This document shows, piece after piece, positions 1 to 64,000 of a stretch of DNA of 64,000 nt; the stretch's first letter is position 1; every line of letters starts with the position of its first letter. Source of the DNA: an uncultured Pelagibacteraceae bacterium. Its GTDB lineage: Bacteria; Pseudomonadota; Alphaproteobacteria; Pelagibacterales; AG-422-B15. Below the pieces are notes generated by a model. The model was not told the origin of the DNA and searched no databases. It was given only the letters and a program-made list of their open reading frames with translations. Position numbers and translations under genes: made by a program. The DNA is taken from positions 4,319 to 68,318 of the forward strand of contig CACPJE010000001.1 in assembly GCA_902634045.1 (NCBI GenBank), in the 5' to 3' direction.

Positions 1-62
1 AAGTCTGCAATATTTTCCCAAGAGGATTCGATCAGTTCTTTAATATTATCTATTTCACTCAT
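1..62 (-). CDS. Unidentified CDS, 5' end only (runs off the window start)
   Basis: ATG at 62 on the minus strand, 4 nt after the argB stop. The frame stays open to position 1 and translates as MSEIDNIKELIESSWENIAD. Too short to assign a product. Confidence 0.35.
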   Translation of the reverse strand, partial: MSEIDNIKELIESSWENIAD

Positions 63-66
63 CCGA

Positions 67-960
67 TTACTTTCTCTTAATTAGAGTTCCAGCTCCTTTT
101 TTAGTTAACAACTCCATAAGAACCGCATCTGGTTTTCTTCCGTCAATAAGAGCTACACCTTTTGCGCCTTTTCTAAGAGTGCTAAAACAAGCCTTAATTT
201 TTGGTATCATTCCACCTTTTATAGTGCCTTTTCTTATGTATTCAAATGCTTTTTTGTGATTGAGTTCAGCGATTAATTTTCTATCTTTATCTAATACTCC
301 TGCAACATCTGTTAATAATAAAAGTCTTTGAGCCTTTAAACTTTCAGCTATAAATCCAGCTGCAGTGTCAGCATTAATATTAAAGCTATTCTTTTTGTTG
401 TCGTAACCAATTGGTGAAATAACAGGGATTATTCCCTTAGATAGTAATTGATTTAAATATTTTTTATCCAATTTTGTAGGTGAACCAACAAATCCTAATT
501 TTCCACCCATTATGAAATCTGCTTTGATTATCTTATTGTTTATTCCATTTATAGATTTTGCATTACCACCGCATGCTCGTATTTCATCTAAGATCATTTT
601 ATTTAATTGTCTTGCTAAAATATTTTTTACAACTGCAAGAATTTTTTTAGTTGTAACTCTTAATCCTTGATACTCTCTATCCTGTATTTTTCTCTTCTTA
701 AGCTCCTTTTCAATTTGAGGACCCCCACCATGAACAACAATGACTTTTATTCCTACTTTACTCAATAAAGCAATATTTCTTGCAAATGATTTTACTAAAT
801 GAGTTTTAGTAAGCGCGTAGCCACCATATTTAATAACAATAATTTTATTTTTATATTTTGATATAAATGAGTCAGAGTGAGAATGATATTTTTCCCCTTT
901 AGACCAAAATTTTTTAAGCAGTTGTTCTTTTGAAAGAACTTTTTGAGCAGAAATTGACAT
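67..960 (-). CDS. argB: Acetylglutamate kinase
   Basis: 297 aa. Amino-acid-kinase motifs IVIKYGG, VVHGGGPQI and NINADTAAG. Confidence 0.93.
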   Translation of the reverse strand: MSISAQKVLSKEQLLKKFWSKGEKYHSHSDSFISKYKNKIIVIKYGGYALTKTHLVKSFARNIALLSKVGIKVIVVHGGGPQIEKELKKRKIQDREYQGLRVTTKKILAVVKNILARQLNKMILDEIRACGGNAKSINGINNKIIKADFIMGGKLGFVGSPTKLDKKYLNQLLSKGIIPVISPIGYDNKKNSFNINADTAAGFIAESLKAQRLLLLTDVAGVLDKDRKLIAELNHKKAFEYIRKGTIKGGMIPKIKACFSTLRKGAKGVALIDGRKPDAVLMELLTKKGAGTLIKRK

Positions 961-968
961 AATATTTG

Positions 969-2690
969 CTAATTTGTTTTAACAGTTGTTCTGCGGGTAA
1001 TAATCCACTGCTGAATAATTGAAAGAATATTATTTGTTGTCCAATAGATAACAAGTCCAGCCGCAAACTGTGCAAGTAGAATTGTTATGAATAATGGAAA
1101 AAACATAAATATTTTTGCTTGAATAGGATCAGGCGGTGCCGGATTAAGCTTTTGTTGTAAATACATCGTGATACCCATAAGGACAGGCCATACACCAATG
1201 ATCATGAAGGAAGGAGGATCCCAAGGGATTAATCCAAATAAATTAAATATAGTTGTAGGATCTTTTGCAGCTAAGTCTTGTATCCAACCATAAAATGGTG
1301 CATGTCTCATTTCAATAGATACAAATAACATCTTATAAATAGCAAAGAAGAAAGGGATTTGAATTAAAATTGGAAGACAACCTGAGATTGGGTTAACCTT
1401 TTCTTTTTTATATAGATCCATCAATGCTTTTTGTTGCTGTTGTCTATCTTCTTTATGCAGCTCTTTAATTCTAGTCATTTCAGGTTGAAGCATTTTCATC
1501 TTAGCCATTGAGACAAATGACCAGTTGGCAAGAGGAAAGAAAATTATTCTGGTTATTACTGTCAGTATAATTATTGCTAGTCCAAAGTTTCCAGAAATAC
1601 CTGAGAAATAATAGATAATATAGAAGAGAGGTTTTGTTAAAAAATAGAACATGCCCCAATCGATAGCTAAATCAAAATTATATATATTGAAGTCCTCTTG
1701 ATATTGATCAATTAATTTAGCTTCTTTAGCACCGATAAAAACTTTGCTGTTTACTTCAAATTCTTCTCCTGCCTTGATTGATTGAGCGTTCAAAGATCTG
1801 TAATAGGCTTTATAGGCATTATCATAATTGTAAATCGCTTTAAAAGGCTGCGTTTGATCAGGAATTAAAGCTGCTAGCCAATACTTGTCTGTAATGCCAA
1901 CCCAACCATTTTCACTTTCAAAATTAAGAGTTTCTCCGTCATCTTTTAAATTATCATAGTCAACATGTTCAAGTTCTTCATTTAGCACTCCTATAAGTCC
2001 TTCATGTAGAATAAACATGCCTGATAGTGTTGGAGCATTTTTACGAGCAATTTGGCTGGCATTATTTACAACAATTTCTTGATCAGATTTATTGATTATT
2101 TTTTGATTTATTGAAAATAGGTAGTTTTCATCTACAGAAATACTTGTTCTATATATTTGACCAGTAGTATTTGACCACTCAAAATCTAATTGACTATTAT
2201 CTCGAAGAGTATTTGAAGCGCTGATTAGTCTCCACTCAGAATCTGATGTAGGAATTTCAAATGTAGCATTTTTATCTTTAAGCCAACCGAATGTTAATTC
2301 ATATCCATCTTCTGTGTTTATAGGGCTTAAAAGTCTTATTGTTGATGAGTCTTTGTCGAGTGTTTCTTGATATTTTTTTAGTACGACATCGTCAATTTTT
2401 AAACCTTTCAAATTAATTGAGCCTTCTAAGCTTTGAGTATCTATATTAACACGAGCGCTGCTTTGAAGTGAATTTTCTAGAGTTTCAAATGATTGTTTTT
2501 TAATTCCTAAATCTTCTTCTATTAGATTTAATTCTTCAGTTGCAAGTTCAGTGACCTCACCAATGGAGTCTTGCTGGCTTAACTCTATTGATTGATTTAT
2601 TTGTTGCCTTGGAGCTTCAATTAAAACAGTCCAAAGAAGTAAAACTCCAACAGAAAGAACTATTGCAAGAATTAGATTTCTAGTTTCCAT
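969..2690 (-). CDS. yidC: Membrane protein insertase YidC
   Basis: 573 aa. N-terminal TM, large periplasmic domain, and C-terminal insertase core (GCLPILIQIPFFFAIY). Classic rpmH-rnpA-yidD-yidC synteny. Confidence 0.95.
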   Translation of the reverse strand: METRNLILAIVLSVGVLLLWTVLIEAPRQQINQSIELSQQDSIGEVTELATEELNLIEEDLGIKKQSFETLENSLQSSARVNIDTQSLEGSINLKGLKIDDVVLKKYQETLDKDSSTIRLLSPINTEDGYELTFGWLKDKNATFEIPTSDSEWRLISASNTLRDNSQLDFEWSNTTGQIYRTSISVDENYLFSINQKIINKSDQEIVVNNASQIARKNAPTLSGMFILHEGLIGVLNEELEHVDYDNLKDDGETLNFESENGWVGITDKYWLAALIPDQTQPFKAIYNYDNAYKAYYRSLNAQSIKAGEEFEVNSKVFIGAKEAKLIDQYQEDFNIYNFDLAIDWGMFYFLTKPLFYIIYYFSGISGNFGLAIIILTVITRIIFFPLANWSFVSMAKMKMLQPEMTRIKELHKEDRQQQQKALMDLYKKEKVNPISGCLPILIQIPFFFAIYKMLFVSIEMRHAPFYGWIQDLAAKDPTTIFNLFGLIPWDPPSFMIIGVWPVLMGITMYLQQKLNPAPPDPIQAKIFMFFPLFITILLAQFAAGLVIYWTTNNILSIIQQWIITRRTTVKTN

Positions 2691-2695
2691 ATTTT

Positions 2696-2929
2696 CTATT
2701 CTTTCTCAGGTACAGGGTCATATCCCTCTGAACCACCTAGGAGCTTAATTGGATGACATTTCATTAATCTTTTAGAAGCTAATTTAGAACCTTTAATTAT
2801 CCCATGCTTATCAATCGCTTCTTTTGCATATTCGGAGCATGTAGGCTGGAACCGACATGATTGTGGAAAATATGGTGATATCAATCTTTGATATAAAATG
2901 ATAATGAATACAAATATTTTTTTTAGCAT
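2696..2929 (-). CDS. yidD: Membrane protein insertion efficiency factor YidD
   Basis: 77 aa with the conserved [10 protein letters not shown] motif, located between rnpA and yidC. Confidence 0.9.
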
Positions 2930-2935
2930 AAAGTT

Positions 2936-3268
2936 CTACTTATGAATTTTTTTAATAGCAGATGTTAGTTCTTTTAATAAACTTTGAAAGTCTACTATTA
3001 AAGTATTTTTTTTACCAATAATCACATAATCCCAGTTTTTTTTACCATACTTCTCAAAAATAAGGTTTGATATGGATCTTAATCTTCTTTTTATTCTATT
3101 TCTATTTACTGCATTTCCATTTTGCTTCGAAACGGTAAATCCAACCCTGGTTACATCTTCTCTGTCATTTTGGATAGCTTGTAATAAAAATGAAGTACTT
3201 CTATAAAATAATCCATTTTTAGCATTCTGAAAATCCTTAGAGGATTTAATCGTTTCTAACTTTACCAT
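2936..3268 (-). CDS. rnpA: Ribonuclease P protein component
   Basis: 110-aa basic protein with the RNRIKRRLR motif, directly downstream of rpmH. Confidence 0.9.
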   Translation of the reverse strand: MVKLETIKSSKDFQNAKNGLFYRSTSFLLQAIQNDREDVTRVGFTVSKQNGNAVNRNRIKRRLRSISNLIFEKYGKKNWDYVIIGKKNTLIVDFQSLLKELTSAIKKIHK

Positions 3269-3286
3269 TTAATGATTGAAAGATAA

Positions 3287-3421
3287 TTAAGCTGATAATT
3301 CTTTTCTACCCTTGGCACGCCTTCTTGCCAAGATGATACGTCCATTTTTGGTTGCAGACCTAGATCTAAAACCATGTCTTCTTTTTTTTACGAGGTTACT
3401 TGGTTGGAATGTTCTTTTCAT
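3287..3421 (-). CDS. rpmH: 50S ribosomal protein L34
   Basis: Not in the supplied ORF track (44 aa). Manual minus-strand translation from ATG 3421 gives [44 protein letters not shown], with TAA at 3287-3289. This is a canonical L34 sequence. Confidence 0.93.
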
Positions 3422-3503
3422 AGACTGTATTATACTTACTTAGATGCAATGGCTTATAAATTGCATTAATTCGATAGTCAATTACTATTGCAAGATAGAA
3501 TCA

Positions 3504-4193
3504 ATGTCTATTAAACGCTCAATAATACTAGTAATCTCGCTATTAATTGTAGTTGGAATTGTATATCTGATTGGAGTATACAATCCAATATCAATAGAAT
3601 TTATCATTAATCAACATGGGCAGATAAAAAATATTATTAGTGAGAAGCCAATTTTGTCTTTTACAACAACTATTTTTATTGTTGTATTTTTGGTCTCAAT
3701 TATGGGCCCTATTACTCCAATATGTATTCTAGCTGGGTTTTATTTTGGTTTTTATGAAGGACTCATTATTTTAATAATTGGTGAGACTTTAGGTGCAGTC
3801 ATAGTTTTTTTATATGGAAGATATTTATTTAAAGAGTATTTTCTTAGGTTGTTAGGAGAAAGATTTAGTAAGTTTAAAGAGGGATTTAATAAGAATGCTA
3901 TTAGCTATTTAATGTTTGTCAGAGTAGTCGGGGGCACTCCATTTGGGGTGCAAAATCTTTTACCAGCCATATTAGATATGAAACTAAGAGATTATTTTAT
4001 AGCAACAATTTTTGGAGTAATCCCCTGGGCATATATTCTTGTAAGTTTAGGAAATGGTTTGAGCAACATTGTTGAAGCAGAACAATTTGATAGCAGCATG
4101 TTGTTTAAAGCTGAATATATTACTCCATTAATTATCATAGCTACGATTGTACTTTTACCAGTATTATATAAATTATTAAAAAAAAGATTTTAG
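3504..4193 (+). CDS. TVP38/TMEM64 (DedA-related) family membrane protein
   Basis: The ORF is open from 3444. I prefer ATG 3504 (MSIKRSIILVISLLIVVG), which gives a normal signal-anchor N-terminus and leaves 82 nt for the divergent rpmH promoter. Multiple TM helices. Family resemblance is recalled, not searched. Confidence 0.7.
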   Translation: MSIKRSIILVISLLIVVGIVYLIGVYNPISIEFIINQHGQIKNIISEKPILSFTTTIFIVVFLVSIMGPITPICILAGFYFGFYEGLIILIIGETLGAVIVFLYGRYLFKEYFLRLLGERFSKFKEGFNKNAISYLMFVRVVGGTPFGVQNLLPAILDMKLRDYFIATIFGVIPWAYILVSLGNGLSNIVEAEQFDSSMLFKAEYITPLIIIATIVLLPVLYKLLKKRF

Positions 4194-4233
4194 TCACTAT
4201 CACAATCAAGTAGATTAAATGAATATTTTTTTT

Positions 4234-4310
4234 GCGCCGGTGGCTCAGCTGGATAGAGCACCAGACTACGAATCTGGGGGTCGGGAGTTCGAATCTCTCC
4301 CGGCGCGCCA
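4234..4310 (+). tRNA. tRNA-Arg (anticodon ACG), CCA encoded
   Basis: Folded by hand into a 77-nt cloverleaf. Acceptor GCGCCGG/CCGGCGC, D stem GCTC/GAGC, anticodon stem CCAGA/TCTGG with loop CTACGAA, T stem GGGAG/CTCCC with loop TTCGAAT, discriminator G, then CCA. Confidence 0.93.
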
Positions 4311-4326
4311 AGTAAGGTTTTTAATT

Positions 4327-5199
4327 ATGATTAAGCTCAATAATATTCAAAAAGGAACTCTGCTCGCATTTATTGGAGTTATGATTGTAACTCCTGATAC
4401 TTTACTCATCAGGATGGTATCTTTGGATACTTGGAGTTTATTATTTTACAGATCCTTATTCCCTTCTTTAGCTCTTTTTCTTGGCTATCTAATTCTATTT
4501 AAGGGTAGAACATTCACAGATTTTTATAACATTGGAATACCCGGAGTTATAAATGCATTATGTGTTTTGGGTGGTAATATTACTTTTATCTTTGCTTTAG
4601 CTTATACAAATGTTGCAAATACTTTGATAATGATTAGTTTAATCCCATTAACAGCAGCTTTATTTTCATCTATTTTTTTAAAAGAAAAATCTCTACCTAT
4701 TACATGGATAAGCATGATTGCTTGTTTATTGGCCGTGATATTTATTTTTTATGAGTCCTACTCATTAGGTAGATTTTTGGGTGATTTTTTTGGTTTGTTG
4801 TGTGCTTGCTTTGTTGGAGCAAGCCTCACTGTCATGAGAAGCTATAGCGAAATTAACTTTGTACCTTCATATATTTTAGGTAAGTTTTTAACAGCTGTAT
4901 TTGCTCTACCATTTGTTGTTACATTTGTAATTGTCGGGTTTGATCTAATTTTTACGTCCTTAATGATAATTACTGTAGGAGTTTCTTTTGTATTTATTAG
5001 TCTTGCGCCACAATATATCAGCTCACCTCAGGTAGGTATTTTTTTTCTTTTAGAAACTGCTCTTGGACCTCTTTGGGTTTGGTTATTTATTGCAGAAGAA
5101 CCAACGAAAAATACATTAATTGGAGGAGCAGTAATTATATTGATTATCTTTTTTCATTCCTTATATATTATTGGTAAAGAAAAGAGTACATCAGTGTGA
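4327..5199 (+). CDS. EamA/DMT-family permease
   Basis: The track ORF 4219-5199 reads through the tRNA. The first plausible start is ATG 4327 (MIKLNNIQKG). About 10 hydrophobic segments, typical of drug/metabolite transporter family proteins. Confidence 0.8.
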   Translation: MIKLNNIQKGTLLAFIGVMIVTPDTLLIRMVSLDTWSLLFYRSLFPSLALFLGYLILFKGRTFTDFYNIGIPGVINALCVLGGNITFIFALAYTNVANTLIMISLIPLTAALFSSIFLKEKSLPITWISMIACLLAVIFIFYESYSLGRFLGDFFGLLCACFVGASLTVMRSYSEINFVPSYILGKFLTAVFALPFVVTFVIVGFDLIFTSLMIITVGVSFVFISLAPQYISSPQVGIFFLLETALGPLWVWLFIAEEPTKNTLIGGAVIILIIFFHSLYIIGKEKSTSV

Positions 5200-6275
5200 T
5201 ATTCAGAAAAAAAATATTCAGTATAATCATTTTTTTTATTTTTCTTGGTTGCGCACAACCACAATCTTCTCTTCCAGTCTATAATGAGCAGTTCACATTA
5301 GAGGAACAAAAAATTCAATCACAATTATTTGCAGAAAGTTGGCTAAATGCCTATTTGGATCTGTCTGAGGTAGGATATAGGATTTTGTTCGGTGCGGCTG
5401 ATTTGTGTCTTGAAGAAGATCAGATCTATGACATTGGCATAGATGTTGCCACAAAATTTAGTGGACCAGAAAAAATAAGAGAGGAAATATCTGTTATTTT
5501 AGATTTAGACGAAAGGCTAAGTATTGTTGCAGTTGGGGAAAATACTCCAGCTAGCAGGGCAGGACTTTTAAGAGGAGATAAAATAATTGTAATCGATAAT
5601 GTAACAGCTCCTGCAGGTGAAAATGCTTCAAAAGAATTTTATAAGATTATGAATAAAGAATATCCCAAGACTTATGAGTTTATTGTACTAAGAGGAGAAC
5701 TAGAGGTTCAAGTAAGTTTAGAGACATCCAAACGATGCAGATTTAATCATACTGTTGATTTTGATAATAATACCTTCAATGCTTTTGCAGATGGAAATAA
5801 TATGTATTTTACTCTAAGAATTACCAAGTGGCTCCTTCAGCAAGATCTAGGAGTGGCAATCGTGTATGCTCATGAATTAGGGCATAATGCTAATAGACAT
5901 ATTGATGATAAAAAAACAAATGCAGGCGTTGGAATGAGTGTTGGTTTACTTGCTGGTATTTTACTTGGGGGCACAGTTGGGCAAACTCAAGATCTAATGG
6001 ATATGGGAGCACAAATTGGAGCTAATCAATATTCAGTTGCTTATGAAAATGAAGCAGACTATTTAAGTTTATATGCATTAGCATTGTCAGGGTATGATAT
6101 TGAAGATACAGTAAATTTTTGGAGAAGATTTGCTGTAGAGGTTCCAAACTCTATTTATGCTAGCACAACTCACCCTTCAACGAGCGAAAGGTTTATTAGA
6201 ATGGAAGCTACTATAAAAGAAATACAAGACAAAATTAATAATGGAGATATTCTTTTACCTACTTATAATGAATAG
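5196..6275 (+). CDS. M48-type zinc metallopeptidase lipoprotein with PDZ-like segment
   Basis: GTG start overlaps the upstream stop (GTGA). Lipobox-like signal (IFFIFLGC), PDZ-like GLLRGDKIIVIDN, zinc motif HELGH, and downstream ENEADY. Confidence 0.78.
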   Translation: MIFRKKIFSIIIFFIFLGCAQPQSSLPVYNEQFTLEEQKIQSQLFAESWLNAYLDLSEVGYRILFGAADLCLEEDQIYDIGIDVATKFSGPEKIREEISVILDLDERLSIVAVGENTPASRAGLLRGDKIIVIDNVTAPAGENASKEFYKIMNKEYPKTYEFIVLRGELEVQVSLETSKRCRFNHTVDFDNNTFNAFADGNNMYFTLRITKWLLQQDLGVAIVYAHELGHNANRHIDDKKTNAGVGMSVGLLAGILLGGTVGQTQDLMDMGAQIGANQYSVAYENEADYLSLYALALSGYDIEDTVNFWRRFAVEVPNSIYASTTHPSTSERFIRMEATIKEIQDKINNGDILLPTYNE

Positions 6276-6370
6276 AAATCAATTTTGATGAGCTTAATTA
6301 ACGGATTACTGCTAATAATCGCAATGATTATAATTTTTTCACTTGGACTAAGTGGATTAATTGAAATTAT

Positions 6371-6826
6371 TTAACCAATTCTAAATTTTCTTTTAATCTT
6401 TCTTTTTTCCCTTACTGCCGTTAAAGGTTGATATGCTACTTTGTGGTGAGTTTGGCAGTATACAAACCCTTCATTAGTTGTGCGTCCACAAAACCTAAAG
6501 TCACTATTCTCAGGTTCTCCAATTGGCCACCTGCACAAGCCATCTTTTATTTCTAAGAATGGAGTTGGGTTCATTGGTTCATCCGTTTGGGTAGTAATCT
6601 CAATAATTTTTTGATTTTTTGGAATATGAATTTTTTTCTTTCTTATTATAGATATCCCTGAGCTTGGGCTTTTAGAAGCCATCCTCCCAGAAAGCCCAAG
6701 TCTATGAGCTTTTCCAATTACTGCATTTCTTGTTACGTCTCCTAATTCTGCAGCAATGCGACTAGCAGTTAAGCCCTCTTCCCAAAGTTTTTTTAGTTTT
6801 TCAATTCTTTCGTAGGTCCAAGCCAT
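6371..6826 (-). CDS. gcrA: Cell-cycle transcriptional regulator GcrA
   Basis: 151 aa. The N-terminus MAWTYERIEKLKKLWEEGLTASRIAAELG..TRNAVIGKAHRLGL is the conserved GcrA domain. C-terminal CRWPIGEP...FCG is also present. Confidence 0.92.
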   Translation of the reverse strand: MAWTYERIEKLKKLWEEGLTASRIAAELGDVTRNAVIGKAHRLGLSGRMASKSPSSGISIIRKKKIHIPKNQKIIEITTQTDEPMNPTPFLEIKDGLCRWPIGEPENSDFRFCGRTTNEGFVYCQTHHKVAYQPLTAVREKRKIKRKFRIG

Positions 6827-7023
6827 AAATTCCTCTAAGTTAAAAGTTGAAAAATCTTAGCACTATATTTCGTGGGTTATCAATAAAAATATACCAAATA
6901 TAGTGATGAATTTTAGCTATTTATATTATAAAAACAAAATAGGTATATTTATCAGTGAAGTAGAAGCTAATTAGGAAGTTATTAATTAATGACTTTTTTT
7001 AGAAATTAATTAAATAGACAACA

Positions 7024-7791
7024 ATGAATAAGTCATTAATTAGTTTTATTACTTTATATAAAAAAGAAGTTCAAAGGTTTACTAAAATCCCCTTGCAAAC
7101 AATTGCAGCTCCAGCAGCGACTGGCCTGCTATTCATGGTTATTTTTACTACTGCAATAGGCTCAGCTAAAACTAATTATCCATTAGAAAGCTTTAAAGGA
7201 TTTTTATTTCCCGGGTTAGTTATGATGACAATTATTCAGAACGCTTTTATGAATAACTCATCTTCTATACTGATGTCAAAAGTTCAGGGAAACATTGTGG
7301 ATTTGTTAATGCCACCATTGCTAGACTTTGAGATAGTTGCAGCCTTCACTCTTGCAGGAATTACAAGAGGAGTAATTGTAGCGATTGCAACTGCAGCAGT
7401 AATGGTTCCATTCATTGATTTTCAGATACATAGTTTATGGGTAATCTTGTTTTTTTCTGTCTTTGCTTCAGCAATTATGTCTTTAGTAGGATTTATTAGT
7501 GGAATATGGGCTGAAAAATGGGATCACTTAGGAACCGTGGGTAATTTCGTTATCGTACCATTGTCATTTTTATCAGGTACATTTTACTCAATTTCTGTTT
7601 TACCAGAAATAATTCAGCAAGTTAGTTTAATTAATCCTTTCTTTTATATGATTGATGGATTTAGATATGGTTTTATTGGAGCTAGCGATGCATCTTTAGT
7701 TGTTTCTTTTTCAGTGATATTCACATTATTTATTTTTTTATTAATTACTTCATATTTTATTCTTAAGAGTGGATATAAGTTAAGAAGTTAA
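7024..7791 (+). CDS. ABC-2 family transporter permease (YadH-like)
   Basis: 255 aa, about 6 TM. RFTKIPLQT near the N-terminus and LNPFFYMIDGFRYGFIG near the C-terminus resemble E. coli YadH as recalled. No ATPase gene is adjacent. Confidence 0.85.
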   Translation: MNKSLISFITLYKKEVQRFTKIPLQTIAAPAATGLLFMVIFTTAIGSAKTNYPLESFKGFLFPGLVMMTIIQNAFMNNSSSILMSKVQGNIVDLLMPPLLDFEIVAAFTLAGITRGVIVAIATAAVMVPFIDFQIHSLWVILFFSVFASAIMSLVGFISGIWAEKWDHLGTVGNFVIVPLSFLSGTFYSISVLPEIIQQVSLINPFFYMIDGFRYGFIGASDASLVVSFSVIFTLFIFLLITSYFILKSGYKLRS

Positions 7792-7792
7792 G

Positions 7793-8956
7793 ATGACAAA
7801 TATATTACCAACTTATCCTAGATCAAATCTAGAATTTACTCATGGCAAAGGCTGCTATTTATATAGTCTTGATGGAAATGAATATTTAGATTTTGGTTCA
7901 GGCATTGCCGTCAATTCCCTTGGCTATTCTCATGAATACTTAAATAATAAGTTACTAGAACAATCTGAAAAATTATGGCATGTGTCAAATATTTATCAAA
8001 TTCCTCAGCAAGAAAAGCTTGCTAAAAGATTATGTGAGATTTCATTTGCTGATTATGCTTTCTTTTGTAACTCCGGAACAGAAGCTGTTGAAGCAAGTAT
8101 TAAAATCGCTAGAAGATATTTTAACAAACGAAATAATTCAAAGACAAAAAATGAAATAATCACTTTTGAAGGTTCCTTTCATGGAAGAACCATTGGATCT
8201 CTTGCTGCGGGTGGGCCAGATAAACTTGAAAGTTTTAATACTTCTGTAAATGGATTTAAGCACATTGAATTTGGCAATCATGAGATTCTAAAAAAAGAAA
8301 TAAATGAAAATACTGCTGCAATAATTATTGAACCTCTTCAAGGAGAGGGTGGGATAAGAGAAGTTCCCTCTGAATGTTTAAAAGGTGTAAGAAAAATCTG
8401 TGATGAAAATGATACTTTGTTAATTTTTGATGAGGTTCAATGTGGAGTAGGAAGAACTGGAAAGATGTTTGCTCACGAGTGGTCTGATATAGTTCCTGAT
8501 GTAATGACTGTTGCAAAAGCAATCGGAAATGGTTTCCCACTTGGTGTTTGCTTAACTTCTAAAAGAGTTGGATCTACAATGGATTTTGGCTCTCATGGAT
8601 CTACTTATGGAGGTAACCCCCTTGCATCAGCTGTAGGAAATGCTGTTCTCGATGTTATGCTTGAAGAAAATTTTTTTAATAATGTTAAAGACGTTTCAAA
8701 AAATTTACTAGCTGGACTTCAATTGATTCAAAAAGACTTTCCTAATGTTATAGAGTTAGTTAGGGGCAAAGGATTAATGCTGGGTATAAAATGTAAGGTT
8801 CAAAATACTGATTTTGTAGAAAATGCTAGAAGAAACAAATTATTATCAGTTAAAGCATCCGATAATGTAGTGAGGTTAATGCCACCACTTATTTTAAGTC
8901 TTAAAGAGAGCAACGAAGGCCTTGAAAAGATTAGATCTACTTGTGAAAGTTTCTAA
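7793..8956 (+). CDS. argD: Acetylornithine aminotransferase
   Basis: 387-aa class-III aminotransferase. FDEVQCGVGRTGK and the PLP-lysine context TVAKAIGNG. Directly upstream of argF. Confidence 0.9.
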   Translation: MTNILPTYPRSNLEFTHGKGCYLYSLDGNEYLDFGSGIAVNSLGYSHEYLNNKLLEQSEKLWHVSNIYQIPQQEKLAKRLCEISFADYAFFCNSGTEAVEASIKIARRYFNKRNNSKTKNEIITFEGSFHGRTIGSLAAGGPDKLESFNTSVNGFKHIEFGNHEILKKEINENTAAIIIEPLQGEGGIREVPSECLKGVRKICDENDTLLIFDEVQCGVGRTGKMFAHEWSDIVPDVMTVAKAIGNGFPLGVCLTSKRVGSTMDFGSHGSTYGGNPLASAVGNAVLDVMLEENFFNNVKDVSKNLLAGLQLIQKDFPNVIELVRGKGLMLGIKCKVQNTDFVENARRNKLLSVKASDNVVRLMPPLILSLKESNEGLEKIRSTCESF

Positions 8957-8959
8957 AAA

Positions 8960-9868
8960 ATGAAACATTTTATTGAAATTAACGATTTCTCCAAAGAGGA
9001 GATTTTAAAATGCATCGATGATGCCATAAGACTAAAGAAAAAAAGTAGTCATCTTAGTTCTATTGCTTCAGGTAAAGTTCTTGCTATGATTTTTGAGAAG
9101 AGATCAACACGAACTAGGCTTTCATTTGATGTTGCTATAAGGCAATTAGGGGGGTCATCAATTGTATTAGACATTGGTGATATCCATTTAGGTGCTGGCA
9201 ATGAGAGCTTATCTGATACATCAAAAACTATTGCATTGTATGTTGATGCATTAGTTGTCAGAGTAAACAATCATAAAAATATTGTTGAAATGGCTAGAAA
9301 CTCATCAATTCCTATAATTAATGGTCTATCAAATATATCTCACCCTTGTCAAGTTATGGCAGATTTAATGACTATTAAAGAAGAAAAGAAGAGTTTAGAT
9401 CATTTGGATTTAGTTTGGATAGGTCCTATAACAAATGTAGCTCATTCATGGATAGAGGCATACAATAAAAAATTGGGATTTTCTCTTACAATCTGTTGTC
9501 CAGAGTCTTTACAGCGGAAGTATGAAGAAAAATGCAAACTTCATAATATTAATTTTAATAACGATATATTTGTTTCTGATACATCTAAAGATATTTTAGG
9601 TAAAGCAGATGTAATTATTACTGACACATGGGAGTCAATGGGAGAGAAGGTTGATAAAGAAGAGCTGCAAGAGCTTAAGAAGTTTACAGTTTCACAATCT
9701 ATAATGGAGATGGCTCCATCAGAGTGTTTATTCATGCACTGCTTGCCTGCTAATCGTAATCAAGAGGTTGAGGCAAAAGTAATTGATGGTCCATCATCAA
9801 GGGTTTGGCAAGAGGCTGAAAACAGACTTCATATTCAAAAGCAGATTTTAATTGAGTGTTTTAATTAA
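8960..9868 (+). CDS. argF: Ornithine carbamoyltransferase
   Basis: 302 aa with motifs STRTR, HPCQ, DTWESMG and HCLP. Confidence 0.93.
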   Translation: MKHFIEINDFSKEEILKCIDDAIRLKKKSSHLSSIASGKVLAMIFEKRSTRTRLSFDVAIRQLGGSSIVLDIGDIHLGAGNESLSDTSKTIALYVDALVVRVNNHKNIVEMARNSSIPIINGLSNISHPCQVMADLMTIKEEKKSLDHLDLVWIGPITNVAHSWIEAYNKKLGFSLTICCPESLQRKYEEKCKLHNINFNNDIFVSDTSKDILGKADVIITDTWESMGEKVDKEELQELKKFTVSQSIMEMAPSECLFMHCLPANRNQEVEAKVIDGPSSRVWQEAENRLHIQKQILIECFN

Positions 9869-11316
9869 TTTTTCCAGAAGGCTGGCAAAAATATTACTAA
9901 TACAGTCAATAATTCTAGTCTACCTAATAGCATTGAAAATATTAATATCCACTTAGCCGCAATTGATATATCCGCAAAGCTATTTTCTGGTCCAATTGTA
10001 TTTCCGAGACCTGGCCCAACATTAGCTAGAGAAGTCGCCGCAGCAGATAGAGAAGTAACAAAGTCCAGTTCAGTAGTTGATAATAAAAGAGTAATAACAA
10101 TAAAGCTAAGTATAAATACGAAAAAGAATCCCATTACTGAGGCGATTACTTCATCTTCAAGTTTCTTATGATTATAATGTGGCACAAATACTCCATGAGG
10201 ATGTAATAATTTTTGTATCTGATTTTTTAACGTTGCAAACAGTATTTGAAATCTAAATATTTTTATTCCACAAGTTGTTGAACCAGCACAACCACCTATA
10301 AACATTCCAAAGAATAATAAATATATTGGGAATGGGCCCCATAAATTAAAGTTATCTGTGGTATATCCTGTGCCGGTAATGATAGAAATAACATTAAAGA
10401 GTCCGAGTCTAATTGATTCTTCAATATCTTTAATATCATTAAACCATAGATAAAAGATTACAATTATTGAGCATGCAAGTAATAAATAAATAAAAGTTGA
10501 TATTTGGGTATCATTAACCACTTTCTTAAATTTTCCATTCCACACTTCTAAATAAATGAGAATAGGAAGACTTCCTATTATCATGAATAAGCATGCTATA
10601 TATTCAATGCTATTGATATTGAAGGAAGCAAGAGATTCATTTTTTGATGAGAATCCACCAGTAGCTATAGTTGTCATAGAATGAATAAGAGCGTCAAAAA
10701 AACTCATTCCAAATGCCCAATAAGAAAAAAAACAAGCAAAAGTTAGAACTAGGTAGATTATAATTACTGCAGAAGCAATTTGAGTCGTTCTAGGTAGAAT
10801 TTTTTCTGTAGTATCAGAAGATTCAGTTCTAAAAACTTGCATCCCGCCAACTTGAAGCACTGGAAGAATGCTTAATGCCATGACAATTATTCCAACGCCA
10901 CCTAACCATTGCAGTAAAGCTCGCCAAATTAAAATTCCATGAGGCATAGATTCTACATTATTAATAATTGTTGATCCTGTAGTAGTTACTCCTGACATTG
11001 ATTCAAATATAGAATCAGTAAAAGAAAAATTTATATCTGACAGATAAAAGGGAAGAGAGCCAAAAAAACATACAAATACCCAAGATAATGTTGTTAGTAA
11101 AAAAGCATCTTGCATGATTAATTTTTTATCCATTTCATCTCGAGTAGAGAGGATTAGAGTTATTCCAACTGATGCCGTAATTCCTAGACTGATAGCAAAT
11201 GACATCCATGTAGAATTATTTTTTATTACATCAGCAATTAGAGGAAAAAGCATTAATGCACTTAATGCTAATAATAGAATACCCAATACATTTAGTATTA
11301 CCTTAAAATTAATCAT
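9865..11316 (-). CDS. trkH: Trk-type potassium uptake protein TrkH
   Basis: 483 aa, polytopic. Four pore-loop-like segments (SGVTTTGST, ATGGFS, ITGTGYT, CAGSTTCGIK). Confidence 0.9.
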   Translation of the reverse strand: MINFKVILNVLGILLLALSALMLFPLIADVIKNNSTWMSFAISLGITASVGITLILSTRDEMDKKLIMQDAFLLTTLSWVFVCFFGSLPFYLSDINFSFTDSIFESMSGVTTTGSTIINNVESMPHGILIWRALLQWLGGVGIIVMALSILPVLQVGGMQVFRTESSDTTEKILPRTTQIASAVIIIYLVLTFACFFSYWAFGMSFFDALIHSMTTIATGGFSSKNESLASFNINSIEYIACLFMIIGSLPILIYLEVWNGKFKKVVNDTQISTFIYLLLACSIIVIFYLWFNDIKDIEESIRLGLFNVISIITGTGYTTDNFNLWGPFPIYLLFFGMFIGGCAGSTTCGIKIFRFQILFATLKNQIQKLLHPHGVFVPHYNHKKLEDEVIASVMGFFFVFILSFIVITLLLSTTELDFVTSLSAAATSLANVGPGLGNTIGPENSFADISIAAKWILIFSMLLGRLELLTVLVIFLPAFWKN

Positions 11317-11330
11317 AATTTAGGATTAAA

Positions 11331-11930
11331 TTAGCTTTTTTTAAGAATAGATCCTTGATTGATCATACTATAAAATTCTCTTCTGGTTGATGCATCAGTT
11401 CTAAACTTTCCAAGTAATTGACTTGTTACCATTGATATACCCGGTGCATTAATTCCTCTTGTTGTCATACATTGATGTTGAGCTTCAATAACAACAGCAA
11501 CACCTCTTGGACTTAAAACTTCTTGAATACAATTTGCTATTTGCGCAGTTAATTTTTCTTGTACTTGCATTCTTTTTGAAAATATTCTTGTAATTCGTGC
11601 AAGCTTACTAATTCCTACAACTCGTTTTTTGGGTAAATATGCTACATGAGCACTTCCAATAAATGGAGCAATATGATGCTCACAATGAGACTCAATTCTT
11701 ATATCTCGAAGCATAATAATTTCATCATAGCCATCTAATTCAGAAAAAGTTTTCTTTAAAACCTCTTTAGGATCTTCATTATATCCTGAAAACCAATCTT
11801 CATATGCTTTAACTACCCTTTTTGGAGTATCTTTAAGCCCTTCTCTTTTTACATCTTCACCTGCCCAAGCAAGCAAAGTCTTCACAGCTGCTTCAGCTTC
11901 TGATCTTGATGGTTTTTTATCTTTTTTCAT
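11331..11930 (-). CDS. folE: GTP cyclohydrolase I
   Basis: 199 aa with [10 protein letters not shown] and [10 protein letters not shown] motifs. Confidence 0.95.
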
Positions 11931-12081
11931 AAATTCTAAAAACAGTGTTCTATATCAAAAACTTGGATTTATATATAGTAATTATATATTGCTATTAATT
12001 AATTTGATTCATATTGATAAATTAGCCTAAAATTAGGATTTTTTAACAAACTGAGAGTATTTTTATGGTAATGTAACATAA

Positions 12082-13647
12082 ATGAATGAATTAGAGTCTA
12101 TTTCACAATCTTCAAAGTCATGGCCGTTTGTTGAGGCATCAAGAATTATTAGTAATGCTAAGAAAGCTAATAAAAAAATTATTAACCTTCAAACCGGTTA
12201 TGGACCAAGTGGATTACCTCACATAGGAACATTCGGAGAAGTTGCTAGAACCACAATGATAGTGAATGCCATTAAATCTATTTCAGATTTTAAAGTAAAT
12301 CTTATCGCATTTTCTGATGATATGGATGGACTCAGAAAAGTGCCAGATAATGTTCCTAATCAAGATATCTTAGAAACCAATCTTAATAAGCCTCTTACAG
12401 CTATCCCAGATCCTTTTGGTACCTATCAAAGTTTTGGGGAACATAATAATAATATGTTAAAAGAATTTTTGGATCGATTTGGTTTCATATATAGTTTTAA
12501 AAGTGCAACAGATCTTTACAAGTCTGGTTTTTTTGATGAACAAATTATAAATGTATTGGAAAATTATGATGAGGTAAAAGGAATAGTTTTACCAACTCTA
12601 GGTGAAGAAAGGAAAAAAACTTATAGTCCCTTTTTACCTGTTTGTCCAGATACAGGAAAAGTTCTTGAAGTTGAAATTAAAAATATAGATAAAAATAATA
12701 AATCTATACTTTACGAAAGTAACAATAAAGAATATGAGACTTTAGTAACAGGAGGAAATTGTAAGCTTCAATGGAAAGTCGATTGGGCTATGAGATGGAT
12801 TGCACTCAATATTGATTATGAGATGTATGGTAAAGATCTAATTCCAACATTCCAACTATCCTCAAAAATTTGCAAAGCCCTTGGTGGTAAGCCCCCAGAA
12901 AATTTCTTTTATGAACTATTCTTGGATCAAAATGGAGAAAAAATTTCTAAATCAAAGGGAAACGGACTTACTATAGACGAATGGTTGTCATATGCGCCTG
13001 AAGAAACATTAAGCTATTTTATGTATCAAAATCCGCGTAGAGCAAAAAAATTATTTTTTGAAGTCATTCCAAAATCAACCGATGAATTTTTATCCCATGC
13101 GAATAAATTTGAAAATCAATCATTGGAAGAACGCACAGAAAACCCAATATGGCATATTTTCAATGGCAAAAATGATATTGGCAGTATCCCTATTTCATAT
13201 AATTTAATCTTAAATTTAGTATCAGCTAGTGGCAAAGAAGATCCAAAAATTATACTCGATTTTATTAGGAAATATAAAGTTGATATAAATAATCAGAGCA
13301 TAAATTTTATCAATAAATTAATTAAGGGGGTCATCAAGTACAATAAAGATATCATTTCAGACAAGGTTAAATACAAAAATCCTAACAAAGATGAAATGGT
13401 TATATTTAATGATTTGATAGAAAGTTTAAAAAGATTGCCTCAAGATGCTGATGCAGAGACTATTCAAACTGAGATTTATCAGATTGGAAAAAATCATAAA
13501 TTTGAAAACTTGAGAGATTGGTTTAGGCTTATATATCAAGTATTGTTTGGAAAAGACGATGGACCTCGTTTTGGCACCTTTGTTGCCATATATGGGGTTG
13601 ATAAGACAATTGATCTAATAAATGAGAAAATAGGTAGTAAAAATTAA
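12082..13647 (+). CDS. lysK: Lysine--tRNA ligase, class I
   Basis: 521 aa. HIGH-type motif LPHIGTFGE and KMSKS-type motif KISKSKG. The class I enzyme is usual in Alphaproteobacteria. Confidence 0.93.
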   Translation: MNELESISQSSKSWPFVEASRIISNAKKANKKIINLQTGYGPSGLPHIGTFGEVARTTMIVNAIKSISDFKVNLIAFSDDMDGLRKVPDNVPNQDILETNLNKPLTAIPDPFGTYQSFGEHNNNMLKEFLDRFGFIYSFKSATDLYKSGFFDEQIINVLENYDEVKGIVLPTLGEERKKTYSPFLPVCPDTGKVLEVEIKNIDKNNKSILYESNNKEYETLVTGGNCKLQWKVDWAMRWIALNIDYEMYGKDLIPTFQLSSKICKALGGKPPENFFYELFLDQNGEKISKSKGNGLTIDEWLSYAPEETLSYFMYQNPRRAKKLFFEVIPKSTDEFLSHANKFENQSLEERTENPIWHIFNGKNDIGSIPISYNLILNLVSASGKEDPKIILDFIRKYKVDINNQSINFINKLIKGVIKYNKDIISDKVKYKNPNKDEMVIFNDLIESLKRLPQDADAETIQTEIYQIGKNHKFENLRDWFRLIYQVLFGKDDGPRFGTFVAIYGVDKTIDLINEKIGSKN

Positions 13648-13648
13648 A

Positions 13649-14695
13649 ATGAAAAATATATTTCTTAATTTTTTAAGAAATCTTAATCCTGAAACTTCAC
13701 ATCATATCTCTATTCTTTCACTTAAATACCTTAGTGGGTTCTTGGAAAAAAATTATAAAAGTGAAATACTAAATACTAACTTTGGTAATTTAAATTTCGC
13801 AAATCCTATTGGACTCGCTGCTGGATATGATAAAAATGCAGAGGTAATAGACTCTTTATTTAAAATAGGATTTGGTTTCGTTGAATGTGGAACTGTTACT
13901 CCTGTTGCACAATATGGTAACACTAAACCTCGGATATTTAGGCTCAAGGAAGATAAAGGAATTATTAATCGTCTTGGATTTAATAATTGTGGAATTGATC
14001 AGTTTTCGAAAAATTTTAATCAAAGAAACTTTAATTTAGGCATCGCAGGAGTAAATATTGGCCCAAACAAAGAATCTAATAATTTTATTGATGATTACTT
14101 GAATCTTTTTAATTCAGTATATGAATATGCCGATTATGTTACCTTAAATGTTTCGTCGCCAAATACTAAGAATTTAAGAAGTATCCAAAGAACAGAGGAT
14201 TTAAGTGTTTTAACTTATGAGATTAACTCACTGAGAGAATCAAAAGGAAGTCATAAAAAAATAGTTTTAAAAGTTGATCCTGATTGCACTAAGGAAGAAT
14301 ATAGTAAAATAATTAATATTATTCAAAAAAATAAAATAGATGGTTTAATAGTTGCTAATACTACACTCTCACGTCCTGAGTTTCTTAAGAGTGATTTTAA
14401 AAATGAAGAGGGTGGATTATCTGGAGCACCTATTAAGGAGAAATCTAATAAAATTTTAAGATTCATATCAAAGGAGACTCAAGGAGAAGTCACTTTAATT
14501 GGAGTTGGTGGCATAAGTAGTGCTAAAGACGCATATGAAAAGATTAAGATTGGCGCTTCATTAGTTCAACTTTATTCATCTCTAACATTTAATAATCTTG
14601 GCTTTATAAATCAAATTAATAAAGACTTGTCTTCATATTTAAGGAAAGATGGTTTTACTAATATTAAAGAAGCAATAGGCATAGAAATAAGATGA
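13649..14695 (+). CDS. pyrD: Dihydroorotate dehydrogenase (quinone), family 2
   Basis: 348 aa with GFGFVECGTVTP, NVSSPNT (catalytic Ser) and GVGGISS. Confidence 0.93.
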   Translation: MKNIFLNFLRNLNPETSHHISILSLKYLSGFLEKNYKSEILNTNFGNLNFANPIGLAAGYDKNAEVIDSLFKIGFGFVECGTVTPVAQYGNTKPRIFRLKEDKGIINRLGFNNCGIDQFSKNFNQRNFNLGIAGVNIGPNKESNNFIDDYLNLFNSVYEYADYVTLNVSSPNTKNLRSIQRTEDLSVLTYEINSLRESKGSHKKIVLKVDPDCTKEEYSKIINIIQKNKIDGLIVANTTLSRPEFLKSDFKNEEGGLSGAPIKEKSNKILRFISKETQGEVTLIGVGGISSAKDAYEKIKIGASLVQLYSSLTFNNLGFINQINKDLSSYLRKDGFTNIKEAIGIEIR

Positions 14696-15306
14696 CAAAT
14701 ATTGAAAACTTGCCATTTGAAAAAAGAACTAGGCAAATCAAAAAAAAACAAAATCGTGAGGTTATTATAAATGCTGCACATGAAGTATTTGCAAAAAAAG
14801 GGTATGATAACTCAAGTGTCCGAGAGATTATAGGTTCCACCAATCTTGGAGCGGGAACTTTTTACAACTATTTTCCTGATAAATTAAGTGTATTTAAGGC
14901 AATAAATGAGCGGATTGTATCTGATTTTAGTGGGTATTTCCTCAAAGAAATTGAAAAATCAAACACTTTTGAAGAGGCGGTTCAGATAGCATTTAACAGT
15001 TGGTTTAATTGGATATCAAATCAAGAACAACATCATTTATTTATTAAGAATAATAAAAAATATCTTCTTGATTTAAAATGGTTAAGTACAAAATCAAAAG
15101 AGTATAAAATCTTTTATGATAATTTACTTAAATTTGTATTGCATCTTTCAAAAAAAACAAAGTTTCCAAATAATGATATTTCATTTATGGTTACGTCTGT
15201 TATTGCGGTAGCAACTAGTCTTGGTGATGAAATGTTATCAAGGCAAGATATTACTCACAAAGATACAGCAGAATTTGCGACTAAATTATTTTTAAAAGGA
15301 CTTTAA
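14692..15306 (+). CDS. TetR/AcrR-family transcriptional regulator
   Basis: 204 aa with an N-terminal HTH (SVREIIGSTNLGAGTFYNYFPDK). ATGA overlap with the pyrD stop. Confidence 0.8.
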   Translation: MTNIENLPFEKRTRQIKKKQNREVIINAAHEVFAKKGYDNSSVREIIGSTNLGAGTFYNYFPDKLSVFKAINERIVSDFSGYFLKEIEKSNTFEEAVQIAFNSWFNWISNQEQHHLFIKNNKKYLLDLKWLSTKSKEYKIFYDNLLKFVLHLSKKTKFPNNDISFMVTSVIAVATSLGDEMLSRQDITHKDTAEFATKLFLKGL

Positions 15307-15307
15307 A

Positions 15308-16114
15308 TTGAAGAAAAGTATTTTCATTACTGGTGCAGCTTCAGGGATTGGTAGAGCTACGGCAATCTTGTTTGCAAAAAAGGGTTGGAATGTTGGACTG
15401 TTTGATATTAATCAAGAGGGTCTGGAGTCTGTTGCTAAAGAAATAGGTCACAATACTTGTATGTATCAAAAATTAGATGTAACAAACATTGAAGAATGGA
15501 AATCAGCAGAAGAAAATTTCTCAAATTTTTCTGGAGGCAAATGCGATCTTTTTTTTAATAATGCTGGTATTGCTAACTTTGCAGGGAAATTTGAAGATGT
15601 TCCTATAGAAGAAATGAATAAAATAATTGATGTAAATTTTAAAGGTGTTGTAAATGGATGTTTAATCATGTTGAACTTATTAAAGAATACCAACAATAGT
15701 GTTTTATTAAATACTTGTTCTATAGCAGGATTAGTTCCTGCGCCAGGTATCTCAGTCTATGGAGCAACAAAATTTGCGGTTAGAGGACTAACTGAGTCAC
15801 TACGGATTGAGTTTGAGCGTTACAATGTAAGAGTTTCTGAAATAAATCCATGGTTTACAGAAACCCCAATTCTTAATGCAACTAAAGTGTCAGAAAACAT
15901 GGAGAGTCCATGGGATAGGGATTTTGTCAATGAAAGAACCAAGATCTATCCTGTAGAAGAAGTTGCCACTTCAGTTTGGCAATCATATAGCAATAAAAAA
16001 ATTCACAACCCATTAGGTTTTGAAGGTAAATTTGCCTCATTTTTTATGAACTTATGTCCTTCACTTATAAGGTTCTTGAGTAAGCGAATGTTCAGAGATA
16101 CTTTTTTAGACTGA
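15308..16114 (+). CDS. Short-chain dehydrogenase/reductase (SDR)
   Basis: 268 aa. TTG start 1 nt after the TetR stop. Motifs TGAASGIGRA, NNAG and catalytic YGATK. Confidence 0.85.
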   Translation: MKKSIFITGAASGIGRATAILFAKKGWNVGLFDINQEGLESVAKEIGHNTCMYQKLDVTNIEEWKSAEENFSNFSGGKCDLFFNNAGIANFAGKFEDVPIEEMNKIIDVNFKGVVNGCLIMLNLLKNTNNSVLLNTCSIAGLVPAPGISVYGATKFAVRGLTESLRIEFERYNVRVSEINPWFTETPILNATKVSENMESPWDRDFVNERTKIYPVEEVATSVWQSYSNKKIHNPLGFEGKFASFFMNLCPSLIRFLSKRMFRDTFLD

Positions 16115-16981
16115 TCTCTTTGCTTTATCGGACTCATTCGATGATTTGATCATACTTCTTAACTGCTCCCATTCATCATCTGAAACATTTTTGAGCATAT
16201 CATAGAAATTACCTGCATGATTTAACCATTGCCCTCCATCAATTGTTACAATTTCTCCAGTTAAATATTCACATCCATCTGCCATTAAAAAGGCAGCTAG
16301 ATTTGCTAACTCATCAAGTTCTCCAGTTCTCTTCATAGGTATGGACTCCATCATGCCTTTGCTTGTATCTCCTGGCGCTAGTCTTTCCCATGCGCCTTTA
16401 GTAGGAAAAGGGCCCGGTGCGATAGCGTTCAATCGGATTCCTCGATTTCCCCACTCAGCAGCTAGAGATTTTGTCATTGTAGCTAAACCAGATTTAGACA
16501 TTGCAGATGGAACAGTAAAAGGTCCACTGCTATATACCCATGTTGTTAGAATTGAAATTATACTTCCTTTAATTTTTTCTTTAAGCCAACGTTTTCCAAC
16601 AATATTTGTAGTATAAAATGTTCCATTAAAAACAATATTTGAAATTGCATTAAAAGCTCTTGGAGACAGATCTTCTGTACGTGAAATAAAATTTCCAGCT
16701 GCGTTATTTACTAAGCCAGAGAGAGGTCCGTCTGACCATATTTCATTAACCATATCCTCTATCGCTTCAGGAACTTTAATATCACATGAGATTGTTTTAA
16801 CACTACCTCCGTGTTCTTTCATCATTTCATCAGCACATTCATCAAGAACACTTTTTCTTCTTCCACATATGTATACATCTGCCCCTAATTGAAGATACCT
16901 TGATGCCATAGCTTTTCCGAGTCCAGTACCTCCCCCTGTAACTAAGATTTTTTTTTCTTTAAAAAGATCTGCTTGAAACAT
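16106..16981 (-). CDS. SDR, 2,4-dienoyl-CoA reductase-like
   Basis: 291 aa. TGGGTGLGKA and NNAAGNF are present, and SKSGLATMTKSLAAEWG resembles DECR/SPS19-type reductases as recalled. Confidence 0.78.
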   Translation of the reverse strand: MFQADLFKEKKILVTGGGTGLGKAMASRYLQLGADVYICGRRKSVLDECADEMMKEHGGSVKTISCDIKVPEAIEDMVNEIWSDGPLSGLVNNAAGNFISRTEDLSPRAFNAISNIVFNGTFYTTNIVGKRWLKEKIKGSIISILTTWVYSSGPFTVPSAMSKSGLATMTKSLAAEWGNRGIRLNAIAPGPFPTKGAWERLAPGDTSKGMMESIPMKRTGELDELANLAAFLMADGCEYLTGEIVTIDGGQWLNHAGNFYDMLKNVSDDEWEQLRSMIKSSNESDKAKRSV

Positions 16982-16990
16982 AAAAACTCC

Positions 16991-17719
16991 TTATCCAAAC
17001 TGTGTTAAAAATGGTAAATATTTAATAAAAAAGAATGCCAATTCTTGAATACGATTAGTAAGAATAAGGACTCCAAAAAGAATTAGCAAGACCCCAGTGA
17101 AGATTTCTATTGTTCTAATATATTTTCTAATTTTTGATAAGAACTTAAGAAAACTACCTATTCCATAAGCAGCAAGTATAAATGGAATTCCTAGGCCTGC
17201 AGAATAAAGTACTAGTAGGAATGTACCTTCAGATACGCTTTCAGATGTTGCAGCCACTGATAAGACACTTCCTAAAATTGGCCCAATACAAGGTGTCCAT
17301 CCAAAAGCAAAGGATAGACCGACTACAAATGATCCAATCAGTCCAGGCTTATAATTATTTATTTGTACTCTGGTATCAGAGTTTAAAAAAGGCAATTGTA
17401 TTAATTGAGTAAAATGAATTCCAAATACAATGATTATTGTTCCACCAATTATTCTTAAGTAATCAAAGTACTCATATAATAAACCACTTAAGTATGTTGC
17501 AGATGCTCCCATAACAACAAAAACAGTTGAAAAACCTAATACAAAACTTACTGAATACCTAAGTATATTGACTTTAAATATTTCTTGTTCATCCAATGCT
17601 TTATCAAGAGATGTTCCCGCTATAAAGCATAGATATCCAGGTACAATTGGCAAAACACAGGGAGACAAGAAACTAAGCAAACCTGCTAATAAAACATAGA
17701 AATAAGATATTCCCTCCAT
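16991..17719 (-). CDS. ccdA: Cytochrome c biogenesis / thiol-disulfide transfer protein CcdA (DsbD-beta family)
   Basis: 242 aa, polytopic. The conserved cysteines lie in SPCVLP and TPCIGP. Confidence 0.85.
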   Translation of the reverse strand: MEGISYFYVLLAGLLSFLSPCVLPIVPGYLCFIAGTSLDKALDEQEIFKVNILRYSVSFVLGFSTVFVVMGASATYLSGLLYEYFDYLRIIGGTIIIVFGIHFTQLIQLPFLNSDTRVQINNYKPGLIGSFVVGLSFAFGWTPCIGPILGSVLSVAATSESVSEGTFLLVLYSAGLGIPFILAAYGIGSFLKFLSKIRKYIRTIEIFTGVLLILFGVLILTNRIQELAFFFIKYLPFLTQFG

Positions 17720-18508
17720 TTATTTTTTTCTAAACCTTCTGAATAACTCAGCTCCACTCCATCCAGTAATTACTGCAATTGTTAATGAAATTAATCCATA
17801 TATTAAGGGGAAGTCAAAAGCTAAATTGTAAATTGCTTCTTCTATGCCAATTCTAGTTACAGTAAAGTTATAAGAATATTCTTTATTTATTTTTTCATCA
17901 ATGATTAGGTAAACATTCACGTCATACTTACCAACAGGAACAGTATTAGGAATATGAATTCTCGTTTTAAACAAATTACCATCAATTAATTCAATTTCAT
18001 TTTGAGTTTCTTTATAAAGATTTTCTGAAGTCTTAGTTCTAATTAAAGCTTCATAAAATTCACTTTTATCGCTTTCAGAATTTATTTCTCCCCAATTAAT
18101 TGTTAGAGAGCTCCAATCAATTTCAGATGATCTTTTGGCTTTTAGAATGCCAATACTATTTTTATCAAGAAACTTATTATCTATTTTAGATGTGCTTGAT
18201 AGATAATAGAAACCAGGAACATCTCTAAACTCTACTTGATAGGCGTTAAGCCAAAATCCGAGGAAGGGTTTCTTTTTTCTTAAAATAATATCCTCTGAAG
18301 GACCAACAACTTCAATAAGTAAATCTCCTTTTTCATCTCTTGGTTGGGAAGGGTCAGCATAAAAAGCCCCAAAGACCATAAGATCTTGTCCGGAAAAATT
18401 AGCGTCTATCAGAATCTCTTCTTCATCTGAACCAATTACTAACGCTGATGCATTAAGGCTTATTGCTAAAAATAGAGTAATAGATAATAAATAAGTCCTA
18501 AGAATCAT
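17720..18508 (-). CDS. Conserved alphaproteobacterial envelope protein of unknown function (TIGR02186-like)
   Basis: 262 aa with an N-terminal signal peptide and a C-terminal TM anchor. It sits immediately downstream of a TauE/SafE permease with a 1-nt overlap. Family assignment is from recollection. Confidence 0.6.
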   Translation of the reverse strand: MILRTYLLSITLFLAISLNASALVIGSDEEEILIDANFSGQDLMVFGAFYADPSQPRDEKGDLLIEVVGPSEDIILRKKKPFLGFWLNAYQVEFRDVPGFYYLSSTSKIDNKFLDKNSIGILKAKRSSEIDWSSLTINWGEINSESDKSEFYEALIRTKTSENLYKETQNEIELIDGNLFKTRIHIPNTVPVGKYDVNVYLIIDEKINKEYSYNFTVTRIGIEEAIYNLAFDFPLIYGLISLTIAVITGWSGAELFRRFRKK

Positions 18509-19431
18509 TAAAAAATTACTCTCAAAACTGACAAATTAAACAACTCTTCAGGAGGTACAAGAAGATCTAGTGCGATTTTTACTGCAACTACTAATACTAT
18601 TACAGCTAACAAAGCCCTAATCTCCTCTCCTCTTAATTTGTTCGCAGCTAGTACACCTACTTGCGCACCTATTACAGAAGATATTATTAAAAAAAAGGCA
18701 AGAATTGCATCTACCGCAAAAGTTGTTGTTGTATGAAGTAAAGTAATAATAGCGGTTATAAAAATAATTTGGAATAAAGATGTCCCAATGACTTTAGAAG
18801 TTGGCATTCCTAGAAAGTAGATCATCGCAGGAATAAGAATAAAAGATCCTCCTATTCCCATCACGGCAGAAAGTATACCAATAAAAAAACCAATAATGAT
18901 TGGTGGGATGATGCTGATGTATAACTTAGATTTATAAAACCTAACTTTAAAAGGTAGTTTATGAGCCCAATTATGATAGTGAATTTTTTTCTTAACTGTT
19001 TTTTTTCTTATTCTATCTCGAATAACTTGAGAGCTTTCTATTAGCATTAAAGTGCCAATTGAAAATAGCAGAACAAAATAAAGTATCGATATTACTGTTT
19101 CAATTTGACCAGTTGAAACTAGAGTTTGAAAAATCCAAATACCTAAAATAGATCCTAATACAGAACCAATTAATAGAACCCCTCCCATCTTGAAATCAAC
19201 AAGTCCTTGTCTCCAATGACCAATTGTCCCAGAAATAGATGATGCAACTATTTGGTTGGCAGAAGTTGCTACTGCTACATTTGTTGGTATTCCCATGAAG
19301 ATAAGAAGTGGAGTCATAAGAAAACCTCCACCAAGTCCAAACATGCCTGATAGGAAACCAACGGCACCTCCAAGTGAAAGTAAGACAAATAAATTTACCG
19401 ATAGTTCTGCAATTGGCAGATAGATACTCAT
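18508..19431 (-). CDS. TauE/SafE (DUF81) family anion exporter
   Basis: 307 aa, polytopic. Internal duplication with GLGGGF and GIGGSF motifs. Confidence 0.85.
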   Translation of the reverse strand: MSIYLPIAELSVNLFVLLSLGGAVGFLSGMFGLGGGFLMTPLLIFMGIPTNVAVATSANQIVASSISGTIGHWRQGLVDFKMGGVLLIGSVLGSILGIWIFQTLVSTGQIETVISILYFVLLFSIGTLMLIESSQVIRDRIRKKTVKKKIHYHNWAHKLPFKVRFYKSKLYISIIPPIIIGFFIGILSAVMGIGGSFILIPAMIYFLGMPTSKVIGTSLFQIIFITAIITLLHTTTTFAVDAILAFFLIISSVIGAQVGVLAANKLRGEEIRALLAVIVLVVAVKIALDLLVPPEELFNLSVLRVIF

Positions 19432-19588
19432 AAAATTATTCTAAACACACACTTTGTTCCTAGACAGAATTGGGTTCCAAGACAAGAGTTTGTTCGTATT
19501 TTAGACAAAGATTTATATAATTTTTAACCTTGAAATATATAATATATATATACTTATATACTATACTAATAAAAAATTACTAGCAGAT

Positions 19589-21358
19589 ATGGTTTATAAA
19601 GCACCTATTGAAGATTTTAAATATAACCTCGAGATGTTGGCTTATGACTCAGTAGTCTCAGATATAGATAAGTTTAAGGATTATGATTCTGAAACTTTAA
19701 TGAGTATTGTTAGCGAAATAGGACGTTTAAATGAGCAAGAAGCTTTATCTAGCAACAAAATTGGAGATAGAGAAGGTCTCAAATACATAACAGACGGCAA
19801 AGAAGGTCCCGAGGTTCAGACACCTGATAGCTACAAATCATTATATCAAATAGTAAGAGACTCAGGATATGTTGGCGCAACTATGCCATTAAAATATGGC
19901 GGTGGTGGGGCTCCTTTTACCACAGCAATACTATCAGGTGAGATTGGTATAGCCTCTAATATGGCTTTCTATATGGGTCCAGGTCTAAGCCATGGAGCCA
20001 TGAAGACTATTCTAAAGAAAGCTGATGACAAGCTCAAAGAAGCCTATCTGCCTAAAATGATTTCAGGTGAGTGGATGGGTACCATGTGTTTAACGGAGCC
20101 TCAATGTGGAACAGATTTAGGATTAATTAAATCCTCTGCAACACCTGTAGACGATCATTATATTTTGAACGGTCAAAAAATATGGATCTCGTTTGGTGAG
20201 CACGATTTAACTGAAAATATTATCCATCTTGTACTCGCTAGGCTTCCTGATGCACCTGAAGGTATTAAGGGTATAAGTTTATTTCTTGTACCAAAAAGGT
20301 TAGAGGATAATTCTCGTAATACTATTTTTTGTGGTGGGCTAGAGCATAAACTAGGAATTAATTCATCTCCCACTTGTGTGATGAATCTTGAAGATGCAAG
20401 AGGCTGGCTCGTTGGGGAAAAAAATAAAGGAATGGAAGCTATGTTTCTTATGATGAATGACGCAAGGCTTAAGGTTGGATTACAAGGAATAGCAATGTCT
20501 GAAATTTCCTATCAGAATGCCTTAGAGTTTGCAAAAGATAGAAGACAGATGAGATCTGTAGTTAAAGAGAAACAAGATAGTAGTAGCAAGGCTGATAATA
20601 TTATTGTTCACCCAGATGTAAGAAGAATGTTGATGAATGTTAAATCTACTACTGAGGCAATGAGAGCTTTATGTATTTATACAGCAATGAAAATTGATGT
20701 TGCTGAAGATCATCCAGATGAAGATGCCAGGCAATCAGCTGATGATTTTGCCGCTCTAATGACTCCCATCATCAAATCTTATTGCACCGAAAGAGGTTTT
20801 TTAAATTGTTCAGAGTCTTTGCAAATTCTTGGTGGAAGTGGATTTACTAAGGAATACCCTTTAGAGCAATATTTAAGGGACGTTAGAATTACATTAATCT
20901 ATGAGGGAACTAATGGCATACAAGCACTTGATTTAGTAGGTAGAAAATTGTCAATGCATCAAGGTCGGTTATTGCAGAATCTTCAAAAAGAAATTCAAGA
21001 TTTTATAAATGAGAATAAAGACAATGAAGATTTAAAGGATTTTATGAAACCATTAGAAGATTCTTTTAAAGAAGTTATGGCTTCAACTATGTGGTTAATG
21101 CAAAATGGATTAAAAGATCCTGAAAATGCACTCGCTTCTGCTTCAGACTATTTAAACTTACTTGCTCTTACTTCAATGACATATATGTGGGCAAGGATGG
21201 CAAAATTTTCTATTGGTAAGAATGAGCCAATTCATAAAAATAAAATTAAAACGGGCAAGTACTTTATGGAAAAAGTAATGCCTGAGCTATTTATGTATTC
21301 CAAAAAAGTACAAGCTGGAAAATCTTCAATGATGGATATGGAAGTAGCTGAGTTTTAA
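19589..21358 (+). CDS. Acyl-CoA dehydrogenase, long form with C-terminal extension
   Basis: 589 aa. ACAD core (GTMCLTEPQCGTDLG, IYEGTNGIQALDL) plus an extra C-terminal domain. Confidence 0.88.
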   Translation: MVYKAPIEDFKYNLEMLAYDSVVSDIDKFKDYDSETLMSIVSEIGRLNEQEALSSNKIGDREGLKYITDGKEGPEVQTPDSYKSLYQIVRDSGYVGATMPLKYGGGGAPFTTAILSGEIGIASNMAFYMGPGLSHGAMKTILKKADDKLKEAYLPKMISGEWMGTMCLTEPQCGTDLGLIKSSATPVDDHYILNGQKIWISFGEHDLTENIIHLVLARLPDAPEGIKGISLFLVPKRLEDNSRNTIFCGGLEHKLGINSSPTCVMNLEDARGWLVGEKNKGMEAMFLMMNDARLKVGLQGIAMSEISYQNALEFAKDRRQMRSVVKEKQDSSSKADNIIVHPDVRRMLMNVKSTTEAMRALCIYTAMKIDVAEDHPDEDARQSADDFAALMTPIIKSYCTERGFLNCSESLQILGGSGFTKEYPLEQYLRDVRITLIYEGTNGIQALDLVGRKLSMHQGRLLQNLQKEIQDFINENKDNEDLKDFMKPLEDSFKEVMASTMWLMQNGLKDPENALASASDYLNLLALTSMTYMWARMAKFSIGKNEPIHKNKIKTGKYFMEKVMPELFMYSKKVQAGKSSMMDMEVAEF

Positions 21359-22546
21359 TTAAGATTTATATCCTAACTGTCTTGCAGCTAAGTCATACAT
21401 TATCTCTTCAGAACCACCACCAATGGCATTCACTCTGACTTCCCTATAAATCCTTTCAACCCTTCCAGGTCCACTGTTAGCTCTTATATACCCAGCACCA
21501 CCCAATATTTGCATTGCTTCTCTTGCGCATAATTCCATCGCCTTACTTGCATGCACTTTAAGCATTGCAAGATCTGCTATTGGACTTTCACCATTCATTA
21601 CTCTCCAAGATAAAAGTTCAGTCCAAGCCTTAGAAGTCCTAACAAGTCTTGTCATTTCAACAAGCTTATGTTTGATCACTTGATTATCAATCAATGGTTT
21701 TCCAAATGTTTTTCTATCTCTGGCCCATGTTAATGCTTCATCAATGCATATTTGAGAGTAGGCATTCATTCCTGCAGCCATCCCGAGTCTTTCTTGACTG
21801 AAGTTACTCATAACTCCAATCCATCCACTATTTTCACCACCAATTAAGTTTTCAACTGGTACTTTACAATCATCAAAGTAAAGCACAGCAGTATCAGAGC
21901 TGAGCCAGCCCATTTTTTTAAGAGGTGTCTGAGTAAAGCCCGGTGTACCTTTTTCAATCACAAATACCGATATTCCTGAAGCTCCCTCTCCACCAGTTCT
22001 GACGCCAACAACAAAAGTATCTGCTCTCATTCCACTTGTAATATACATTTTTGAACCATTTATTATGAAATGATCTCCTTGTCTTACGGCCCTAGTCTTT
22101 AAACTAGCAACGTCTGATCCCCCCGAAGGCTCTGTCATGCCAAGTGCAGCAATTTTTTCACCTTTTACAACCGGTGGAATATACTTTTCTTTCTGCTCTT
22201 CAGTTCCAAGTGCTTGGATTAATGGAATAGCAATGTTATGAGATAGTAAGCTTGCAGCTACACCCCCACAACCTTGAGCAAATTCTTCAGCAGTTACAAT
22301 GCCATGAAAAATATCAATACCTTCTTTTGTTCCACCATATTGTTCATCATAGCCCATTCCCATGAGACCAATAGCTGCTGCTTTCTTATATAATTCTCTT
22401 GGAAACTCTCCAGCTTCTTCCCATTCTTCAACATGTGGAACTATTTCTTTGCTGACAAATTTTTTAACTTCTTCTCTCCAAGCGTGATGAGAATCATTAT
22501 AAAATAAAGGATCTTTTCCCTCACTTATTCCTACTTTAGGTATCAT
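21359..22546 (-). CDS. Acyl-CoA dehydrogenase
   Basis: 395 aa with GMTEPSGGSDV and a C-terminal ACAD helical domain. ATGA overlap with the upstream MaoC-like gene. Confidence 0.9.
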   Translation of the reverse strand: MIPKVGISEGKDPLFYNDSHHAWREEVKKFVSKEIVPHVEEWEEAGEFPRELYKKAAAIGLMGMGYDEQYGGTKEGIDIFHGIVTAEEFAQGCGGVAASLLSHNIAIPLIQALGTEEQKEKYIPPVVKGEKIAALGMTEPSGGSDVASLKTRAVRQGDHFIINGSKMYITSGMRADTFVVGVRTGGEGASGISVFVIEKGTPGFTQTPLKKMGWLSSDTAVLYFDDCKVPVENLIGGENSGWIGVMSNFSQERLGMAAGMNAYSQICIDEALTWARDRKTFGKPLIDNQVIKHKLVEMTRLVRTSKAWTELLSWRVMNGESPIADLAMLKVHASKAMELCAREAMQILGGAGYIRANSGPGRVERIYREVRVNAIGGGSEEIMYDLAARQLGYKS

Positions 22547-23391
22547 GCTATTTCACTTACTCCATTTTTTAATATTATTTTATCTCTTTCCTTCACTTTT
22601 GATTGAAAATTAATTACATTTTCTTTCTTCCACATCTCAGTAATAATTGTTTCACCAGGAAATACAGGTGAAGAAAATCTACAATTAAAGCTTTTTAATT
22701 TTTTAACATCATTCTCACAAGCTGATTTAACTATTGATCTACAGGCAACACCATAAGTGCACAATCCATGAAGAATTGGCTTTGGAAAACCTGCCGCTTT
22801 TGCAAAGTTTGGATCAGAGTGTAACGGATTGTAATCCCCAGATAGTCTGAAGATAAGTGCTTGATCAGGTTTAGTAGTAATTTCATCAACCATATCTGGT
22901 GATCCTTCTGGGTCAAAGATTTCTTGGGATGGTGATTCCGGTCCACCAAATCCTCCATCACCTCTAGCAAATGTAGTACTAACTAGTTTACAAATTTCAG
23001 TTCCATCACTTTTTAATTTAACTGTAGTTTCAACATCTATAATTGCTCCTTTAGATGCACCCTTATCAAAACAATTTAAAACTTTCATATCAGCAAGGAA
23101 ATCTCCAGATACAGGTATAGGGTTAATTATTGAAAGTTTTTGTTCGCCATGAACCACCATTACAAAATTAAGTTTTGCAGACATCAGTAATGATGAATGA
23201 TATTGAAAGTTTGTTGCCATTGAAGGAAGAGCAATTTGTCCATTCTCATAAACATATTTTAGCTCTTCTAAATCCATAGGGTCATTACCCAATCCAACGC
23301 CTAATCCATAAAGAATTGAATCTTTGTCAGTATAAGAAATCTCAATATTCTCACTTTTAAGAGACATTATTTCATCATAATTAATAGGCAT
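22543..23391 (-). CDS. MaoC-like (R)-specific enoyl-CoA hydratase, double hot-dog
   Basis: 282 aa with the hydratase-2 motif SGDYNPLHSDPNFAKAAGF. Confidence 0.85.
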   Translation of the reverse strand: MPINYDEIMSLKSENIEISYTDKDSILYGLGVGLGNDPMDLEELKYVYENGQIALPSMATNFQYHSSLLMSAKLNFVMVVHGEQKLSIINPIPVSGDFLADMKVLNCFDKGASKGAIIDVETTVKLKSDGTEICKLVSTTFARGDGGFGGPESPSQEIFDPEGSPDMVDEITTKPDQALIFRLSGDYNPLHSDPNFAKAAGFPKPILHGLCTYGVACRSIVKSACENDVKKLKSFNCRFSSPVFPGETIITEMWKKENVINFQSKVKERDKIILKNGVSEIA

Positions 23392-23409
23392 TTTTTATGT
23401 ATTTTCCTG

Positions 23410-23455
23410 CGCTTTAAATATATATATAGTCTATATAGATCATTTATTTAAAGCG
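23410..23455. promoter_or_regulatory. 11-bp perfect inverted repeat (CGCTTTAAATA-N24-TATTTAAAGCG) in a divergent promoter
   Basis: Arms at 23410-23420 and 23445-23455 are exact reverse complements. The repeat spans most of the 74-nt spacer between the maoC-like and enoyl-CoA hydratase genes. The AT-rich centre carries TATATAG-type -10-like boxes on both strands. Confidence 0.5.
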
Positions 23456-23465
23456 AGAAAAAAAT

Positions 23466-24320
23466 ATGTCAAAACCTTTTGATGTTGAAATAAATAATTC
23501 AATTGCTCATATTAGGTTTAATAGACCTGAAAAAAGAAACTCAATGAATGAAGATTTTTGGAATCTCTTTCCAAAAGAAGTTGAGGAACTTGATGATAGT
23601 GGAGAAATCAGAGCTTTAATTGTATCTTCAACTGGCCCACATTTTTCATCAGGAATAGATTTAAATATGTTTAAGGATGATGTTGTTGAAGATGAAAGTA
23701 AACATGAGCTTGGTAGAAGCAGAGGGTATTTTATACAACAGTTACATTATTTACAAAATGCTGCCAGTTGTTTGGAAGCGGCACGTTTTCCAGTTATTGC
23801 AGCTATTCAGGGAGGATGTATAGGAGGAGGAATAGATTTAGTAACGGCAGCTGATATGAGAATATGTACAAAAGATGCATTTTTTTTAATAGAAGAAATT
23901 AATGTAGGACTTGCCGCAGATATAGGAACTATTCAGAGGCTACCAAAAATTATTCCAGCTGGAATTGCAAGAGAATGGACTATGATGGGCGAAAAGGTCT
24001 CTGCAGACAGAGCAAAAGAAGTTGGCCTTGTTAGTTCATTACATGAAAATCAAGAGGAAATGTTGAAGAGTGCTTTTGAAACTGCTGAAAAACTTGCCTC
24101 TAAAACGCCATTAGCTATGTGGGTGACGAAAGAAGTTTTAAACTATTCCCGTGACCATTCAGTTAAAGAAGGTCTTGAAAATGTAGCTTTGTGGAATGCT
24201 GCCATGCTTCATAAAGAAGATGTGATGACAACAATGATGTCAAAAATGCAAAAGAAAAAGCCAGAATATAGAAATCTAAGGGATAAGAACTTTTTAAAGC
24301 ATAAATCTAATAAGAAATAA
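23466..24320 (+). CDS. Enoyl-CoA hydratase/isomerase (crotonase family, dienoyl-CoA isomerase-like)
   Basis: 284 aa with oxyanion-hole segments FSSGIDL and GGCIGGGIDL. Confidence 0.88.
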   Translation: MSKPFDVEINNSIAHIRFNRPEKRNSMNEDFWNLFPKEVEELDDSGEIRALIVSSTGPHFSSGIDLNMFKDDVVEDESKHELGRSRGYFIQQLHYLQNAASCLEAARFPVIAAIQGGCIGGGIDLVTAADMRICTKDAFFLIEEINVGLAADIGTIQRLPKIIPAGIAREWTMMGEKVSADRAKEVGLVSSLHENQEEMLKSAFETAEKLASKTPLAMWVTKEVLNYSRDHSVKEGLENVALWNAAMLHKEDVMTTMMSKMQKKKPEYRNLRDKNFLKHKSNKK

Positions 24321-24362
24321 TATACTATCAAAAACAATTTAATTTTTAATCTCGGGTAAAAT

Positions 24363-25235
24363 ATGAGATACAAAAAAGGTATTATTCTTGCTGCAGGTAA
24401 AGGTACAAGATTATCTCCCTCAACTAAAATTATATCTAAGCCTTTCCTACCTGTTTTTGATAAGCCAATGATTTATTATGCATTATCAACTTTGATGAAT
24501 GCTGGTGTTAAGAAAGTTTTATTTATTACTAGAGAGGAAGACTTAGTATCTTTTAAAAAGTTATTTGGAAATGGTACACAGCTTGGTATGAGATTTTTTT
24601 ATGCAATTCAAAAAAAACCAGTTGGAATACCTGATGCAATGATTGTTGGATCTAGATTTATTGGAAAGGATCCTTTCATACTGGCTCTGGCAGACAATAT
24701 TTTTGTAGGCAAAACGTTTAAAAAAACCTTATCGTCAATTCAAAAATTAAAATCAGGAGCTGCTGTAGTTTCTGTTAAAACTAATAACCCAACTAAGTCA
24801 GCAGTTATTGAAACCAATAGAAATGGTATCATTAAGTCTATAACAGAAAAACCAAATAAGCCTAAAAGCAAAGATACAATTCCCGGGCTATATTTTTATG
24901 ATAAAAATTCAGTTCAATATTCAAAAGAACTTAAACCTTCTGATAGAGGAGAGTTAGAAATTGTTGATGTTCATAAGAATTATTTAAATAACGGTGAATT
25001 AAAAGTTTTTCCTCTTAAGAATGATGTTAAATGGTATGACACTGGAGATGCTGAAGAGATGTTAACAGCCTCTAACTTTATCTCAAAATATCAAAGTCAG
25101 AAAAAAAGATTAATAGGATCAATTGAATTATTGGCTTTAGAGAATAAATGGATTTCAAAAAAACAATTTAGTACACTAATCCAAAATATACCCAATTCAC
25201 AATATAAAGAAACGCTTAAGAAAAAGTTAAAGTAG
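24363..25235 (+). CDS. Sugar-1-phosphate nucleotidylyltransferase (RmlA/RfbA-like)
   Basis: 290 aa with the N-terminal motif LAAGKGTRLSPST and the size and layout of glucose-1-phosphate thymidylyltransferase. No rmlBCD genes are nearby. Confidence 0.82.
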   Translation: MRYKKGIILAAGKGTRLSPSTKIISKPFLPVFDKPMIYYALSTLMNAGVKKVLFITREEDLVSFKKLFGNGTQLGMRFFYAIQKKPVGIPDAMIVGSRFIGKDPFILALADNIFVGKTFKKTLSSIQKLKSGAAVVSVKTNNPTKSAVIETNRNGIIKSITEKPNKPKSKDTIPGLYFYDKNSVQYSKELKPSDRGELEIVDVHKNYLNNGELKVFPLKNDVKWYDTGDAEEMLTASNFISKYQSQKKRLIGSIELLALENKWISKKQFSTLIQNIPNSQYKETLKKKLK

Positions 25236-25735
25236 TGAAAACTAAGCCTGATTTACTGCAAATGTTAAAAAAGGAAAGTATTGATTTTTCTATAACTGAG
25301 CATGAGCCACTTTTTACCGTTGAAGATTCAAAGTTAATGAGAGGTAAAATTGAAGGAGGTCATTCAAAAAATTTATTTCTTAAAGATCAAAAAGAAAATT
25401 TTTTTCTTATTACTTTTATTGAAGATATAACTGCAGACTTAAAGCGGTTACCTGATGCTCTAAATTCAAAAAAACTCTCATTTGCTAAACCAAAATATCT
25501 AAAGGAATTAATGGGAATTGAGCCAGGGTCTGTTTCTCCATTTGGATTAATAAATGATGATCAAAGAAAAATTAATTTTTTTTTTGATGAGGCCTTCTTG
25601 AAATTTGAAATAGCAAATTTTCATCCACTTGTGAATACTGCAACTGTTTCAATTTCTCCAAAAGACTTAATTGATTTTATCAAAAAATTTCATAGAGAGG
25701 TTAATATGATAAATATGAATGAGTTTCAAAAATGA
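25235..25735 (+). CDS. YbaK/ProX-type aminoacyl-tRNA editing domain protein
   Basis: 166 aa. The GTG start shares 1 nt with the upstream TAG. Motifs HSKNLFLKD and GSVSPFGL. Confidence 0.78.
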   Translation: MKTKPDLLQMLKKESIDFSITEHEPLFTVEDSKLMRGKIEGGHSKNLFLKDQKENFFLITFIEDITADLKRLPDALNSKKLSFAKPKYLKELMGIEPGSVSPFGLINDDQRKINFFFDEAFLKFEIANFHPLVNTATVSISPKDLIDFIKKFHREVNMINMNEFQK

Positions 25736-26265
25736 AACTTAAAAAAGCCAAATTTCTCAAAACTAAAAGAACGATTAAAGGAAAAGTTTTTAATCTTAAA
25801 TTAGATGAAGTAATGTGGGTTAATGGTAAGAAGTTAACAAGGGAATTGATTGAACACAGTGGTATTACTTCAATTGTTCCTATTATAGATGATTCTTATA
25901 TTGTTCTTTTGAAACAATATAGATATGGAGCTAACGACATTGTATTAGAGGTACCTGCAGGTACGATTGATAAAGGTGAAAGGCCATTGGCCTGTGCAAA
26001 GAGGGAATTGATTGAGGAAACAGGATATCTTGGAAAGAAATGGAAATTAGTTGGAAAATATTTTCCTACTCCGGCATATAATAGCTGTGTTGTTTATAGT
26101 TACGTTACTGAATGTTTTAAGAAATCTGATACAAAACCAGATCCAGATGAGATTTTAGAAACAGTTATTTATTCGAAAAAAGAGGTAAAAAAAATGTTGG
26201 CAGAAAATAAAATTAGAGATATGAAAACTTATATATCTCTTGATCAGTACTTTAGGAATTATTGA
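25732..26265 (+). CDS. NUDIX hydrolase (ADP-ribose pyrophosphatase-like)
   Basis: 177 aa with Nudix box GTIDKGERPLACAKRELIEETG. ATGA overlap with the upstream gene. Confidence 0.85.
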   Translation: MKLKKAKFLKTKRTIKGKVFNLKLDEVMWVNGKKLTRELIEHSGITSIVPIIDDSYIVLLKQYRYGANDIVLEVPAGTIDKGERPLACAKRELIEETGYLGKKWKLVGKYFPTPAYNSCVVYSYVTECFKKSDTKPDPDEILETVIYSKKEVKKMLAENKIRDMKTYISLDQYFRNY

Positions 26266-26696
26266 TTTAGTATTTTCCAAATTCCAGATGCAGATAATAT
26301 AACTTTATCAGAAGACATCAAACTGCCATCAATAAAAACTAAAGATCGAGTAGTTTTAGTTACTTTGGCCTCACATTCAATAATATCATCCTGTAAACCT
26401 GGACTTACAAAATTACAATTTAATGAAACAGTGCTAGTAGGCTTTTTACCACATGATACAAAGGCTAAAGTTCCAAAGAAGATATCAGTTAGAGACATGG
26501 AAAATCCTCCATGAGCAATTCCGTGAGCATTTAAGTGTTTATCTAAAATTTTTGAAATGAATTTAAATTCACCTGACTCATCTTTTTTATAATACATAGG
26601 ACCGATCAGAACATCAAAACCTGCATGCCAGCCTAATTTACGATAACCTTCAGGTACCCATGTTGGAGTAGAAGTTTCAGATTTTAACATTACCAT
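26259..26696 (-). CDS. PaaI-family hot-dog thioesterase
   Basis: 145 aa with AHGIAHGGFSMSL, typical of PaaI/4HBT-II thioesterases. Confidence 0.78.
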   Translation of the reverse strand: MVMLKSETSTPTWVPEGYRKLGWHAGFDVLIGPMYYKKDESGEFKFISKILDKHLNAHGIAHGGFSMSLTDIFFGTLAFVSCGKKPTSTVSLNCNFVSPGLQDDIIECEAKVTKTTRSLVFIDGSLMSSDKVILSASGIWKILNQ

Positions 26697-26887
26697 ATCG
26701 AATCCATAGAAGTTCTAAAAGACAGCATTATTAGACTCCAAAGAGATTAGGGTCAAGAATAATGTACTAAAAAATTGTTAGTTTTTATGTAAATTTAATA
26801 GAATTAACTTTTAATTATTATTTAAAAAATTAACTTTTTTTTTCAACTAAAAACTATATATCTAATGTTTTAAAAGGAAAAATTCAT

Positions 26888-28069
26888 ATGAGAGAAGCTG
26901 CAATTATATCTACAGCAAGAACTGGTTTAGCAAAAGCAATGAGAGGTGGATTTAATAAAACCCATGGTATTACTATGGGTGGTCACACCGTTAAGCACGT
27001 TATTGAAAGAGCAGGTATCGAATCTGGTGAAGTTGAAGATGTTATATTTGGTTGTGGTCAACCGGAGGGTGCAACAGGACACAATATTGGAAGAAATGTT
27101 GCTATAGCTGGTGGATGCCCAGTCACTGTTCCTGGAACAACAATTAATAGATTTTGCTCTTCTGGCCTACAATCGATAGCTGTCGCAGCTCAGAGAATAA
27201 TTGTAGATGGAATTAAAGTTGCAATAGGTGGAGGAGTTGAATCAATTTCGATGACCCAACAAAATATGAATATGAAACATTTAATTGAGCCAGAGCTTCA
27301 AAAAATTTGCCCTGCCTTATGGATGCCCATGATCAATACAGCTGACGTAGTTGCTGATCGATATAAAGTAAGCAGGGAGTATCAAGATGAATATTCTTTA
27401 CAAAGTCAGCAAAGAACTGCTGCTGCACAAACTGAAGGTAAGTTTAAAGATGAAATTGTTCCTCTAGCAACAAAGATGGACGTTATGAATAAAGAAACAA
27501 AAGAAGTTTCTGAGCAAGAAGTTACTGTTGATAAAGATGAATGTAATCGTCCTCAAACTACAATTGAAAGTTTAGCTGGGTTGCAACCTGTGATGGGACC
27601 AGATAAATATATTACTGCAGGTAATGCTAGTCAGCTTTCTGATGGTGCATCCTCGTGTTTGTTAATGGATGCCAAAGAAGCAGAAAAAAGAAATATTGAA
27701 CCAATGGGAATTTTTAGAGGATTATCTGTTGCCGCATGTGAGCCTGATGAAATGGGAATTGGACCAGTTTTTGCAGTTCCTAAACTTTTAGAACAACATG
27801 GTTTAAAAGTTGATGACATTGATTTATGGGAATTAAATGAGGCTTTTGCTGTTCAGGTTCTATATTGTAGAGATAAACTTGGGATTGATAATGAAAAGTT
27901 GAATGTCAATGGAGGATCAATTTCAATTGGACATCCATATGGAATGACTGGATCACGAATGACTGGCCATTTACTTATAGAAGGTAAAAGAAGAAAAGCT
28001 AAATATGGTGTAGTTACAATGTGTGTTGGCGGGGGAATGGGAGCCGCTGGATTATTTGAAATTTTATGA
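26888..28069 (+). CDS. Acetyl-CoA C-acyltransferase (3-ketoacyl-CoA thiolase)
   Basis: 393 aa with NRFCSSGLQ (active-site Cys), GHPYGMTG and CVGGGMG. Confidence 0.93.
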   Translation: MREAAIISTARTGLAKAMRGGFNKTHGITMGGHTVKHVIERAGIESGEVEDVIFGCGQPEGATGHNIGRNVAIAGGCPVTVPGTTINRFCSSGLQSIAVAAQRIIVDGIKVAIGGGVESISMTQQNMNMKHLIEPELQKICPALWMPMINTADVVADRYKVSREYQDEYSLQSQQRTAAAQTEGKFKDEIVPLATKMDVMNKETKEVSEQEVTVDKDECNRPQTTIESLAGLQPVMGPDKYITAGNASQLSDGASSCLLMDAKEAEKRNIEPMGIFRGLSVAACEPDEMGIGPVFAVPKLLEQHGLKVDDIDLWELNEAFAVQVLYCRDKLGIDNEKLNVNGGSISIGHPYGMTGSRMTGHLLIEGKRRKAKYGVVTMCVGGGMGAAGLFEIL

Positions 28070-28437
28070 TTGATTCAATTAAATTATTAGAAAAAGTCGT
28101 ACTTGTAATCATTGCAATAGCTACGATTATAGCGATTGGTTATGAAATTAGCGAAATGTATGCTGAGCTAAGCGTTGAATTAGCAGATCTTCTTTTATTA
28201 TTTATATATTTAGAAGTTATACAAATGATCAGGGAATATTGGACACTTAATAGGATTAGAATCAGTATTCCACTTTTTATTGCTATTACTGCAATAGCTA
28301 GACTTATTATTTTACAAGGTAAGTCAATGGATCCTAGTATGCTTCTATATGAAGGTGGAGCTATCTTACTTATTGCAATAGCAGTTTTAATTCTAAAAGC
28401 TAGAAAGATACAAATGTTTGCTGACTCAGACGAATGA
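28066..28437 (+). CDS. Small 4-TM membrane protein, PsiE-like
   Basis: 123 aa with four hydrophobic helices. ATGA overlap with the thiolase stop. The PsiE-family resemblance is recalled only. Confidence 0.55.
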   Translation: MIDSIKLLEKVVLVIIAIATIIAIGYEISEMYAELSVELADLLLLFIYLEVIQMIREYWTLNRIRISIPLFIAITAIARLIILQGKSMDPSMLLYEGGAILLIAIAVLILKARKIQMFADSDE

Positions 28438-28880
28438 GATTAGTTAAGAACATAATAAATAATTCACATTATTTACTTCTACTATTCGCATTAATTTTTA
28501 TTTTTATAGGAAATTCATTTGCAATTACTATAGATGAAGAAAATGAAATAAAATCTATTGTAAATCAGCAACTCGAAGCTTTTAAAAATGATGATTTTGA
28601 AAAAGCTTATTCTTTTGCATCCCCTACAATCAAAAAAATGTTTAGTTCGCCTGAAGTTTTTAGAAAAATGGTTATCGGTGGATATCAAGCTGTCTATAGA
28701 CCTCAGAGTATCAAAATAGGATCAGTTGAAATAATCAAAGGGGTAGCAACACTTAAGGTTTATCTTGTCGATCCAAATGGAGAATTTGTAACTGCTAATT
28801 ATTTAATGGAACAACAAGAAGATGGGGAATGGTTAATAGGTGGGTGTATTCTATCTAAAGCTGAAAGTGATGAGATTTAA
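28434..28880 (+). CDS. Secreted protein of unknown function (DUF4864/NTF2-like)
   Basis: 148 aa with an N-terminal signal-like hydrophobic segment. ATGA overlap with the upstream gene. Confidence 0.5.
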   Translation: MRLVKNIINNSHYLLLLFALIFIFIGNSFAITIDEENEIKSIVNQQLEAFKNDDFEKAYSFASPTIKKMFSSPEVFRKMVIGGYQAVYRPQSIKIGSVEIIKGVATLKVYLVDPNGEFVTANYLMEQQEDGEWLIGGCILSKAESDEI

Positions 28881-30121
28881 GTTGAAGAATTTCGAATAAT
28901 TTTTTCGTAATATTTTAAACTATTCTTTGGTTTTCTCTCTAAACTATTCCGATCTACTTCTACTAAGCCAAATTTAGGTCCGTATCCAAACAACCACTCA
29001 AAATTATCTAGAAAAGACCATAAATAATATCCTTTAATATCTAAACCATCATCAATGCATTTTTGAAGACCTTCCAAAGCAGTTGTCATAAATTTAATTC
29101 TTTGCTCATCGTTATCTGTTCCTATGCCATTTTCAGTTACTATTAATGGACAGTTAACTTTTTGGGATACATATCGAAGAACATTCTCTAATGCTTCTGG
29201 ATAATATTCATATCCCATGATAAGTTTTTTCTCGTCATTTCTGTTAAGCTCTATAACTCCCTCTGGACCAAAAATAAATCTTGTATACATCTGTATCCCT
29301 ATAAAATCATCATTTTTGACCTGATCAAGACATATATCTACTGACTCAGCATTAGCCTTATCTCGCAATTCTTCTCCACCAGAGACACATTGGTAATCCA
29401 TGATAGATAAAGTGATCCCTACTTTTTGGTTATTGTTTAAATAACTTTTAATTACTGGCATAGATTTTGTATGTGCTTTCATCATACAATCTCTGACTTT
29501 AAAAGGGTGACCAAAGAAGAATGGTCCAAAGTTTTCAAGATTAGTTTCACAAGTTAATGCTGCATCATTAATAAATGGCATAATTGATTTTAAACCTTCT
29601 TTAGGAAAATTTGGCCATGAGTGTGCAAATCCAGCTGTCAGATTGGCTTCATTTATTGTACATACCATATCGATGTGATCGCCAAGTTCTTTAGAAACTT
29701 TTTCAGCATACCTTACGAAGAGATCTACATTATCTTCCCTTTCCCAACCTCCTTTAGCAGTAAACCATAAAGGTGAGGTAAAGTGCTGATACGTTAAACA
29801 AGTTTTTAAATTATATTTGTGGCAGCAGTCTAAAACTTTTTTATAGTGATCAATAGCTTCCTGAGAAAATTCTCCTTCAGAAGTTTCAATGCGAGCCCAC
29901 TCGATAGATAATCGATATGATTGAATTGCATGATCAGCCATCAATTTTATATCTTCTTCGTATCTATTCCATTGGTCACAAGTAATTCCTGACGGCTCTA
30001 CAAACACTGTATTTTTAGTATTTTCTAGTAACCAGAAATCCGAATTGGTATTATTGCCTTCTACTTGATGTGCTGCAGTTGCAGTACCCCAGATAAAATC
30101 TTTTGGTAAATTTAGCTTCAT
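28877..30121 (-). CDS. Glycoside hydrolase family 1 (beta-glucosidase/beta-galactosidase)
   Basis: 414 aa. N-terminal FIWGTATAAHQVEG, acid/base region TINEAN, and nucleophile region VTENG. Confidence 0.9.
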   Translation of the reverse strand: MKLNLPKDFIWGTATAAHQVEGNNTNSDFWLLENTKNTVFVEPSGITCDQWNRYEEDIKLMADHAIQSYRLSIEWARIETSEGEFSQEAIDHYKKVLDCCHKYNLKTCLTYQHFTSPLWFTAKGGWEREDNVDLFVRYAEKVSKELGDHIDMVCTINEANLTAGFAHSWPNFPKEGLKSIMPFINDAALTCETNLENFGPFFFGHPFKVRDCMMKAHTKSMPVIKSYLNNNQKVGITLSIMDYQCVSGGEELRDKANAESVDICLDQVKNDDFIGIQMYTRFIFGPEGVIELNRNDEKKLIMGYEYYPEALENVLRYVSQKVNCPLIVTENGIGTDNDEQRIKFMTTALEGLQKCIDDGLDIKGYYLWSFLDNFEWLFGYGPKFGLVEVDRNSLERKPKNSLKYYEKIIRNSST

Positions 30122-30123
30122 AT

Positions 30124-31158
30124 CTAGATAAATTTTGCGTTTGAATAATTTTTAAAGATATACTCTTTTAATCCTTCAACCAAATCATTTTTTATAAGAG
30201 TAACAATTGCTCCACCAAAACCTGCACCAGTTAACTTAGCTCCCATTGCTCCGTATTCATTACATAGTTGAACTAGTTGATCAAGTTCTGGACGTGAAAC
30301 AGCATAATCGTTTGCAAGTGAGTTATGACTCTGCGTCATCAGTTCTCCAAATAATTTTGGATCATTATTTAAAAGTGCTTCTGAACCTTTCTTTGATCTA
30401 ATATTTTCTTCAATGACGTGTCTGATCACTTTTAATTCAGAAGTTGATAGTAAATCTTTGTCTTTTTGATCAATCTTATCCTTATCACATAAGTATTTTA
30501 CTCCCATTTTTCCTGCTGATTGATTACACATCTTTTTTCGGTCATTAAATGCACTATCACTTAAAATTCTTTTTATTCCACTATCAATTATTTGAAAATT
30601 ATAATCATCAAAGAGAGGTATTAATTTATAGTCATTATTCATAGTGTTTAAGAAAAGAGCTTTATCAGTTTCCCCATAGACCGAAACAAATTGGTCCATT
30701 ACCCCTCCACCAACACCAACAAAGTCATTTTCTATACAGTGGGCAATTTTTACCATTGTTGATTGATCTAAACTGATTTCAAAATAATTTGATAGAGCTC
30801 TTATCATACTTACACAAGTTGCTGCAGAAGATGAAAGGCCAATACCTATAGGCAAATTGCTTTCTATATTTACAGAAATATTGGAAATATCAGTCTTATA
30901 AAATTTTTTAAAATAATCACATGAGCCAATTATAAAGTCTGCCCAGTTGTTAAGTTTTTCTGAATAGTTGGATATCGATATTTCTTCTTTATAGTTTCTA
31001 GATTTAATTAATATTCCCTCTATATCTGATTTATGTTCAATTTTTATAGTTACTGACTTATCGATCTGTAAAGGTAATACACAACCTCCATTGTAATCTA
31101 AATGTTCTCCAAGAAGATTGACTCGACCAAATGCTTTACCAATAGAAGAAGATTTCAT
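30124..31158 (-). CDS. galK: Galactokinase (GHMP kinase)
   Basis: 344 aa. Galactokinase signature GRVNLLGEHLDYNGG, GHMP ATP motif PIGIGLSSSAA, and C-terminal GAGFGGA. Confidence 0.88.
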   Translation of the reverse strand: MKSSSIGKAFGRVNLLGEHLDYNGGCVLPLQIDKSVTIKIEHKSDIEGILIKSRNYKEEISISNYSEKLNNWADFIIGSCDYFKKFYKTDISNISVNIESNLPIGIGLSSSAATCVSMIRALSNYFEISLDQSTMVKIAHCIENDFVGVGGGVMDQFVSVYGETDKALFLNTMNNDYKLIPLFDDYNFQIIDSGIKRILSDSAFNDRKKMCNQSAGKMGVKYLCDKDKIDQKDKDLLSTSELKVIRHVIEENIRSKKGSEALLNNDPKLFGELMTQSHNSLANDYAVSRPELDQLVQLCNEYGAMGAKLTGAGFGGAIVTLIKNDLVEGLKEYIFKNYSNAKFI

Positions 31159-31161
31159 TAA

Positions 31162-32487
31162 TTATTTATTAGATAATTCGGAGAAAATTTTATTATAAAA
31201 TTGACTATCATACTTATGAAAATAGAGGATGATCATAGCAATCGAACCTGCAAAAACTGGGAAAAGGTAGCCCATTGCAAAAAGACCATCTAAAGTTTCA
31301 ATGCTTTGAGATTCTGCATTAGGAATATAGTTTGTTTTTTCTAAGATAATTCCAGCAAACCATGCACTGATCCCAATGCTTAATTTAAATATGCATACAT
31401 GGAAAGCATTTATTACACCTTCTGCTCTAAATCCTGACTTCCATTCTCCATACTCAACTGTATCTGCAATCATAGACCATACAGCCACTCCTGCCATTCC
31501 AAAGCCAATGAAGGCAGGAACGCCTACAAGAGCTAATAACCAGAAGTTTTCATAACCAATTACAAAATAGATAGTTAGGTCAGCTAATACATACAAAGCT
31601 GTTCCAAGAATATATATGTTTTTTTTCTCAAGTTTATTTTTAATTAAGTTTGCCAGAAAAGCACCCATCATGATTTGTAAGATTACAGATAAGAGAATGA
31701 GCCCAAAATATGGTTCAAGTTGAAGATTATATTTTACAAAATAGATAACTGTTACTTGTTTAATATTGTTAGCCATCCATGTTCCAAATATTGCAACAAT
31801 TACAAACTGCAATGGAAAATTAGAAGCAATCATGCTTAAATTTCTTTTTATACTTATTCTTTCTTCATAAACTTTAGAATATGTTTCTTCGGTGTGAAAA
31901 AAACAAAGAAAGAAAAAAATAGCCGCAACAATAGAAAAAGCTCCAACTACTACTGGAAAACCAGTAGCTGGAGATTCGAATTTATAAACCAACCAAAGTG
32001 TAAGTGCAGCAACAACTATTGAACCTGTGCTACCACCTAAATATCTAAAAGATGCTAAAGATGTTCTTTCATTCATATCCTGTGTCATGACAGGAATTAA
32101 AGATCCATATGGAATTGCAGTTATTGTGTATAAAGTAGTAAATGATATGTATGTACATAAAGCCCAGTAAAACTTCCCAGTTTGGGATAGATCTGGAGCT
32201 GTGAAACACAGAACAATTGCTGCTAACGCAGGCAATGAGGCAAAAATTAAATAAGGTCTAAATTTCCCCCATCTACTTGAAGTATTGTCTGCGATATAGC
32301 CCATTATGGGATCAGTTAATGCATCCCATATTTTTGCGATGAAGAATACTAATCCAGCTTTAGCAGGAGATAATCCAAAAACATCTGTGTAAAAAAACAT
32401 CAAGTAAAAGACTGTTAACTGCCACATAATGTTGACGGCAAAATCACCACCACCATAGAAAAACTTTCTTCTAAAATTTAATTTCAT
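31162..32487 (-). CDS. Glycoside-pentoside-hexuronide (GPH) family cation symporter
   Basis: The track ORF starts at TTG 32493. ATG 32487 gives an ATGA overlap with the upstream stop. The GPH signature DALTDPIMGYIADNTSSRWGKFRP is present, with about 12 TM. Confidence 0.85.
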   Translation of the reverse strand: MKLNFRRKFFYGGGDFAVNIMWQLTVFYLMFFYTDVFGLSPAKAGLVFFIAKIWDALTDPIMGYIADNTSSRWGKFRPYLIFASLPALAAIVLCFTAPDLSQTGKFYWALCTYISFTTLYTITAIPYGSLIPVMTQDMNERTSLASFRYLGGSTGSIVVAALTLWLVYKFESPATGFPVVVGAFSIVAAIFFFLCFFHTEETYSKVYEERISIKRNLSMIASNFPLQFVIVAIFGTWMANNIKQVTVIYFVKYNLQLEPYFGLILLSVILQIMMGAFLANLIKNKLEKKNIYILGTALYVLADLTIYFVIGYENFWLLALVGVPAFIGFGMAGVAVWSMIADTVEYGEWKSGFRAEGVINAFHVCIFKLSIGISAWFAGIILEKTNYIPNAESQSIETLDGLFAMGYLFPVFAGSIAMIILYFHKYDSQFYNKIFSELSNK

Positions 32488-33632
32488 AAACAATTATAAG
32501 TTTCTTCTACCAATTTTAATGCTCTCTGGTCTCCTAACATTGAACCAGTAAGTAGGTTCATTGTATATGCAAAACTGAGATTATTTTCTGGATCGCCAAA
32601 AGCGACTGAACCACCCCAGCCTGTATGTCCAAAAGCTTTGCTACTATTTCCAAATAATTTTCCTCCACCAACGCTATAACCAGTACAGCTCCACTGCATA
32701 GGTGATTTCATAACATTATCATTGCCTTTTATTTCTGTTTTTGTAACCAAATCAAAAGTTTCTTTACTAATGAAACTATTTTCATCATTTTTACTATTCA
32801 TAAAGAAGTCATAAATTTTACTAATTGATCTAGCATTAGCATGACAATTCATTGCAGGAATTTCAGCAAGACGCCATTCACGAGTATTAGAAGTTTTGGT
32901 TCGGTTGGCAGGATTTAAGAATGCATTAACCATATATTGATCAACATGTTCTGGATTACTAAAAGCTTTTCTTAAACTTTCAGAACTAATTAATTCAGCA
33001 ATATTATTATGATATTCTTCTGGTGTTCCTATAAAACATTTTGCATCTAAAGGGTCGCTAAGATTTTCTTTTAAGAAATTTCCAACACTCTTTTTCGTAA
33101 CTCTTCTAATTAACTCTCCAACTAAAAACCCAATTGTTTTCGGGTGGTAACAAATTTCTTGTCCTGGAATATGAAATGGTTCTTGTTTAGCAAGTAGGTC
33201 AACTACAAAATCCCATCGATAAAAATCTAACTCATCGATTTTTTCTTTCCATCCATATAGTCCTGCTTGGTGTGAAAGTAATGTTCTAACTTTAATATTT
33301 TCTTTTCCTGCCTGTGCAAATTCTGGCCAATAAGTTGCAACATTTTCATCAAGGTCAATTTGACCTTTGTCAATCAGGTGAGCAATAATCATCGCTACTA
33401 ACCCTTTACTTGTAGAATGGATATTAACGATAGTGTCTTGATCCCAGGCCTTGGTCTTATCCTTATCCCTATACCCGCCATACAAGTCAATAACTAGTTT
33501 GCCTTCATGAAAGACTGCAAATGAAGCACCAACTTCCTCTCCATTTTCTATGTTGCTTTTAAAAAGACTAAACACCTTTTCAAATTTTTTATCGTAATTT
33601 CCTAGTTCTTTAGTCGAATTCATGGTCTTCAT
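32484..33632 (-). CDS. Serine hydrolase of the beta-lactamase/esterase (class C, EstB-like) family
   Basis: 382 aa with the SxxK motif (HSTSKG). No signal peptide. First gene of a four-gene operon. Confidence 0.82.
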   Translation of the reverse strand: MKTMNSTKELGNYDKKFEKVFSLFKSNIENGEEVGASFAVFHEGKLVIDLYGGYRDKDKTKAWDQDTIVNIHSTSKGLVAMIIAHLIDKGQIDLDENVATYWPEFAQAGKENIKVRTLLSHQAGLYGWKEKIDELDFYRWDFVVDLLAKQEPFHIPGQEICYHPKTIGFLVGELIRRVTKKSVGNFLKENLSDPLDAKCFIGTPEEYHNNIAELISSESLRKAFSNPEHVDQYMVNAFLNPANRTKTSNTREWRLAEIPAMNCHANARSISKIYDFFMNSKNDENSFISKETFDLVTKTEIKGNDNVMKSPMQWSCTGYSVGGGKLFGNSSKAFGHTGWGGSVAFGDPENNLSFAYTMNLLTGSMLGDQRALKLVEETYNCL

Positions 33633-33679
33633 TTATAGTGTATTAAGGCCAATATTTATATATTCTTTTTGTTTAGCTT

Positions 33680-34588
33680 ATGACTTCTGATACCAGCAAT
33701 AAATATTTTCTTGGATTCTTCCTAGCTCTTGCAGCAGGTTTAATATGGAGCTTTGGCGCGCCTACCATTCGATACATGATAGATGCACAGATATATCAGT
33801 GGCATTATCTGTTCTGCAGAGGGATTATGGTAGCAACAGTACTAGTAGTTTTTTTATTATACAAAGAAGGACTGGCATTTCGTCATAATTTTAGAAGAGT
33901 AGGGCTATCAGGCTTAATTGGTGGTGTAGGATTAGCATTTGCATTTATCTTTTTTATATTTGGGATGACATTTACTTCTGCTGCGACAACTTTATTCATG
34001 ATTGGAACTCAGCCACTATTTTCAGGGTTACTTGCTTATATCTTTTTACGAGAACATGTTAGATCAGCTACAATAATTGCATGTTTCATTTCATTGTTTG
34101 GAATGTTTTTAATGGCATATAATGATTGGCAGGTAGGAACTTTGCTTGGCTGGTTGTTTGGACTGCTGTGTTCAATTGGATTTTCTATTTTTGCAGCAAG
34201 CTTACGATGGCGACCAGAAACTCCAAAATTTACTACAATTATTATAGCAGGAATAACTTGTTCACTATTTTCTGTAATTATGATTGTTATTTCTGGAGAT
34301 GAGTTTTCAATGCCTCTTAGAAATGTGCTGCTTAGTATGTTTCATGGAACATTAGTTGCTACAGGTTTAATTTGTCTTAGCATTGGAGCAAGATACTTAC
34401 CAGCAGCAGAATTTATGCTTCTTTCTTTGTTGGAAGTAGTAGGAGGTGTTTTGTGGTGTTGGATGCCGATCTTTGGAATAAACGAAGTGCCATCAATAAT
34501 TACTTTGTTTGGAGGAGCAGCAATTATTTTTGCTATTGCTTATCATGCTGTTGGAATGAGGCAGCAATCGACTCCGCCAACACTATAA
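33680..34588 (+). CDS. EamA/DMT-family permease
   Basis: 302 aa, about 10 TM, with a two-fold EamA-type repeat architecture. Confidence 0.8.
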   Translation: MTSDTSNKYFLGFFLALAAGLIWSFGAPTIRYMIDAQIYQWHYLFCRGIMVATVLVVFLLYKEGLAFRHNFRRVGLSGLIGGVGLAFAFIFFIFGMTFTSAATTLFMIGTQPLFSGLLAYIFLREHVRSATIIACFISLFGMFLMAYNDWQVGTLLGWLFGLLCSIGFSIFAASLRWRPETPKFTTIIIAGITCSLFSVIMIVISGDEFSMPLRNVLLSMFHGTLVATGLICLSIGARYLPAAEFMLLSLLEVVGGVLWCWMPIFGINEVPSIITLFGGAAIIFAIAYHAVGMRQQSTPPTL

Positions 34589-34607
34589 ATCTAGAAAGGA
34601 ATAAAAT

Positions 34608-35552
34608 ATGAAAGTAGGGTTTATTGGTTTAGGAAATGTTGGCTTCAAGTTGGCAAGTAGCCTACTTGAAACAGGGTTTGATATTAGTATTTATGATTTG
34701 GAGCGTTCAACAGCGAAGCCATTAGAAGACGCCGGAGCAAAGTGGGTTAATTCACCAAAAGAAATCGCAGATTCTTCAAATATTTGCATAACTTGTTTGC
34801 CAAGTCCAAAGGCAGTCTCTGAGGTTCTAGAAGGTGAGGAAGGATTGTTGCAAGGTTTGTCCGCGGGCAAACTATGGGTGGAAATGAGTACTACTGACAG
34901 TAATGAAATGAGTAGATTATCGGATCTTGTTCTAAATAAAGGCGCATTTGCACTTGAGGCACCTGTGTCCGGTGGTTGTCATAGAGCATCAACAGGAAAT
35001 ATTGCAATACTTGCAGGAGGGTCAAGAGAGGCATTTGAAATGGCATTACCAGCCCTAAAAGCTATAGGGCATGAGATACTTCATGTTGGAGAATTAGGCA
35101 GTGCATCTATTTTAAAAGTTGTAACCAATTATTTAGCATCTACTCATTTGGTAGCATTGGGCGAAGCTTTAATGGTATGTAAAAAATCAGGACTTGATTT
35201 ACCTACTGTATTTAAAGGTATTAAAATAAGTTCAGGTAATAGTTTTGTCCACGAAACTGAGAGTCAAGTTATTATGAATGGAAGTTATAATATTAATTTT
35301 ACTATGGATCTGGTATGCAAAGACGTTGGGCTTTTTGACCAACTAACAAAAGATAAAAAAATACCTGCAGAAATATCACCTTTACTCAAAGATATTTTTC
35401 AAGATGGAAGAAATCGTTTTGGCGATCGTGCATGGTCATCTATGATTGTTAAACGTTTAGAAGAAGCTTGTGAAACAAATTTAAGAGCTGAAGGATTTCC
35501 AGCTGAACTTGTTGATACAACACCAAGAAGAGAAGGTCACGAAATAAAATAA
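34608..35552 (+). CDS. NAD(P)-dependent 3-hydroxyisobutyrate dehydrogenase-family oxidoreductase
   Basis: 314 aa with an N-terminal Rossmann motif (KVGFIGLGNVG) and the length and layout of the HIBADH/6PGDH-like family. Confidence 0.85.
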   Translation: MKVGFIGLGNVGFKLASSLLETGFDISIYDLERSTAKPLEDAGAKWVNSPKEIADSSNICITCLPSPKAVSEVLEGEEGLLQGLSAGKLWVEMSTTDSNEMSRLSDLVLNKGAFALEAPVSGGCHRASTGNIAILAGGSREAFEMALPALKAIGHEILHVGELGSASILKVVTNYLASTHLVALGEALMVCKKSGLDLPTVFKGIKISSGNSFVHETESQVIMNGSYNINFTMDLVCKDVGLFDQLTKDKKIPAEISPLLKDIFQDGRNRFGDRAWSSMIVKRLEEACETNLRAEGFPAELVDTTPRREGHEIK

Positions 35553-36715
35553 TGTCAGAAATAAATTCAACAAATTGGAATTATCCAACTCCTATATGGT
35601 TTGGTTTTAATCGTATTGCCGATATTGACTCAGCTTTAAAGGAAATGGGTATTACTAAACCTCTTATTGTTACGGATCCTCAATTTTCAGAAAATGATAG
35701 TTTCAAGAAAATTTCAAAAGCATTAGATAATAAATCAATTTCTCATTCGATCTTTACTGAGATAAAAGGGAATCCAACTGGAAAGAATGTTAGCGATGGA
35801 GTTAAAAAATTTCGTTCGGAATCTCATGATGGAGTTATTGCAATTGGAGGAGGAAGTTCTTTAGATGCAGGAAAAGCTATAGCATTTATGTCTGTTCAAT
35901 CAGAAAACCTTTGGTTTTTTGAGGATGTTGGGGACAATTGGACTAAGGCAGTGACAGAAAGTCTTCCAAAAGTTATTGCTATTCCAACAACTGCAGGCAC
36001 AGGATCTGAAACTGGGAGAGCTTCATTAATTGTAGATGAAACAAATCTGACGAAAAAAATAATTTTTCACCCATCACTATTGCCTGATTTAGTAATTTTG
36101 GATCCTGAATTGACTTTTACGCTACCTCCTCATTTGACGGCGGCAACTGGCATGGATGCATTCGCACATTGCCTTGAGGCTTACTGTGCAAGAGGATTTC
36201 ATCCAATGGCTGATGGCATTGCTGTTGAAGGAATAAAAAATATTAAAGATTATTTAGTTACTGCATATAAGGATCCATCCAATAAAATTGCACGAGCAAA
36301 AATGTTAGTTACTTCATCAATGGGTTCAACTGCCTTTCAAAAAGGATTAGGAGCGATTCATTCTTTGAGTCATCCAATCAACGCAGTAAATGATATTCAT
36401 CACGGTCTATCCAATGCAATATTTATGCCTTATGTTTTAAAGTTCAATAAAGATGTAATAGAAGACAGATTAATCTTATTATCTAAATATATTGAGCTAA
36501 AGGATCAAACTTTTGATGGAATTATGAATTGGGTTCTAGAACTAAGAAATGATCTGTCGATCCCTCATACATTAAAAGATTTGAATGTAGAATTTAATTT
36601 TGATTTATTATCGCCTATGGCATTAAAAGATCCTTCAACTGGACCAAACCCAAAAGATATTTCATTGGACGAAATGAAACAACTTTACATAGATTCTTAT
36701 GAAGGTAATTTATAA
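35552..36715 (+). CDS. Iron-containing (class III) alcohol dehydrogenase
   Basis: 387 aa with GGGSSLDAGKA and metal-site histidines (AFAHCLEAY, HSLSHP). Confidence 0.88.
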   Translation: MSEINSTNWNYPTPIWFGFNRIADIDSALKEMGITKPLIVTDPQFSENDSFKKISKALDNKSISHSIFTEIKGNPTGKNVSDGVKKFRSESHDGVIAIGGGSSLDAGKAIAFMSVQSENLWFFEDVGDNWTKAVTESLPKVIAIPTTAGTGSETGRASLIVDETNLTKKIIFHPSLLPDLVILDPELTFTLPPHLTAATGMDAFAHCLEAYCARGFHPMADGIAVEGIKNIKDYLVTAYKDPSNKIARAKMLVTSSMGSTAFQKGLGAIHSLSHPINAVNDIHHGLSNAIFMPYVLKFNKDVIEDRLILLSKYIELKDQTFDGIMNWVLELRNDLSIPHTLKDLNVEFNFDLLSPMALKDPSTGPNPKDISLDEMKQLYIDSYEGNL

Positions 36716-36717
36716 CC

Positions 36718-37455
36718 ATGATCAAGACTGAACAAATAACTTATGGAGATGTTAATTCTGAATTAAAATTTCAAGGCACGATTAGTTTTGATGATGAATC
36801 AACATCACATCGACCTGGTATTTTAGTTTGCCATGCATATGGCGGACACTCTGAGTTTGATATACAAAAATCTGAGAAACTTGCAGAGCTAGGATACTTT
36901 GCTTTTGCAATGGATTTGTATGGAGCAGGTAGAAGAGGTAGTAACCCACAAGAATCAATGGCTTTAATGAATGAGTTTAATTCTGACCGTGTTTTATTGC
37001 AGGAGAGAATGATCAATGCATTCAATTTACTAAAGAGTTTTGATCGTGTTGACGAAAATAAAACGGGAGCAATAGGTTTCTGTTTTGGAGGAAAATGTGC
37101 ATTAGACCTAGCAAGGGCAGGTGAAGATGTTAAAGGAGTTGTTAGTTTTCATGGTTTATATGATGCGCCGACTGCAAATCCAGGAAAAACACTAAAAAGT
37201 ACAACCAAGATTTCTAGCTCTATATTAATTCTACATGGCTATGAAGACCCCATGGCAACACCAAAAAACATGATTGATCTTGCTGAAGAACTAAAGTCGA
37301 AAAGTGCTAATTGGCAGATACATGCTTATAGCAATGTAGGACATGCATTTACCAATCCGAATGCTGATGATCGAAATTCAGGATTATTTTATGATCAAGC
37401 TGCAGATGAACATTCATGGCAAGAAATGAAAAACTTTTTTGATTTAATCTTTTAG
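36718..37455 (+). CDS. Dienelactone hydrolase-family alpha/beta hydrolase
   Basis: 245 aa with nucleophile elbow GFCFGG (Cys), HGYEDP and VGHAF. Confidence 0.83.
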   Translation: MIKTEQITYGDVNSELKFQGTISFDDESTSHRPGILVCHAYGGHSEFDIQKSEKLAELGYFAFAMDLYGAGRRGSNPQESMALMNEFNSDRVLLQERMINAFNLLKSFDRVDENKTGAIGFCFGGKCALDLARAGEDVKGVVSFHGLYDAPTANPGKTLKSTTKISSSILILHGYEDPMATPKNMIDLAEELKSKSANWQIHAYSNVGHAFTNPNADDRNSGLFYDQAADEHSWQEMKNFFDLIF

Positions 37456-38292
37456 ACTATCGGCTCTTTCTACATTTCTTTCATAATGTATTGGAAGAAC
37501 TTTTCCATAAACAACTCTTGCATGTTCTGGGGTATTAACTCTCCATCCATCTAAAGTATATGTAGGGAGAGCAATATATCTTGTCGTTTTACCTTCTACT
37601 TTACTTACTCGGTGCATAGAATAACGACCTTTAAAAATTTGAAGATCACCAACTTCTAATTCTAGAACTCGAACATTTTCTCTGTCGCCATCTAGAACTC
37701 TTTTAACCCCTTCAAAATTTTCATCATTAGGCTTTCTGAGATTAGGAACGTATTCAAAGTTACCTCCCTCATCTGCTTTTTGAATTAGGATACTTAAAGT
37801 GAATTCATTACTATCAAAGTGCCAGGGGAAGTAATTTCCAGGATCCATACAATTGTAGACATTTTTTGCCAATGGATCAGCCCAATGGAATAAAGGTTTG
37901 ATATCCAAACAATTGGAAACTAAATCTTTTAATTCTTCTCTATGATATAAAATATTTAAGTCCGAGTCTTCTGGTATGAGATCCCCATTTAGGTAACCAT
38001 TGTTCCGGTCTCCAAAAGAATTAATTGGATGATTATTAGGGAAAGAAGAATCTTTTTTAGTAAAATAAGGGTTGTGACTTTCATCTGACCAGTAAACCTG
38101 ACTTCGTTTTGAATTAATTTCATTGAGCATCTTATTAATTGAATTAGGTTGAACAAAATTTGAAAGTACACAACATCCAATTGTGTCTAATTCATTCTTA
38201 CAATACGCCGTTAATTCTTTATAAATTTTTGAATTTAAATCATGAATTGGGTATTCATTTAAGTTTACAATATCTGATAAAGAGATTGTCAT
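37444..38292 (-). CDS. Putative Fe(II)/2-oxoglutarate-dependent oxygenase, substrate unknown
   Basis: 282 aa. HxD (WHFDSNE) plus a distal His (YSMHRVS) are compatible with a 2-His-1-carboxylate facial triad. Lies 16 nt downstream of the GS-like gene on the same strand. Confidence 0.55.
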   Translation of the reverse strand: MTISLSDIVNLNEYPIHDLNSKIYKELTAYCKNELDTIGCCVLSNFVQPNSINKMLNEINSKRSQVYWSDESHNPYFTKKDSSFPNNHPINSFGDRNNGYLNGDLIPEDSDLNILYHREELKDLVSNCLDIKPLFHWADPLAKNVYNCMDPGNYFPWHFDSNEFTLSILIQKADEGGNFEYVPNLRKPNDENFEGVKRVLDGDRENVRVLELEVGDLQIFKGRYSMHRVSKVEGKTTRYIALPTYTLDGWRVNTPEHARVVYGKVLPIHYERNVERADSLKD

Positions 38293-38308
38293 ATATTGGT
38301 TTTATTAA

Positions 38309-39628
38309 TTAGCAATCAATCGCATTATTTCGAGACCATTCACTTTTTTGACCTTCAGGTTGTTTATCGTATTCTTTAAGTTCCCTATTTTTGAGTTTAA
38401 TATATTTTGAGACAACACTGGATCCAAAGGCATTCTTGGCTACTTTACTTTCTTTGAAAAGTTTTAGAGCTTTATCTAGGGTTTTAGGGAGTTTTTTAAC
38501 TCTTTTTAGCTTATGGCCTTGAGTGTACATATTGATATCCAATCTTTTTCCAGGAGATCTCTTATTATTTATTCCATCCAATCCAAGACCAAGCATTCCT
38601 GCTTGAAGTAGATAAGGATTTGCCGAACCATCAGCGTGTCTTACTTCAAATCTTCCTGCATCAGGAATTCTAACCATATGAGTACGATTGTTTCCTGTGT
38701 ATGTAACAGTACTCGGAGACCATGTTGCGCCAGAGAGAGTATTTGATGCATCAATTCGACCAAAACTATTTAGTGAAGGATTAAACCAAGCAGAAAAACA
38801 ATCTGCTGACTTCATAATCCCTCCAATAAAAGAATAACCTAATTTAGATAATCCAAGTTCTCCATTCTCATCTAAAAATAAATTTTTCTTTTTTTTCTGA
38901 TCCCAAATTGAAACATGAACATGGCAACCATTTCCTGTTAGGTCTGGAAAAGGTTTTGGCATGAAAGTTGCTCGCAGACCATGTTTTTCAGCAATTGATT
39001 TAACCATGAATTTAAAGAAGACGTGTCGATCGGCGGTAGTCAGGCAATCAGCATAATTCCAATTCATTTCAAATTGACCATTTGCATCTTCATGATCATT
39101 TTGATATGGCTTCCATCCTAACTTTAACATTGAGTCACATATTTCTTTAATCACGTCATATCTGCGCATTAAAGTTGATTGGTCATAGCATGGTTTCGCA
39201 GCTGTATCGCGTTTATCATCAACTTCAGTTCCATCCTCACTTAATAAGAAAAACTCACATTCAACACCAGTTTGCATGACCATATTTTTTTCATTCAGTT
39301 TCTCTATCTGTCGCTTAAGAACTACTCTTGGACATTGTTCAACAATCTTGCCATCCATTACTAGATCACTTGCTAGCCAACCTACTTCTGGTTGCCAAGG
39401 TAATTGAATAAGGCTTTTTGGATCAGGCATTGCAAGCATATCTGAGTCAGCAGGTGACATATCTAAGTATGTTGCGAAACCGGCAAAACCAGCTCCATTT
39501 TTCTGCATCTCTGCTATTGCTTGAGTTGGAACAAGCTTTGCTCTTAAAACTCCAAATAAGTCTACAAAACTAATTAAAAAATATTTAATTTTTTTTTGTG
39601 ATGCGACTTTTGATAAATTGATACTCAT
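38309..39628 (-). CDS. Glutamine synthetase-like enzyme (type III/GlnT-like); candidate gamma-glutamylmethylamide or gamma-glutamyl-polyamine synthetase
   Basis: 439 aa with a GS catalytic-domain motif (GNGCHVHVSIW) and a GS beta-grasp N-terminus. The context is a methylated-amine island. Confidence 0.85.
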   Translation of the reverse strand: MSINLSKVASQKKIKYFLISFVDLFGVLRAKLVPTQAIAEMQKNGAGFAGFATYLDMSPADSDMLAMPDPKSLIQLPWQPEVGWLASDLVMDGKIVEQCPRVVLKRQIEKLNEKNMVMQTGVECEFFLLSEDGTEVDDKRDTAAKPCYDQSTLMRRYDVIKEICDSMLKLGWKPYQNDHEDANGQFEMNWNYADCLTTADRHVFFKFMVKSIAEKHGLRATFMPKPFPDLTGNGCHVHVSIWDQKKKKNLFLDENGELGLSKLGYSFIGGIMKSADCFSAWFNPSLNSFGRIDASNTLSGATWSPSTVTYTGNNRTHMVRIPDAGRFEVRHADGSANPYLLQAGMLGLGLDGINNKRSPGKRLDINMYTQGHKLKRVKKLPKTLDKALKLFKESKVAKNAFGSSVVSKYIKLKNRELKEYDKQPEGQKSEWSRNNAIDC

Positions 39629-39681
39629 AGTAAAATAAATTATGCTTCCTCAATTTAAAAAAAACAATATATAAATTATCT

Positions 39682-40704
39682 ATGGCTAAAATTCGCAAAT
39701 CTACACCATATCAAGATGGCTTTATAATGCCTGGACGCTTTGAAAGACATAGAGGTTCATTAATTTCATGGCCGACAAAAGGCGAAAAAGAACCAGAACT
39801 ATTCAGAGATGAGATAGTTGAAGTAGTAAAAAAAATGGCTAAATACGAAGAAACATTTTTAGTTGCAGACCATAGTGATGTAGAGGAAGCAAAACATCGT
39901 TGCGGTATTTCGGCAAAAATTATTGCTGCAGATACTGAGTTTGCTTGGATAAGAGATAATGGACCCATGTTTGTAAAAAACACTAAAGGCGAAATCGCTG
40001 CAGTTAAATTTCAATTTAATGGATGGGGAGATAAGTATCCAACTTATGAAAGGGTAGGGAGTGTTCCAAATACTATTGCAGAATATTTTAATGTTCCTTT
40101 ATATGAAGCACCTTTTATTCTTGAGGGTGGAGCTATTTGTGTTGATGGAGAAGGTACATTAATTGCAACGGAGCAAACGTTGTTAAATCAGAATCGCAAT
40201 CCTTCTATGAGCAAAGATGATATAGAGAAAGGATTAAAAGACTATTTAGGAATTGAAAAAGTTATTTGGTTATACAAAGGTTTTTATGAAGATACTGAAA
40301 CTGATGGTCACGTGGACAATGTGATTGAATTTATTACTCCAGGAAAAGTTATTGTGCAGACTTGCTCAGACAATGAAAATCCTAATTTTGATATTCTTAA
40401 AGAAAATTTATCTCGCTTGAAATCAGCAACAGATGCAAGGGGTAGAAAATTGGAAATAGTTGAGTTTGATTATCTTCCTTATACTCGTTCAATTGATGGT
40501 GTTAAGTATCCTACTCCTTATCCAAACTATTATGTTATGAATGGTGCAATAATAGTTCCACAAGTAGGTTGGAAAGGCGAGCTTCAAGCGGTCACAGAGT
40601 TGCAAAGAATATTTCCTAAATTAGATGTTGTAGAGGCTCCTAGTACTTATCAAGCTGTTGGTGGCGGTGGATTAGGCTGTATGACACAACAAATCCCAGA
40701 ATAA
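39682..40704 (+). CDS. aguA: Agmatine deiminase-family (PAD_porph) enzyme
   Basis: 340 aa with WIRDNGP, FNGWG, EGGAICVDGEGT, TDGHVDN and the C-terminal catalytic-Cys motif GGGGLGCMTQQ. Confidence 0.82.
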   Translation: MAKIRKSTPYQDGFIMPGRFERHRGSLISWPTKGEKEPELFRDEIVEVVKKMAKYEETFLVADHSDVEEAKHRCGISAKIIAADTEFAWIRDNGPMFVKNTKGEIAAVKFQFNGWGDKYPTYERVGSVPNTIAEYFNVPLYEAPFILEGGAICVDGEGTLIATEQTLLNQNRNPSMSKDDIEKGLKDYLGIEKVIWLYKGFYEDTETDGHVDNVIEFITPGKVIVQTCSDNENPNFDILKENLSRLKSATDARGRKLEIVEFDYLPYTRSIDGVKYPTPYPNYYVMNGAIIVPQVGWKGELQAVTELQRIFPKLDVVEAPSTYQAVGGGGLGCMTQQIPE

Positions 40705-40727
40705 TTAGATTTATCAAGGCACTTATT

Positions 40728-41510
40728 ATGTACAAGTATTTATTGTGGATTTTAAAAATAGGAACCTTAATTAATATATATTTCCTATTACAAACAATAA
40801 TTTCACCAATTTCAAATGTAGATTCCTTCCTTCTTATTCCTGCACAAATTTTATTTTTGGTTTCCGCTTATAGGTGTATGTTTCCTGTAAACTACTCTTC
40901 ACACGCTGTTTTACACAATAATGTATTTTCATCAGTATTTATAACAAGGTTTCTTGTAACTTTTGTTGAAATTTCATACATCTTTATGTTTAGTCATGTC
41001 ATTAGAATAATTAATAATCATGAAATTTTAATTGTAGATATTTTTAGTTGGTTAATGGTTATACAAGTTAGTATTTCTCAAATTTTTGTTTGGTGTGCAA
41101 TATTAACAAAGAATGAAAATTTATATTTTTACGAGGAGATAGGATGGTTCAATATTTTTTTATTAAATTTCGTATGCAGTGTAATTATTTTATTAAGCTT
41201 TATTGATTTTAATAATCTTGAAATTTTACTTTATTTGAACTTACTTTTTGGAATAGGTTACTTGCCGTGGCAAATATTTCATCTTAAATCAATTAAAACT
41301 AGAATAAATAAGCTAAAAAATGATAGTTCAGGAAATTATGTAAGAACAACACTACTTGTAGGTTTTAAAAGTTCTCTTAAAAGAAGAGTTGTTAGTCATA
41401 ATCCTGAAGATTGGGGAGGAATAATTGGATTTACTTGGATGTTAAATTATTTCGTTACACTTATACCGGTATGGGTTTATTTTATTCTTTACACTTTTTC
41501 AGTAAATTAG
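40728..41510 (+). CDS. Polytopic membrane protein, unknown function
   Basis: 260 aa with about 6-7 hydrophobic helices and no motif I recognise. Markedly more AT-rich than its neighbours. Confidence 0.6.
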   Translation: MYKYLLWILKIGTLINIYFLLQTIISPISNVDSFLLIPAQILFLVSAYRCMFPVNYSSHAVLHNNVFSSVFITRFLVTFVEISYIFMFSHVIRIINNHEILIVDIFSWLMVIQVSISQIFVWCAILTKNENLYFYEEIGWFNIFLLNFVCSVIILLSFIDFNNLEILLYLNLLFGIGYLPWQIFHLKSIKTRINKLKNDSSGNYVRTTLLVGFKSSLKRRVVSHNPEDWGGIIGFTWMLNYFVTLIPVWVYFILYTFSVN

Positions 41511-41512
41511 TT

Positions 41513-42100
41513 TTATTCTCCTGAATAACCATATTCAAGAGCCGCATCAGTAATTGCGTGGTGAAAGGACTCACCGAAACTTCTCAAGGCCATTAGATTA
41601 TATGTTAAAGGACTGTCATCTATCATATCAACTGAAATTGTAATTCCATGATATACTGAATTCACGCAGTTATCTTTCTTAAAGTCATTAAAGTTAAAAG
41701 GACATCCTTTTTTAAGGACGTTTAAAGCATCCTCACCTTTTATTTGAATTATTGCCCTTGAGTGTGAGATATCTGTTACTGCGAAGTCCTCATTATTAAA
41801 GGTATTTTCTATAATAGGAGAAATATTATTATCATTTGAAAAGATAATCCATGAACGCGGAGCGAACCATTGTATTCTTGTTTGCCCAGCAACTGATACT
41901 TCTGCTGCATTAGAAGGTAAATTAATTGATCCAAGTTGGATATTACTAGTTACAACAGATGACTTTTTATATTGAACAACTTGATAAATATTTACATTAG
42001 TAATTTCTCTGATTTCTAACAGATTACCTTCATTTTTTTCTTGATAATCGCCAAACAGACCTTTGTTATGAGCGTTTTGAAGAGGAGAAATTCTACTCAT
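41513..42100 (-). CDS. soxG: Sarcosine oxidase-type gamma subunit
   Basis: 195 aa. ATGA overlap with the soxA stop. Size and operon position match SoxG. Confidence 0.75.
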   Translation of the reverse strand: MSRISPLQNAHNKGLFGDYQEKNEGNLLEIREITNVNIYQVVQYKKSSVVTSNIQLGSINLPSNAAEVSVAGQTRIQWFAPRSWIIFSNDNNISPIIENTFNNEDFAVTDISHSRAIIQIKGEDALNVLKKGCPFNFNDFKKDNCVNSVYHGITISVDMIDDSPLTYNLMALRSFGESFHHAITDAALEYGYSGE

Positions 42101-45093
42101 GACCTTACCCTTTCTCCATCGGGATCCACATAGTGCTGACTAACAACCTCAACAGGAATACTCATATTTTTTACAGGAGATACTGCAAATAATTTTTCTC
42201 CTTTTCTATTTTTACCATTTTTTATAATTGCTAATGAAAAAGGATTATTGTGCTCAACACTCCAGCAAGAAGCAGATACATGACCTAATTTTGGAATAGG
42301 AAATTCTGCATTTGGATTTTCTACAATATACGATCCTTCAGGGATTGAAGTTTTTTTATCAACTGGAACAATTCCGACAATTCTTTCTCTATTTTCATCA
42401 TTAAAAGCTACTCTATTTAAAGATCTTTTTCCGATGAAATCTTTTTTCTTACTTAGCATTCCATCAAGTCCCAAATCACTTGCAATTAATCTTCCATCGA
42501 TTTCTGAACCTGCTACATGCCCCATCTCAATTCGCAGCGTAGATAATGCTTCTGTCCCATATGGTTGAATGCCTAATCCTTCCCCAGCTTCAATAATTTT
42601 ATCCCACATAAATTCTCCAAAGTCTGACATTACATTGACTTCGTATGCAAGTTCTCCAGAAAAAGAAATTCTAAATATTCGAGCAGTTGTATCAAAGAAT
42701 TTAAATTCTCTATAACCCATAAATGGAAGACCTTCGTTAGATAGATCTTCATTTGGAAATAATTTACTTAAAAGCTTTCTTGAGTTTGGACCAGCTACTG
42801 CTGCTCCTGCCCATTGTTCTGTTGTAGAAAAAACATTAACTTCAAGTTCAGGCCATACTATTTGTAGATAGTATTCTAAGTGAGAGAGTACATTAGCTGC
42901 TTGGGCTGTTGTAGTTGTCATGTGAAAATGATTTTCATTAATTCGAGTTGTTGTTCCATCATCAAATACCATCCCATCTTCACGTAACATTACTCCGTAT
43001 CGGGCTTTACCTACTGGGAGTTTTAGCCAGGCATTTGTGTAAACTCTGTTTAAAAATTCTGCTGAATCTGGACCTTTAATATCGATTTTACCTAATGACG
43101 TTACATCACAGATACCAACATTTTTTCTTACGTTTGAAGCCTCTCTTTTTGCCGCTTCTTGTAACGTTTCATTGCCTTGTTTGTAATAACGTGGTCTCAA
43201 CCATAACCCTGCATCTACAAACACCGCATTGTTTCTTTCATGCCATTCGTGCATTGGAGATTTTCTAGTTGCTTTATAATATTTACTTACTTCACGACCA
43301 ATAATTGTTCCAATAGTCACAGATGTGTATGGTGGTCGAAAAGTAGTGTGTCCAACTTCAGGGACGATTTTCTTTTCAATATTTGATACGAGTTGTAATC
43401 CATTTAAATTGCTTGTTTTACCCTGATCTGTTGCCATACCAAGAGTTGTGTACCGCTTAACGTGTTCAATTGATCTAAATCCTTCTCTGACAGCAAGTTC
43501 AATATCTGATACTGCTACATCATTCTGAAAGTCGACAAATCTTTTATAATGTTTTCCTTCAGGTAAAGGCATGCACCAAAACTTATCATGATTACCTAAG
43601 TTTTTTTCATCAGATATAGGAGCATCAGTTTTAATATTTTTATTGGTAATTTTATTAGAGCTTTTGAAGCCTTGTTCGAATCCATCGTTTAATGACTCCA
43701 TTAGAGTGAAAGACCCATTAGCAGCTCCAATAACTACTTCCTGTTGTCGAGATTGATTTGGAAGGAAAGTATCTGAATCTGAATCAAACTTTAATTTATT
43801 CCCTGACTGTGAAGCAAGATGGACTGTAGGAGTCCAATTTCCTGAAACACATATACAATCGCAATCAATTTTTTGAAGACTGGTGAATGAATTTTTATTT
43901 TTATTTAATTTTCCAACTGTCGCTGATTTAACTTTGAGATGTCCAGTTGTATTTGCTATTCCGTGTTCAAACAATATATCTATACCCATCTTTTGAGCTT
44001 CACCTACAATTTGATTTTCTGAAGAGGGTCTGGTGTCTAAGATAGTAGATTGGATGCCATTCTTTTTAAATTCAATAGCAGCTTCATATGCACTATCATT
44101 ATTTGTAAAAAAGATAGGTTTTTTGCCCACTGCAACTCCATAAACTTTTAAATATTCTTTTGCAGCTGAGGCCAGTAGTATTCCAGGCCTGTCGTTATTA
44201 GAGAAGACAAGTGGACGTTCTATTGAACCAGTTGAAATAATTACTTCTTTAGCCCGTATGTACCAAAGTTTTTCTCTTGGAGTAAAGTTTTTAGGGTCTT
44301 GAAGATGATCTCTTTTTCTTTCAAACATCACCAACATATTATGATCATAATATCCAAAAACTTGTGACCTACTTTTTGTAATAACATTTGGCATCGATTT
44401 TAATTCAGCAATAACATCGTCAACCCATTCCTCCCCTTTTTTATTTCCAATTGTAACTTCATCAGTCAATAGACTTCCACCAAATCGAGGCTTATCCTCT
44501 GCAAGTATTACTCTTGCGCCATTTTTTGCTGCCGCCAGTGTGCTTGAAAGTCCTGATGGACCTGAGCCAACAACAAGAACATCACAGTGTTCATATTGAT
44601 GCTCATATCTGTCTGGGTCCGGATCTAAAGATGCCACTCCAAATCCTGCTGCTTTTCTAATGAAAGGTTCATAGATTCTATACCAAAAACTTTTTGGCCA
44701 CATAAAAGTTTTGTAATAAAAACCCGCAGGAAAAAATCTATTCAATAAGTTATTTATTTCGCCAATATCAAGTTTCACGGACGGCCAACAATTTTGACTT
44801 TTAAGCTCAAGACCTTCAACCAATTCATATTCTGTAAGATTAACATTTGGTTCAGAATAACCTTCTTTGATTAATTGAACTTTAGCACTTGGATCATCTA
44901 CTCCAGCACCAAAAATTCCTCTAGGTCGATGATACTTAAAACTTCTAGCAATTAAGTGAACTCCGTTAGCTATAAGAGCTGAAGCTAGAGTATCTCCTTT
45001 GTATCCAAAATATTTTTTGCCATTAAATATAAAAGAAATTTTATGATTTTTATCAATAAGCCCAATATTTTTTAATCTATAATTTTGAGTCAT
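42097..45093 (-). CDS. soxA: Sarcosine oxidase-type alpha subunit
   Basis: 998 aa. Dinucleotide-binding site VVGSGPSGLS and a C-terminal GcvT-like folate-binding domain. Confidence 0.9.
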   Translation of the reverse strand: MTQNYRLKNIGLIDKNHKISFIFNGKKYFGYKGDTLASALIANGVHLIARSFKYHRPRGIFGAGVDDPSAKVQLIKEGYSEPNVNLTEYELVEGLELKSQNCWPSVKLDIGEINNLLNRFFPAGFYYKTFMWPKSFWYRIYEPFIRKAAGFGVASLDPDPDRYEHQYEHCDVLVVGSGPSGLSSTLAAAKNGARVILAEDKPRFGGSLLTDEVTIGNKKGEEWVDDVIAELKSMPNVITKSRSQVFGYYDHNMLVMFERKRDHLQDPKNFTPREKLWYIRAKEVIISTGSIERPLVFSNNDRPGILLASAAKEYLKVYGVAVGKKPIFFTNNDSAYEAAIEFKKNGIQSTILDTRPSSENQIVGEAQKMGIDILFEHGIANTTGHLKVKSATVGKLNKNKNSFTSLQKIDCDCICVSGNWTPTVHLASQSGNKLKFDSDSDTFLPNQSRQQEVVIGAANGSFTLMESLNDGFEQGFKSSNKITNKNIKTDAPISDEKNLGNHDKFWCMPLPEGKHYKRFVDFQNDVAVSDIELAVREGFRSIEHVKRYTTLGMATDQGKTSNLNGLQLVSNIEKKIVPEVGHTTFRPPYTSVTIGTIIGREVSKYYKATRKSPMHEWHERNNAVFVDAGLWLRPRYYKQGNETLQEAAKREASNVRKNVGICDVTSLGKIDIKGPDSAEFLNRVYTNAWLKLPVGKARYGVMLREDGMVFDDGTTTRINENHFHMTTTTAQAANVLSHLEYYLQIVWPELEVNVFSTTEQWAGAAVAGPNSRKLLSKLFPNEDLSNEGLPFMGYREFKFFDTTARIFRISFSGELAYEVNVMSDFGEFMWDKIIEAGEGLGIQPYGTEALSTLRIEMGHVAGSEIDGRLIASDLGLDGMLSKKKDFIGKRSLNRVAFNDENRERIVGIVPVDKKTSIPEGSYIVENPNAEFPIPKLGHVSASCWSVEHNNPFSLAIIKNGKNRKGEKLFAVSPVKNMSIPVEVVSQHYVDPDGERVRS

Positions 45094-45368
45094 GAGTGTT
45101 CTTCTTTGTTACTGCTGAGCTCATAAGTTTCTATAATTTCATGAGTTGCAGTATTTCTCTTAGCTTTAAACCATTGTCTACAGCCTGAAATATGTTGCCA
45201 TAGCTCTAAATGGTCTCCTCGTGGATTCTTTCTGTAATAAACAAATGTATCCCATTCTTCATCAGAAACTTCAGTATTTAGCTTTGGTCGTTTTATGGTT
45301 GCGTCTCCTCCATAGGCAAATTCATTTTGTGATCGTTTACCGCAATAAGGACATTTAATTTCAAGCAT
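45090..45368 (-). CDS. soxD: Sarcosine oxidase-type delta subunit
   Basis: 92 aa with an N-terminal CPYCG zinc-ribbon-like motif, located between soxB and soxA. Confidence 0.88.
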   Translation of the reverse strand: MLEIKCPYCGKRSQNEFAYGGDATIKRPKLNTEVSDEEWDTFVYYRKNPRGDHLELWQHISGCRQWFKAKRNTATHEIIETYELSSNKEEHS

Positions 45369-45370
45369 AA

Positions 45371-46627
45371 TTAGCTAATCCAAGTTTTTGTTCCTATACC
45401 CTTTTCATCTATGAGGTGTCCAGTATTAAACCTATCAAGCCTAAAAGGAGCATTTAATTCATGAACTTCATCTTTAGCAATTGTATGAGCGAAGGTTAGA
45501 CCTGAAACCGGAGTGGCTTTAAATCCACCGTAACACCAACCACAGTTTAAATATAATCCATCTATATGAGTTTTATCTATAATTGGAGAGGTATCCATAG
45601 ACATATCCATTATTCCACCCCAGGTTCTTAGCATCTTAAGACGACTTAAATTTGGAAAGAGTGCAACTCCTTCAGTTAATACATGCTGAATAGTCGGAAG
45701 ATTTCCTCTCTGAGCGTAACTGTTATAACCATCAAGATCTCCACCCATCACCATCTCACCTTTATCAGATTGACTGCAATAGAAATGACCTGCACCAAAT
45801 GTTACAACTTGATCCAGAAGAGGTTTAATAGGTTCTGATACGCAAGCCTGTAAGACATGTGCTTCAATAGGTAAAGTCATATTAAGTTTTTCAGCAAGTA
45901 ATGATGTACTTCCAGCAACACATAGACCAATTTTTTTTGCTTTTATATTTCCTCGAGAAGTTTGAACTCCTTTTATCTTTCCGTTACTAACATCAAATCC
46001 AGTAACCTCACAATTTTGAATAATATCTATACCATGATCGTCAGCTCCTCTTGCGTATCCCCAAGCTACAGCATCGTGTCTTGCGGTTCCACCTGATGAC
46101 TGAAATAATCCTCCAAAGATTGGAAAACGACAGTTTGAGGAAAAATCTGCAAATGGAATCATTTTTTTAACATCTTCTCTATTTAATAATTTTGCATCGA
46201 TACCATTTAGCCGCATAGAATTTCCTCTTCTTGAGTAGGTATTCATTTGTGCATCAGAATGCGCAAGATTTAAAATTCCTCGAGGAGAGTACATCACATT
46301 ATAATTTAACTCCTGACTTAGATCCCTCCACATCTGCATTCCTTTTTCGTAGAAAAGATTATTTGCGTTATGCATATAATTTGAACGAAGGATTGTTGTA
46401 TTTCTTCCAACGTTTCCTCCACCAATCCATCCCTTTTCAAGAATTGCAACATTTCGGATATTAAAATTTTTGGCAAGATAATATGCGGTAGCTAAACCAT
46501 GTCCACCACCACCAATAATAATTACTTCATATTCTTTTTTTGGCTCAGGATCTCTCCATGCAACATCCCAATTTTGATGATAAGAAAAAGCATTATTGAT
46601 CAGACTAAAGACTGAGTATTTTTTCAT
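45371..46627 (-). CDS. soxB: Sarcosine oxidase-type beta subunit
   Basis: 418 aa with FAD site IIIGGGGHGLATAYYLA. First gene of the BDAG order. Confidence 0.9.
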   Translation of the reverse strand: MKKYSVFSLINNAFSYHQNWDVAWRDPEPKKEYEVIIIGGGGHGLATAYYLAKNFNIRNVAILEKGWIGGGNVGRNTTILRSNYMHNANNLFYEKGMQMWRDLSQELNYNVMYSPRGILNLAHSDAQMNTYSRRGNSMRLNGIDAKLLNREDVKKMIPFADFSSNCRFPIFGGLFQSSGGTARHDAVAWGYARGADDHGIDIIQNCEVTGFDVSNGKIKGVQTSRGNIKAKKIGLCVAGSTSLLAEKLNMTLPIEAHVLQACVSEPIKPLLDQVVTFGAGHFYCSQSDKGEMVMGGDLDGYNSYAQRGNLPTIQHVLTEGVALFPNLSRLKMLRTWGGIMDMSMDTSPIIDKTHIDGLYLNCGWCYGGFKATPVSGLTFAHTIAKDEVHELNAPFRLDRFNTGHLIDEKGIGTKTWIS

Positions 46628-46743
46628 ATATATTTAATATGTTTAATAATTATTAATTTTAGATAAGCATTTCAAATGGTTTATTTAAAATATTTTAATT
46701 TAGAAATAAAAAAAATATATAAAAAGGATATATTTTTATCGGC

Positions 46744-47091
46744 TTAGGTGCTTATGTTTTTTAAAGTAGCCAGATATTCTGTAAATTCTTTAATGAATAG
46801 CTCACTCGGTTTGATATGTTTCCTACGTTTATCAGCGTCTGTTTTTTCCAGGTAAAAAAATCCTCTTTCACAAGCTTCTGTGATGATCATTGAAGATTTA
46901 GGTCTTGATGTATTAAATAGCTTTGTTTTCAATTCTTCAACTGACAGTGTTGTTTGATTGTAGTAAGCAGACATTACTAATAGCATCATATGATAATGTG
47001 ATGGAGTCTTACGAAAGAAAAAATTACTTGAACGATGAGATTTTCTCATCTGGTCTTCCCAAAATTGAAGTAGTAGATTTACTGAATCCAT
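46744..47091 (-). CDS. Small putative winged-helix (MarR-like) DNA-binding protein
   Basis: 115 aa. The segment LSVEELKTKL...SSMIITEACERGFFYLEKTDADKRRKHIKPS looks like an HTH plus a basic wing. Lies between the orphan flavoprotein and soxB on the same strand. Confidence 0.45.
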   Translation of the reverse strand: MDSVNLLLQFWEDQMRKSHRSSNFFFRKTPSHYHMMLLVMSAYYNQTTLSVEELKTKLFNTSRPKSSMIITEACERGFFYLEKTDADKRRKHIKPSELFIKEFTEYLATLKNIST

Positions 47092-47154
47092 CGCAAAACT
47101 CTACTACAATTACAGCTAGCTTCGAAATAATTTTTTTACTTATTTTTTAGTATA

Positions 47155-48498
47155 CTAACTCCAAGGGAAAGGACTATTTGATACAGGATGTAGCTTGCCT
47201 TCTTCATACCTTGAGAGTCTGAACGGTTCTAATAAAGCACTCTTTTCACCTAATACTTCTTCGGCAACAAGCTTGCCTACTCCAAGCATTTTATATCCAT
47301 GATTTGAGTCAGCTATAACATATACATTTTCTCTAAACTGATCAAAAACAGGAAAAGAGTCAGGAGTAAAGCACCCCAATCCGCCAGTGGCTCCTTTTTT
47401 AAATAGGTGAGATTTACCTTCAAAACGTTTATGACAAAATGCTAATGCAGAACTCCACATGTGAGCAAACTTGTCATCAATGATAAATTCCTTAGACTCT
47501 GGACCATAAGGATCCACTGAAATACCATCACCTCCCGGCTCTCCAACTTTGTAAGGAGATGATCCACCTTGAACACCATTAAAATGAAAATCTGGTTTAT
47601 AATAAAGTCCCCAGACTTCATCAGTGATTAGAGATTTATCAACATCTGAATAAAGTGGGGCATCTGTATCAACATGAATGACAGGAGGCATTTCACCATT
47701 ATCAGTTTTTAAAAAATCTGGTTCAACTCCAAGAACCCCTTCGGTTAGATACCAATATTGCCACATAGGAACATTAGAATGAACTGTACCATTAGACTTG
47801 ATTGAAACTTCGTTTGGTAAATCAAGCATATCCCAGAATGATTTAATCCACGGTCCAGCACCTATGATAACTTGATCACATTTCACTAAACCTTTATCCG
47901 TTTCAACTCCTGTTACAGCTTTTGAATTTGAACCATATTCAAATCCAGTAACAGTAGTTCCAGTTAGTATCCTAACCCCTTCTGCCTCTGCCTTAGTCGC
48001 TAAACCATATATAGATGAAGTATTATTTGCATATCCACCTTTTTTTTCATGAAGTACACTTGTTACACCTTTAGCCTGCCAATCACTGAACATGGATTTC
48101 ATATATGAGTCTACTTCTTTTTCACCTTGAATAAAGGTTGACTCATAGCCAATATCTTTTTGTTGTTCATAAATAGATGCTACGTCTTCCTCCATACTTG
48201 CAGGACTGATTTGCATGTAACCGCAATTGTGATAATGAAAATTTTCTGGATCACTTTCCCACACTTCTACAGAATGCGCCATAAGCTCACGCATTGCAGG
48301 CTGAAAATAATTATTACGAATTACGCCACAAGCAATCCCACTTGCACCAGAGGCAATGCTTCCCTTTTCAATTATAAGAATCTTACTTCCGTCACCTTTT
48401 CCTTGTGACTTTAATTTTTGAGCTAAATGAAGTGCAGTACTTAGACCATGAATTCCTGCACCAATAATTATATATTCAGCTTTTTGTGGAAACGACAT
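47155..48498 (-). CDS. FAD-dependent oxidoreductase (DAO/SoxB-like, stand-alone)
   Basis: 447 aa with the N-terminal motif IIIGAGIHGLSTALHLA. No GcvT domain and no partner subunits. Confidence 0.85.
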   Translation of the reverse strand: MSFPQKAEYIIIGAGIHGLSTALHLAQKLKSQGKGDGSKILIIEKGSIASGASGIACGVIRNNYFQPAMRELMAHSVEVWESDPENFHYHNCGYMQISPASMEEDVASIYEQQKDIGYESTFIQGEKEVDSYMKSMFSDWQAKGVTSVLHEKKGGYANNTSSIYGLATKAEAEGVRILTGTTVTGFEYGSNSKAVTGVETDKGLVKCDQVIIGAGPWIKSFWDMLDLPNEVSIKSNGTVHSNVPMWQYWYLTEGVLGVEPDFLKTDNGEMPPVIHVDTDAPLYSDVDKSLITDEVWGLYYKPDFHFNGVQGGSSPYKVGEPGGDGISVDPYGPESKEFIIDDKFAHMWSSALAFCHKRFEGKSHLFKKGATGGLGCFTPDSFPVFDQFRENVYVIADSNHGYKMLGVGKLVAEEVLGEKSALLEPFRLSRYEEGKLHPVSNSPFPWS

Positions 48499-48672
48499 TT
48501 TACAAATCTAGTATAAAAAGTTCTTTTTTTCTCTTAATTACCTATAATTAGACATCTTTAGATAGGAATAAAAAAAAGAAAACTATTTAGTATGTATATA
48601 AATTATAGACATAAATGCTAAAGTATTAAAAATTTGACCAAATAGTTAGAAAATTTTTATGAAGGTTTAAAA

Positions 48673-51030
48673 ATGGAGTTAGATTTAACTGGATTCAATG
48701 TTAGAAAAACTCAGCCATATAATGCTGGTATTTTAGGTTTACCTGAAGATGTAGAGCGTTATGTAGCAAAAGCACAGGGACTAATTGGTTTTGAGACTTT
48801 TGCAGGAGATACAATTTCGATAATTAATTCAGAAGGCAGCCAACTTGCTGAAGTTGTTGCATTTGACAATTTAGGTAAATGCTCTTTAGAAATTATAAAT
48901 TGTAAAGCAAATAATGAAGCTTCATTTATAAAAAAAATATTATCGAATAGCCATGACAATAAATATCTTCTAAATAAATTAAAAAAGAAAAATATTGATT
49001 TTCATCAAGCTGTTTCTATAAATCTTTTTAATTTAGAAACAAAAGTCAGAGAGTCAATTGACCTAGAGTGTCATGAAGACGGTTTTGTTATTATTGCAGC
49101 ACCTGGAGAGGATATGGCAGTCGATGCACAAAATCCTGCAACAGATATAGAGGTAAGAGTTAAAAGAAAAAATAGAATTAATAATAAGTCTAATTATTAT
49201 TTGCCTCCTCCACTAGCTGATGTCAAAGATGAATTTATCATAAACAATAGCACAGCAACATCTTATGAAGTTGAATCAGGAGATTTTATTCAAGTAATCG
49301 ATTTATATGGAAGGCAATGTTCTGATTTTCAGGTTTTTGATGCTGCAAAATTGGAAAAGGGAATAGAGCTAAGCATTGATCCAATAGTAACCCGAAGTAT
49401 CATAGGATTAAATTATGCAAAGCCGGGGTTGTTTGCTAAATATTTTGATAGAGATCAAGACGCACTTGTTGAAGTTATTCAAGATACATGCGGAAGGCAC
49501 GATACATTTGGAAATGCTTGTAGTTCAAAATACTATGAAGATGTAGGGTATTTTGGTCACGCAAATTGTTCTGATAATTTTAATACTGCCCTTCAACCTT
49601 TTGGTTTAAATGAAAGGCGGGCATGGCAAGCTATTAACTTATTTTTTAATACTGGATTAGATGCAGCCAATGTTTTCTTTTTTGATTTGCCTTGGTCAAC
49701 ACCTGGAGACTATGTTTTATTTCAAGCTCAAAAAAACTTAGTAGTAGCTTCTTCTGCCTGTCCTTGTGATATTGATCCAGCAAATGACTGGAATCCGACA
49801 GATATATGCGTTAGAGTTTATTCTAAGAAAAACTTTTTTTCTAAAGCTATGGCTTATCGCAGGAATCCAGATTCAGATGTTTCTCTAACAAAGCAGACTG
49901 CTTTCCATGAATGTACATCTAAATTAACAAAAGATTACATAGAATTCGCAGGTGTCTGGATACCAAACAAATATGATAATTATGGAACCGTTGCAGAGTA
50001 TACAGCTTGCAGGAATAATGTAGCAATGATGGATCTTTCCTCTCTTAAAAAATTTGAGGTAGTTGGTCCTGATGCTGAAGAGTTAATGAATACTGCACTT
50101 ACTCGGAATATAAAAAAATTAGCAATCGGACAGGTTATCTATACAGCAATGTGCTATGAAAACGGTACTATGATAGATGATGGAACTTTATTTAAATTAG
50201 GTGATGCTAATTTTAGGTGGATTGGTGGAAGTGACTATTCTGGAGAATGGTTGAGAGAGTTAGGAAAGAAACTGGAACTCAGAGTTTCAGTTAGATCTTC
50301 ATCTGATCAACTTCACAACATCTCAGTTCAAGGTCCAAACAGTAGAAATGTTTTATCAAAAATTATGTGGACTACACCTGCTAGCCCAGGAATTGAAGAT
50401 TTAAAATGGTTTAACTTTAATATTAGTCGTTTGAATGACCACCTAGGCATTCCTGTAATGCTATCTCGAACAGGTTATACAGGTGAACTTGGATATGAAG
50501 TTTACTGTCATCCAAAAGATGGCCCTAAAGTATGGGATGCAATATGGGAGGCAGGTCAGGAGTTTAATATAGCTCCGATGGGGTTTGCCGCATTAGATAT
50601 GTTAAGGATTGAAGCTGGTCTTATTCTAGGCGGAAATGAATTTAGTGATGAAACAGATCCATTTGAAGCAGGCATTTCTTTTACTGTGCCGCTTAAGTCT
50701 AAAGAAGCTAATTTCATTGGACGAGATGCGCTTGTTAAAAGAAAAGAAAATCCATTGCGTAAACTAGTTGGATTAGAAATTGAAGGTAATGAACATTGCG
50801 GTCATGGAGATTGTGTTCATATAGGAAGAGGGCAGGTGGGAGTTATTACAAGCGGCATGATCTCGCCTACTCTAAATAAAAATATAGCATTGTGCAGAAT
50901 TGATATTCATTCTTCTGAAAAAGGAACAGAAGTTGAAATTGGAAAACTTGATGGTCACCAAAAAAGAATCAAAGCAAAAATCACTTCATTTCCTTTTTAT
51001 GATCCAACAAAAAGTAGAGTTAAAGCTTAA
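48673..51030 (+). CDS. tdm: Trimethylamine N-oxide demethylase (Tdm-type: DUF1989-like + GcvT-like fusion)
   Basis: 785 aa. The N-terminal half carries GDFIQVIDLYGRQCSDFQVFD and a Cys-rich ACPCD. The C-terminal aminomethyltransferase-like half carries MDLSSLKKFEVVGPDA and RTGYTGELGYEVY. Confidence 0.85.
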   Translation: MELDLTGFNVRKTQPYNAGILGLPEDVERYVAKAQGLIGFETFAGDTISIINSEGSQLAEVVAFDNLGKCSLEIINCKANNEASFIKKILSNSHDNKYLLNKLKKKNIDFHQAVSINLFNLETKVRESIDLECHEDGFVIIAAPGEDMAVDAQNPATDIEVRVKRKNRINNKSNYYLPPPLADVKDEFIINNSTATSYEVESGDFIQVIDLYGRQCSDFQVFDAAKLEKGIELSIDPIVTRSIIGLNYAKPGLFAKYFDRDQDALVEVIQDTCGRHDTFGNACSSKYYEDVGYFGHANCSDNFNTALQPFGLNERRAWQAINLFFNTGLDAANVFFFDLPWSTPGDYVLFQAQKNLVVASSACPCDIDPANDWNPTDICVRVYSKKNFFSKAMAYRRNPDSDVSLTKQTAFHECTSKLTKDYIEFAGVWIPNKYDNYGTVAEYTACRNNVAMMDLSSLKKFEVVGPDAEELMNTALTRNIKKLAIGQVIYTAMCYENGTMIDDGTLFKLGDANFRWIGGSDYSGEWLRELGKKLELRVSVRSSSDQLHNISVQGPNSRNVLSKIMWTTPASPGIEDLKWFNFNISRLNDHLGIPVMLSRTGYTGELGYEVYCHPKDGPKVWDAIWEAGQEFNIAPMGFAALDMLRIEAGLILGGNEFSDETDPFEAGISFTVPLKSKEANFIGRDALVKRKENPLRKLVGLEIEGNEHCGHGDCVHIGRGQVGVITSGMISPTLNKNIALCRIDIHSSEKGTEVEIGKLDGHQKRIKAKITSFPFYDPTKSRVKA

Positions 51031-51040
51031 TAAATAATTT

Positions 51041-51406
51041 ATGCCTTCATTGTCTGATTTAAGAAAAGTTTCTAATATTGAAACTCTTAAATGGGAATTA
51101 TTAGAAGAAGAATCTGCTGGTCAGGATGGGAACACTTGGTGGTACAACTTGAGTTATGATCTTGAAACAGGCGAGGGTTCATATCTTTACAAAATGGATC
51201 CAGGAACTAAGTCTAAGCCTCACTTGCATGAAGGCCCTGAGGAATTTTTTATTTTAGAAGGCGACTTAACTGACTCTGATGGCTATACTTATAAAAAAGG
51301 AGACTTTGTACATCTTTCATCCGGATCATTGCACTACAGTACAACAGTTACTGGCTGCACAATAGTTGTGACTCATAGAGGGAAATATATTTTTACTGAC
51401 AATTAA
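51041..51406 (+). CDS. Cupin-domain protein (ChrR-like cupin), unknown function
   Basis: 121 aa with both cupin metal motifs intact (PHLHEGPEEFFILEG and GDFVHLSSGSLH). Starts 10 nt after the tdm stop. Confidence 0.75.
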   Translation: MPSLSDLRKVSNIETLKWELLEEESAGQDGNTWWYNLSYDLETGEGSYLYKMDPGTKSKPHLHEGPEEFFILEGDLTDSDGYTYKKGDFVHLSSGSLHYSTTVTGCTIVVTHRGKYIFTDN

Positions 51407-51417
51407 TAGTATTCATT

Positions 51418-52632
51418 ATGAAAAGTTTTTTTGATAAGAGTTATTTCTCTTATTTAGTTATATTAGGTGGAAGTGTCCTATTACTGATTTCATTTGGAAT
51501 CAGGCATACATCAGGACTTTATCTTGTCCCAATCTCAGATCACTTACAGACTGGTCGAGAAATATTTGGTCTTGCTGTTGCGATTCAATTTCTTTTAATA
51601 GGCATCGGATCACCATTGTTTGGAGCTCTGGCAGATAAATATGGATCAGGAAAGGCAGCCTTGCTAGGCGTTTTTTTGGTTTTAATTGGTTTGTATTGGA
51701 TGGCTCACGTTGACTCCAGTTTTGAGATCATAGCTTCTCAGGCAATATTTGGATTAGGTGCGGCTGGATGTGGAACAGCTGTTGTATTAGGAGCAGTTGG
51801 AAAATCAGTACAAGAAAAAAATCGCACTCTATCTTTAGGTATTGTTATGGCTGCAGGATCCCTGGGTCAATTTTTGCTAGTACCTCTAGCAGGATTTCTT
51901 ATTCAAATCTCTGATTGGTCTGCATCCATTCTTTACTTAACTTTAATTGCTGCAATCATGCTTATTTTTTGTTTTCCATTAGATTATGCTGGAAAGTCAG
52001 ACACTATTGAAAAAGATACAGGCCAATCTTTAAAAGATGCACTGAAGGAAGCATTTAAATCAAAAAGTTATAATTTGCTTACCATAGGTTTTTTTGTATG
52101 TGGATTTCATGTTGCTTTTATTGCAACTCACCTTCCTGCTTATTTAGAAGATCTAAATCTTCCCTCATGGATTGGCAGTTGGTCTTTAGCCTTAATAGGA
52201 TTATTTAATATTTTTGGGACTTTAATTTTTGCAAGACTTGGTGATAAAATTTCTAAGAAAAATCTTTTAGTTGTACTTTATTCTCTGCGGTCTGTTCTCA
52301 TTCTTATATTTTTAATACTTCCTAAGAATGAAATAACAATATTAGTTTTTGCTGCTGTACTTGGAGTATTGTGGTTAGCAACCGTTCCTTTGACGAGTGG
52401 AATTATAAGCGTCGTATTTGGTATTAAATATATGTCTATGCTTTATGGATTTACTTTTCTATCACATCAATTCGGATCTTTTTTAGGATCGTGGTTTGGA
52501 GGAAGACTATACGATATGTATGGATCCTATGACTTGATGTGGTGGTTATGCATACTCTTGGGATTTGCATCTGCAGCTATGCATATGCCGATTGTAGAGA
52601 AGGCAGTACCAAGATTATCTTACCAATCTTAA
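51418..52632 (+). CDS. MFS transporter (oxalate/formate antiporter-like), substrate unknown
   Basis: 404 aa, 12 TM, with an MFS loop motif (GALADKYGSGKA). Confidence 0.85.
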   Translation: MKSFFDKSYFSYLVILGGSVLLLISFGIRHTSGLYLVPISDHLQTGREIFGLAVAIQFLLIGIGSPLFGALADKYGSGKAALLGVFLVLIGLYWMAHVDSSFEIIASQAIFGLGAAGCGTAVVLGAVGKSVQEKNRTLSLGIVMAAGSLGQFLLVPLAGFLIQISDWSASILYLTLIAAIMLIFCFPLDYAGKSDTIEKDTGQSLKDALKEAFKSKSYNLLTIGFFVCGFHVAFIATHLPAYLEDLNLPSWIGSWSLALIGLFNIFGTLIFARLGDKISKKNLLVVLYSLRSVLILIFLILPKNEITILVFAAVLGVLWLATVPLTSGIISVVFGIKYMSMLYGFTFLSHQFGSFLGSWFGGRLYDMYGSYDLMWWLCILLGFASAAMHMPIVEKAVPRLSYQS

Positions 52633-52634
52633 AG

Positions 52635-53969
52635 CTATTTAGACTCCATAAACGTTTTCATCGAGTCATCCATCGCTTCACCCCATGCTGTATGGTGCAA
52701 GGGAGCGACAGTTCCGGTTACAGGCGAAGAAAAAGAACGATTCCGATATGTCATAATATCCTCTTCTTTATTATGTTCCCATTCCTTAAAGTGAACCCGA
52801 ATTAACTCAAAATCTATTTCTGGATAATCGGTAGCTTCATGTAAATCCTTTGTATATTCTGTTTGGAAGTCAATCATTTGAATTGGATCTTCTAATTTCT
52901 CTTCTAAAGCAACCCAATTATTAATATCTTTATCAATTTCCTCAGCACTAGGCATCTCAATTTTTCCCATGATAACGTCTCTTGCATACCAGGCTTGGCA
53001 ATCAAACATATTAAAAGTATGAAATTGGTCTTGCATTCCGAGATACATCAAACTGTGATTGTCTTGCCAAACAACCCCTTTATAAAGTTTAGGAGGATAG
53101 AGTCTATTGTGTGTTTTAAGTTTTAAGTTATCTTCTAAGTAAGGAAAATGATGAAGGTAACCACTACATAATATTAATGCATCTACATTTTGAGTATGAC
53201 CATCTTTAAAGGTAGCTTTGTTTCCATCAAGTTTATCAAGGTAATGAACTTCTTTCATTCCATCAGGCCACTTAAAACCCATTGGATTATTTCTATAGCC
53301 AATCGTTACAGATTTAGCTCCATACTTGTAACACTGAAGTGCTACATCTTCAGCAGAATAGCTGCTTCCTAATACTACTACATCTTTACCTCTAAATTCT
53401 TCTGCATCCCTAAAATCGTGAGAGTGCAAGATACGACCAGGAAAAGATTGCATGCCTTCATACTCAGGTATGTAAGGAACAGAAAAGTGTCCTGAGGCTA
53501 CCACTAAATAATCAAAATTTTCTTTTGAAGTTGTATTTGCCTTTTTATTTGTTGATGTAATTTCATATTGTGACCCATTATAAATTACATTTGTTACAGC
53601 GGTTCCAAATCTAATATATTTTTTTACGTCAGCATCCTTTGCTCGACCTAAAATATAATCAAATAAAACTTCTCTTGGAGGAAATGATGGTATGGCTTGA
53701 CCAAAATGATGATCAAAAGAATAGTCAGCAAACTCTAAACATTCCTTTGGTCCATTTGACCAAAGATAGCGATACATGCTATTAGGAACAGGATCTCCGT
53801 ATTGATCTGAACCAGTTCTCCAACTATAGTTCCATAAACCCCCCCAATTATCTTGCTTTTCAAAGCAAACAACGTCTGGAATTGTTTCCCCTTTAGCTTC
53901 AGCTTGTTGGAAAGCTCTTAGCATTGATAAACCGCATGGTCCAGAACCTATAATTGCAACTCTACTCAT
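52635..53969 (-). CDS. tmm: Trimethylamine monooxygenase (bacterial flavin-containing monooxygenase)
   Basis: 444 aa. FAD site GSGPCG, NADPH site GSSYSA, and FMO motif FPGRILHSHDF (FxGxxxHxxxF). Confidence 0.9.
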   Translation of the reverse strand: MSRVAIIGSGPCGLSMLRAFQQAEAKGETIPDVVCFEKQDNWGGLWNYSWRTGSDQYGDPVPNSMYRYLWSNGPKECLEFADYSFDHHFGQAIPSFPPREVLFDYILGRAKDADVKKYIRFGTAVTNVIYNGSQYEITSTNKKANTTSKENFDYLVVASGHFSVPYIPEYEGMQSFPGRILHSHDFRDAEEFRGKDVVVLGSSYSAEDVALQCYKYGAKSVTIGYRNNPMGFKWPDGMKEVHYLDKLDGNKATFKDGHTQNVDALILCSGYLHHFPYLEDNLKLKTHNRLYPPKLYKGVVWQDNHSLMYLGMQDQFHTFNMFDCQAWYARDVIMGKIEMPSAEEIDKDINNWVALEEKLEDPIQMIDFQTEYTKDLHEATDYPEIDFELIRVHFKEWEHNKEEDIMTYRNRSFSSPVTGTVAPLHHTAWGEAMDDSMKTFMESK

Positions 53970-54229
53970 TTGAACTCCTAATTAAATTTTTTTTATTCTA
54001 ATTTATATAATTGAAAAAAAGCAATGAATTAAAATCTGTTCTCAGGGTATGAAGCTATTCGTTTATATATATATTTAATATATAATTTTAACCACATGTA
54101 GTATCTTATGGTTAATCGTATAGCATATATAGATTTTTCTTTTCGATCTCAATTGACTCGTTAAGTCACCAGCAATAGAATTTTTAATAATAATTAAATT
54201 TAATTAAGAACCTTTCGAAGGGGGGAGAC

Positions 54230-55180
54230 ATGTTAAAATCTTTAAAAATGCTAACTGCAATGCTTGCGCTTGTTGCTCTTACTTTTACTTCAAGTGCTGT
54301 TTATGCTGCAGATAGTAAAAAACCAATTAGAATTCCTACTCACAACTGGTCAAGCCAAGTTGTAATGTCATATGTGATCGGTGGAATTTTTGAAAGTATT
54401 GGTAATAATGTTGAATATGTACCTGCTGACTCTCAAGCAGTTTATGAATCAATTCGTCAAGGCGATGTAGATATTTCTCATGAAGTTTGGGAATCTGCTT
54501 TTGGTTCATCATTTGATGCTGCTCGTGATGCAGGTGGTTTGCTTGACTGGGGTGACCATGAAGCTAGAACTCTAGAGGACATGGGTTATCCAAACTGGGT
54601 AGCTGAACAAGGACTATGTCCAGGATTACCTGATTGGACAGCTTTAAAAAATCCTGATTGTGCTGCAAACTTTGTAACACCTGACTCTGGTGGTAAAGGC
54701 CGTTGGTTAGAAGGTCCTCAAAGTTGGCACCAAGATTTAATGCCTCAGCGTCTTGAAGCGCTAGGCTTGGATGATTTATGGATGGTTAAGTTTGCCGGTG
54801 GTGCTGATGCACTATGGGCTGAACTAGAAGCAGCAGAAAAAGAAGGTAGAGGAACAATAATCTTTAACTGGACACCAAACTTCACAGATGGTGCTGGTTT
54901 TACATTTATTGATTTCCCACCATTCTACGATGGCTGTAGACCAGAAGATGGAGGCGATGGAGCATGTGGTTCACCAGATGGATATCTGAAAAAAGCAGTG
55001 AACGAAAATTTTCCTAATACGCATCCACAAGCAGCGGCCATTTTCAAGAAAATGTCATTTACAACAAGTCATATAGGTGCAATGGCATCTCTGGTTGACG
55101 TTGATGGAATGACACATGAAGATGCTGCAGCAGCTTGGTTAGCAGATAATGAATCTACGTGGAAAGCATTTATTGATTAA
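54230..55180 (+). CDS. tmoX: Periplasmic substrate-binding protein, glycine-betaine/TMAO family (TmoX-type)
   Basis: 316 aa with a signal peptide ending AVYA/AD and a Trp-rich mature domain. Strong purine-rich SD (AAGGGGGGAG). Sits next to tmm and upstream of the ATPase and permease genes. Confidence 0.8.
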   Translation: MLKSLKMLTAMLALVALTFTSSAVYAADSKKPIRIPTHNWSSQVVMSYVIGGIFESIGNNVEYVPADSQAVYESIRQGDVDISHEVWESAFGSSFDAARDAGGLLDWGDHEARTLEDMGYPNWVAEQGLCPGLPDWTALKNPDCAANFVTPDSGGKGRWLEGPQSWHQDLMPQRLEALGLDDLWMVKFAGGADALWAELEAAEKEGRGTIIFNWTPNFTDGAGFTFIDFPPFYDGCRPEDGGDGACGSPDGYLKKAVNENFPNTHPQAAAIFKKMSFTTSHIGAMASLVDVDGMTHEDAAAAWLADNESTWKAFID

Positions 55181-55207
55181 TTGTTTAACTACATAGATTT
55201 TTAAATT

Positions 55208-55247
55208 AAAATCTCCCCTAGTTGTTTAACTAGGGGAGATTTTTTTT
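55208..55247 (+). terminator. Intrinsic terminator/attenuator after tmoX
   Basis: 16-bp perfect stem (AAAATCTCCCCTAGTT / AACTAGGGGAGATTTT) with a 4-nt loop (GTTT), running into an 8-T tract. Located 28 nt after the tmoX stop and 15 nt before the next ATG. Confidence 0.8.
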
Positions 55248-55262
55248 AATATTTTTAAAATC

Positions 55263-55712
55263 ATGAAAAGATTATTTTTATTTATTATTTTAACTATTTT
55301 TGTTTGTAATTCAGCTTTTGCACGTAAGACAGGATGTGAAGGTGATTGTGAAAATGGGATAGGAACATGGACCTATACAGATAAAACAGTCTATGTAGGT
55401 GAGTGGCGTGGTAGTTTAAAGCACGGGGAAGGTGTCGAAACTTGGCCAAATGGATATATATACACTGGTGAATTTGTGGATAGTAAATGGCAAGGACGAG
55501 GGATTTTAATTTTTCCAGATGGTGCTAAATATGAAGGTGATTGGTTTGATGACAATATGAATGGTCAAGGAACTTTTACTTGGGCAAATGGAGATATATA
55601 TGTCGGAGAATTTATTGACAGTAAAAGACATGGACAGGGCACTAAAACTAACGCTGATGGATCGGTAATGAAGGGTATTTGGGAAGAAGGAGGACTGGTT
55701 GAGTCTAACTAG
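55263..55712 (+). CDS. Secreted MORN-repeat protein
   Basis: 149 aa with a signal peptide (MKRLFLFIILTIFVCNSAFA). Four full MORN repeats (YVGEW..GEG, YTGEF..GRG, YEGDW..GQG, YVGEF..GQG) plus a partial fifth. Confidence 0.85.
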   Translation: MKRLFLFIILTIFVCNSAFARKTGCEGDCENGIGTWTYTDKTVYVGEWRGSLKHGEGVETWPNGYIYTGEFVDSKWQGRGILIFPDGAKYEGDWFDDNMNGQGTFTWANGDIYVGEFIDSKRHGQGTKTNADGSVMKGIWEEGGLVESN

Positions 55713-55721
55713 TAAAGAGAA

Positions 55722-56267
55722 ATGGCTAAAGATAACATTTTAAGAAAGTATAAAGAAACACCAGAAGGCCTTAGAGGATTGTTAGAACTAGGCGGGTTAA
55801 TGCTCTTAATAATTTCTATATTTTTTATTTTTTACATAGTTTTTCCTGGAAAGGAAAAAATACCTGAGGAGGATATTGTGCAAGAGAGTAACCAGTCTGA
55901 AGAAAATTATAAAGAAGTAATTAATTCACTTCCAAGTGGCCAAGTAAATTTCTACTCAAGTAATGAAGGTTATGAATTAACACTTGCTGAATATGAAGCA
56001 GTTTGCAAAAATACTAAAATAGTAACTCAGCGATCTATAATGGGTGCACATATTACAGATATTAGAGCACAAAAGTTGTATAAAGATAATGGAAACAATC
56101 TTGATAGTTCTTCAGTAGTTTGGGATAGTTTAGCTAATGTATGTATTGTTGAGTATGTTTTAGAAGCTGTGCATGGCACAACTGATACAATTACAGTTAT
56201 AGGTGAAGCAAAGGGGTTTTTGAATACTGGTATAGATACTAGAGTATATTTTATAAAAAATTTTTAA
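55722..56267 (+). CDS. Membrane-anchored protein, unknown function
   Basis: 181 aa. Short charged N-terminus, one TM (LGGLMLLIISIFFIFYIVF), and a C-terminal domain of about 130 aa with no motif I recognise. Confidence 0.6.
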   Translation: MAKDNILRKYKETPEGLRGLLELGGLMLLIISIFFIFYIVFPGKEKIPEEDIVQESNQSEENYKEVINSLPSGQVNFYSSNEGYELTLAEYEAVCKNTKIVTQRSIMGAHITDIRAQKLYKDNGNNLDSSSVVWDSLANVCIVEYVLEAVHGTTDTITVIGEAKGFLNTGIDTRVYFIKNF

Positions 56268-56312
56268 AAGAGATTTATTTAATATTTTAGGATACGATAT
56301 AAATATAATTAT

Positions 56313-57353
56313 ATGTCTTCTTCTCAATCAATAATTAAGTGTGAATCTGTCTATAAGATTTTTGGAGCCAATGCTGAAAAGATGCTCAAAGATGTTAATG
56401 GTAATGTCGATGCTAAAACATTTCAGGAAGCAGGCTGTATTGTTGGAGTAAATAATGCATCATTTGAAGTTTCAAAAGGAGAAATGCTTGTTGTAATGGG
56501 TCTATCAGGATCAGGAAAATCAACATTGCTTCGCTGCATTTCAAGACTTACAGACGCAACATCTGGTAAAATTTATATTGATGGTCAGGACTTATTAAAA
56601 CTAAAAAATAAGGAGCTAATAGAATTAAGAAGAAATAAAATGGGCATGGTTTTTCAAAGCTTTGCCTTATTGCCACATAAAACTGTGCTTGAAAATATTG
56701 CATTTCCTCTACAAATCAAAGGTATTAAGACTCAGGAGAGTATCTCTAGAGCAATGGATATGCTTAAGCTTGTAGGTCTTGATGGTAGGGAAAATTATTT
56801 CCCAAGAGAATTGTCTGGAGGACAGCAACAAAGAGTAGGTATTGCTAGGTCTCTAGCAGTAGAGCCAGATATATGGTTTTTAGATGAGCCTTTTTCAGCT
56901 TTAGATCCATTAATTCGAAAAGAAATGCAGGATGAATTTTTAAGACTACAAAGCTCACTAAAAAAAACTATTTTGTTTGTTACTCATGATTTTGATGAAG
57001 CATTGAAACTTGCAGATCGAATTGCAATTATGAAAGATGGAATTATTGAACAATTAGACTCACCTGCAAATATTGTTTTAAATCCAGCAACAGAATATGT
57101 ACGTAAGTTTACGCAAGAAGTTCCTAGAGAAAAAGTTTTGAAAATTGAATCTGTAATGGATCCAGTTGATGATGATCAGAATCTTAGTGATTTTAAAGTT
57201 TTAAAAGATGCAGTTCTTGAAACGGTTGCAGAAAAAATTTTAGAGCAAGATAAATCTGTGCCAGTTGTTGACTCTAATCAAAATGTTGTTGGCATTATCA
57301 AGCCTTCAAAAGTAATTCATGTTGTTTTTGGAAATACTGACATTAACTCGTAA
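56313..57353 (+). CDS. tmoV: ABC transporter ATP-binding protein, ProV-like (TmoV-type)
   Basis: 346 aa. Walker A GLSGSGKST, signature LSGGQQQRV, Walker B IWFLDEPFSALD, and a C-terminal regulatory (CBS-like) extension. Confidence 0.9.
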   Translation: MSSSQSIIKCESVYKIFGANAEKMLKDVNGNVDAKTFQEAGCIVGVNNASFEVSKGEMLVVMGLSGSGKSTLLRCISRLTDATSGKIYIDGQDLLKLKNKELIELRRNKMGMVFQSFALLPHKTVLENIAFPLQIKGIKTQESISRAMDMLKLVGLDGRENYFPRELSGGQQQRVGIARSLAVEPDIWFLDEPFSALDPLIRKEMQDEFLRLQSSLKKTILFVTHDFDEALKLADRIAIMKDGIIEQLDSPANIVLNPATEYVRKFTQEVPREKVLKIESVMDPVDDDQNLSDFKVLKDAVLETVAEKILEQDKSVPVVDSNQNVVGIIKPSKVIHVVFGNTDINS

Positions 57354-57356
57354 TCT

Positions 57357-59510
57357 ATGGATTTTGTAAATAAACATTCAAAACTAATTCAATGGCTTTT
57401 GTTGTTACTTACTTTTTTTGGATTAATTTTTGCAATAGATATACCTGAAGGATATAAATTCATAAGAGCTGAAGCTGAGCATGTAGTAGTTGAGGGTCAG
57501 TCTACTTACAGCTTGTTTGGAATATCTGTAAGTTATACCTATTTTAATTTTCTTTGGAGATTACCACCTTGGCTAGGATGGCTTCCTATTTGGATAAATG
57601 ATGCAGTATATTTTTTATTGAATGAATGGTGGCTAATAGATCTTTGGGATTCTGATTTTGGTGATTACAAAACACGACCATTTATGATGCATGTGACTAG
57701 GTTCATTTCATCAATTTTACTTTTTTTAATTGAATTTGTTCGTGAAATATTCATTGGTGGAGTTAAAACAGTAGTAGCATTTACTAGCTGGGACTGGATT
57801 GATACTAACCCTTGGGCAGAATTTCTTGGAATCCCTTGGACCATTGTCACTGTTGGTGCAATTTTAATGGGATATAACTTGGCTGGAAGAGGCTTAGCAG
57901 TTTTTGCTGGCGCTACCATGATTTATATTTCTGTGTTTGGTCAATGGGAACCGTCGATGCAAACACTATCATTTATTCTCGTAGCGGCACCAGTTTCTTT
58001 TATTCTTGGTTTAAGCCTGGGAGTATTAGCTTACAGAAGCAGAAGAATTGAAAAGATATTATCTCCTATTCTTATGGTTATGCAAGTAACGCCCCAATAT
58101 GCTTACCTTGTCCCTGCAATGGTTCTTTTTGGAATTGGAGATCAAGCTGGAGCGATTGTAACAATAGTTGTTGCAACTCCACCCATGATCTTATTAACGG
58201 TACTAGGCCTGAGAGCAGTATCTCCTGAAGTTATTGAAGCTGGCAAAATGAGTGGATGTAGTGATTTGCAACTTACCCTTAAAGTGTTAATCCCAACTGC
58301 AAAAAGAGATATTTTAATCGGCGTTAATCAGGTCATCATGGTGTGTTTATCGATGGCCGTTATTGCATCATTTATAGGAGCTAAAGGATTAGGCTGGAAT
58401 TTATTATTGGCTTTAAATCGTCTTAACATTGGATTAGCTCTAGAGGCCGGAGTTTGTATCACTCTAATTGCTGTTCTTTTAGATAGAATGTCTTTAGCAT
58501 GGGCAAATAAGCAAAAAGATTATTTTACTAACCTTAATTTTTTTCAGCGTTATAAATATACTTTAATTTTTATTGGAACAGCAATAATAGGATCGATACT
58601 TGCTTATTTAGGTTCTTTCTATTTCAAAGAGGGATTTAATTATTTATTTGAAGTTCCTCATAACAAAGGATTATCTAACGCAGATTCCTGGAATAATGGT
58701 GTTGATTGGATATGGGATACATTTTTTCATCCACTAAAAATATTTAATACATGGTTAATCGTTGATGTGCTCCAGCCTATGAGAGCTGCTTTTCTCCGTA
58801 TGCCAGTTGTTGCAACATTTGTTTTAGTTATGGGGGCGGGATATATCATTGGTGGAATTAGATCAGCTCTTATTGTAGGAGGACTAACTCTGTTTATTGC
58901 TTTAACAGAATGGTGGGATAGAGCGCTAGTTACTGCATACATGGCAACTTGCGGGGTTATAATTTCAACTATAATTGGAGTGACAGTAGGTACTTTTTGT
59001 TCTCAAAATAATTATGCTTCAAAATTCATTTTAGGTGTTTGTGACACCTTCCAAACCTTCCCTTCATTTGTTTATTTAATTCCTGTTATGATGTTATTTG
59101 GAGTAACAGATACAGCGGTATTAATTGCTGTGGTTGTTTATGCGACTATTCCTGCAACACGCTACACAGTTGAAGGCCTTCGAAGTATTCCTCCAAGTTT
59201 ACACGATGCTGCAGCCATGTCTGGGGTAAATACTTTTCAAAGATTAATTAAAATAGATTTTCCTCTAGCTTTTCCTCATATTATGCTTGGAGTTAATCAA
59301 ACTGTTGTCTTTGCTTTATTCATGGTGATTATTGGTGCATTCATAGGAACTGAAGATTTAGGACAATATATTTTAAAGGCTTTATCCGATAGGCAAGGAG
59401 CTGGTAAAGGTTTAATACTTGGAGTTTGTGTTGCTTTTATTGGTCTGATTGTTGATAATTTAATCAGAACCTATGCTGAAAGAAGAAAGAAAGAATTAGG
59501 TTTCAGTTAA
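57357..59510 (+). CDS. tmoW: ABC transporter permease, tandem-fused ProW-like (TmoW-type)
   Basis: 717 aa. Two permease modules, each with its own EAA-type loop (EAGKMSGCSDLQLTLKVLIP and HDAAAMSGVNTFQRLIKIDFP). Confidence 0.88.
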   Translation: MDFVNKHSKLIQWLLLLLTFFGLIFAIDIPEGYKFIRAEAEHVVVEGQSTYSLFGISVSYTYFNFLWRLPPWLGWLPIWINDAVYFLLNEWWLIDLWDSDFGDYKTRPFMMHVTRFISSILLFLIEFVREIFIGGVKTVVAFTSWDWIDTNPWAEFLGIPWTIVTVGAILMGYNLAGRGLAVFAGATMIYISVFGQWEPSMQTLSFILVAAPVSFILGLSLGVLAYRSRRIEKILSPILMVMQVTPQYAYLVPAMVLFGIGDQAGAIVTIVVATPPMILLTVLGLRAVSPEVIEAGKMSGCSDLQLTLKVLIPTAKRDILIGVNQVIMVCLSMAVIASFIGAKGLGWNLLLALNRLNIGLALEAGVCITLIAVLLDRMSLAWANKQKDYFTNLNFFQRYKYTLIFIGTAIIGSILAYLGSFYFKEGFNYLFEVPHNKGLSNADSWNNGVDWIWDTFFHPLKIFNTWLIVDVLQPMRAAFLRMPVVATFVLVMGAGYIIGGIRSALIVGGLTLFIALTEWWDRALVTAYMATCGVIISTIIGVTVGTFCSQNNYASKFILGVCDTFQTFPSFVYLIPVMMLFGVTDTAVLIAVVVYATIPATRYTVEGLRSIPPSLHDAAAMSGVNTFQRLIKIDFPLAFPHIMLGVNQTVVFALFMVIIGAFIGTEDLGQYILKALSDRQGAGKGLILGVCVAFIGLIVDNLIRTYAERRKKELGFS

Positions 59511-60581
59511 TTACTCAATACTTGTAATTTCAATTTCATTTGAATTAACTGGAAGAATAATCATTGTTCCATCCTTAGCTAAAGTCCAATCAGGAAAAAT
59601 CTTACTCAAACCTCTTGTGAATATTTGTTCAGCTATATATCCATCAGGAGCTGGAGATAGGTGATTTAAAATTAAATGATCAACTTCTGCTTTTTTTGCA
59701 ACTCTTGCTGCTTCTTTAGGGGTAGAGTGATAATTTTTTATATCTTCCATTATCTTTGCGTTGAATTGGCCACTATTTTCTAACTCTTCTCTTGCCATTT
59801 CCACCAGCATATTGGACTGTGCTTCATGAATAAGAACGTCAGCATCCTTAGCATTTTTGATCACGTTGTTATTCATTGTTGTATCCCCGCTAATAACAAT
59901 AGATCGATCTTTATAATCAAATCGAAATCCAAATGCAGGTTCTACAGGTGAGTGATTAACTGTGAAAGCAATTATTTTTAAATCATTCTCATCAAAGACT
60001 TTAGATTCTTGAACGATCGTAATGGGGTTGTAGCCTGCAACTTTTAATGGAGCTAAATTATCACCGTGATGCATATTTCTGTATAAATAATCAAGTTTAT
60101 GACTCATTTCAAATCCTTGAGTTATTAACTCAATACCCCTTGGACCATAAACATCTAACTTTTTTGTTCTATCTACCCCTATCCAAGTAACTAGATTTAA
60201 GTCAGCTAAATCTGAGATATGATCAGAGTGCATATGAGTTATCAATACAGCTTTAATTTTATTAAATGGTATATTCCAGTTTCTAAGATTTGCTACGCTT
60301 CCATCGCCTACATCAACGATGTAGATATGCTCTCCAGCAATAATCATGGTACATGTTTCTGCTCGGTCTGGGGGAGCAGTAATTGGAGACCTTGTCCCAC
60401 ATGTAACTGCACTTAATGCATCATAGTCAGGTATTTTAGTATTTCCTAATATTGCTCTTTGAACTTGAGCCTTTATAGTCAACTTGGCTGCTAGATCTTG
60501 TACAGCAGTAAATTGAATAGCAATTAATGTGAGAATGCTTATAGCAATTATTAGTAAAAGAAAGTGTTTCAGTATCCTCAT
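59511..60581 (-). CDS. Membrane-anchored MBL-fold metallo-hydrolase (RNase Z/ElaC-like)
   Basis: 356 aa with an N-terminal TM/signal anchor and the metal motif HMHSDH. Confidence 0.8.
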   Translation of the reverse strand: MRILKHFLLLIIAISILTLIAIQFTAVQDLAAKLTIKAQVQRAILGNTKIPDYDALSAVTCGTRSPITAPPDRAETCTMIIAGEHIYIVDVGDGSVANLRNWNIPFNKIKAVLITHMHSDHISDLADLNLVTWIGVDRTKKLDVYGPRGIELITQGFEMSHKLDYLYRNMHHGDNLAPLKVAGYNPITIVQESKVFDENDLKIIAFTVNHSPVEPAFGFRFDYKDRSIVISGDTTMNNNVIKNAKDADVLIHEAQSNMLVEMAREELENSGQFNAKIMEDIKNYHSTPKEAARVAKKAEVDHLILNHLSPAPDGYIAEQIFTRGLSKIFPDWTLAKDGTMIILPVNSNEIEITSIE

Positions 60582-60804
60582 AATTAATCTAATTCAATAA
60601 TATTAAAAAAATTATCGTAAATGAATTTTAGAGTTTTTGAAGTGTTTAAAAGATTGAGTCTTTATAAATTAAGAACAAACAAAGACAGATTAAAAAGATA
60701 GCTAGGTAAAGACCATATTTTGCCTTTGGAAAGGCAACATTTTGCATTCTTGATGGCCGTTCTTGTTTATTATCTTCTGTCATTAAAATATTTATTTCAA
60801 GCTA

Positions 60805-60834
60805 GCAAAGGACACTGGATTCAGTGTCCTTTGC
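60805..60834 (-). terminator. Hairpin downstream of the amt/small-ORF pair (candidate terminator)
   Basis: 12-bp perfect stem (GCAAAGGACACT / AGTGTCCTTTGC) with a 6-nt loop, 16 nt after the stop of the 71-aa ORF. The flanking T-tracts are weak on both strands, so termination is not certain. Confidence 0.5.
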
Positions 60835-60849
60835 AAAGTCTAATTTTTA

Positions 60850-61065
60850 TTACCAGTTGGTAATATTACTTTTATGGTCATTTGGACCAGGAGCTCTATT
60901 GCGAACTTCCTCATGTTCTTCAGTCTCGCTGATGCCAGTAATGACATGCCAGCCAAGCCAAATCACAATTGCAAGAACTAACCACCAAACTTCTGTTCCA
61001 ACATACGGGTAAACCTGACCTTGGCCAGATTCCATAACTTCTACCCAGTTTGTTACTGTAGCCAT
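60850..61065 (-). CDS. Small Trp-rich single-TM membrane protein co-transcribed with amt
   Basis: 71 aa. Perfect SD (AGGAGG at 61071-61076) 5 nt before the ATG and immediately after the amt stop. One TM (VWWLVLAIVIWLGWHVITGI). Much more GC-rich than the genome background. Confidence 0.7.
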   Translation of the reverse strand: MATVTNWVEVMESGQGQVYPYVGTEVWWLVLAIVIWLGWHVITGISETEEHEEVRNRAPGPNDHKSNITNW

Positions 61066-61076
61066 AGTTTCCTCCT

Positions 61077-62450
61077 TTATTGTTCAGCAGAAGCAACAGT
61101 TTCTTCGTCTTTTTTTGCTGCCTCCATTGCTAAGTAGTCTTGACCAGCTATCTCAACTTCTCTAGGAATACGTAATTGTCCTACACTATTAAGTATAAGT
61201 GCAATTACATAACCTGGTAAGAAACCAAGAACACCGAACATAATAACTGCGCCAGCTAACATTCCTAAAGGATTGATTGCTGCATATCCTTCGTAAGTTG
61301 AAGAAGGATATCCCCATAAAACGAAGCCACAAATTAAAAGTCCGACAACACCGGCATAACCATGAACCGCGACTGCGCCTACAGCGTCATCAATTTTGAA
61401 TCGACGCTCTACCCAGTAATGTAGTTTGTACATAATTACTACACCGATCATAGCAATGACCATTGATTGTAAAGGATGGTACAAGTCGTTTCCTGCAGAC
61501 GCACAGATTATTCCTGCAAGTCCACTTGAATACGTCCAGAAAGGATCTCCCTTTGCTACTACATAACCAGCTAGCAAACCACCAGCGAGTGACATTAAGA
61601 AGTTCATTGTAACTCCACTTAGAGTTGTTGGAGCAGCATAGATATTAGTTGCAGTGAAGTATGTTACTCCTGCACCAGAATCAGCTCCAGCATCAAAAAT
61701 TGGAATATTACAAGCTGCATAGAAACCCCAGAACCCTGTATAAATTAAAAACAGTCCTAGAGTAACTAACCAAGGGTTTCTTGGTCCAATGTTTTGAGGT
61801 ACGCCATTTACAAATTTTCCAATTCGTGGACCCAACACAACAAGTACACCTAAAGCAAATCCACCACAAACTGCGTGAATTACACCAGAAGCATAAGCAT
61901 CATGATATCCCAAAACTTTAACCATCCATCCATCAAAGTGCCATCCCCAAGATGCATCGATTGACCAGAATACAGAACCAATTGCGATAGCTAAAACGCC
62001 AAAGGCACTAATTCGGATTCTTTCAATCACTGCTCCTGAAACGATAGAAGCGGCAGTCCAAGAGAACAGCAAGAATGCTGCCCAGAACACACCACTGATG
62101 TGATCGCCCATGTTAATTGCCATTGCAGGACCAGTAGGGTTTCCTAATTCATTAGCTCCCCATCCGTCTGCAACTAAGTTCATTCCAGACTCACCACTAA
62201 TTATTGATGTGCCTAGACCTGGACCATTAATGAAGGCCCAATAAATCCACCAACCAAAGAAAAACCAAGTAATTGTTACCAATGGTATTAGCATTGTGTT
62301 CTTCATAAGAGTGTGTTGATGGTTTTTGTAACGAGAGACTCCAACTTCATACATACAGAACCCGACATGAATTAAGAACATGAGGACTACTGTGATCCAG
62401 TAGTAAAATTCTGTAAATATGGTTACCAGAGCCGATAACTCATTATCCAT
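61077..62450 (-). CDS. amt: Ammonium (or methylammonium) transporter, Amt family
   Basis: 457 aa, 11-12 TM, with Amt signatures (AASIVSGAVIERI, DDAVGAVAVHGYAGVVG). Confidence 0.93.
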   Translation of the reverse strand: MDNELSALVTIFTEFYYWITVVLMFLIHVGFCMYEVGVSRYKNHQHTLMKNTMLIPLVTITWFFFGWWIYWAFINGPGLGTSIISGESGMNLVADGWGANELGNPTGPAMAINMGDHISGVFWAAFLLFSWTAASIVSGAVIERIRISAFGVLAIAIGSVFWSIDASWGWHFDGWMVKVLGYHDAYASGVIHAVCGGFALGVLVVLGPRIGKFVNGVPQNIGPRNPWLVTLGLFLIYTGFWGFYAACNIPIFDAGADSGAGVTYFTATNIYAAPTTLSGVTMNFLMSLAGGLLAGYVVAKGDPFWTYSSGLAGIICASAGNDLYHPLQSMVIAMIGVVIMYKLHYWVERRFKIDDAVGAVAVHGYAGVVGLLICGFVLWGYPSSTYEGYAAINPLGMLAGAVIMFGVLGFLPGYVIALILNSVGQLRIPREVEIAGQDYLAMEAAKKDEETVASAEQ

Positions 62451-62615
62451 ATTACTCTCCCCTTAATAATTATTAAAAAGTACTGGGAAATATTGTAAAG
62501 TATGAGAAGTGGGGCGCAAGAAAGAGAATCTCTTGTTTTATAAGGACTTAGTATAAAAATAAATATATATAGAATCTGTACATAATAATTCTACGTATAT
62601 TTGAAGAATGTAAAG

Positions 62616-63638
62616 ATGAAATCAATTGAGCTAGTTTCTGTGAATTGTTGTGGTGAAGTAGGAGATGTCATTATCAGTGGAGTGGAGCCTCCACCAGGAA
62701 AAACAGTTTTTGAGCAAGCAGAGTTCATCAAACAAGATAAGAAACTATGGAACTACGTTTTAAATGAGCCTCGAGGTGGGGTTTTTAAACATGTAAATCT
62801 TATTGTGCCTGCAAAAGATCCTAGTGCAGACATGGGATTCATTATTATGGAGCCTGCAGATGTGCCACCGATGTCAGGTAGCAATGCAATATGTGTAGCA
62901 ACAGTATTATTAGAAAAAGCCATTATTCCAATTACTAATTCTACAATGAAACTTACTTTAGAAGCACCAGGTGGATTACTTAATGTTGAAGCAAAGTGTA
63001 GCGAGAAGAAAGTTAAAAGTATAAAGATAACAAACTTTCCTTCTTTTGTTTTAGATTTAGAAAAAGAAATTAAATGTGAAGAAATTGGAAATCTCATAGT
63101 CACTACTGCATACGGTGGAGATGGTTTTGTTTTAGTTAACAGTAAAGATTTAGGAATTGAAATTAAACCAGAGAACGCTGATCAAATTGTTAACGTATGT
63201 TCTAAAATAATTAAAGTTGCAAATGAACAACTAGGATTTAGTCATCCACTAGTTCCAAACATGAATGCAATTTCTTTTTGTATGTTGATGGATAAGCCTG
63301 AAGTGAATTCAGATGGCATTAAACAAGCACGTAATACAGTTTGTATTAGACCAAAAAAACTTGATCGATCACCATGTGGTACTGGAACTTCAGCGCGTTT
63401 GGCATATATGCATCTTAAAAAAGAAATAAATTTACATGAGAAATTTATTTCACAGTCAATTTTAGATACAACTTTTGAATGTGAGTTAGTTAGTGAAGAA
63501 GAAAAAGATGGCACTGTATGCGTTGTTCCTGAAATTAAAGGTCAAGCATGGATAACTGGAGAGCAGAAACTATATCTTGATGATAATAATCCTTTTCCTA
63601 ACGGCTATCGATTAACTGATACTTGGCCTAAAGAATAA
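62616..63638 (+). CDS. Proline racemase/4-hydroxyproline epimerase-family enzyme (divergent)
   Basis: The track ORF starts at TTG 62601. ATG 62616 (MKSIELVSV) fits family N-termini. NEPRG and DRSPCGTGTSARLAY are present. The first catalytic position reads MSGSNAI (Ser instead of Cys). Confidence 0.82.
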   Translation: MKSIELVSVNCCGEVGDVIISGVEPPPGKTVFEQAEFIKQDKKLWNYVLNEPRGGVFKHVNLIVPAKDPSADMGFIIMEPADVPPMSGSNAICVATVLLEKAIIPITNSTMKLTLEAPGGLLNVEAKCSEKKVKSIKITNFPSFVLDLEKEIKCEEIGNLIVTTAYGGDGFVLVNSKDLGIEIKPENADQIVNVCSKIIKVANEQLGFSHPLVPNMNAISFCMLMDKPEVNSDGIKQARNTVCIRPKKLDRSPCGTGTSARLAYMHLKKEINLHEKFISQSILDTTFECELVSEEEKDGTVCVVPEIKGQAWITGEQKLYLDDNNPFPNGYRLTDTWPKE

Positions 63639-63653
63639 AAAGTTATAAAGAAA

Positions 63654-64000
63654 TTATCGGTGGGCAATGCCACGAAGGTTTTCTGATCGACGGCGAAGCA
63701 TTTCTACAGTTGTCAGTAAGAAGATTGAAAGAACAACAAGACAGGTAGCCATGCACAAGATTACAGGACTAATCTCTTGACGTATACCAGCCCACATTTG
63801 TTTTGGAATAGTTAACTGTTCTATACTTGCCATAAACATCACAATTACAACTTCATCAAACGAAGTTATAAATGCAAAAAGTGCCCCAGAGATAATTCCT
63901 GGAAGAATTAGTGGCATAGTAACTTTAAAGAAAGTTTTCATTGGTCTAGCTCCCAAGCTCTGAGCAGCTCTAGTCATATTTGTGTCATAGCCAACAAGTG
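63654..64000 (-). CDS. ABC transporter permease, PotC/PotB-like; C-terminal part only (runs off the window end)
   Basis: The frame stays open upstream of the track Met to the window edge (..LVGYDTNMTRAAQSLGARP..), which is the EAA-loop region of binding-protein-dependent permeases. Confidence 0.8.
   Translation of the reverse strand, partial: LVGYDTNMTRAAQSLGARPMKTFFKVTMPLILPGIISGALFAFITSFDEVVIVMFMASIEQLTIPKQMWAGIRQEISPVILCMATCLVVLSIFLLTTVEMLRRRSENLRGIAHR

Follow-up and report, generated by a model that had tools for sequence, protein, structure and literature searches.

Probable origin by deletion of a neighbouring gamma-glutamylmethylamide synthetase and Fe(II)/2-oxoglutarate hydroxylase gene pair in a marine Pelagibacteraceae genome

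A gene for a gamma-glutamylmethylamide synthetase (gmaS) and the gene for an Fe(II)/2-oxoglutarate (2OG) hydroxylase that follows it in an uncultured Pelagibacteraceae bacterium are probably two real, functionally separate genes that were made neighbours by a deletion, the hydroxylase belonging to a separate osmolyte-type module. Both genes are located on the minus strand of the analyzed stretch of 64,000 nucleotides, denoted as the window in the following. The gmaS gene (P0001, 38309..39628) encodes 439 amino acids and the hydroxylase gene (P0002, 37444..38292) encodes 282 amino acids; between the stop of the former and the start of the latter lies a spacer of 16 nt (38293..38308, minus strand). 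The listing of open reading frames and the spacer agree with the arrangement described in the original prediction, and the two motifs named there, WHFDSNE and YSMHRVS, correspond to residues 157–163 and 224–230 of the 282-aa protein. On the minus strand, neither a terminator-like nor a promoter-like site was found in the spacer and its surroundings; the scan returned fewer promoter-like sites than shuffled sequences and is uninformative beyond the lack of a terminator. Co-transcription of both genes is plausible from this layout.

The first gene is, by sequence, the SAR11 orthologue of GmaS, predicted to catalyze the ATP-dependent ligation of methylamine to glutamate. Its product matches Pfam Gln-synt_C (E 6e-92) and reaches 623.9 bits with the equivalog-level model TIGR03105 ('type III GS', cut-off 469.6), whereas the model of gamma-glutamylputrescine synthetase yields just 234 bits (cut-off 650). 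The closest solved relative is the GmaS of Rhodovulum (RhGmaS; 7cql, E 1.4e-168), and a further match is 9qur, annotated as 'glutamate--methylamine ligase' (E 7e-95). For RhGmaS, the catalytic residues Asp177, Glu186 and Arg312 as well as six Mg ligands have been described (residue roles from PMC7948447). In the alignment, residues E123, E125, D178, E180, E187, H236, R315 and E328 correspond to E122, E124, D177, E179, E186, H235, R312 and E325 of RhGmaS, such that every catalytic residue (D178, E187, R315) and all six Mg ligands are kept. The likeness of the enzyme to GmaS, already pointed out in the original prediction, is therefore corroborated by TIGR03105, by 7cql and by the conserved residues. 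A GmaS orthologue is present in 84 of the 101 relatives considered here.

The second gene encodes a protein that its sequence and predicted structure identify as an Fe(II)/2OG oxygenase of the hydroxylase type. The protein matches the Pfam family HalD (PF23169) with an E-value of 8e-11 and 42.1 bits (gathering score 26), together with lesser matches to WelO5 and 2OG-FeII_Oxy_3; no matching model was found in NCBIfam. Used as a single sequence against solved structures, it returned only noise (symplekin, E about 1), and a profile of 70 homologues (28–85% identity) was needed to obtain matches in the PDB, namely HalB (E 2e-15) and HalD (E 4e-12), then BesD and a lysine hydroxylase. The AlphaFold2 model (pLDDT 96.2, pTM 0.92) has a double-stranded beta-helix (jelly-roll) fold. 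The best Foldseek matches of the model are 7u6h, 7u6j, 6nie and 7jsd (TM-scores 0.64–0.75), ranks 1–38 all belong to the HalD/BesD family, and the top matches are all Fe/2OG enzymes with a probability of 1.00. The predicted metal and 2OG ligands H158 (codon 37819-37821), D160 (37813-37815), H227 (37612-37614) and R238 (37579-37581), together spanning 37579..37821, are invariant across the 70 homologues. From its place 11 residues past the distal His, R238 would contact the C5 carboxylate of 2OG. A profile search and a structure prediction had been proposed in the original prediction, and both bear out its reading of the protein as an Fe(II)/2OG oxygenase: PF23169 exceeds its gathering score, the confident model shows the jelly-roll fold, and the HxD...H triad and the additional Arg are invariant. 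In the alignment the WHFD of the protein corresponds to WHWG in HalB, placing H158-x-D160 opposite the HxG of the halogenase. Because D160 is invariant where halogenases have Gly or Ala, the protein is assigned to the hydroxylase type. The reading as a halogenase, which would need HxG/A, was ruled out.

An alternative in which the substrate is a free basic amino acid (lysine, ornithine or arginine type), as for the hydroxylases within the BesD family, with no link to betaines or methylated osmolytes, is unlikely. The closest folds and profile matches (HalB, HalD, BesD, HalA and 7jsd) do act on free lysine or ornithine, but the identity to these best-matching structures is just 13–17%. Close to Arg83 of HalB, which binds a carboxylate (PMC10041140), the subclade of the protein carries Ile/Val-Asn in a region of uncertain alignment, as opposed to Lys/Arg-Arg in most of the family. 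An agmatine-deiminase-like gene (39682..40704, plus strand; PAD_porph, E 1e-90) is found nearby, divergent from gmaS, and would fit a basic substrate; it scores 292 bits with TIGR03380, below the cut-off of 382, and the slot divergent from gmaS varies, being taken by an Abhydrolase_3 gene in a genome of a sister genus (G004). The recurrent neighbours of the hydroxylase across genomes are of the betaine or DMSP type, not lysine- or ornithine-catabolic.

The adjacency of gmaS and the hydroxylase gene is restricted to the present genome (G000) and one congener (G001) among the 101 relatives, 25 of which harbor an orthologue of the oxygenase; the same rearranged form is also seen on the metagenome contigs L137 and L138. 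Related hydroxylase loci were searched for with a 14-sequence alignment as query. In none of the 84 loci outside the genus is gmaS located within 10 kb of the hydroxylase gene, and in Pelagibacter genomes both genes are 22–67 kb apart. The sister-genus genome G004 and the 42 gmaS-bearing g3 genomes do not harbor the hydroxylase, hence it cannot be a general partner of GmaS. In a close metagenomic relative (L139), whose GmaS is 95% and whose hydroxylase is 84% identical to the present proteins, the order is gmaS>SDR>M24>HIBADH>hydroxylase>|<DLH<Fe-ADH<HIBADH. Three genes, encoding an SDR, a DddP-like M24 protein and a HIBADH-like protein, thus stand between gmaS and the hydroxylase gene in L139 and are absent from this position here.

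The original prediction had put forward conservation of the pair across genomes as a test of a functional two-step route, in which methylamine or a polyamine is first gamma-glutamylated by GmaS and the resulting gamma-glutamyl amide is then oxidatively demethylated or hydroxylated by the oxygenase made from the same transcript, thereby bypassing the N-methylglutamate synthase. This route is not supported, because the pairing is not conserved, and we regard it as very improbable. The 16-nt gap on the same strand, in which no terminator-like site was seen, is consistent with such a route, as are the purifying selection on the hydroxylase in the paired arrangement and the fact that no gmaS-adjacent glxBCD set was found in the present genome, its congener or G004 (61%, 54% and 96% complete, respectively). 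It is contradicted by the confinement of the pair to one genus, by the three genes that part the 95%-identical GmaS from the hydroxylase in L139, and by the many genomes with gmaS and no hydroxylase. It is likewise contradicted by a second GS-like gene with a glxBCD-like set in the genome itself, a combination that accompanies gmaS in 32 of 35 Pelagibacter genomes.

The arrangement can instead be explained by a lineage-specific deletion. In the ancestral state, a module of M24, HIBADH and hydroxylase genes would have been located downstream of gmaS and SDR, facing an operon of DLH, Fe-ADH, HIBADH and EamA genes. In sister genera the order is gmaS>SDR>|<Fe-ADH, and in L049 and L140 the genes M24>HIBADH are also found upstream of the hydroxylase gene. 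The facing operon is retained here (33680..37455, plus strand), with genes for an EamA permease, a HIBADH-like dehydrogenase, an Fe-ADH and a dienelactone-hydrolase-like protein according to Pfam and NCBIfam. It is convergent with the hydroxylase gene, the two 3' ends overlapping by 12 nt. In L048, L139 and L141, hydroxylase genes whose products are 84% identical to the present one are likewise followed by these DLH, Fe-ADH and HIBADH genes. Loss of the SDR, M24 and HIBADH-like genes in the present genus would have placed the hydroxylase gene 16 nt behind gmaS, where it is probably read through from the gmaS promoter. As judged from its sequence and the comparison with L139, the spacer would mark the junction, and no recognizable relic of the lost genes was found in it. 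That a deletion took place here, rather than an insertion in L139, is the parsimonious reading of few genomes.

A hydroxylase gene left behind after the loss of its M24 and HIBADH partners might be an orphaned remnant that has no role in any pathway and is heading for loss. The three module genes missing relative to L139 would fit this reading, as would the rarity of the gene within the family, where it occurs in just one of the 59 other genomes. Still, we consider it exceedingly doubtful: the frame is intact with all ligands kept, the dN/dS is 0.07 in comparison with a 98%-identical copy in the second genome with the rearranged form (and about 0.10 in comparison with 84%-identical orthologues), the same arrangement is found on L137 and L138, and a second HIBADH-like gene is still located only three genes away. 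The dN/dS values indicate purifying selection on an intact gene. We note that an intact and constrained gene directly behind gmaS, for which no promoter of its own was seen, leaves room for a secondary functional link between the two genes.

The gmaS gene is part of a TMAO/TMA/methylamine island. At a distance of 1.9 kb, and syntenic with G004, the island contains a four-subunit oxidase/dehydrogenase of the soxBDAG family (41513..46627, minus strand; Pfam), that is, of the sarcosine oxidase or N-methylglutamate dehydrogenase type; the matches to TIGR01372-01375 are at subfamily level only and do not distinguish soxBDAG from mgdABCD. The original prediction had stated that the mgsABC genes are absent from the window. 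This is correct, as a Pfam search found no GATase, GXGXG and Glu_synthase-like genes there. On the same contig, however, a GS-like gene together with a GATase/GXGXG/Glu_synthase-like set is located about 10 kb past the window end. The sole glxBCD-like set found in the present, incomplete genome (L013:10364-14995) stands beside a 490-aa GS-like gene, and it is a paralogue of the gmaS-adjacent type, to which its Glu_synthase-like subunit is 50–51% identical. In a sister genus (g2), the GmaS orthologue is arranged head to head with glxBCD.

The neighbourhoods of the hydroxylase in other genomes suggest a betaine-type osmolyte as substrate. Most of the hydroxylase loci come from related SAR11 bacteria and do not count as independent. 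Among the 80 SAR11 loci, a DddP-like M24 gene is found in 50, DMGDH in 52, a Rieske oxygenase in 44 and OpuAC in 41. OpuAC and enolase-superfamily genes also occur in 3 of 4 gammaproteobacterial loci, and in Pseudomonas taeanensis the DddP-like M24 gene directly follows the hydroxylase gene. Other recurrent neighbours are class II aldolases and hydroxyacid dehydrogenases, the latter being HIBADH-like or, in L025, 3HCDH. SAR11 bacteria group many genes of methyl-group and osmolyte metabolism into few islands, and co-location may partly mirror this island structure. In the proposed mechanism, the enzyme would bind Fe(II) via H158, D160 and H227 and 2OG via R238, and would hydroxylate a C-H bond of a small zwitterionic osmolyte, such as a betaine or an N-methylated amino acid. 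A beta-hydroxyacid dehydrogenase would then oxidize the new hydroxyl group ahead of C-C cleavage or demethylation. We tentatively propose, as a possibility that is less likely than not, that the hydroxylase clade, the DddP-like M24 protein and the hydroxyacid dehydrogenase might constitute an unrecognized route for betaine- or DMSP-type osmolytes (C-H hydroxylation, oxidation to a keto compound, cleavage), of which the present copy would be a trimmed form driven from the gmaS promoter within a methylated-amine island.

Clustering at 90% identity divides the separate, mainly marine clade of the hydroxylase into about 2,200 clusters, some with thousands of metagenomic members; 552 species genomes, for the most part SAR11, encode a member. 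The hydroxylase is one of the commoner enzymes of SAR11 without an assigned function and recurs in islands for the oxidation of betaine, DMSP and methyl groups. No publication on the clade in SAR11 turned up in a search of the literature, and the study of DMSOP (PMC10686828) names no oxygenase. The clade is currently named 'HalD/BesD family halogenase' despite its hydroxylase HxD motif. Assignment of its substrate would supply a missing part of how the ocean's most abundant heterotroph metabolizes osmolytes. A new bypass in methylamine metabolism, if true, would have altered models of marine methylamine turnover; the evidence is against it, and the oxygenase should not be annotated from its adjacency to gmaS.

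Compared with known systems, the gmaS side of the locus resembles the N-methylglutamate pathway (GmaS, MgsABC/GlxBCD, MgdABCD) proposed for Pelagibacter HTCC1062 (PMC3160333), with a close orthologue of the GmaS whose structure was solved from Rhodovulum (PMC7948447) and the soxBDAG-family operon in the vicinity. It differs in that gmaS is not located beside glxBCD, and nothing in the known pathway corresponds to the oxygenase. The M24 protein that accompanies the hydroxylase in relatives, and whose gene is absent from the window, is closest to DddP, an M24-family DMSP lyase (structures 4b28 and 4rzy, E 1e-84), yet it reaches only 375 bits of the equivalog cut-off of 600 in NCBIfam and is therefore considered a paralogue of DddP, not DddP itself. 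With BesD, HalA, HalB, HalD and their hydroxylase homologue (6nie, 7u6j, 7u6h, 7jsd), the hydroxylase shares the predicted jelly-roll fold, a length of about 250–280 aa and equivalent positions of the metal ligands, and like them it would be a stand-alone enzyme acting on a small soluble substrate. Unlike the halogenases, to which it is only distantly related, it carries HxD instead of HxG, and its clade, which has no characterized member, is found in catabolic islands rather than in natural-product clusters. In the catabolism of betaines, a gamma-butyrobetaine hydroxylase, of the TauD-type family and not of the HalD/BesD type, is followed by a carnitine dehydrogenase. The succession of a 2OG hydroxylase and an NAD-dependent hydroxyacid dehydrogenase proposed here would resemble this scheme in gene logic only, and betaine-type binding proteins and demethylases near the hydroxylase loci are likewise reminiscent of betaine catabolism.

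The original prediction paired a glutamine-synthetase-like gene with an adjacent Fe(II)/2OG oxygenase gene in a two-step route, gamma-glutamylation followed by oxidative demethylation or hydroxylation, that would bypass mgsABC. The gene arrangement is as described, and the evidence supports both enzyme identities but not a functional coupling of the two enzymes. In the ORF listing, gmaS (38309-39628, minus strand, 439-aa product P0001) is followed after 16 nt on the same strand by the oxygenase gene (37444-38292, minus strand, 282-aa product P0002, here also termed the hydroxylase), whose product contains both motifs described, WHFDSNE and YSMHRVS. A sequence scan found neither a terminator-like hairpin nor a minus-strand promoter-like site in or near the spacer, and read-through transcription from gmaS into the hydroxylase gene is therefore a plausible prediction. 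The hydroxylase gene and a convergent dienelactone-hydrolase-like (DLH) gene share 12 nt at their 3' ends (37444-37455), an overlap missing from L139, a metagenome contig of a close relative. The source genome belongs to the SAR11 order (892 kb, 49 contigs, 61% complete); the window lies on its contig C1 and has a low G+C content of 30-38%. The flanks of gmaS are variable slots on both sides. Between soxG and gmaS (39682-41510) lie an agmatine-deiminase-like gene, scoring below the equivalog cut-off, and a gene for a 260-aa protein without family match; the same slot holds a single Abhydrolase_3 gene in a sister genus (G004) and glxBCD in genus g2.

The assignment of the first gene to the GmaS type holds. 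P0001 scores 624 bits against the equivalog model TIGR03105, above its cut-off of 470. Among solved structures it is closest to the Rhodovulum gamma-glutamylmethylamide synthetase (RhGmaS, 7cql, E 1.4e-168) and to 9qur, labelled 'glutamate--methylamine ligase'; ordinary glutamine synthetases rank far lower. For RhGmaS, PMC7948447 defines three residues as catalytic and six as Mg ligands; a residue-by-residue alignment shows all of them conserved in P0001, as D178, E187, R315, E123, E125, E180, H236 and E328. An orthologue is present in 84 of 101 relatives, and the same gene is named glnT, a putative GmaS of Pelagibacter, in PMC3160333. For these reasons P0001 is read as GmaS.

Conservation of the pairing had been set beforehand as a test of the proposed route, and the pairing is not conserved. 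The oxygenase is present in 25 of the 101 relatives, and the two genes are adjacent only in the window's genome (G000) and its congener (G001, the single-cell assembly AG-313-D09); in complete Pelagibacter genomes they are 22-67 kb apart. A scan with one genome per species returned 552 genomes with a relative of P0002, and a GmaS homologue was absent from the 10-kb flanks of all 84 oxygenase loci analysed outside this genus. The functional coupling is thus unsupported.

The adjacency probably has a simpler history. In sister genera of the same family (G008, G005, G004) gmaS precedes an SDR gene, with a convergent Fe-ADH gene beyond it, and G004 shares with the window the frame soxBDAG ... gmaS ... 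Fe-ADH, HIBADH, EamA and a glycoside operon. Contig L139, whose GmaS, SoxA and hydroxylase are 95%, 90% and 84% identical to those of the window, has the order soxA, soxG / aguA / gmaS, SDR, M24 hydrolase, HIBADH-like, hydroxylase / DLH, Fe-ADH, HIBADH. M24 and HIBADH-like genes also lie upstream of an 84-85%-identical hydroxylase in L049 and L140, and the same kinds of gene as in L139, DLH, Fe-ADH and HIBADH, lie downstream of it in L048 and L141. The simplest reading is that the SDR, M24 and HIBADH-like genes were lost in the window's genus, which would have left the hydroxylase gene 16 nt behind gmaS; inspection of the junction sequence found no relic of these genes. The rearranged order occurs in four independent sequences (G000, G001, L137, L138), and the hydroxylase is still constrained after rearrangement, with a dN/dS of 0.07 among rearranged copies and about 0.10 against unrearranged orthologues. 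The pair is probably an ordinary outcome of gene loss within a SAR11 catabolic island.

That mgsABC is missing is correct for the window. Farther along this contig, some 10-15 kb past the end of the window (L013:10364-14995), lies a divergent 490-aa GS-like gene, which scores 299 bits against TIGR03105 (below cut-off); behind it come genes of the GATase, GXGXG and Glu_synthase-like types. This set 1 is a paralogue of the glxBCD genes found beside gmaS in Pelagibacter (set 2), with about 50% identity between the Glu_synthase-like subunits; that of set 1 is unusually conserved (91-97% identity across SAR11 families). Set 1 is separated from gmaS by 4-6 kb in the genomes of Pelagibacter and occurs in 38 of the 101 relatives (32 of 35 Pelagibacter), including G000, G001 and G004. 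Set 2 occurs in 24 (20 of 35 Pelagibacter) and was not found in G000 (61% complete), G001 (54%) or G004 (96%). Of the 47 genomes of genus g3, 42 carry gmaS, and at the thresholds applied the genus has no glxBCD set of either type. Since SAR11 genomes commonly carry gmaS but not set 2, also in lineages without the hydroxylase, the latter cannot be a general downstream partner of GmaS.

The recurrent partners of the hydroxylase are other than methylamine genes. Its commonest Pelagibacter setting is a glycine-betaine oxidation island with OpuAC, Rieske oxygenase, BHMT, DMGDH, methyltransferase, M24, small kinase-like, cytidylyltransferase-like, hydroxylase, crotonase, CoA-binding protein, BT1 transporter, second DMGDH-like and ETF genes. 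In other SAR11 lineages the hydroxylase is first in a run with HIBADH-like (or 3HCDH), class II aldolase, FrhB-like and enolase-superfamily genes, and three of four gammaproteobacterial loci have an OpuAC-type binding protein and enolase-superfamily enzymes within 10 kb. The M24 gene is found in 50 of 80 SAR11 loci, which in all such counts are kin and not independent, and directly after the hydroxylase in Pseudomonas taeanensis. Its product most resembles the DMSP lyase DddP (4b28 and 4rzy, E 1e-84) but is a paralogue, since it scores 375 bits against the NCBIfam DddP cut-off of 600. From these neighbours we infer that the enzyme hydroxylates a C-H bond of a small zwitterionic osmolyte of the betaine or N-methyl-amino-acid class, or possibly of a sulfonium; a hydroxyacid dehydrogenase would then oxidise the product.

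In the betaine island the hydroxylase gene is immediately preceded (L030:8724-9505) by genes for a 135-aa P-loop kinase-like and a 124-135-aa cytidylyltransferase-like protein, with equivalents in 47-54 of the 80 related SAR11 loci. One SAR11 lineage (L026:8001-9221, L027) has a Rieske oxygenase and a Methyltransf_33 gene ahead of the hydroxylase and a GFA-family (glutathione-dependent formaldehyde-activating-like) gene after it, a gene set that fits formaldehyde-releasing demethylation nearby. Some Pelagibacter genomes (L071, L094, L121, L122, L140; G074, G078, G079, G086, G087, G097) harbor two hydroxylase paralogues, which share about 52-55% identity with P0002 and form a tandem pair or sit in separate islands; in L140 the copies lie on either side of aldolase and FrhB-like genes.

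The remaining interest is this hydroxylase clade, which is abundant, misnamed and uncharacterised. The predicted Fe(II)/2OG fold and HxD...H triad are borne out: P0002 exceeds the gathering score of Pfam HalD (PF23169), its AlphaFold2 model is confident (pLDDT 96.2), and H158, D160, H227 and R238 do not vary in an alignment of 70 homologues (28-85% identity). Residues 88-96 (window ~38005-38031) read HP[IVL]N in P0002 and its 64-85%-identical subclade and HP[KR]R in most homologues, where the segment aligns near the carboxylate-binding Arg83 of HalB; the subclade may act on a substrate other than that of the main Pelagibacter clade. A PDB search with the 70-homologue profile returned HalB (E 2e-15), HalD, BesD and lysine hydroxylases. 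Free lysine and ornithine are substrates of the structural relatives, and P0002 might hydroxylate one of them, which we consider improbable; the osmolyte hydroxylase suggested by the gene neighbourhood is preferred. The best structural matches of the model (HalD, HalB, BesD, HalA and the BesD-type hydroxylase 7jsd) have a similar fold, with TM-scores of 0.64-0.75, yet only 13-17% identity. H158-x-D160 lines up with the HxG of the halogenases, and the Asp retained where these carry Gly argues against a halogenase and by motif marks P0002 as an enzyme of the hydroxylase type. The label 'HalD/BesD family halogenase' used in the database is misleading.

Follow-up and report, generated by a model that had tools for sequence, protein, structure and literature searches.

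The 24-kb block at the centre of this analysis is very likely a rearranged, partly reduced SAR11-type island for the utilisation of methylated amines (TMA/TMAO); this is the best explanation of its gene content. The core of the island is known biology, and the novelty lies in the arrangement. Within the window, i.e. the whole stretch of 64 kb from an uncultured Pelagibacteraceae bacterium, two steps of the pathway are without an enzyme, namely, DMA to MMA and GMA to N-methylglutamate. A first-pass annotation had named the main features from the sequence, and comparison with curated HMMs and solved structures finds all of them where they had been placed; the identities proposed for Tmm, Tdm, TmoXVW, the GS-like GmaS, the soxBDAG-type oxidase and Amt hold. 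The curated NCBIfam cut-offs are exceeded by Tmm, Tdm, GmaS, SoxA, SoxB, SoxD and TmoV. Linkage of the core gene set recurs across 80 related loci, drawn from different species-level genomes (among them 52 from Pelagibacter s.s., 20 HIMB59-like and 8 from close relatives), and, in part, in other phyla. The source lineage is related to SAR11; a 91%-identical Tdm is encoded in a Pelagibacteraceae single-cell genome (SAG). These synteny counts effectively refute the notion of a chance juxtaposition of genes in a variable region, without functional meaning, which is left with a negligible probability even though the genes for PAD340, unk260, MBL356, the 2OG oxygenase and DLH are all strain-variable.

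The trimethylamine monooxygenase Tmm (52635..53969, minus strand) contains the three motifs originally read in its translation, GSGPCG, GSSYSA and FPGRILHSHDF, and falls inside the Tmm equivalog, with 751 bits against a cut-off of 675 on NF058570 (NCBIfam 'trimethylamine monooxygenase') and 846 bits to the solved chain 7d4k. The TMAO demethylase Tdm (48673..51030, plus strand), 785 aa long, has the DUF1989 plus GcvT architecture that had been proposed for it (domains DUF1989, GCV_T and GCV_T_C); on the Tdm equivalog NF053776, with a cut-off of 1100, it reaches 1107.5 bits, and a full-length match to the solved TMAO demethylase 9q59 gives 878 bits. The gamma-glutamylmethylamide synthetase GmaS (38309..39628, minus strand) reaches 624 bits on TIGR03105 (cut-off 470), 564 bits to the PDB chain 7cql (deposited name, 'Type III glutamate--ammonia ligase') and, to the 'glutamate--methylamine ligase' 9qur, 321 bits, compared with ~207 bits to glutamine synthetases; it is 70–73% identical to the Pelagibacter copy that is located after amt. 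In all three cases the homology to proteins that have been characterised or solved is strong; on this basis, Tmm would oxidise TMA to TMAO (TMA + NADPH + O2 -> TMAO), Tdm would convert TMAO to DMA and hand a C1 unit to tetrahydrofolate (THF), and GmaS would join MMA to glutamate (MMA + Glu + ATP -> GMA).

Homology of the same kind suggests that TMAO is imported by TmoX, TmoV and TmoW. The transporter genes (54230-59510, plus strand), which are where they had first been placed, encode an OpuAC binding protein, an ATPase of the ProV family and a permease that BPD_transp_1 matches in two stretches. TmoX, the periplasmic TMAO-binding protein (54230..55180, plus strand; OpuAC, 128 bits), has 4xz6 as its sole PDB match at E<=1e-10 (286 bits) and is 81–84% identical to the same-position orthologs of Pelagibacter s.s.; TmoV (56313..57353, plus strand) is an ABC ATPase with 353 bits on TIGR01186 (cut-off 327); TmoW (57357..59510, plus strand) is a fused double ProW-type permease of 717 aa, with 13 hydrophobic segments, that is matched by choline/ProW permease models in two stretches. 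Two genes left unnamed in the original description sit between tmoX and tmoV. MORN149 (55263..55712, plus strand) appears to be a secreted protein, with a signal-like hydrophobic segment at the N-terminus and four stretches of MORN repeats (98 bits), and is present in 49 of the 52 Pelagibacter s.s. loci and five of the eight close loci. The membrane-anchored unk181 (55722..56267, plus strand), with one N-terminal TM segment at residues 23-41 and no match among the Pfam and NCBIfam family models searched, is found in 48 of the 52 and five of the eight, respectively. A hairpin with a 16-bp stem and a T-run, detected by a terminator scan 3' of tmoX (55208..55243, plus strand), is a probable intra-operon terminator or attenuator; the intergenic sequence downstream of tmoX in which it lies is kept in loci L001, L024, L004 and L007.

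The Amt channel (61077..62450, minus strand; Ammonium_transp, 172 bits) belongs to the methylamine-cluster subtype (SAR11_1310 type): it is 75–78% identical to the Pelagibacter amt product encoded between set 1 (a group of GS-like, GATase, GXGXG and GltB-like genes) and gmaS/mgsABC, and 66% identical to that encoded near a DAO447 homolog in locus L081 (GC 53%). Overlooked in the first pass, orf71 (60850..61065, minus strand), which starts 11 nt after amt behind a strong Shine-Dalgarno sequence, encodes a small single-TM protein; in Pelagibacter loci, tblastn matches of 37–51% identity lie downstream of amt, and orf71 was found in 28 loci. Together, Amt and orf71 may handle ammonium or methylammonium flux.

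The island had also been described as interleaved with about nine genes of unknown role, which might carry out one or more of the steps between DMA and NH4+/C1 units. Roughly half of these are syntenic with tmm/tdm in other SAR11 lineages (DAO447, unk115, MORN149, unk181 and cupin121), but the rest (PAD340, unk260, MBL356 and MFS404) vary among strains, and it is chiefly DAO447 that could plausibly fill the DMA gap. The small ChrR-type cupin121 (51041..51406, plus strand; Cupin_7, 58 bits), 10 nt after tdm, occupies this position in 10 of the 20 HIMB59-like loci and two of the eight close relatives and is absent from Pelagibacter s.s. The transporter MFS404 (51418..52632, plus strand; MFS_1, 142 bits) is of the oxalate/formate-antiporter or lactate-transporter type, although its best NCBIfam scores, 97 bits for SfMCT and 92 bits for TIGR00890, fall far short of the cut-offs; among the related loci, it is shared only with the closest relative, L001. 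PAD340 (39682..40704, plus strand; PAD_porph, 305 bits) resembles agmatine deiminases, guanidino-group hydrolases that release NH3: it scores 292 bits on TIGR03380, below the cut-off of 382, matches 2ewo/2jer/1vkp over the full length (197 bits) and retains the catalytic Cys in GGGGLGCMTQQIP. It probably serves to scavenge nitrogen and not to carry out a step in methylamine breakdown. The polytopic membrane protein unk260 (40728..41510, plus strand) has at least five hydrophobic segments and no Pfam or NCBIfam match even at E=10, and MBL356 (59511..60581, minus strand; Lactamase_B_2, Lactamase_B) is a membrane-anchored metallo-beta-lactamase-fold hydrolase for which the RNase Z and GntH models score far below cut-off. 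PAD340, unk260 and MBL356 are all absent from the related loci, including the relative with the 91%-identical Tdm. Just beyond the block as first delimited, 16 nt downstream of gmaS, lies a HalD/WelO5-like 2OG-Fe(II) oxygenase (37444..38292, minus strand; Pfam HalD, 42 bits, and 2OG-FeII_Oxy_3), with no homolog in the 80 related loci, i.e. strain-specific. The latter four genes are best explained as inserts with a nitrogen-scavenging or accessory role that contribute no step to the pathway.

The 115-aa protein unk115 (46744..47091, minus strand) has no Pfam match at E=10 and is represented by homologs in more than 5000 database clusters, all 115–117 aa long. In a Foldseek search of the PDB, the top 50 hits of its AF2 model (pLDDT 76, moderate confidence) are all winged-helix regulators that belong to the MarR family or are close to it (TM 0.5–0.7). 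Identity to the Pelagibacter s.s. counterpart is 74%, compared with only 54% for Tdm, and the protein is a probable transcriptional regulator of the island, as judged from the modelled fold. It would control the divergent units, namely, DAO447-marR-soxBDAG and, on the opposite strand, tdm-cupin-MFS; no operator is discernible in the AT-rich intergenic regions.

The soxG-soxA-soxD-soxB operon (41513..46627, minus strand) encodes a heterotetrameric oxidase that scores above cut-off on TIGR01372 (1303 bits), TIGR01373 (687 bits) and TIGR01374 (120 bits), with SoxG matching weakly. The first-pass annotation had placed sarcosine among the substrates of the island; the gene context favours N-methylglutamate instead. 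The operon probably encodes an N-methylglutamate dehydrogenase of the MgdABCD type (N-methyl amino acid -> amino acid + 5,10-CH2-THF) because its ortholog, with an 82%-identical SoxB, is operonic with mgsABC: in loci L087-89, with the order tmoXVW-tdm-tmm-soxBDAG-mgsABC-iclR-DAO-GS489, canonical-size mgsABC lies directly 3'. Furthermore, gmaS is only one or two genes away in the window and in L002/L006, and one of the two soxBDAG paralogs of SAR11 is expected to be Mgd (Sun et al., PMC3160333). All this weighs against a true sarcosine oxidase of the glycine-betaine route, in which case the block would join two separate C1 pathways, as implied by the title of the first-pass annotation, and the window would be without an N-methylglutamate dehydrogenase. 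That function is on the unlikely side, yet the sarcosine label retains some backing: over 391 residues, SoxB reaches 473 bits against the TSOX beta subunits characterised from Corynebacterium and Stenotrophomonas, close SoxB relatives are mostly so named in source annotations, genes for a Rieske oxygenase, a BHMT-like methyltransferase and DMGDH are found nearby in the relatives L002 and L004, and the window contains no mgsABC to supply N-methylglutamate. As an N-methylglutamate dehydrogenase, soxBDAG would give back glutamate along with a second C1-THF unit.

The first-pass annotation was right that the window lacks genes of the dmmDABC and mgsABC types: there are no dmm-type or mgs-type domains among the scanned ORFs of at least 90 aa across the 64 kb, and tblastn with canonical MgsA/B/C at E<=1 detects no mgs remnant. 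The absence of dmmDABC from all SAR11 is already published (PMC5520151); it is a clade-wide property, not an effect of the window edge. In most other SAR11, and also in other phyla, set 1 follows DAO447 (at 44–106 bp on its 3' side in 64 loci), whereas this window shows no trace of set 1, a paralogous counterpart of MgsABC; among the eight closest relatives, only L024 has it, downstream of tmoW, and it never adjoins DAO447. Either mgsABC or set 1 may be located elsewhere in the genome, which is probably larger than 1 Mb compared with the 64 kb of the window.

For DMA to MMA, the best candidate is DAO447 (47155..48498, minus strand), an FAD amine oxidase/dehydrogenase orthologous to SAR11_1304 and matched by Pfam DAO at residues 9-227 only; SAR11_1304 has already been speculated to fill the DMA gap (PMC3870248, PMC5520151). 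Our committed guess is that DAO447 would strip a methyl group at the DMA level, from either free DMA or a glutamate-bound form. The evidence counted for this guess is proximity to tdm (within 3.5 kb in 75 of the 80 related loci), the narrowness of the family and the fold of an N-methyl amino-acid oxidase: the AF2 model (pLDDT 87) has TSOX beta, MSOX and DMGO as the nearest folds, at 18–22% identity. Also counted is an organism with a GC content of 71%, in which a tandem pair of 35–50%-identical homologs shares a single cluster with set 1, Amt and a homolog of Tdm. DAO447 keeps two invariant residues, the Arg of GVVRNNY (a motif aligned to IIRSNY of TSOX beta) and the Lys of NHGYKM; these correspond to the carboxylate-binding Arg52 and Lys348 of MSOX and favour a substrate of the amino-acid type. 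The substrate could be DMA or an N-methylated glutamate derivative because DAO447 is near tdm, yet set 1 follows in most loci. Oxidation of free DMA is less likely than not, given that all structural relatives of DAO447 act on carboxylate-bearing N-alkyl amino acids.

A dedicated DMA enzyme might also be dispensable. Bacterial Tmm reportedly oxidises DMA as well, and the window encodes intact Tmm and Tdm, so that Tmm could N-oxygenate DMA, with the methyl group removed by Tdm or spontaneously, and no unknown gene would be needed. Such a route, which to our knowledge has been shown in no organism, is improbable, as tdm and DAO447 occur in several close relatives (L002-L007) that lack a tmm within 10 kb.

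A more serious, though still minority, possibility is that DAO447 is not a DMA enzyme but, together with set 1, forms a second glutamate-mediated amine pathway, as a single-subunit oxidase of an N-methylglutamate-like substrate. Apart from the short spacing between DAO447 and set 1, the proteins of which are 29–53% identical to canonical MgsABC, and the fold and conserved Arg/Lys, this is suggested by distant homologs of DAO447, which adjoin the GS-like/Glx-like set whether or not Tdm and Amt are there too. Three unrelated organisms of high or mid GC have homologs with 35–44% identity next to set 1, and two of the three lack a tdm within 10 kb; some family members carry the JGI name 'methylglutamate dehydrogenase subunit A'. 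Conversely, the window and its eight closest relatives keep DAO447 by tdm where set 1 is not adjacent, and HTCC1062 grows with TMAO as its only source of nitrogen, for which breakdown of DMA is needed (PMC8918994). Under nitrogen limitation of HTCC1062, SAR11_1304 goes up, its protein being detected only in this condition, and the set 1 proteins SAR11_1305 and 1308 go down (PMC3870248), an opposite response that argues against simple co-regulation of DAO447 and set 1. A demethylase acting at the DMA level is still our guess for DAO447; if it is instead an N-alkyl amino acid oxidase, SAR11, including this lineage, would excrete DMA, and the published 'bottleneck' would be real.

In its core, the island, which belongs to a non-Ia SAR11 lineage, presents known biology newly arranged; its worth lies in the comparative leads rather than in the cluster itself. 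The GC content of the window is ~33%. With the Tdm protein as the query and one genome per species, 80 loci were obtained, and the best match is the Pelagibacteraceae SAG AG-313-D09 (L001), with 91% identity; the identity is ~80% for the group L002-L007 and L024, ~65% for HIMB59-like Alphaproteobacteria and ~54% for Pelagibacter sensu stricto. To determine the distribution of the window genes, each of the window's proteins was compared with these 80 loci by tblastn. At 4234-4307(+), Rfam detects a tRNA gene (65.7 bits) that overlaps the mechanical ORF 4219-5199 (an EamA transporter) at its 5' end, so the true start of this transporter must lie further downstream.

All the features named in the first-pass annotation are borne out by the ORF map and by Pfam and NCBIfam scans. 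The flavin monooxygenase at 52635-53969(-), taken there for Tmm, carries in translation the three motifs GSGPCG, GSSYSA and FPGRILHSHDF (the FAD-binding GxGxxG, the NADPH-binding GxSxxA and the FMO motif FxGxxxHxxxF/Y are all in place), scores 751 bits on the NCBIfam equivalog NF058570 (‘trimethylamine monooxygenase’, cut-off 675) and matches the solved chains 7d4k (846 bits) and 5ipy, 2vq7 and 8b2d (554-624 bits). Tdm (48673-51030(+)) is indeed a fusion of a DUF1989 half (PF09347, 137 bits) with a GcvT-type THF-binding half (GCV_T, PF01571, 226 bits; GCV_T_C, PF08669, 66 bits); it passes the equivalog NF053776 marginally, with 1107.5 bits against a cut-off of 1100, and aligns over its full length (residues 28-783) with the solved TMAO demethylase 9q59 (878 bits). 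The transporter genes at 54230-59510(+), described as a betaine-family binding protein, a ProV-like ATPase and a double ProW-like permease, are recovered by the profile scans as one operon adjoining tdm and tmm, made up of a TmoX-branch OpuAC protein, a ProV-family ATPase and a 717-aa double permease (fused ProW). TmoX is 81-84% identical to the tmoX products encoded beside tdm in the Pelagibacter sensu stricto loci, and its sole PDB match at E<=1e-10 is 4xz6 (286 bits), the TmoX structure of Ruegeria pomeroyi. The GS-like enzyme (38309-39628(-)) scores 624 bits on TIGR03105 (cut-off 470) and is nearer to characterised GmaS than to glutamine synthetases, with 564 bits to 7cql (the GmaS structure, deposited under the name type III glutamate--ammonia ligase), 321 bits to 9qur and ~207 bits to glutamine synthetases. 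Strong homology thus supports a predicted route in which TmoXVW would import TMAO, Tmm would convert TMA to TMAO, Tdm would split TMAO into DMA and C1-THF, and GmaS would convert MMA to gamma-glutamylmethylamide; the TmoX of ‘Candidatus Pelagibacter ubique’ HTCC1062 binds TMAO with a Kd of 0.5 uM (PMC8918994). The terminator scan places a strong hairpin with a 16-bp stem and a T-run (55208-55243(+)) immediately 3' of tmoX, and the intergenic sequence that contains it is kept in L001, L024, L004 and L007; this predicted element is probably an intra-operon attenuator that raises the output of the binding protein relative to the membrane components.

The Amt channel assigned to the block is confirmed by the profile scans, at 61077-62450(-). 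Absent from the original gene list is orf71, a 71-aa single-TM ORF (60850-61065(-)) that follows the amt stop by 11 nt, has a strong AGGAGG ribosome-binding site and is kept 3' of amt, with 37-51% identity, in at least 28 Pelagibacter loci. Together, Amt and orf71 would mediate ammonium or methylammonium flux. Rfam scans of the island detect no RNA family, including around amt, where riboswitch-like elements have been reported for HTCC1062, and the 150-bp stretch 5' of amt has no blastn match among the related loci.

The DmmDABC system consists of a DUF3445-type DmmA, a ferredoxin-reductase-type DmmB and GcvT-type DmmC and DmmD, and none of these dmmDABC-type domains is found in the scanned window ORFs, the only GCV_T domains there being those of Tdm and SoxA. 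The scanned ORFs likewise contain no Pfam domain of the MgsABC triad (class-II GATase, GXGXG, glutamate-synthase FMN), and a Pfam scan of the other ORFs with 90 aa or more finds housekeeping, fatty-acid and sugar genes only. Neither blastp of the proteins of set 1 (the GS-like, GATase, GXGXG and GltB-like genes that in most other SAR11 lie 3' of DAO447, the FAD amine oxidase/dehydrogenase of the island) nor tblastn of canonical MgsA/B/C at E<=1 gives a match in the window, so pseudogene remnants of mgs are absent too. The earlier statement that dmmDABC- and mgsABC-type genes are missing thus holds, and neither set 1 nor mgsABC occurs within the 64 kb. The absence of dmmDABC from all SAR11 is a published property (PMC5520151). 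This is a genuine puzzle, given that HTCC1062 grows with TMAO as its only source of nitrogen (PMC8918994); this strain has no known DMA enzyme (PMC5520151), and an unknown DmmDABC isoenzyme has been proposed by the authors of the growth study (PMC8918994). No SAR11 DMA enzyme was found in the literature of 2021-2026.

For the step from GMA to N-methylglutamate, the window offers no candidate. Among the Pelagibacter sensu stricto species representatives (L029-L080, about 20.8-22.3 kb in locus coordinates), the region past amt is visible in 39: in 20 of these, amt is followed by mgsA, the HTCC1062 order, and in the other 19 directly by gmaS. In SAR11, canonical mgsABC is thus either dispensable or variable, with about half of the Pelagibacter representatives lacking it at the usual place, and gmaS without adjoining mgsABC is common. 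In the loci with the amt-gmaS order, set 1 may substitute for mgsABC.

The soxBDAG-type oxidase of the first-pass annotation (41513-46627(-), in the order soxGADB) is matched in all four subunits, with family scores above the cut-off save for the weakly matching gamma subunit (66 bits against 144). Sequence alone cannot separate a preference for N-methylglutamate from one for sarcosine: SoxB scores 473 bits to genuine TSOX beta, and the source names of its relatives are mostly ‘sarcosine oxidase’. An operon that leads directly into mgsABC is the hallmark of mgdABCD, and precisely this arrangement is seen for the 82%-identical soxBDAG ortholog of L087-L089 (~1-Mb contigs, GC 35%), which runs directly into mgsABC (293, 227 and 437 aa) in the order tmoXVW, tdm, gcvT-like, tmm, soxBDAG, mgsABC, iclR, DAO447 homolog (55% identity), set 1. 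In the window, gmaS lies two genes past soxG, and the expected place of mgsABC is taken by PAD340 and unk260 on the opposite strand. Because the ortholog runs into mgsABC and gmaS is only two genes past soxG, an Mgd-type function is favoured and appears fairly probable, in which case the complex would oxidise N-methylglutamate.

The loci L087-L089 hold the most complete version of the island seen, with all genes within 21 kb; the 389-aa GcvT-like gene there lies 3' of tdm, a place held in the window by cupin121. Elsewhere, in L002 (16583-22355) and L004 (12195-16722), an ABC transporter, in L002 only ~40% identical to TmoX, is followed by a Rieske ring-hydroxylating-type oxygenase, a creatinase/M24-like protein, a homocysteine S-methyltransferase-like protein and a DMGDH-type DAO-GcvT fusion; this region resembles a module for the demethylation of quaternary amines (betaine-type) that has been joined to the same island.

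By position and with 63% identity, DAO447 is the ortholog of SAR11_1304. The published label of that protein, monomeric sarcosine oxidase (MSOX), is unsupported, because DAO447 scores 46.9 bits on the respective model TIGR01377 (cut-off 480), MSOX chains match its residues 10-227 only (E about 4e-4), and the structural identity is as low as 19-20%. PDB chains cover only the FAD half; for the substrate domain (residues ~232-371), none of the solved chains shows a sequence match. The structural model (pLDDT 87) predicts the two-domain FAD fold of TSOX (1vrq, 2gag) and MSOX (1el5), with TM-scores of 0.7-0.8, and its closest matches are TSOX beta, archaeal proline dehydrogenase beta, MSOX, DMGO and DMGDH, at only 18-22% identity. 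All of these enzymes oxidise N-alkyl amino acids. The DAO447 family is a narrow one and comprises few full-length clusters at the 50% identity level. SAR11_1304 is annotated as ‘monomeric sarcosine oxidase’, has been detected as a protein only under nitrogen limitation and has, as a speculation, been assigned the demethylation or deamination of amines (PMC3870248, PMC5520151).

The gene neighbourhoods of distant DAO447 homologs are instructive. Set 1, which corresponds to SAR11_1305-1308, is located 44-106 bp 3' of DAO447 in 64 SAR11 or HIMB59-like loci. Copies of the set lie, for example, at L037 14150-18824, L013 2086-6730 and L024 16135-19661. None of the four set 1 proteins reaches a curated family cut-off, and they are 29-53% identical to canonical MgsABC; the set is a paralog of gmaS-mgsABC, and genomes of SAR11, of HIMB59-like and actinobacterial types and of other kinds have it behind a gene of the DAO447 family. 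In L081 (GC 53%), a DAO447 homolog stands beside a ~490-aa GS-like protein, a class-II GATase, a GXGXG protein and a GltB-like FMN protein (11414-16117), with an Amt nearby that is 66% identical to that of the window; in L082 (GC 69%), an actinobacterial-type homolog adjoins a set-1-like gene set; and in L086 (GC 71%), two tandem homologs lie between set 1 (3638-8290) and Amt, near a Tdm 54% identical to that of the window. DAO447 thus belongs to a conserved module of set 1, DAO447 and Amt, with or without Tdm. In the group of the window, DAO447 is beside tdm and soxBDAG occupies the place of set 1 in all 8 loci, which argues that DAO447 can work without an adjoining set 1.

Two of the homologs show peculiarities. 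In the one in L081 (P0128, 10001-11365), the dinucleotide-binding motif is degenerate (GSAVIHSVPTA instead of GAGIHGLSTA) and the conserved stretch ASGASGIACG is missing; this homolog may be a non-catalytic paralog. In L086 (8724-11299), the first of the tandem homologs appears split or frameshifted; next to the pair lie Amt, an acyl-CoA-dehydrogenase-like gene and an 893-aa Tdm that carries a fused Flavin_Reduct domain.

DAO447, found within 3.5 kb of tdm in 75 of the 80 loci, is the best candidate for the conversion of DMA to MMA; no other unknown enzyme is linked to tdm throughout the lineages examined. This universal linkage, the physiological gap at DMA and the induction under nitrogen limitation all speak for a demethylase acting at the level of DMA. 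Alternatively, DAO447 could oxidise an N-methyl amino acid produced by set 1, as suggested by its occurrence with set 1 but without tdm in two organisms and by an invariant Arg (GVVRNNY) and Lys (NHGYKM), which correspond to the carboxylate-binding residues of MSOX. It is only as a tentative proposal that DAO447, alone or with set 1 and the linked Amt, is put forward as the DMA-demethylating enzyme of SAR11, one that would be flavin-dependent, possibly glutamate-mediated and unrelated to DmmDABC.

Between tdm and DAO447, on the strand of DAO447 and soxBDAG and divergent from tdm, lies a 115-aa ORF, unk115 (46744-47091(-); equivalent in L037, 12310-12660). Its AlphaFold model (pLDDT 76) shows the order helix-helix-helix-helix-strand-strand-helix, and the best 50 Foldseek matches in the PDB are all MarR-family or near winged-helix regulators, including PefR, MexR, MepR and MarR (E from 1e-4, TM 0.5-0.7). 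No Pfam or NCBIfam profile matches the sequence even at E=10, so unk115 is classified as MarR-like by fold only. The protein is among the most conserved of the island, present in 48 of the 52 Pelagibacter sensu stricto loci with 74% identity where Tdm shows only 54%, and has more than 5000 database clusters, all unnamed. The equivalent in HTCC1062 seems to be unannotated, given that SAR11_1303 (Tdm) and SAR11_1304 are described as adjacent (PMC3160333). In the HIMB59-like loci, an IclR regulator and a choline-kinase-like gene are found in its place. As judged from the modelled fold, unk115 may regulate the island; as possible operators, the inverted repeats of the divergent intergenic stretches, which are short and rich in AT, are indistinguishable from the background, and the promoter scan yields fewer sites than are found in shuffled sequences.

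The first-pass annotation further proposed that the island is interleaved with about nine genes of unknown role, which might carry out one or more steps between DMA and ammonium or C1 units. The synteny check divides these genes. Besides DAO447 and unk115, conservation is seen for MORN149 and unk181, both between tmoX and tmoV (49 and 48 of the 52 Pelagibacter sensu stricto loci, respectively, and 5 of the 8 close relatives each), and for cupin121, 3' of tdm (10 of 20 HIMB59-like loci, 2 of the 8 close relatives). MFS404 is shared with L001 only, and PAD340, unk260, MBL356 and the flanking 2OG oxygenase have no counterpart in the related loci, L001 with its 91% identity included. For unk115, unk260 and unk181, family searches by sequence return nothing useful even at E=10. 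PAD340 and unk260 were considered as a stand-in for MgsABC and rejected: PAD340 is homologous to agmatine deiminases over its full length and retains the catalytic Cys, which points to a general role in nitrogen scavenging and away from a methylamine step, and the closest relative has neither gene. The 2OG oxygenase 3' of gmaS, tried as an N-demethylase, has no homolog in any related locus and is therefore not a conserved pathway step.

The HTCC1062 island (SAR11_1302-1316) comprises tmoX, tdm, sox (1304), the glnT/gltB2 set, amt, glxBCD (mgsABC) and gmaS (PMC3160333, PMC5520151, PMC8918994). Shared with it are the Tmm, Tdm and GmaS families, TmoXVW with two small inserted genes, a SAR11_1304-type DAO next to tdm, with the small MarR-fold ORF in between, the amt subtype accompanied by orf71 and the lack of dmmDABC; the protein identity to Pelagibacter sensu stricto ranges from 54% (Tdm) to 84% (TmoV). 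By contrast, the genes are arranged differently in order and strand, Tmm lies within the block (between tdm and tmoX), soxBDAG is beside DAO447 where Pelagibacter has set 1, set 1 and mgsABC are missing, and cupin121, MFS404, PAD340, unk260 and MBL356 are added. The cluster of R. pomeroyi DSS-3 contains tmm, tdm, tmoXVW, dmmDABC, gmaS-mgsABC, mgdABCD and tmaR (PMC5520151, PMC13390433). The pathway follows the same overall logic and draws on the same families (Tmm, Tdm, TmoXVW, GmaS and soxBDAG-type Mgd), whereas the window lacks DmmDABC and MgsABC, possesses a DAO447 family gene and has the 115-aa MarR-fold protein instead of the AraC-type TmaR.

Methylated amines are a major marine pool of nitrogen and C1 units as well as aerosol precursors, and SAR11 are the main surface-ocean carriers of tmm, tdm and gmaS. 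The question of DMA in SAR11, unanswered by the window, is narrowed by the comparative work at several points: the linkage of DAO447 with tdm, the previously unrecognised MarR-fold protein between the two, the inclusion of DAO447 in a cross-phylum module with a gmaS-mgsABC paralog and a particular Amt subtype, and the variability of mgsABC. If true, the role of DAO447 as the DMA enzyme would do away with the ‘metabolic bottleneck’ proposed for the marine degradation of methylated amines and would extend to other bacteria that lack dmm.

Follow-up and report, generated by a model that had tools for sequence, protein, structure and literature searches.

Between tdm and tmm, two genes of the published TMA and TMAO scheme, an uncultured Pelagibacteraceae bacterium encodes a small cupin and an MFS transporter. 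Do these two genes take part in TMAO breakdown, or do they merely share the locus? The question is raised by a 64,000-nucleotide stretch of DNA (the window) from a SAR11-type genome that is 61% complete.

The gene tdm (48673-51030, plus strand) encodes a TMAO demethylase of 785 aa with DUF1989, GCV_T and GCV_T_C domains in Pfam. It scores 1107.5 bits against model NF053776 (equivalog cut-off 1100) and is 91% identical to its orthologue in G001, a genome of the same genus as the window. Trimethylamine monooxygenase (444 aa) is encoded on the minus strand by tmm (52635-53969). This protein has a Pfam FMO-like domain and scores 751.1 bits against NF058570 (equivalog cut-off 675). The plus strand between them carries genes for a predicted stand-alone metalloprotein of 121 aa (51041-51406), assigned by Pfam Cupin_7 and by tree placement, and for an MFS transporter of 404 aa (51418-52632), assigned by MFS_1 and with a distant likeness to OFA and MCT transporters. 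The cupin gene starts 10 nt after tdm and the MFS gene 11 nt after the cupin gene; MFS and tmm are convergent, with stop codons 2 nt apart. The positions, lengths and gaps given in the sequence-only reading of the window were reproduced exactly by the ORF coordinates.

Comparison with same-genus orthologues (G001) gave dN/dS values of ~0.03 for the cupin and ~0.07 for the MFS gene, with similar values for tdm and tmm and with dS saturated. Judged from their sequences, both ORFs are real genes. A scan for promoters and terminators between the three plus-strand genes gave no signal above shuffled expectation, and an Rfam scan of the 46-56 kb region of the window returned zero matches. The tdm-cupin-MFS transcription unit that was first proposed from the spacing is plausible on that ground, but it is confined to the window's genus, represented by the window and G001. 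SAR11 genomes are densely packed, and short intergenic gaps are usual in them.

A predicted metal cupin and its relatives

The cupin matches Pfam Cupin_7 (PF12973) over residues 29-112 with 57.9 bits (cut-off 27; E = 1e-15) and Cupin_2 with an E-value of 2e-8. The two metal-binding motifs quoted in the sequence-only reading are both present in the translation. The first (G-x5-H-x-H-x3,4-E-x6-G) is found as G55...H61-L-H63-EGP-E67...G74, and the second, which ends in G-x2-H, as G87...G95-SL-H98. The predicted metal ligands are H61, H63, E67 and H98 (3-His/1-Glu). They are conserved in 98-100% of the 51 members of the tdm-linked clade described below and in all 60 paralogues (60/60). Residues E68, D78, D80, D88, S100 and C106 are also invariant across clade and paralogues, and N36, L92 and H112 mark the tdm-linked clade. 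The AlphaFold model (pLDDT 95.5) is a single cupin barrel preceded by a short helical stretch at the N-terminus. The ESM Atlas contributed just generic Cupin_7 clusters, and a search for fused forms of the cupin among longer proteins gave only one uninformative 217-aa match.

Could this protein be a ChrR-type ligand-sensing regulatory domain, responding to TMAO, DMA or oxidative stress? Its best family, Cupin_7, is that of the C-terminal cupin-like domain of ChrR, and the solved chain nearest to it by sequence is the ChrR anti-sigma factor 3o14 (E = 3e-8, cupin domain only). The His-x-His...Glu...His metal motifs of the two proteins align, and in ChrR the same metal site serves signalling, not catalysis. 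However, the window cupin is a stand-alone protein of 121 aa that has neither the N-terminal zinc anti-sigma domain of ChrR nor a DNA-binding domain. It is part of a catabolic operon rather than a sigma-factor pair, and no sigma-factor gene is adjacent. Against the two-domain ChrR family model (TIGR02451, ~216 aa) it scores 25.7 bits, where the cut-off is 124.5, and the alignment covers cupin residues 47-108 only, at model positions 130-192. Longer fused forms were also missing from the search above. The sequence-only reading had held that clustering with ChrR-type anti-sigma domains would speak against a role linked to tdm. A family resemblance of this kind does exist, but the protein fails the ChrR model and the anti-sigma domain is absent.

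The surroundings of distant relatives also bear on this point. Some occur in clusters with GMC, Rieske, PhyH and luciferase-like oxidoreductases, and others in a cluster with a GcvT-type enzyme, a creatinase and a binding protein. Such catabolic settings fit an enzyme better than a regulator, and we consider a ChrR-like sensing role very unlikely.

Structural comparison places the protein among small metal cupins. The top Foldseek matches to the cupin model are acetylacetone dioxygenases of the Dke1 type (3bal, 2o1q), which are likewise small single-domain metal cupins (TM 0.75-0.79 over ~120 residues). Sequence identity to these is only 18-24%, however, and beta-diketone chemistry is not expected in the TMAO pathway. 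After them come numerous small cupins with Mn, Fe or Zn, and DddK is ranked 46th. DddK, the DMSP lyase of SAR11 (5tfz/5tg0), is itself a small cupin with a marine osmolyte as substrate; its four metal-ligand positions coincide with those of the window cupin, and the TM-score is 0.72. In the alignment with a DddK orthologue (L021:5754-6164, E = 1e-66 to 5tfz) pairwise identity is 28%, and the DddK tyrosine two positions past the glutamate ligand, which we take to be catalytic, is replaced by Phe69 in the window cupin. This phenylalanine is invariant in 111/111 cupin relatives, and the analogy to DMSP lyases drawn in the sequence-only reading is weakened by it.

Linkage of the cupin to tdm

Among 40 SAR11 relatives, the order tdm-cupin-MFS-tmm was found only in G001. 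In genus g4 a tmoX of a second type directly follows tdm. Complete genomes of the Pelagibacter-like genus g6 have, after tdm, a gene of 115 aa and one for a SoxB-like flavoprotein. The cupin homologues of these two genera have only ~44% identity to the window cupin and are located away from tdm, either next to a beta-lactamase-family gene or, a few kb from soxBDAG, flanked by genes for an alpha/beta hydrolase and a racemase. By itself, synteny across these 40 relatives argues against a conserved link between cupin and tdm.

Many homologues with 60-89% identity were recovered by a search of 5.8 billion proteins, and their neighbourhoods support a link. One that is 81% identical (P0009) lies in the order tmm-tmoX-tmoV-tmoW-cupin-tdm, and the gene calls place overlaps of 4 nt and 1 nt within tmoW-cupin-tdm. 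The same gene order surrounds P0099 (60% identical, present on 214 contigs). For P0044 (73% identical), tdm-cupin stands opposite tmm and the MFS gene is absent. A scan with a cupin alignment, using one genome per species, yielded 80 loci. Wherever the contig is long enough, all homologues with at least 50% identity adjoin tdm on the same strand, as do several with 43-49% identity.

At least three gene orders are seen across the carriers of the tdm-linked cupin. The order tmoX-tmoV-tmoW-cupin-tdm is found in SAR116, Paracoccaceae, Ruegeria and Sedimentitalea. HIMB59/SAR11-type cells have tdm-cupin opposite tmm with no MFS gene between, and tdm-cupin-MFS occurs in the window and G001. The cupin gene of this clade often shares overlapping stop and start codons with its neighbours. 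Carriers include SAR116, HIMB59/SAR11-type single cells, uncultured pelagic Paracoccaceae and 12 Ruegeria (among them R. atlantica CECT 4292, R. conchae TW15, R. faecimaris DSM 28009, R. denitrificans CECT 5091 and R. halocynthiae DSM 27839), as well as Tropicibacter, Sedimentitalea, Albidovulum, Cypionkella and Rhodobacter.

A maximum-likelihood tree of 111 cupins contains a branch (support 97/95) that splits a clade of 51 proteins from 60 paralogues. The window cupin, with the end of tdm 10 nt upstream, falls inside this clade. Every clade member with sufficient contig (46/46) adjoins tdm on the same strand; the remaining five of the 51 lie on contigs that end at the expected site of tdm, downstream in L055, L077, L083 and L115 and upstream in L041. 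None of the paralogues (0/60 tree rows) is beside tdm. Mapped onto the tree, the tdm-adjacency label changes 4 times, against a shuffled mean of 35.6, and none of 500 shuffles was as low. The invariable neighbour of the clade cupin is tdm. The 46 adjacencies come largely from related species (12 are Ruegeria) and transfer of the whole cassette is possible; the independent linkage events are few, about 3 to 5.

These results bear on the reading that cupin and MFS gene are both incidental neighbours of tdm. The dense packing of SAR11 genomes, where short gaps are normal, and the prevalence of tdm loci that have no linked cupin are in its favour. For the cupin it is contradicted by the 46 adjacencies out of 46, spread over several gene orders and bacterial orders, and by the shuffling result. 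For the MFS gene it is essentially the same as our preferred explanation. As an account of both genes together, we regard it as highly improbable.

The linked cupin is rare. Of 401 genomes sampled evenly across the class, 33 have tdm, and an adjacent cupin was found only in the window's own genome (1/33). A family HMM that recovered its positive controls detected no cupin within ~4 kb of tdm at 27 sampled loci. Among 151 genomes drawn evenly from the Ruegeria (roseobacter) family, 43 have tdm and 2 have the linked cupin, query genomes counted. The linked cupin is therefore present at ~1 in 20-30 tdm loci. The clade is also small, with 7 representatives at E ≤ 1e-30 among 1.84 billion. Distant paralogues are found in 12/33 tdm-bearing and 13/368 tdm-less genomes, an enrichment that is confounded by relatedness, and they are never beside tdm. 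The tdm-linked cupin is optional and sporadic, yet perfectly linked where it is found. Given this rarity among tdm loci, its contribution must be conditional.

Loss is visible in a sister contig (L060), which retains only an 86-aa remnant of the cupin and has lost tmm and MFS. In g4, tdm is present and both tmm and the linked cupin are absent, and this pattern prompted the idea that cupin and Tmm act together, for example on N-hydroxylated DMA. As a requirement, this was rejected, because tmoXVW-cupin-tdm occurs in R. atlantica and Sedimentitalea todarodis, in neither of which tmm was detected.

The history of the cupin appears to differ from that of Tdm. In a Tdm tree (FastTree, 75 rows, of which 6 labelled as lacking the cupin do carry it according to the species-level locus scan), the cupin-bearing Tdm proteins fall in two separate clades. 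One is SAR11/HIMB59-type; it includes two cupin-less g4 genomes and its sister is cupin-less Pelagibacter. The other is composed of roseobacters and SAR116. In the cupin tree, by contrast, the SAR11-type cupins are nested within those of roseobacters and SAR116. A tree constrained to unite the roseobacter/SAR116 cupins as a separate clade is worse by 28 log-likelihood units (AU p = 0.007), with the groups having been chosen post hoc, after inspection of the tree. An AU test concerning the placement of SAR116 cupins inside the SAR11-type group was not significant (p = 0.39). The AU support is limited to the wider nesting of SAR11-type within roseobacter/SAR116 cupins. The conflict between the two trees suggests that the cupin moved alone and landed by tdm again. 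The simplest reading suggested by the trees is that it travelled without tdm and was then kept beside a resident tdm, on the opposite side. Re-joining tdm after a solo move would be a stronger argument for a functional tie than inherited synteny.

The MFS transporter

The transporter matches MFS_1 (PF07690) over residues 22-357 with 141.9 bits (cut-off 33.4; E = 3e-41). It falls well below the OFA models TIGR00890 and TIGR04259 (91.9 bits against a cut-off of 374.85 and 56.3 against 335, respectively) and below the SfMCT L-lactate model NF049980 (96.8 bits, cut-off 320). The nearest solved MFS relatives are OxlT (E = 7e-14) and SfMCT (E = 2e-9), which share the 12-helix MFS_1 architecture. Arg272 of OxlT and Arg280 of SfMCT correspond to Thr268 here, and Lys355 of OxlT corresponds to His350; Thr268 and His350 are both conserved across SAR11 orthologues. 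Since the carboxylate-binding Arg and Lys of OxlT and SfMCT are missing, a carboxylate substrate is doubtful. The label 'oxalate/formate-antiporter type' used in the sequence-only reading thus holds at the level of the superfamily, but neither the OFA cut-off nor the OxlT residues Arg272 and Lys355 bear it out.

The distribution of the transporter differs from that of the cupin. It is single-copy in genomes G000 and G001. Orthologues with 65-75% identity occur in 20/24 genomes of the window's SAR11 family, and matches in 37/41 SAR11 genomes, including 14/17 in g2 and g3, two genera in which no genome yielded tdm (0/17). In g4, which has tdm, 60 kb separate the orthologue from tdm, or the two are on different contigs. 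The neighbours of the transporter change with the genus, with patatin, LysE and MatE in g4 and methyltransferases in g3. Only in the window's genus is it beside tdm, and HIMB59/SAR11-type loci have tdm, cupin and tmm without it. In one g2 genome (G002) it is adjacent to putA and dddK. That observation raised the possibility that the transporter and small cupins travel together; it was discarded, because dddK is a neighbour in G002 only and not in three other genomes of the genus.

Gene order across these genomes identifies the MFS protein as a SAR11 family transporter that changes position between genera and that represents a local insertion between cupin and tmm here. By the same comparison it is without a conserved tie to methylated-amine metabolism. 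The sequence-only reading had suggested co-occurrence with tdm as a check on both genes. The cupin passes, as its clade always adjoins tdm, but the transporter does not, having orthologues in tdm-less genera and being unlinked elsewhere.

Within the window's genus, the MFS gene is probably co-transcribed with tdm and the cupin. With a gap of only 11 nt in the window and an overlap of 1 nt in G001, it may have gained a local role in the cluster. A working part in the pathway might be, for example, export of dimethylammonium or import of TMA. Dimethylammonium is the end product in SAR11, which lack dmmDABC, i.e., DMA monooxygenase (PMC5520151). A lineage with a gene for an SMR (small multidrug-resistance) cation exporter between tmoW and tdm (G070) is consistent with such a role, as is the missing pair of carboxylate-binding residues. 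Nonetheless, the same single-copy orthologue is present in genera without tdm, is far from tdm in g4, has different neighbours in each genus and is absent from the tdm-cupin-tmm loci of HIMB59/SAR11-type cells. We therefore consider a pathway function for the transporter unlikely. The case is a warning against reading function from position alone.

Possible role of the cupin in TMAO breakdown

The published genes for TMA and TMAO metabolism are tmm, tmoXVW, tdm, dmmDABC, tmoR and tmaR. The cupin shares cluster and strand with tdm, and in most carriers also with tmoXVW, but it is absent from this scheme. The literature search found no paper joining 'TMAO demethylase', tdm or tmm with a cupin, and none on SPO1552. 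The sequence-only reading likewise gave neither cupin nor transporter a role in the published scheme. In a 2026 paper on regulation, the gene that lies between tmm and tmoR in roseobacters is noted only as 'a gene of unknown function' (PMC13390433).

The chemistry of Tdm is itself in dispute. Zinc and Fe(II) were proposed earlier for the enzyme from Methylocella silvestris, whereas the 2026 cryo-EM study of Paracoccus Tdm found zinc alone and no iron site, and stated that the chemical mechanism is open (PMC13619132). Reported Km values are millimolar (PMC13619132). The characterised Tdm enzymes work alone (PMC13619132; PMC5520151 for the pathway). The disputed chemistry leaves room for accessory factors, but is not in itself evidence for one. 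Because published Tdm is active alone and most tdm loci are cupin-less, the cupin is not needed for core Tdm catalysis.

We think it reasonably likely, from gene order and sequence comparison, that the 121-aa cupin is a conserved tdm-linked accessory, most probably a small metal-dependent enzyme or helper, with the MFS gene a separate genus-level insertion. The cupin belongs to a monophyletic clade of cytoplasmic, stand-alone Cupin_7 proteins that probably forms an optional accessory of the module for TMAO import and demethylation. It would be made together with Tdm and would act on TMAO or a TMAO-derived compound, as a small metal-dependent enzyme rather than a regulator. The enzymatic role is inferred from the invariant 3-His/1-Glu site, the conserved interior of the barrel, and the relatives in amine and oxidoreductase catabolic clusters.

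Alternatively, the cupin may be a physical partner of Tdm. As a small subunit, activator or metal-delivery factor, it would tune kinetics or metal loading and carry out no reaction of its own. Strict same-strand adjacency and overlapping stop and start codons are typical of proteins made in a fixed ratio, and the disputed mechanism and metal content of Tdm, together with its millimolar Km, would suit a partner of this kind (PMC13619132). However, characterised Tdm is active alone (PMC13619132; PMC5520151 for the pathway), and fused forms of the cupin were not found among longer proteins. No Tdm residue tracks the presence of the cupin: in a comparison of residues common to the two cupin-bearing Tdm clades and absent from cupin-less Tdm, only the trivial position 397 emerged. 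Paralogues that have no tdm nearby keep the same metal site, which also counts against a partner. We view a partner without its own chemistry as somewhat unlikely, and a small metal-dependent enzyme or helper remains the explanation that we favour.

A bolder version would give the cupin a direct part in TMAO demethylation by oligotrophic marine bacteria, as the catalytic or activating component still missing from it. It would then provide a non-haem metal centre, made with a zinc-only Tdm, that demethylates TMAO itself. Alternatively, it would lift the affinity of Tdm, from the millimolar Km seen in vitro towards the nanomolar TMAO of seawater. If true, this would be relevant to the disputed iron requirement of Tdm. 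We consider it quite unlikely.

By turning over TMAO and methylamines, SAR11, SAR116 and roseobacters contribute to the nitrogen cycle of the ocean and to the atmospheric flux of volatile amines. Although every step of the pathway is considered assigned, there is still disagreement on how Tdm works chemically and which metals it requires (PMC13619132). The cupin is a concrete candidate for an extra step or helper at TMAO demethylation in several abundant lineages. Carriers that are cultured and genetically workable (Ruegeria atlantica CECT 4292, R. conchae TW15 and Sedimentitalea todarodis KHS03) make direct testing possible. The genomic evidence indicates that this small cupin is probably an unrecognised helper of the step that breaks down TMAO.

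Variants of the cupin and its neighborhood

In contig L060 a remnant of the cupin (86 aa) lies between tdm and tmoX (7307-11217), and tmm and the MFS gene are both absent. This arrangement looks like the outcome of one deletion that jointly removed the 3' end of the cupin, the MFS gene and tmm. The MAG from which the contig derives is titled Flavobacteriales. Since its genes are of SAR11 type, with 81-89% identity to the window, the contig was probably mis-binned. Similarly, the tdm-cupin-tmm segment of L043, a 3-kb contig from a MAG titled Gammaproteobacteria, is nearly identical to HIMB59/SAR11-type single-cell genomes, so the contig was probably binned wrongly and does not place the segment in a gammaproteobacterium.

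An additional 126-aa ORF separates the cupin from tdm in Tropicibacter sp. Alg240-R139 (L075:10001-12587), where tmoW is represented in our ORF calling by two ORFs and is seemingly split. In other Alphaproteobacteria, some paralogues of the cupin are encoded by two genes in tandem, and others are fused into two-cupin proteins of 250-285 aa (L121:7294-8073; L137; proteins P0244, P0245 and P0246). GMC, luciferase-like, PhyH and Rieske oxygenases cluster with one of these tandem or fused paralogues.

Three genes in SAR11 relatives look like pseudogenes: tdm of genome G037, which is split and has two in-frame stops (G037:C1:290573-292854), the MFS orthologue of G005, with four stops (G005:C2:194466-195590), and a cupin paralogue of G007, with two stops (G007:C34:3028-3348).

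Membrane transporters near tdm and dddK

In G070, whose 1.4-Mb genome belongs to the same class as the window, a Small Multidrug Resistance (SMR) protein of 110 aa (PF00893, 2.6e-24) is encoded between tmoW and tdm, and on the same strand as both (L153:6381-6713). This is a second instance in which a tdm cluster has recruited a membrane gene of efflux type. An orthologue of the window MFS gene was identified between putA and an orthologue of the DMSP lyase DddK (match to PDB 5tfz, E = 1e-66) in G002, a member of SAR11 genus g2 (L021:1385-6164). The putA-MFS-dddK order is absent from three other genus g2 genomes.

Predicted TMAO use without tmm, and a candidate for dimethylamine oxidation

Divergent from tdm in the window is a gene for a SoxB-like FAD oxidoreductase of 447 aa (47155-48498, minus strand). 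This gene adjoins tdm throughout SAR11 genera g1, g4 and g6 and HIMB59-type cells (orthologues at loci L025-L030, L035 and L042-L049). Because dmmDABC is absent from SAR11 (PMC5520151), the encoded protein is a candidate for a dimethylamine-oxidizing step.

The gene order tmoXVW-cupin-tdm is present in Ruegeria atlantica CECT 4292 (G438) and Sedimentitalea todarodis KHS03 (G441), and a search at E ≤ 1e-50 found tmm in neither. Nor was tmm detected in the tdm-bearing genomes of SAR11 genus g4 (G004, G007, G010, G013 and G016; loci L025 and L030). There, the genes after tdm are tmoX, in a divergent form with 40% identity to the window tmoX, and tmoV and tmoW. Bacteria with these g4 genomes would consume imported TMAO, not TMA.

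Follow-up and report, generated by a model that had tools for sequence, protein, structure and literature searches.

Conserved MORN-repeat and orphan membrane protein genes behind a terminator-shaped hairpin in the TMAO importer operon of SAR11 bacteria

The closest described relatives of the locus analysed here are the tmoXVW (TmoXWV) operons of Rhodobacterales (Ruegeria pomeroyi and others), which encode an OpuA/ProU-type ABC importer consisting of an OpuAC substrate-binding protein (SBP), a ProV-like ATPase and a fused double ProW-like permease. In these operons, the SBP, ATPase and permease genes are contiguous, with a gap of 56-77 nt between the SBP and ATPase genes and no extra open reading frames (ORFs), and they adjoin genes for a TorS-like kinase and a response regulator. 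Turnover of TMAO and methylamines feeds marine nitrogen cycling and aerosol precursors, and nanomolar-affinity uptake is typical of SAR11. In both transcription and translation, tmoX ranks among the top SAR11 genes (PMC5069720). The sole functional test of the SAR11 transporter that we found (PMC8918994) demonstrated TMAO binding and transport for the TmoX orthologue of HTCC1062 and induction of its tmoX gene by TMAO, and a genomic fragment of HTCC1062 starting 350 bp upstream of tmoX restored growth on TMAO to an R. pomeroyi tmoW mutant.

The window, a stretch of 64,000 nucleotides from an uncultured Pelagibacteraceae bacterium, encodes an OpuAC-type SBP, a ProV-type ATPase and a fused double ProW-type permease, and from these protein sequences we assign the locus to a TmoXVW-type TMAO ABC importer operon, linked to tdm and tmm (Table 1). 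Its TmoX is 75-88% identical to that of more than 80 SAR11 loci, including 77-80% identity to TmoX of subclade Ia (for example, HTCC8051 in locus L018). TmoW of SAR11 and that of Rhodobacterales share 43-45% identity, and Trp-rich insertions in the SAR11 protein are missing from the Rhodobacterales one. Re-examination of the ORFs confirmed the gene coordinates of the first-pass annotation as well as its two extra ORFs between tmoX and tmoV, giving the order tmoX, hairpin, MORN gene, ORF2, tmoV and tmoW. The SAR11 operon is thus unlike its Rhodobacterales counterpart in the insertion of the MORN gene and ORF2 (and, in many lineages, of a third extra gene, ORF3), and no TorS-like kinase or response regulator gene was found in the SAR11 loci. 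The homologous transporters of Rhodobacterales evidently function without MORN or ORF2 partners. The promoter-like site of tmoX is a consensus match only, and such matches were not above those in shuffled sequences in this region.

Table 1. Positions of the genes and other elements of the locus in the window
Feature	Position	Strand	Description	Basis or detail
tdm	48673-51030		5' of tmoX	
tmm	52635-53969	minus	5' of tmoX	
Promoter-like site and strong Shine-Dalgarno GGGGGGAGA	54153..54181	+	5' of tmoX ATG	TTGACT-17 nt-TAGAAT, 10/12
tmoX	54230..55180	+	predicted periplasmic TMAO-binding protein, 316 aa	Pfam OpuAC 4e-37
Upstream copy of 11-nt direct repeat TTGTTTAACTA	55181..55191	+		
Intrinsic-terminator-shaped hairpin	55208..55247	+	directly 3' of tmoX	16-bp stem, 4-nt loop, T8
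MORN ORF	55263..55712	+	predicted secreted MORN-repeat protein, 149 aa	Pfam MORN
ORF2	55722..56267	+	predicted single-pass inner-membrane protein, 181 aa	orphan family
ORF2-tmoV spacer	56268..56312	+	45 nt	TATAAA/TATAAT-like hexamers inside
tmoV	56313..57353	+	ProV-type ABC ATPase (ABC_tran)	C-terminal CBS domain
tmoW	57357..59510	+	fused double ProW-type permease, 717 aa	BPD_transp_1 x2

A stem-loop scan and folding bore out the 16-bp stem with a T8 tract that had been noticed behind tmoX (55208-55247): the stem-loop runs from 55208 to 55243, its 16 pairs (6 of them GC) enclosing a loop of 4 nt, and TTTT comes next, the T-run covering 55240-55247. It starts 28 nt past the tmoX TAA, and exactly 15 nt (55248-55262), as claimed, separate the T-tract from the ATG of the MORN gene. 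Folded by itself, the hairpin gave -23.4 kcal/mol (z-score -4.5), a stability reached by none of 200 shuffled sequences. When both strands of the 64-kb window were scanned for strong intrinsic terminators (a stem of 8 bp or more, four or more of its pairs GC, with a T-rich tail), this was the sole one found. Its GC-containing stem and U-tract lie on the sense strand behind a stop codon, as is the case for an intrinsic terminator. The hairpin was kept in 72 of the 72 SAR11 loci that were long enough to judge (HTCC1062 is not among them), 18-33 nt past the tmoX stop codon in each, and double-sided compensatory changes in 6 of the 13 consensus stem pairs (62 distinct sequences) revealed covariation across the homologous sites. 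Since the hairpin is a conserved terminator-shaped element, the genes downstream need read-through or a nearby promoter for their expression, which supports what the first-pass annotation had deduced from the single sequence.

The malE-malF REP hairpins and hisJ-hisQ are the classic intercistronic hairpins behind binding-protein genes. The SAR11 element is similar to the hairpins of ABC importer operons in that a stable stem-loop lies right after the stop codon of an SBP gene whose product is needed in large excess, and a GC hairpin also follows the SBP gene in Rhodobacterales loci (L092-L094). It differs from other SBP-gene hairpins in its full intrinsic-terminator shape, with U8 and covariation, and in the two to three extra genes that precede the ATPase gene. 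We infer with high confidence that the hairpin terminates most transcripts and/or protects the 3' end of tmoX, which would leave TmoX in large excess and the MORN protein, ORF2, TmoV and TmoW at a low, matched level. The best reading is that the terminator splits a very abundant TmoX from a weakly expressed MORN-ORF2-tmoV-tmoW unit. In the lineage of the window, this unit would be expressed by terminator read-through, and subclade-Ia-like lineages may add a conserved -10-like element exactly 6 nt before the MORN ATG. The ORF2-tmoV spacer of the window matches a conserved TTTCGTATAAC element of other SAR11 clades. Another motif, TTT[TA]GT[GA]TA, was considered as a general SAR11 promoter and discarded (two matches in the window, neither near a gene start).

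The complementation of the R. pomeroyi tmoW mutant (PMC8918994) indicates that tmoW behind the terminator is expressed, with read-through from the vector being possible in that experiment. Because none of the 72 SAR11 loci examined (a set without HTCC1062) lacks the two ORFs, the cloned fragment very probably carried them alongside tmoXVW. Its authors never mention the intervening genes; as far as we searched, neither did other published work on the SAR11 TMAO transporter mention the MORN gene or ORF2, and the literature on MORN proteins in SAR11 or Pelagibacter and on leaderless transcripts held nothing on these ORFs. The locus tags SAR11_1304-1308, considered for the corresponding ORFs of HTCC1062, turned out to be other genes.

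The first of the two extra genes encodes a protein with a signal peptide at amino acids 1-20 (N-terminus MKRLFLFIILTIFVCNSAFA|RK, by inspection) and with four full MORN repeats (YxGEW/F...G.G at residues 44, 67, 90 and 113) plus a partial one at residue 136, consistent with the signal peptide and the four to five repeats counted before. It has one repeat more than most of its SAR11 orthologues and carries a conserved GCxEGxC cap. The Pfam MORN profile (PF02493) matched four stretches with 98.5 bits (cut-off 22.5; E 6e-29), and the AF2 model (pLDDT 92.4) has six beta-hairpins and resembled 8j07_A, 6t6q, 6t4d and 6t4r in a Foldseek search (E 5e-13 to 3e-12; TM 0.75-0.81); phmmer aligned the protein with 6t4d at 1e-49. 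By profile and modelled fold, the protein is a canonical MORN array. Every solved relative found was eukaryotic, in line with the remark that MORN proteins are mostly known from eukaryotes, and no bacterial MORN structure was among the sequence and fold matches. Like the eukaryotic arrays (MORN1 of Plasmodium, Toxoplasma and Trypanosoma; RSPH1; MORN4; junctophilin), it has the 23-residue YxGxW...G.G repeat and would form an elongated beta-hairpin sheet; unlike them, it is predicted to be exported to the periplasm, has only 128 mature residues with an N-terminal Cys-x3-Cys cap, and is attached to no catalytic or membrane domain. A lipoprotein was also considered and rejected by inspection: the conserved sequence reads ...S-A-F-A|R-K-T-G-C, and neither Cys is preceded by residues that fit a lipobox, L-[AS]-[GA]-C (LPAM_1 matched weakly in locus L088, E 0.036, under its cut-off). 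MORN arrays are modules for protein-protein interaction, and membrane or lipid binding is a historical label that is contested even for TbMORN1 (PMC7725318).

ORF2 agrees with its earlier description as one N-terminal transmembrane segment followed by an unrecognisable domain: residues 20-42 are hydrophobic (helix 15-40 in the model), and the C-terminal domain of about 120-130 aa is without a family match. Basic residues in the N-terminal tail and acidic ones behind the helix imply an N-in/C-out orientation. The cytoplasmic tail of about 20 aa is conserved and basic, with nearly invariant K9, K11, P14 and E15; residues 44-59 form a disordered acidic linker; and the alpha/beta periplasmic domain has an invariant Cys pair (C95 and C141) and an invariant C-terminus, DTRVYFIKNF. 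No significant match was found in Pfam, NCBIfam, PDB sequences or solved or viral folds, and no relatives in viral contigs; neither its sequence nor its structure hints at an activity. A profile search of 1.84 billion representatives returned only 199 matches; nearly all were fragmentary members of the SAR11 family to which ORF2 belongs, and other domain architectures gave no information, three putative fusion proteins (P0410, P0403 and P0363) resembling chimeric gene calls. All close homologues (6,132 of 6,132) belong to this SAR11 family. Domains distantly similar to ORF2 (about 25% identity) were found in AT-rich contigs, where neither an ABC transporter nor a MORN gene neighbours those examined (L081 and L083-L085) within the 1.4-4 kb available; the domain is therefore not intrinsically bound to transporters. 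A 157-aa neighbour of one such gene was compared with MORN and dismissed (hhalign probability 1.5%).

In each of the 72 SAR11 loci, both ORFs were intact and their order was unchanged, and dN/dS of about 0.06-0.32 for the two genes (MORN, 0.06-0.2; ORF2, 0.065-0.32; compare 0.04-0.11 for tmoX and tmoV), at saturated synonymous divergence, revealed purifying selection; these were two of the observations on which the first-pass annotation had made its reading depend. The MORN gene and ORF2 are real protein-coding genes and constant members of the SAR11 tmoX-...-tmoVW block. In every lineage, the two are -1 to +12 nt apart, which makes co-translation as a pair very likely, and the gap of just 7 nt between ORF2 and tmoV in locus L070 implies co-transcription. 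Flanks vary by clade, with tdm in either orientation, tmm up- or downstream, or EamA/MTHFR instead, and the five-gene block recurs in a different flank context in loci L088-L091 and in further metagenome contigs. The pair was never found apart from tmoX/tmoVW in the 72 loci and seven further contigs. One apparent inversion parting tmoX from the rest (L053) was dropped, the junction joining mid-tdm to mid-ORF3 in a chimeric single-cell assembly.

On balance, the whole is probably best explained by a TmoX excess set by the terminator, together with MORN and ORF2 as accessories of the translocator. We consider it most likely, with moderate confidence, that the two proteins make up a membrane-anchored complex in the periplasm that serves the TmoV2W translocator as an accessory. 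They would be expressed with the translocator and not with TmoX, and they travel with tmoVW through each rearrangement of the flanks. In such a complex, ORF2 would be the anchor and the MORN array a protein-protein scaffold, which might, for example, dock or position TmoX at the SAR11-specific Trp-rich loops of TmoW. LptC with LptB2FG, MlaD with MlaFEB and CbiN with CbiMQO are single-pass accessory subunits of ABC machines. By analogy, ORF2 may be compared with them in its single N-terminal transmembrane helix, periplasmic domain and gene position inside a transporter operon; it has no sequence or detectable fold similarity to them, and their systems are exporters, lipid transporters or ECF systems, whereas SAR11 Tmo is a type-I SBP-dependent importer. 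The accessory role in quaternary-amine uptake or sensing that the first-pass annotation proposed is suggested by the invariant gene linkage alone. This is suggestive but weak, since in SAR11, known for conserved gene order, linkage by itself says little about shared function.

A serious alternative, to which we give appreciable but clearly lower probability, is that the genes hitch-hike: a self-standing envelope pair unrelated to TMAO transport, serving, for example, envelope organisation, would merely be transcribed in one low-level unit with tmoVW, promoters being scarce in this streamlined genome. The distant ORF2-like proteins, which occur in non-ABC contexts beside other small membrane proteins, are in keeping with such a pair, as are the Rhodobacterales transporters that lack it and the amino-acid change of ORF2 and MORN, which is 2-4 times faster than that of TmoX, TmoV and TmoW. 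However, hitch-hiking does not readily account for the constant company of tmoX/tmoVW across differing flanks, nor for the confinement of every close homologue to one SAR11 family.

More tentatively, and in our view rather unlikely, MORN and ORF2 could be overlooked subunits of the importer, a membrane-anchored scaffold in the periplasm that binds the Trp-rich loops of TmoW and catches TmoX or sets its position, aiding nanomolar-affinity uptake or TMAO-dependent control without TorS/TorR. If this is true, the pair would give type-I SBP-dependent ABC importers their first periplasmic accessory module, and a bacterial MORN protein of the periplasm would for the first time have a function assigned to it. 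Few proteins of the ocean's most abundant heterotroph are expressed as strongly as TmoX; should the pair modulate uptake, two further components would have to enter models of high-affinity transport in SAR11 and heterologous reconstitutions. If it is without effect, the locus would still illustrate clearly how a conserved terminator fixes the amount of binding protein relative to translocator where a genome has very few regulatory elements.

It is improbable that the pair is a sensor that reports periplasmic TMAO or TmoX occupancy and replaces the TorS/TorR system of Rhodobacterales type. Induction of HTCC1062 tmoX by TMAO (PMC8918994), the lack of a TorS-like kinase and response regulator beside the SAR11 genes and the nearly invariant residues of the ORF2 tail could be read in this way, but that tail, only about 20 aa long, has no recognisable output domain, and no regulator gene is linked.

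The 11-nt direct repeat reported before, TTGTTTAACTA, exists at 55181-55191 and 55222-55232, the second copy lying in the loop and 3' arm of the hairpin, and its two occurrences in the window exceed the 0.15 expected. The upstream copy could, in principle, compete for the 5' arm of the hairpin and turn the terminator into a regulated, switchable attenuator, and chance is an unlikely source of the repeat. The alternative pairing proposed on this basis did not hold, however: the alternative duplex reaches -3.7 kcal/mol against -23.4 kcal/mol for the terminator, which both the MFE and centroid structures retain, and the repeat is not conserved, being absent at the site from all 94 related loci, closest relatives included, and found there in this lineage alone. 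A scan of 53900-56400 against Rfam gave no family at the gathering threshold and terminator look-alikes only (Ref55, 39.9 bits against a 43-bit threshold; also PyrR and NsiR1). An antiterminator or riboswitch was set aside likewise, with no conserved or competitive alternative structure and no known aptamer. The attenuator reading is thus not supported and already largely refuted, and we regard it as very improbable. Finally, the idea that spurious open frames in AT-rich DNA account for the two ORFs, which has only their lack of annotation names in its favour, can be dismissed for practical purposes given 72 intact pairs at saturated synonymous divergence, dN/dS well under 1, a canonical Pfam MORN match and high-confidence models.

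The sequence of the window confirmed in full that two ORFs lie between tmoX and tmoV, as the first-pass annotation had placed them. One is a secreted MORN-repeat protein and the other (ORF2) is a single-pass membrane protein.

Features of the tmo locus in the window
Feature	Position	Strand	Size	Description
cupin and MFS transporter genes	51041-52632		121 aa, 404 aa	between tdm and tmm
tmoX	54230-55180	+		OpuAC-type binding protein
tmoX-MORN spacer			82 nt	contains hairpin and T-run
11-nt direct repeat	55181-55191, 55222-55232		11 nt	TTGTTTAACTA
hairpin	55208-55243			16-bp stem (6 GC pairs), 4-nt loop
T-run	55240-55247
MORN ORF	55263-55712	+	149 aa
extra MORN repeat	55599-55667		23 residues	MORN residues ~113-135
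MORN-ORF2 spacer			9 nt
ORF2	55722-56267	+	181 aa
ORF2-tmoV spacer	56268-56312		45 nt
tmoV	56313-57353	+		ProV-type ATPase with CBS domain
tmoW	57357-59510	+		fused double ProW-type permease

With TmoX as the bait, 80 loci were collected from species-representative genomes; every one is a SAR11 or SAR11-like contig, and the ORFs were located in them by tblastn and ORF tracing. In all 72 loci that were long enough to judge, an intact MORN ORF (124-149 aa) precedes an intact ORF2 (174-185 aa) between tmoX and tmoV, with order and orientation unchanged, and the same five-gene block was found in three more metagenome contigs and in four long contigs reached via an ORF2 homologue. The block is intact although the flanking genes vary by clade: tdm is co-oriented in the window's clade (with or without cupin, MFS and tmm genes), tdm is divergent and tmm is downstream in subclade-Ia-like genomes, and GcvT/EamA are upstream and MTHFR downstream in loci L088-L091. 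The distance from the MORN stop to the ORF2 start is -1 to +12 nt, often with an overlap, suggesting translational coupling, and the ORF2-tmoV gap is 40-74 nt (just 7 nt in L070). Pairwise dN/dS values (Nei-Gojobori) were 0.06-0.21 for the MORN ORF and 0.065-0.32 for ORF2, compared with 0.04-0.11 for tmoX and 0.04-0.08 for tmoV. The two ORFs are thus present in the tmo operons of relatives and under purifying selection, so that the first-pass annotation stands on this point; both are genuine genes and a constant component of the tmo operon in SAR11.

In many SAR11 lineages the tmoX terminator and the MORN gene have a third inserted ORF of about 161 aa between them (ORF3; 9027-9512 in L018, strain HTCC8051), with two Cys residues and a signal-peptide-like N-terminus. 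The position is the same in about 40 of the 72 loci, those with 547-602 nt between tmoX and the MORN ORF, and ORF3 is missing in the window's clade; no match to it was found in Pfam or NCBIfam. The sole apparent exception to the gene order was L053 (6100-6420, single-cell assembly AH-321-B08), in which MORN-ORF2-tmoVW is inverted relative to tmoX; as the junction joins mid-tdm to mid-ORF3, we rejected this inversion as an amplification or assembly chimera. Four loci with Flavobacteriales, Marinimicrobia, SAR324 and Gammaproteobacteria MAG labels (L001, L003, L004 and L005) carry tmo blocks 81-85% identical to that of the window and look like mis-binned SAR11 contigs.

The hairpin with a 16-bp stem and eight Ts, 15 nt ahead of the MORN start codon, was likewise verified in the window. 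Its folding energy alone is -23.4 kcal/mol, and the surrounding 101 nt gave z = -4.5 against shuffled sequences (0/200 folded as well). A moderately strict scan of both strands, which required a stem of 8 bp or more, 4 or more GC pairs and a T-rich tail, retained no other element in the whole 64-kb window. A stem-loop with a T-tract is present in 72 of the 72 loci. It starts 18-33 nt past the stop codon of tmoX, except in L004, where the distance is 74 nt and two GC-rich hairpins are present. RNAalifold on 62 distinct aligned sequences gave a 13-pair stem, 6 pairs of which were kept through two-sided changes (for example, CCCCTAG/CTAGGGG, CCCAAC/GTTGGG and CCCGAT/GTCGGG), indicating that the RNA structure is under selection. 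Judged from sequence, the hairpin and U-tract have the anatomy of an intrinsic terminator, which is a known kind of device. The tmoX gene is reported to have one of the strongest transcription start sites, and its product to be one of the most abundant proteins, of SAR11 at sea (PMC5069720), and the gene is TMAO-inducible in HTCC1062 (PMC8918994). The simplest mechanism for the hairpin is the classical one of importers that depend on a binding protein, in which it would end or stabilise the plentiful tmoX transcript, with only a minor share of transcription reaching the membrane components. In support of this mechanism, a Ruegeria pomeroyi tmoW mutant regained growth on TMAO when given HTCC1062 genomic DNA that begins 350 bp upstream of tmoX (PMC8918994), indicating that tmoW is expressed despite the terminator, with read-through from the vector as a possible alternative.

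The 11-nt direct repeat was found at both of its reported sites, and two matches in the window, against 0.15 expected, are statistically unusual. The proposal that it allows alternative pairing failed: the 11-mer occurs at the tmoX-MORN site in none of the 94 loci, the nearest relatives (L001, L002, L005 and L006) among them, the upstream copy can pair with the 5' arm of the hairpin over only about 6 bp (-3.7 kcal/mol), and both the MFE and centroid structures keep the terminator. Since a search of Rfam also yielded only terminator look-alikes, all below threshold, a switchable attenuator was rejected.

The downstream genes had been expected to be expressed either by read-through or from a promoter overlapping the hairpin. 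In the window's clade the 15 nt that follow the T-tract, up to the MORN ATG, contain nothing recognisable, which makes read-through the likely route to MORN-ORF2-tmoVW. Subclade-Ia-like loci have a sharply conserved TGTGTAA[AG][AG]T followed, after exactly 6 nt, by the MORN ATG (for example, 9013-9022 in L012, with the ATG at 9029; also L007, L018, L020, L023 and L072), which is missing in the window. Among 32 occurrences in 1.1 Mb of loci, 30 fall at the MORN start, and the geometry is that of a putative -10 hexamer for a leaderless transcript. The ORF2-tmoV spacer (10472-10537 in L018 and equivalents; 56268-56312 in the window) holds another conserved element, TTTCGTATAAC or TTTCATATAAT, 9-13 nt ahead of the tmoV ATG. 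Neither element is a general motif within the window. Ia-like loci also have TAAGGAGG, which resembles a Shine-Dalgarno sequence and overlaps the stop codon of ORF2, 55-65 nt upstream of tmoV; no conserved small ORF follows it.

The MORN protein matched Pfam MORN in four stretches (98.5 bits). The best phmmer match was Plasmodium MORN1 (6t4d, 1e-49), followed by other MORN1, RSPH1, junctophilin and MORN4 chains. The AlphaFold2 model (52 sequences, pLDDT 92.4) has an N-terminal helix, corresponding to the signal peptide, and six beta-hairpins, and Foldseek placed it onto RSPH1 and MORN1 with TM scores of 0.75-0.81. Every solved relative found was eukaryotic, in agreement with the remark in the first-pass annotation that such repeats are known mainly from eukaryotes. 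By inspection, the N-terminus (MKR, a hydrophobic core and AFA|RK) resembles a type-I signal peptide, and no lipobox is present; a Cys-x3/4-Cys motif (GCxEGxCxNG) directly past the predicted cleavage site is invariant among the orthologues. The protein adds a new member to a repeat family that is already known, and its compartment is unusual. The window's clade has one more repeat than most SAR11 (149 versus about 125 aa), also seen in L001, L002, L005, L006, L082 and L086-L088, which is a repeat-number polymorphism between clades.

ORF2 has a basic N-terminal tail, in which K9, K11, P14 and E15 are nearly invariant, a hydrophobic helix, an acidic linker of low model confidence (residues 44-59), and a C-terminal domain. 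In the model (mean pLDDT 77.9) this domain is built from four short helices, one short strand (75-77) and four long strands. C95, C141 and the C-terminus DTRVYFIKNF are invariant; the Cys pair and the pattern of charges are consistent with a predicted N-in, C-out topology that places the C-terminal part in the periplasm. When 1.84 billion representatives were searched exhaustively with a profile, only 199 matches were obtained, nearly all fragments of the same SAR11 family, and the named members of its cluster are without exception annotated 'hypothetical protein'; ORF2 is an orphan family. A few relatives with about 25% identity, from marine contigs of 26-30% GC (31-984 in L081, and L083-L085, e.g. 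1531-2166 in L085), share the Cys pair and an LPxG motif. One is fused to a multi-TM N-terminus, and others adjoin small membrane proteins (one of 157 aa) and a methyltransferase; no ABC transporter was in view on these contigs, and the neighbouring protein is not MORN. No relative was found in the viral contigs searched. In P0121 (316 aa, from one 1.3-kb ENA contig), P0410, P0403 and P0363, the C-terminal part of ORF2 is duplicated or joined to unrelated N-termini, probably through assembly or gene-calling artefacts.

The fused permease has homologues with 43-45% identity on Rhodobacterales plasmids (Gemmobacter, Paracoccus aminophilus and Leisingera), in operons ordered binding protein, ATPase, permease. 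Their gap of 56-77 nt between the first two genes leaves no space for an ORF; the MORN-ORF2 insertion is SAR11-specific. These operons have a perfect 9-11 bp GC hairpin past the binding protein gene, without a clear U-tract, so that a stem-loop at this position seems to be a general feature of such operons. Compared with these homologues, TmoW of SAR11 is extended at the N-terminus and carries Trp/Asp-rich insertions (IDLWDSDFGDYKTRPF and TVVAFTSWDWIDTNP), two of them at residues 94-109 and 138-152; the SAR11-specific segments comprise residues 1-45, 94-109, 138-152 and about 425-432.

Because the two genes lie 3' of the terminator and are coupled both mutually and with tmoVW, they would be expressed at the level of the translocator, not of TmoX. 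ORF2 would serve as a membrane anchor with a periplasmic domain, and the MORN protein as a soluble periplasmic array; structural work has argued that such arrays are modules for protein-protein interaction and dimerisation, not lipid binders (PMC7725318). This placement, the pairing of an anchor with a binding array, and the SAR11-specific TmoW segments alongside SAR11-specific partner genes lead us to favour, tentatively, a membrane-anchored periplasmic accessory complex of the TmoV2W translocator; the conclusions on conservation and the terminator are much firmer than this functional one. In the principal competing reading, the two proteins function independently of the transporter and share no more than its transcription unit. 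This reading is supported by the distant homologues, which lie outside ABC contexts, and by homologous transporters that work elsewhere without such partners. A less probable reading is a sensing role in place of the TorS-like sensor kinase and response regulator that adjoin the Rhodobacterales operons (1-2633 in L092, 1-2542 in L093 and 1-2555 in L094), a pair seen in none of the SAR11 loci despite the inducibility of tmoX in HTCC1062.

The literature searched contained no mention of either ORF in the SAR11 tmo cluster. The study that established the function of SAR11 TmoXWV called the cluster tmoXWV and cloned it from genomic DNA (PMC8918994); given the conservation in 72 of 72 loci, the cloned fragment very probably contained the intervening genes, HTCC1062 itself being outside the loci examined.

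On the 5' side of tmoX, the window carries tdm, the cupin gene, the MFS transporter gene and tmm. The MFS gene is absent from the otherwise similar L087, and both the cupin and MFS genes are absent from L002, L005 and L006, indicating that the methylamine island is variable in gene content.
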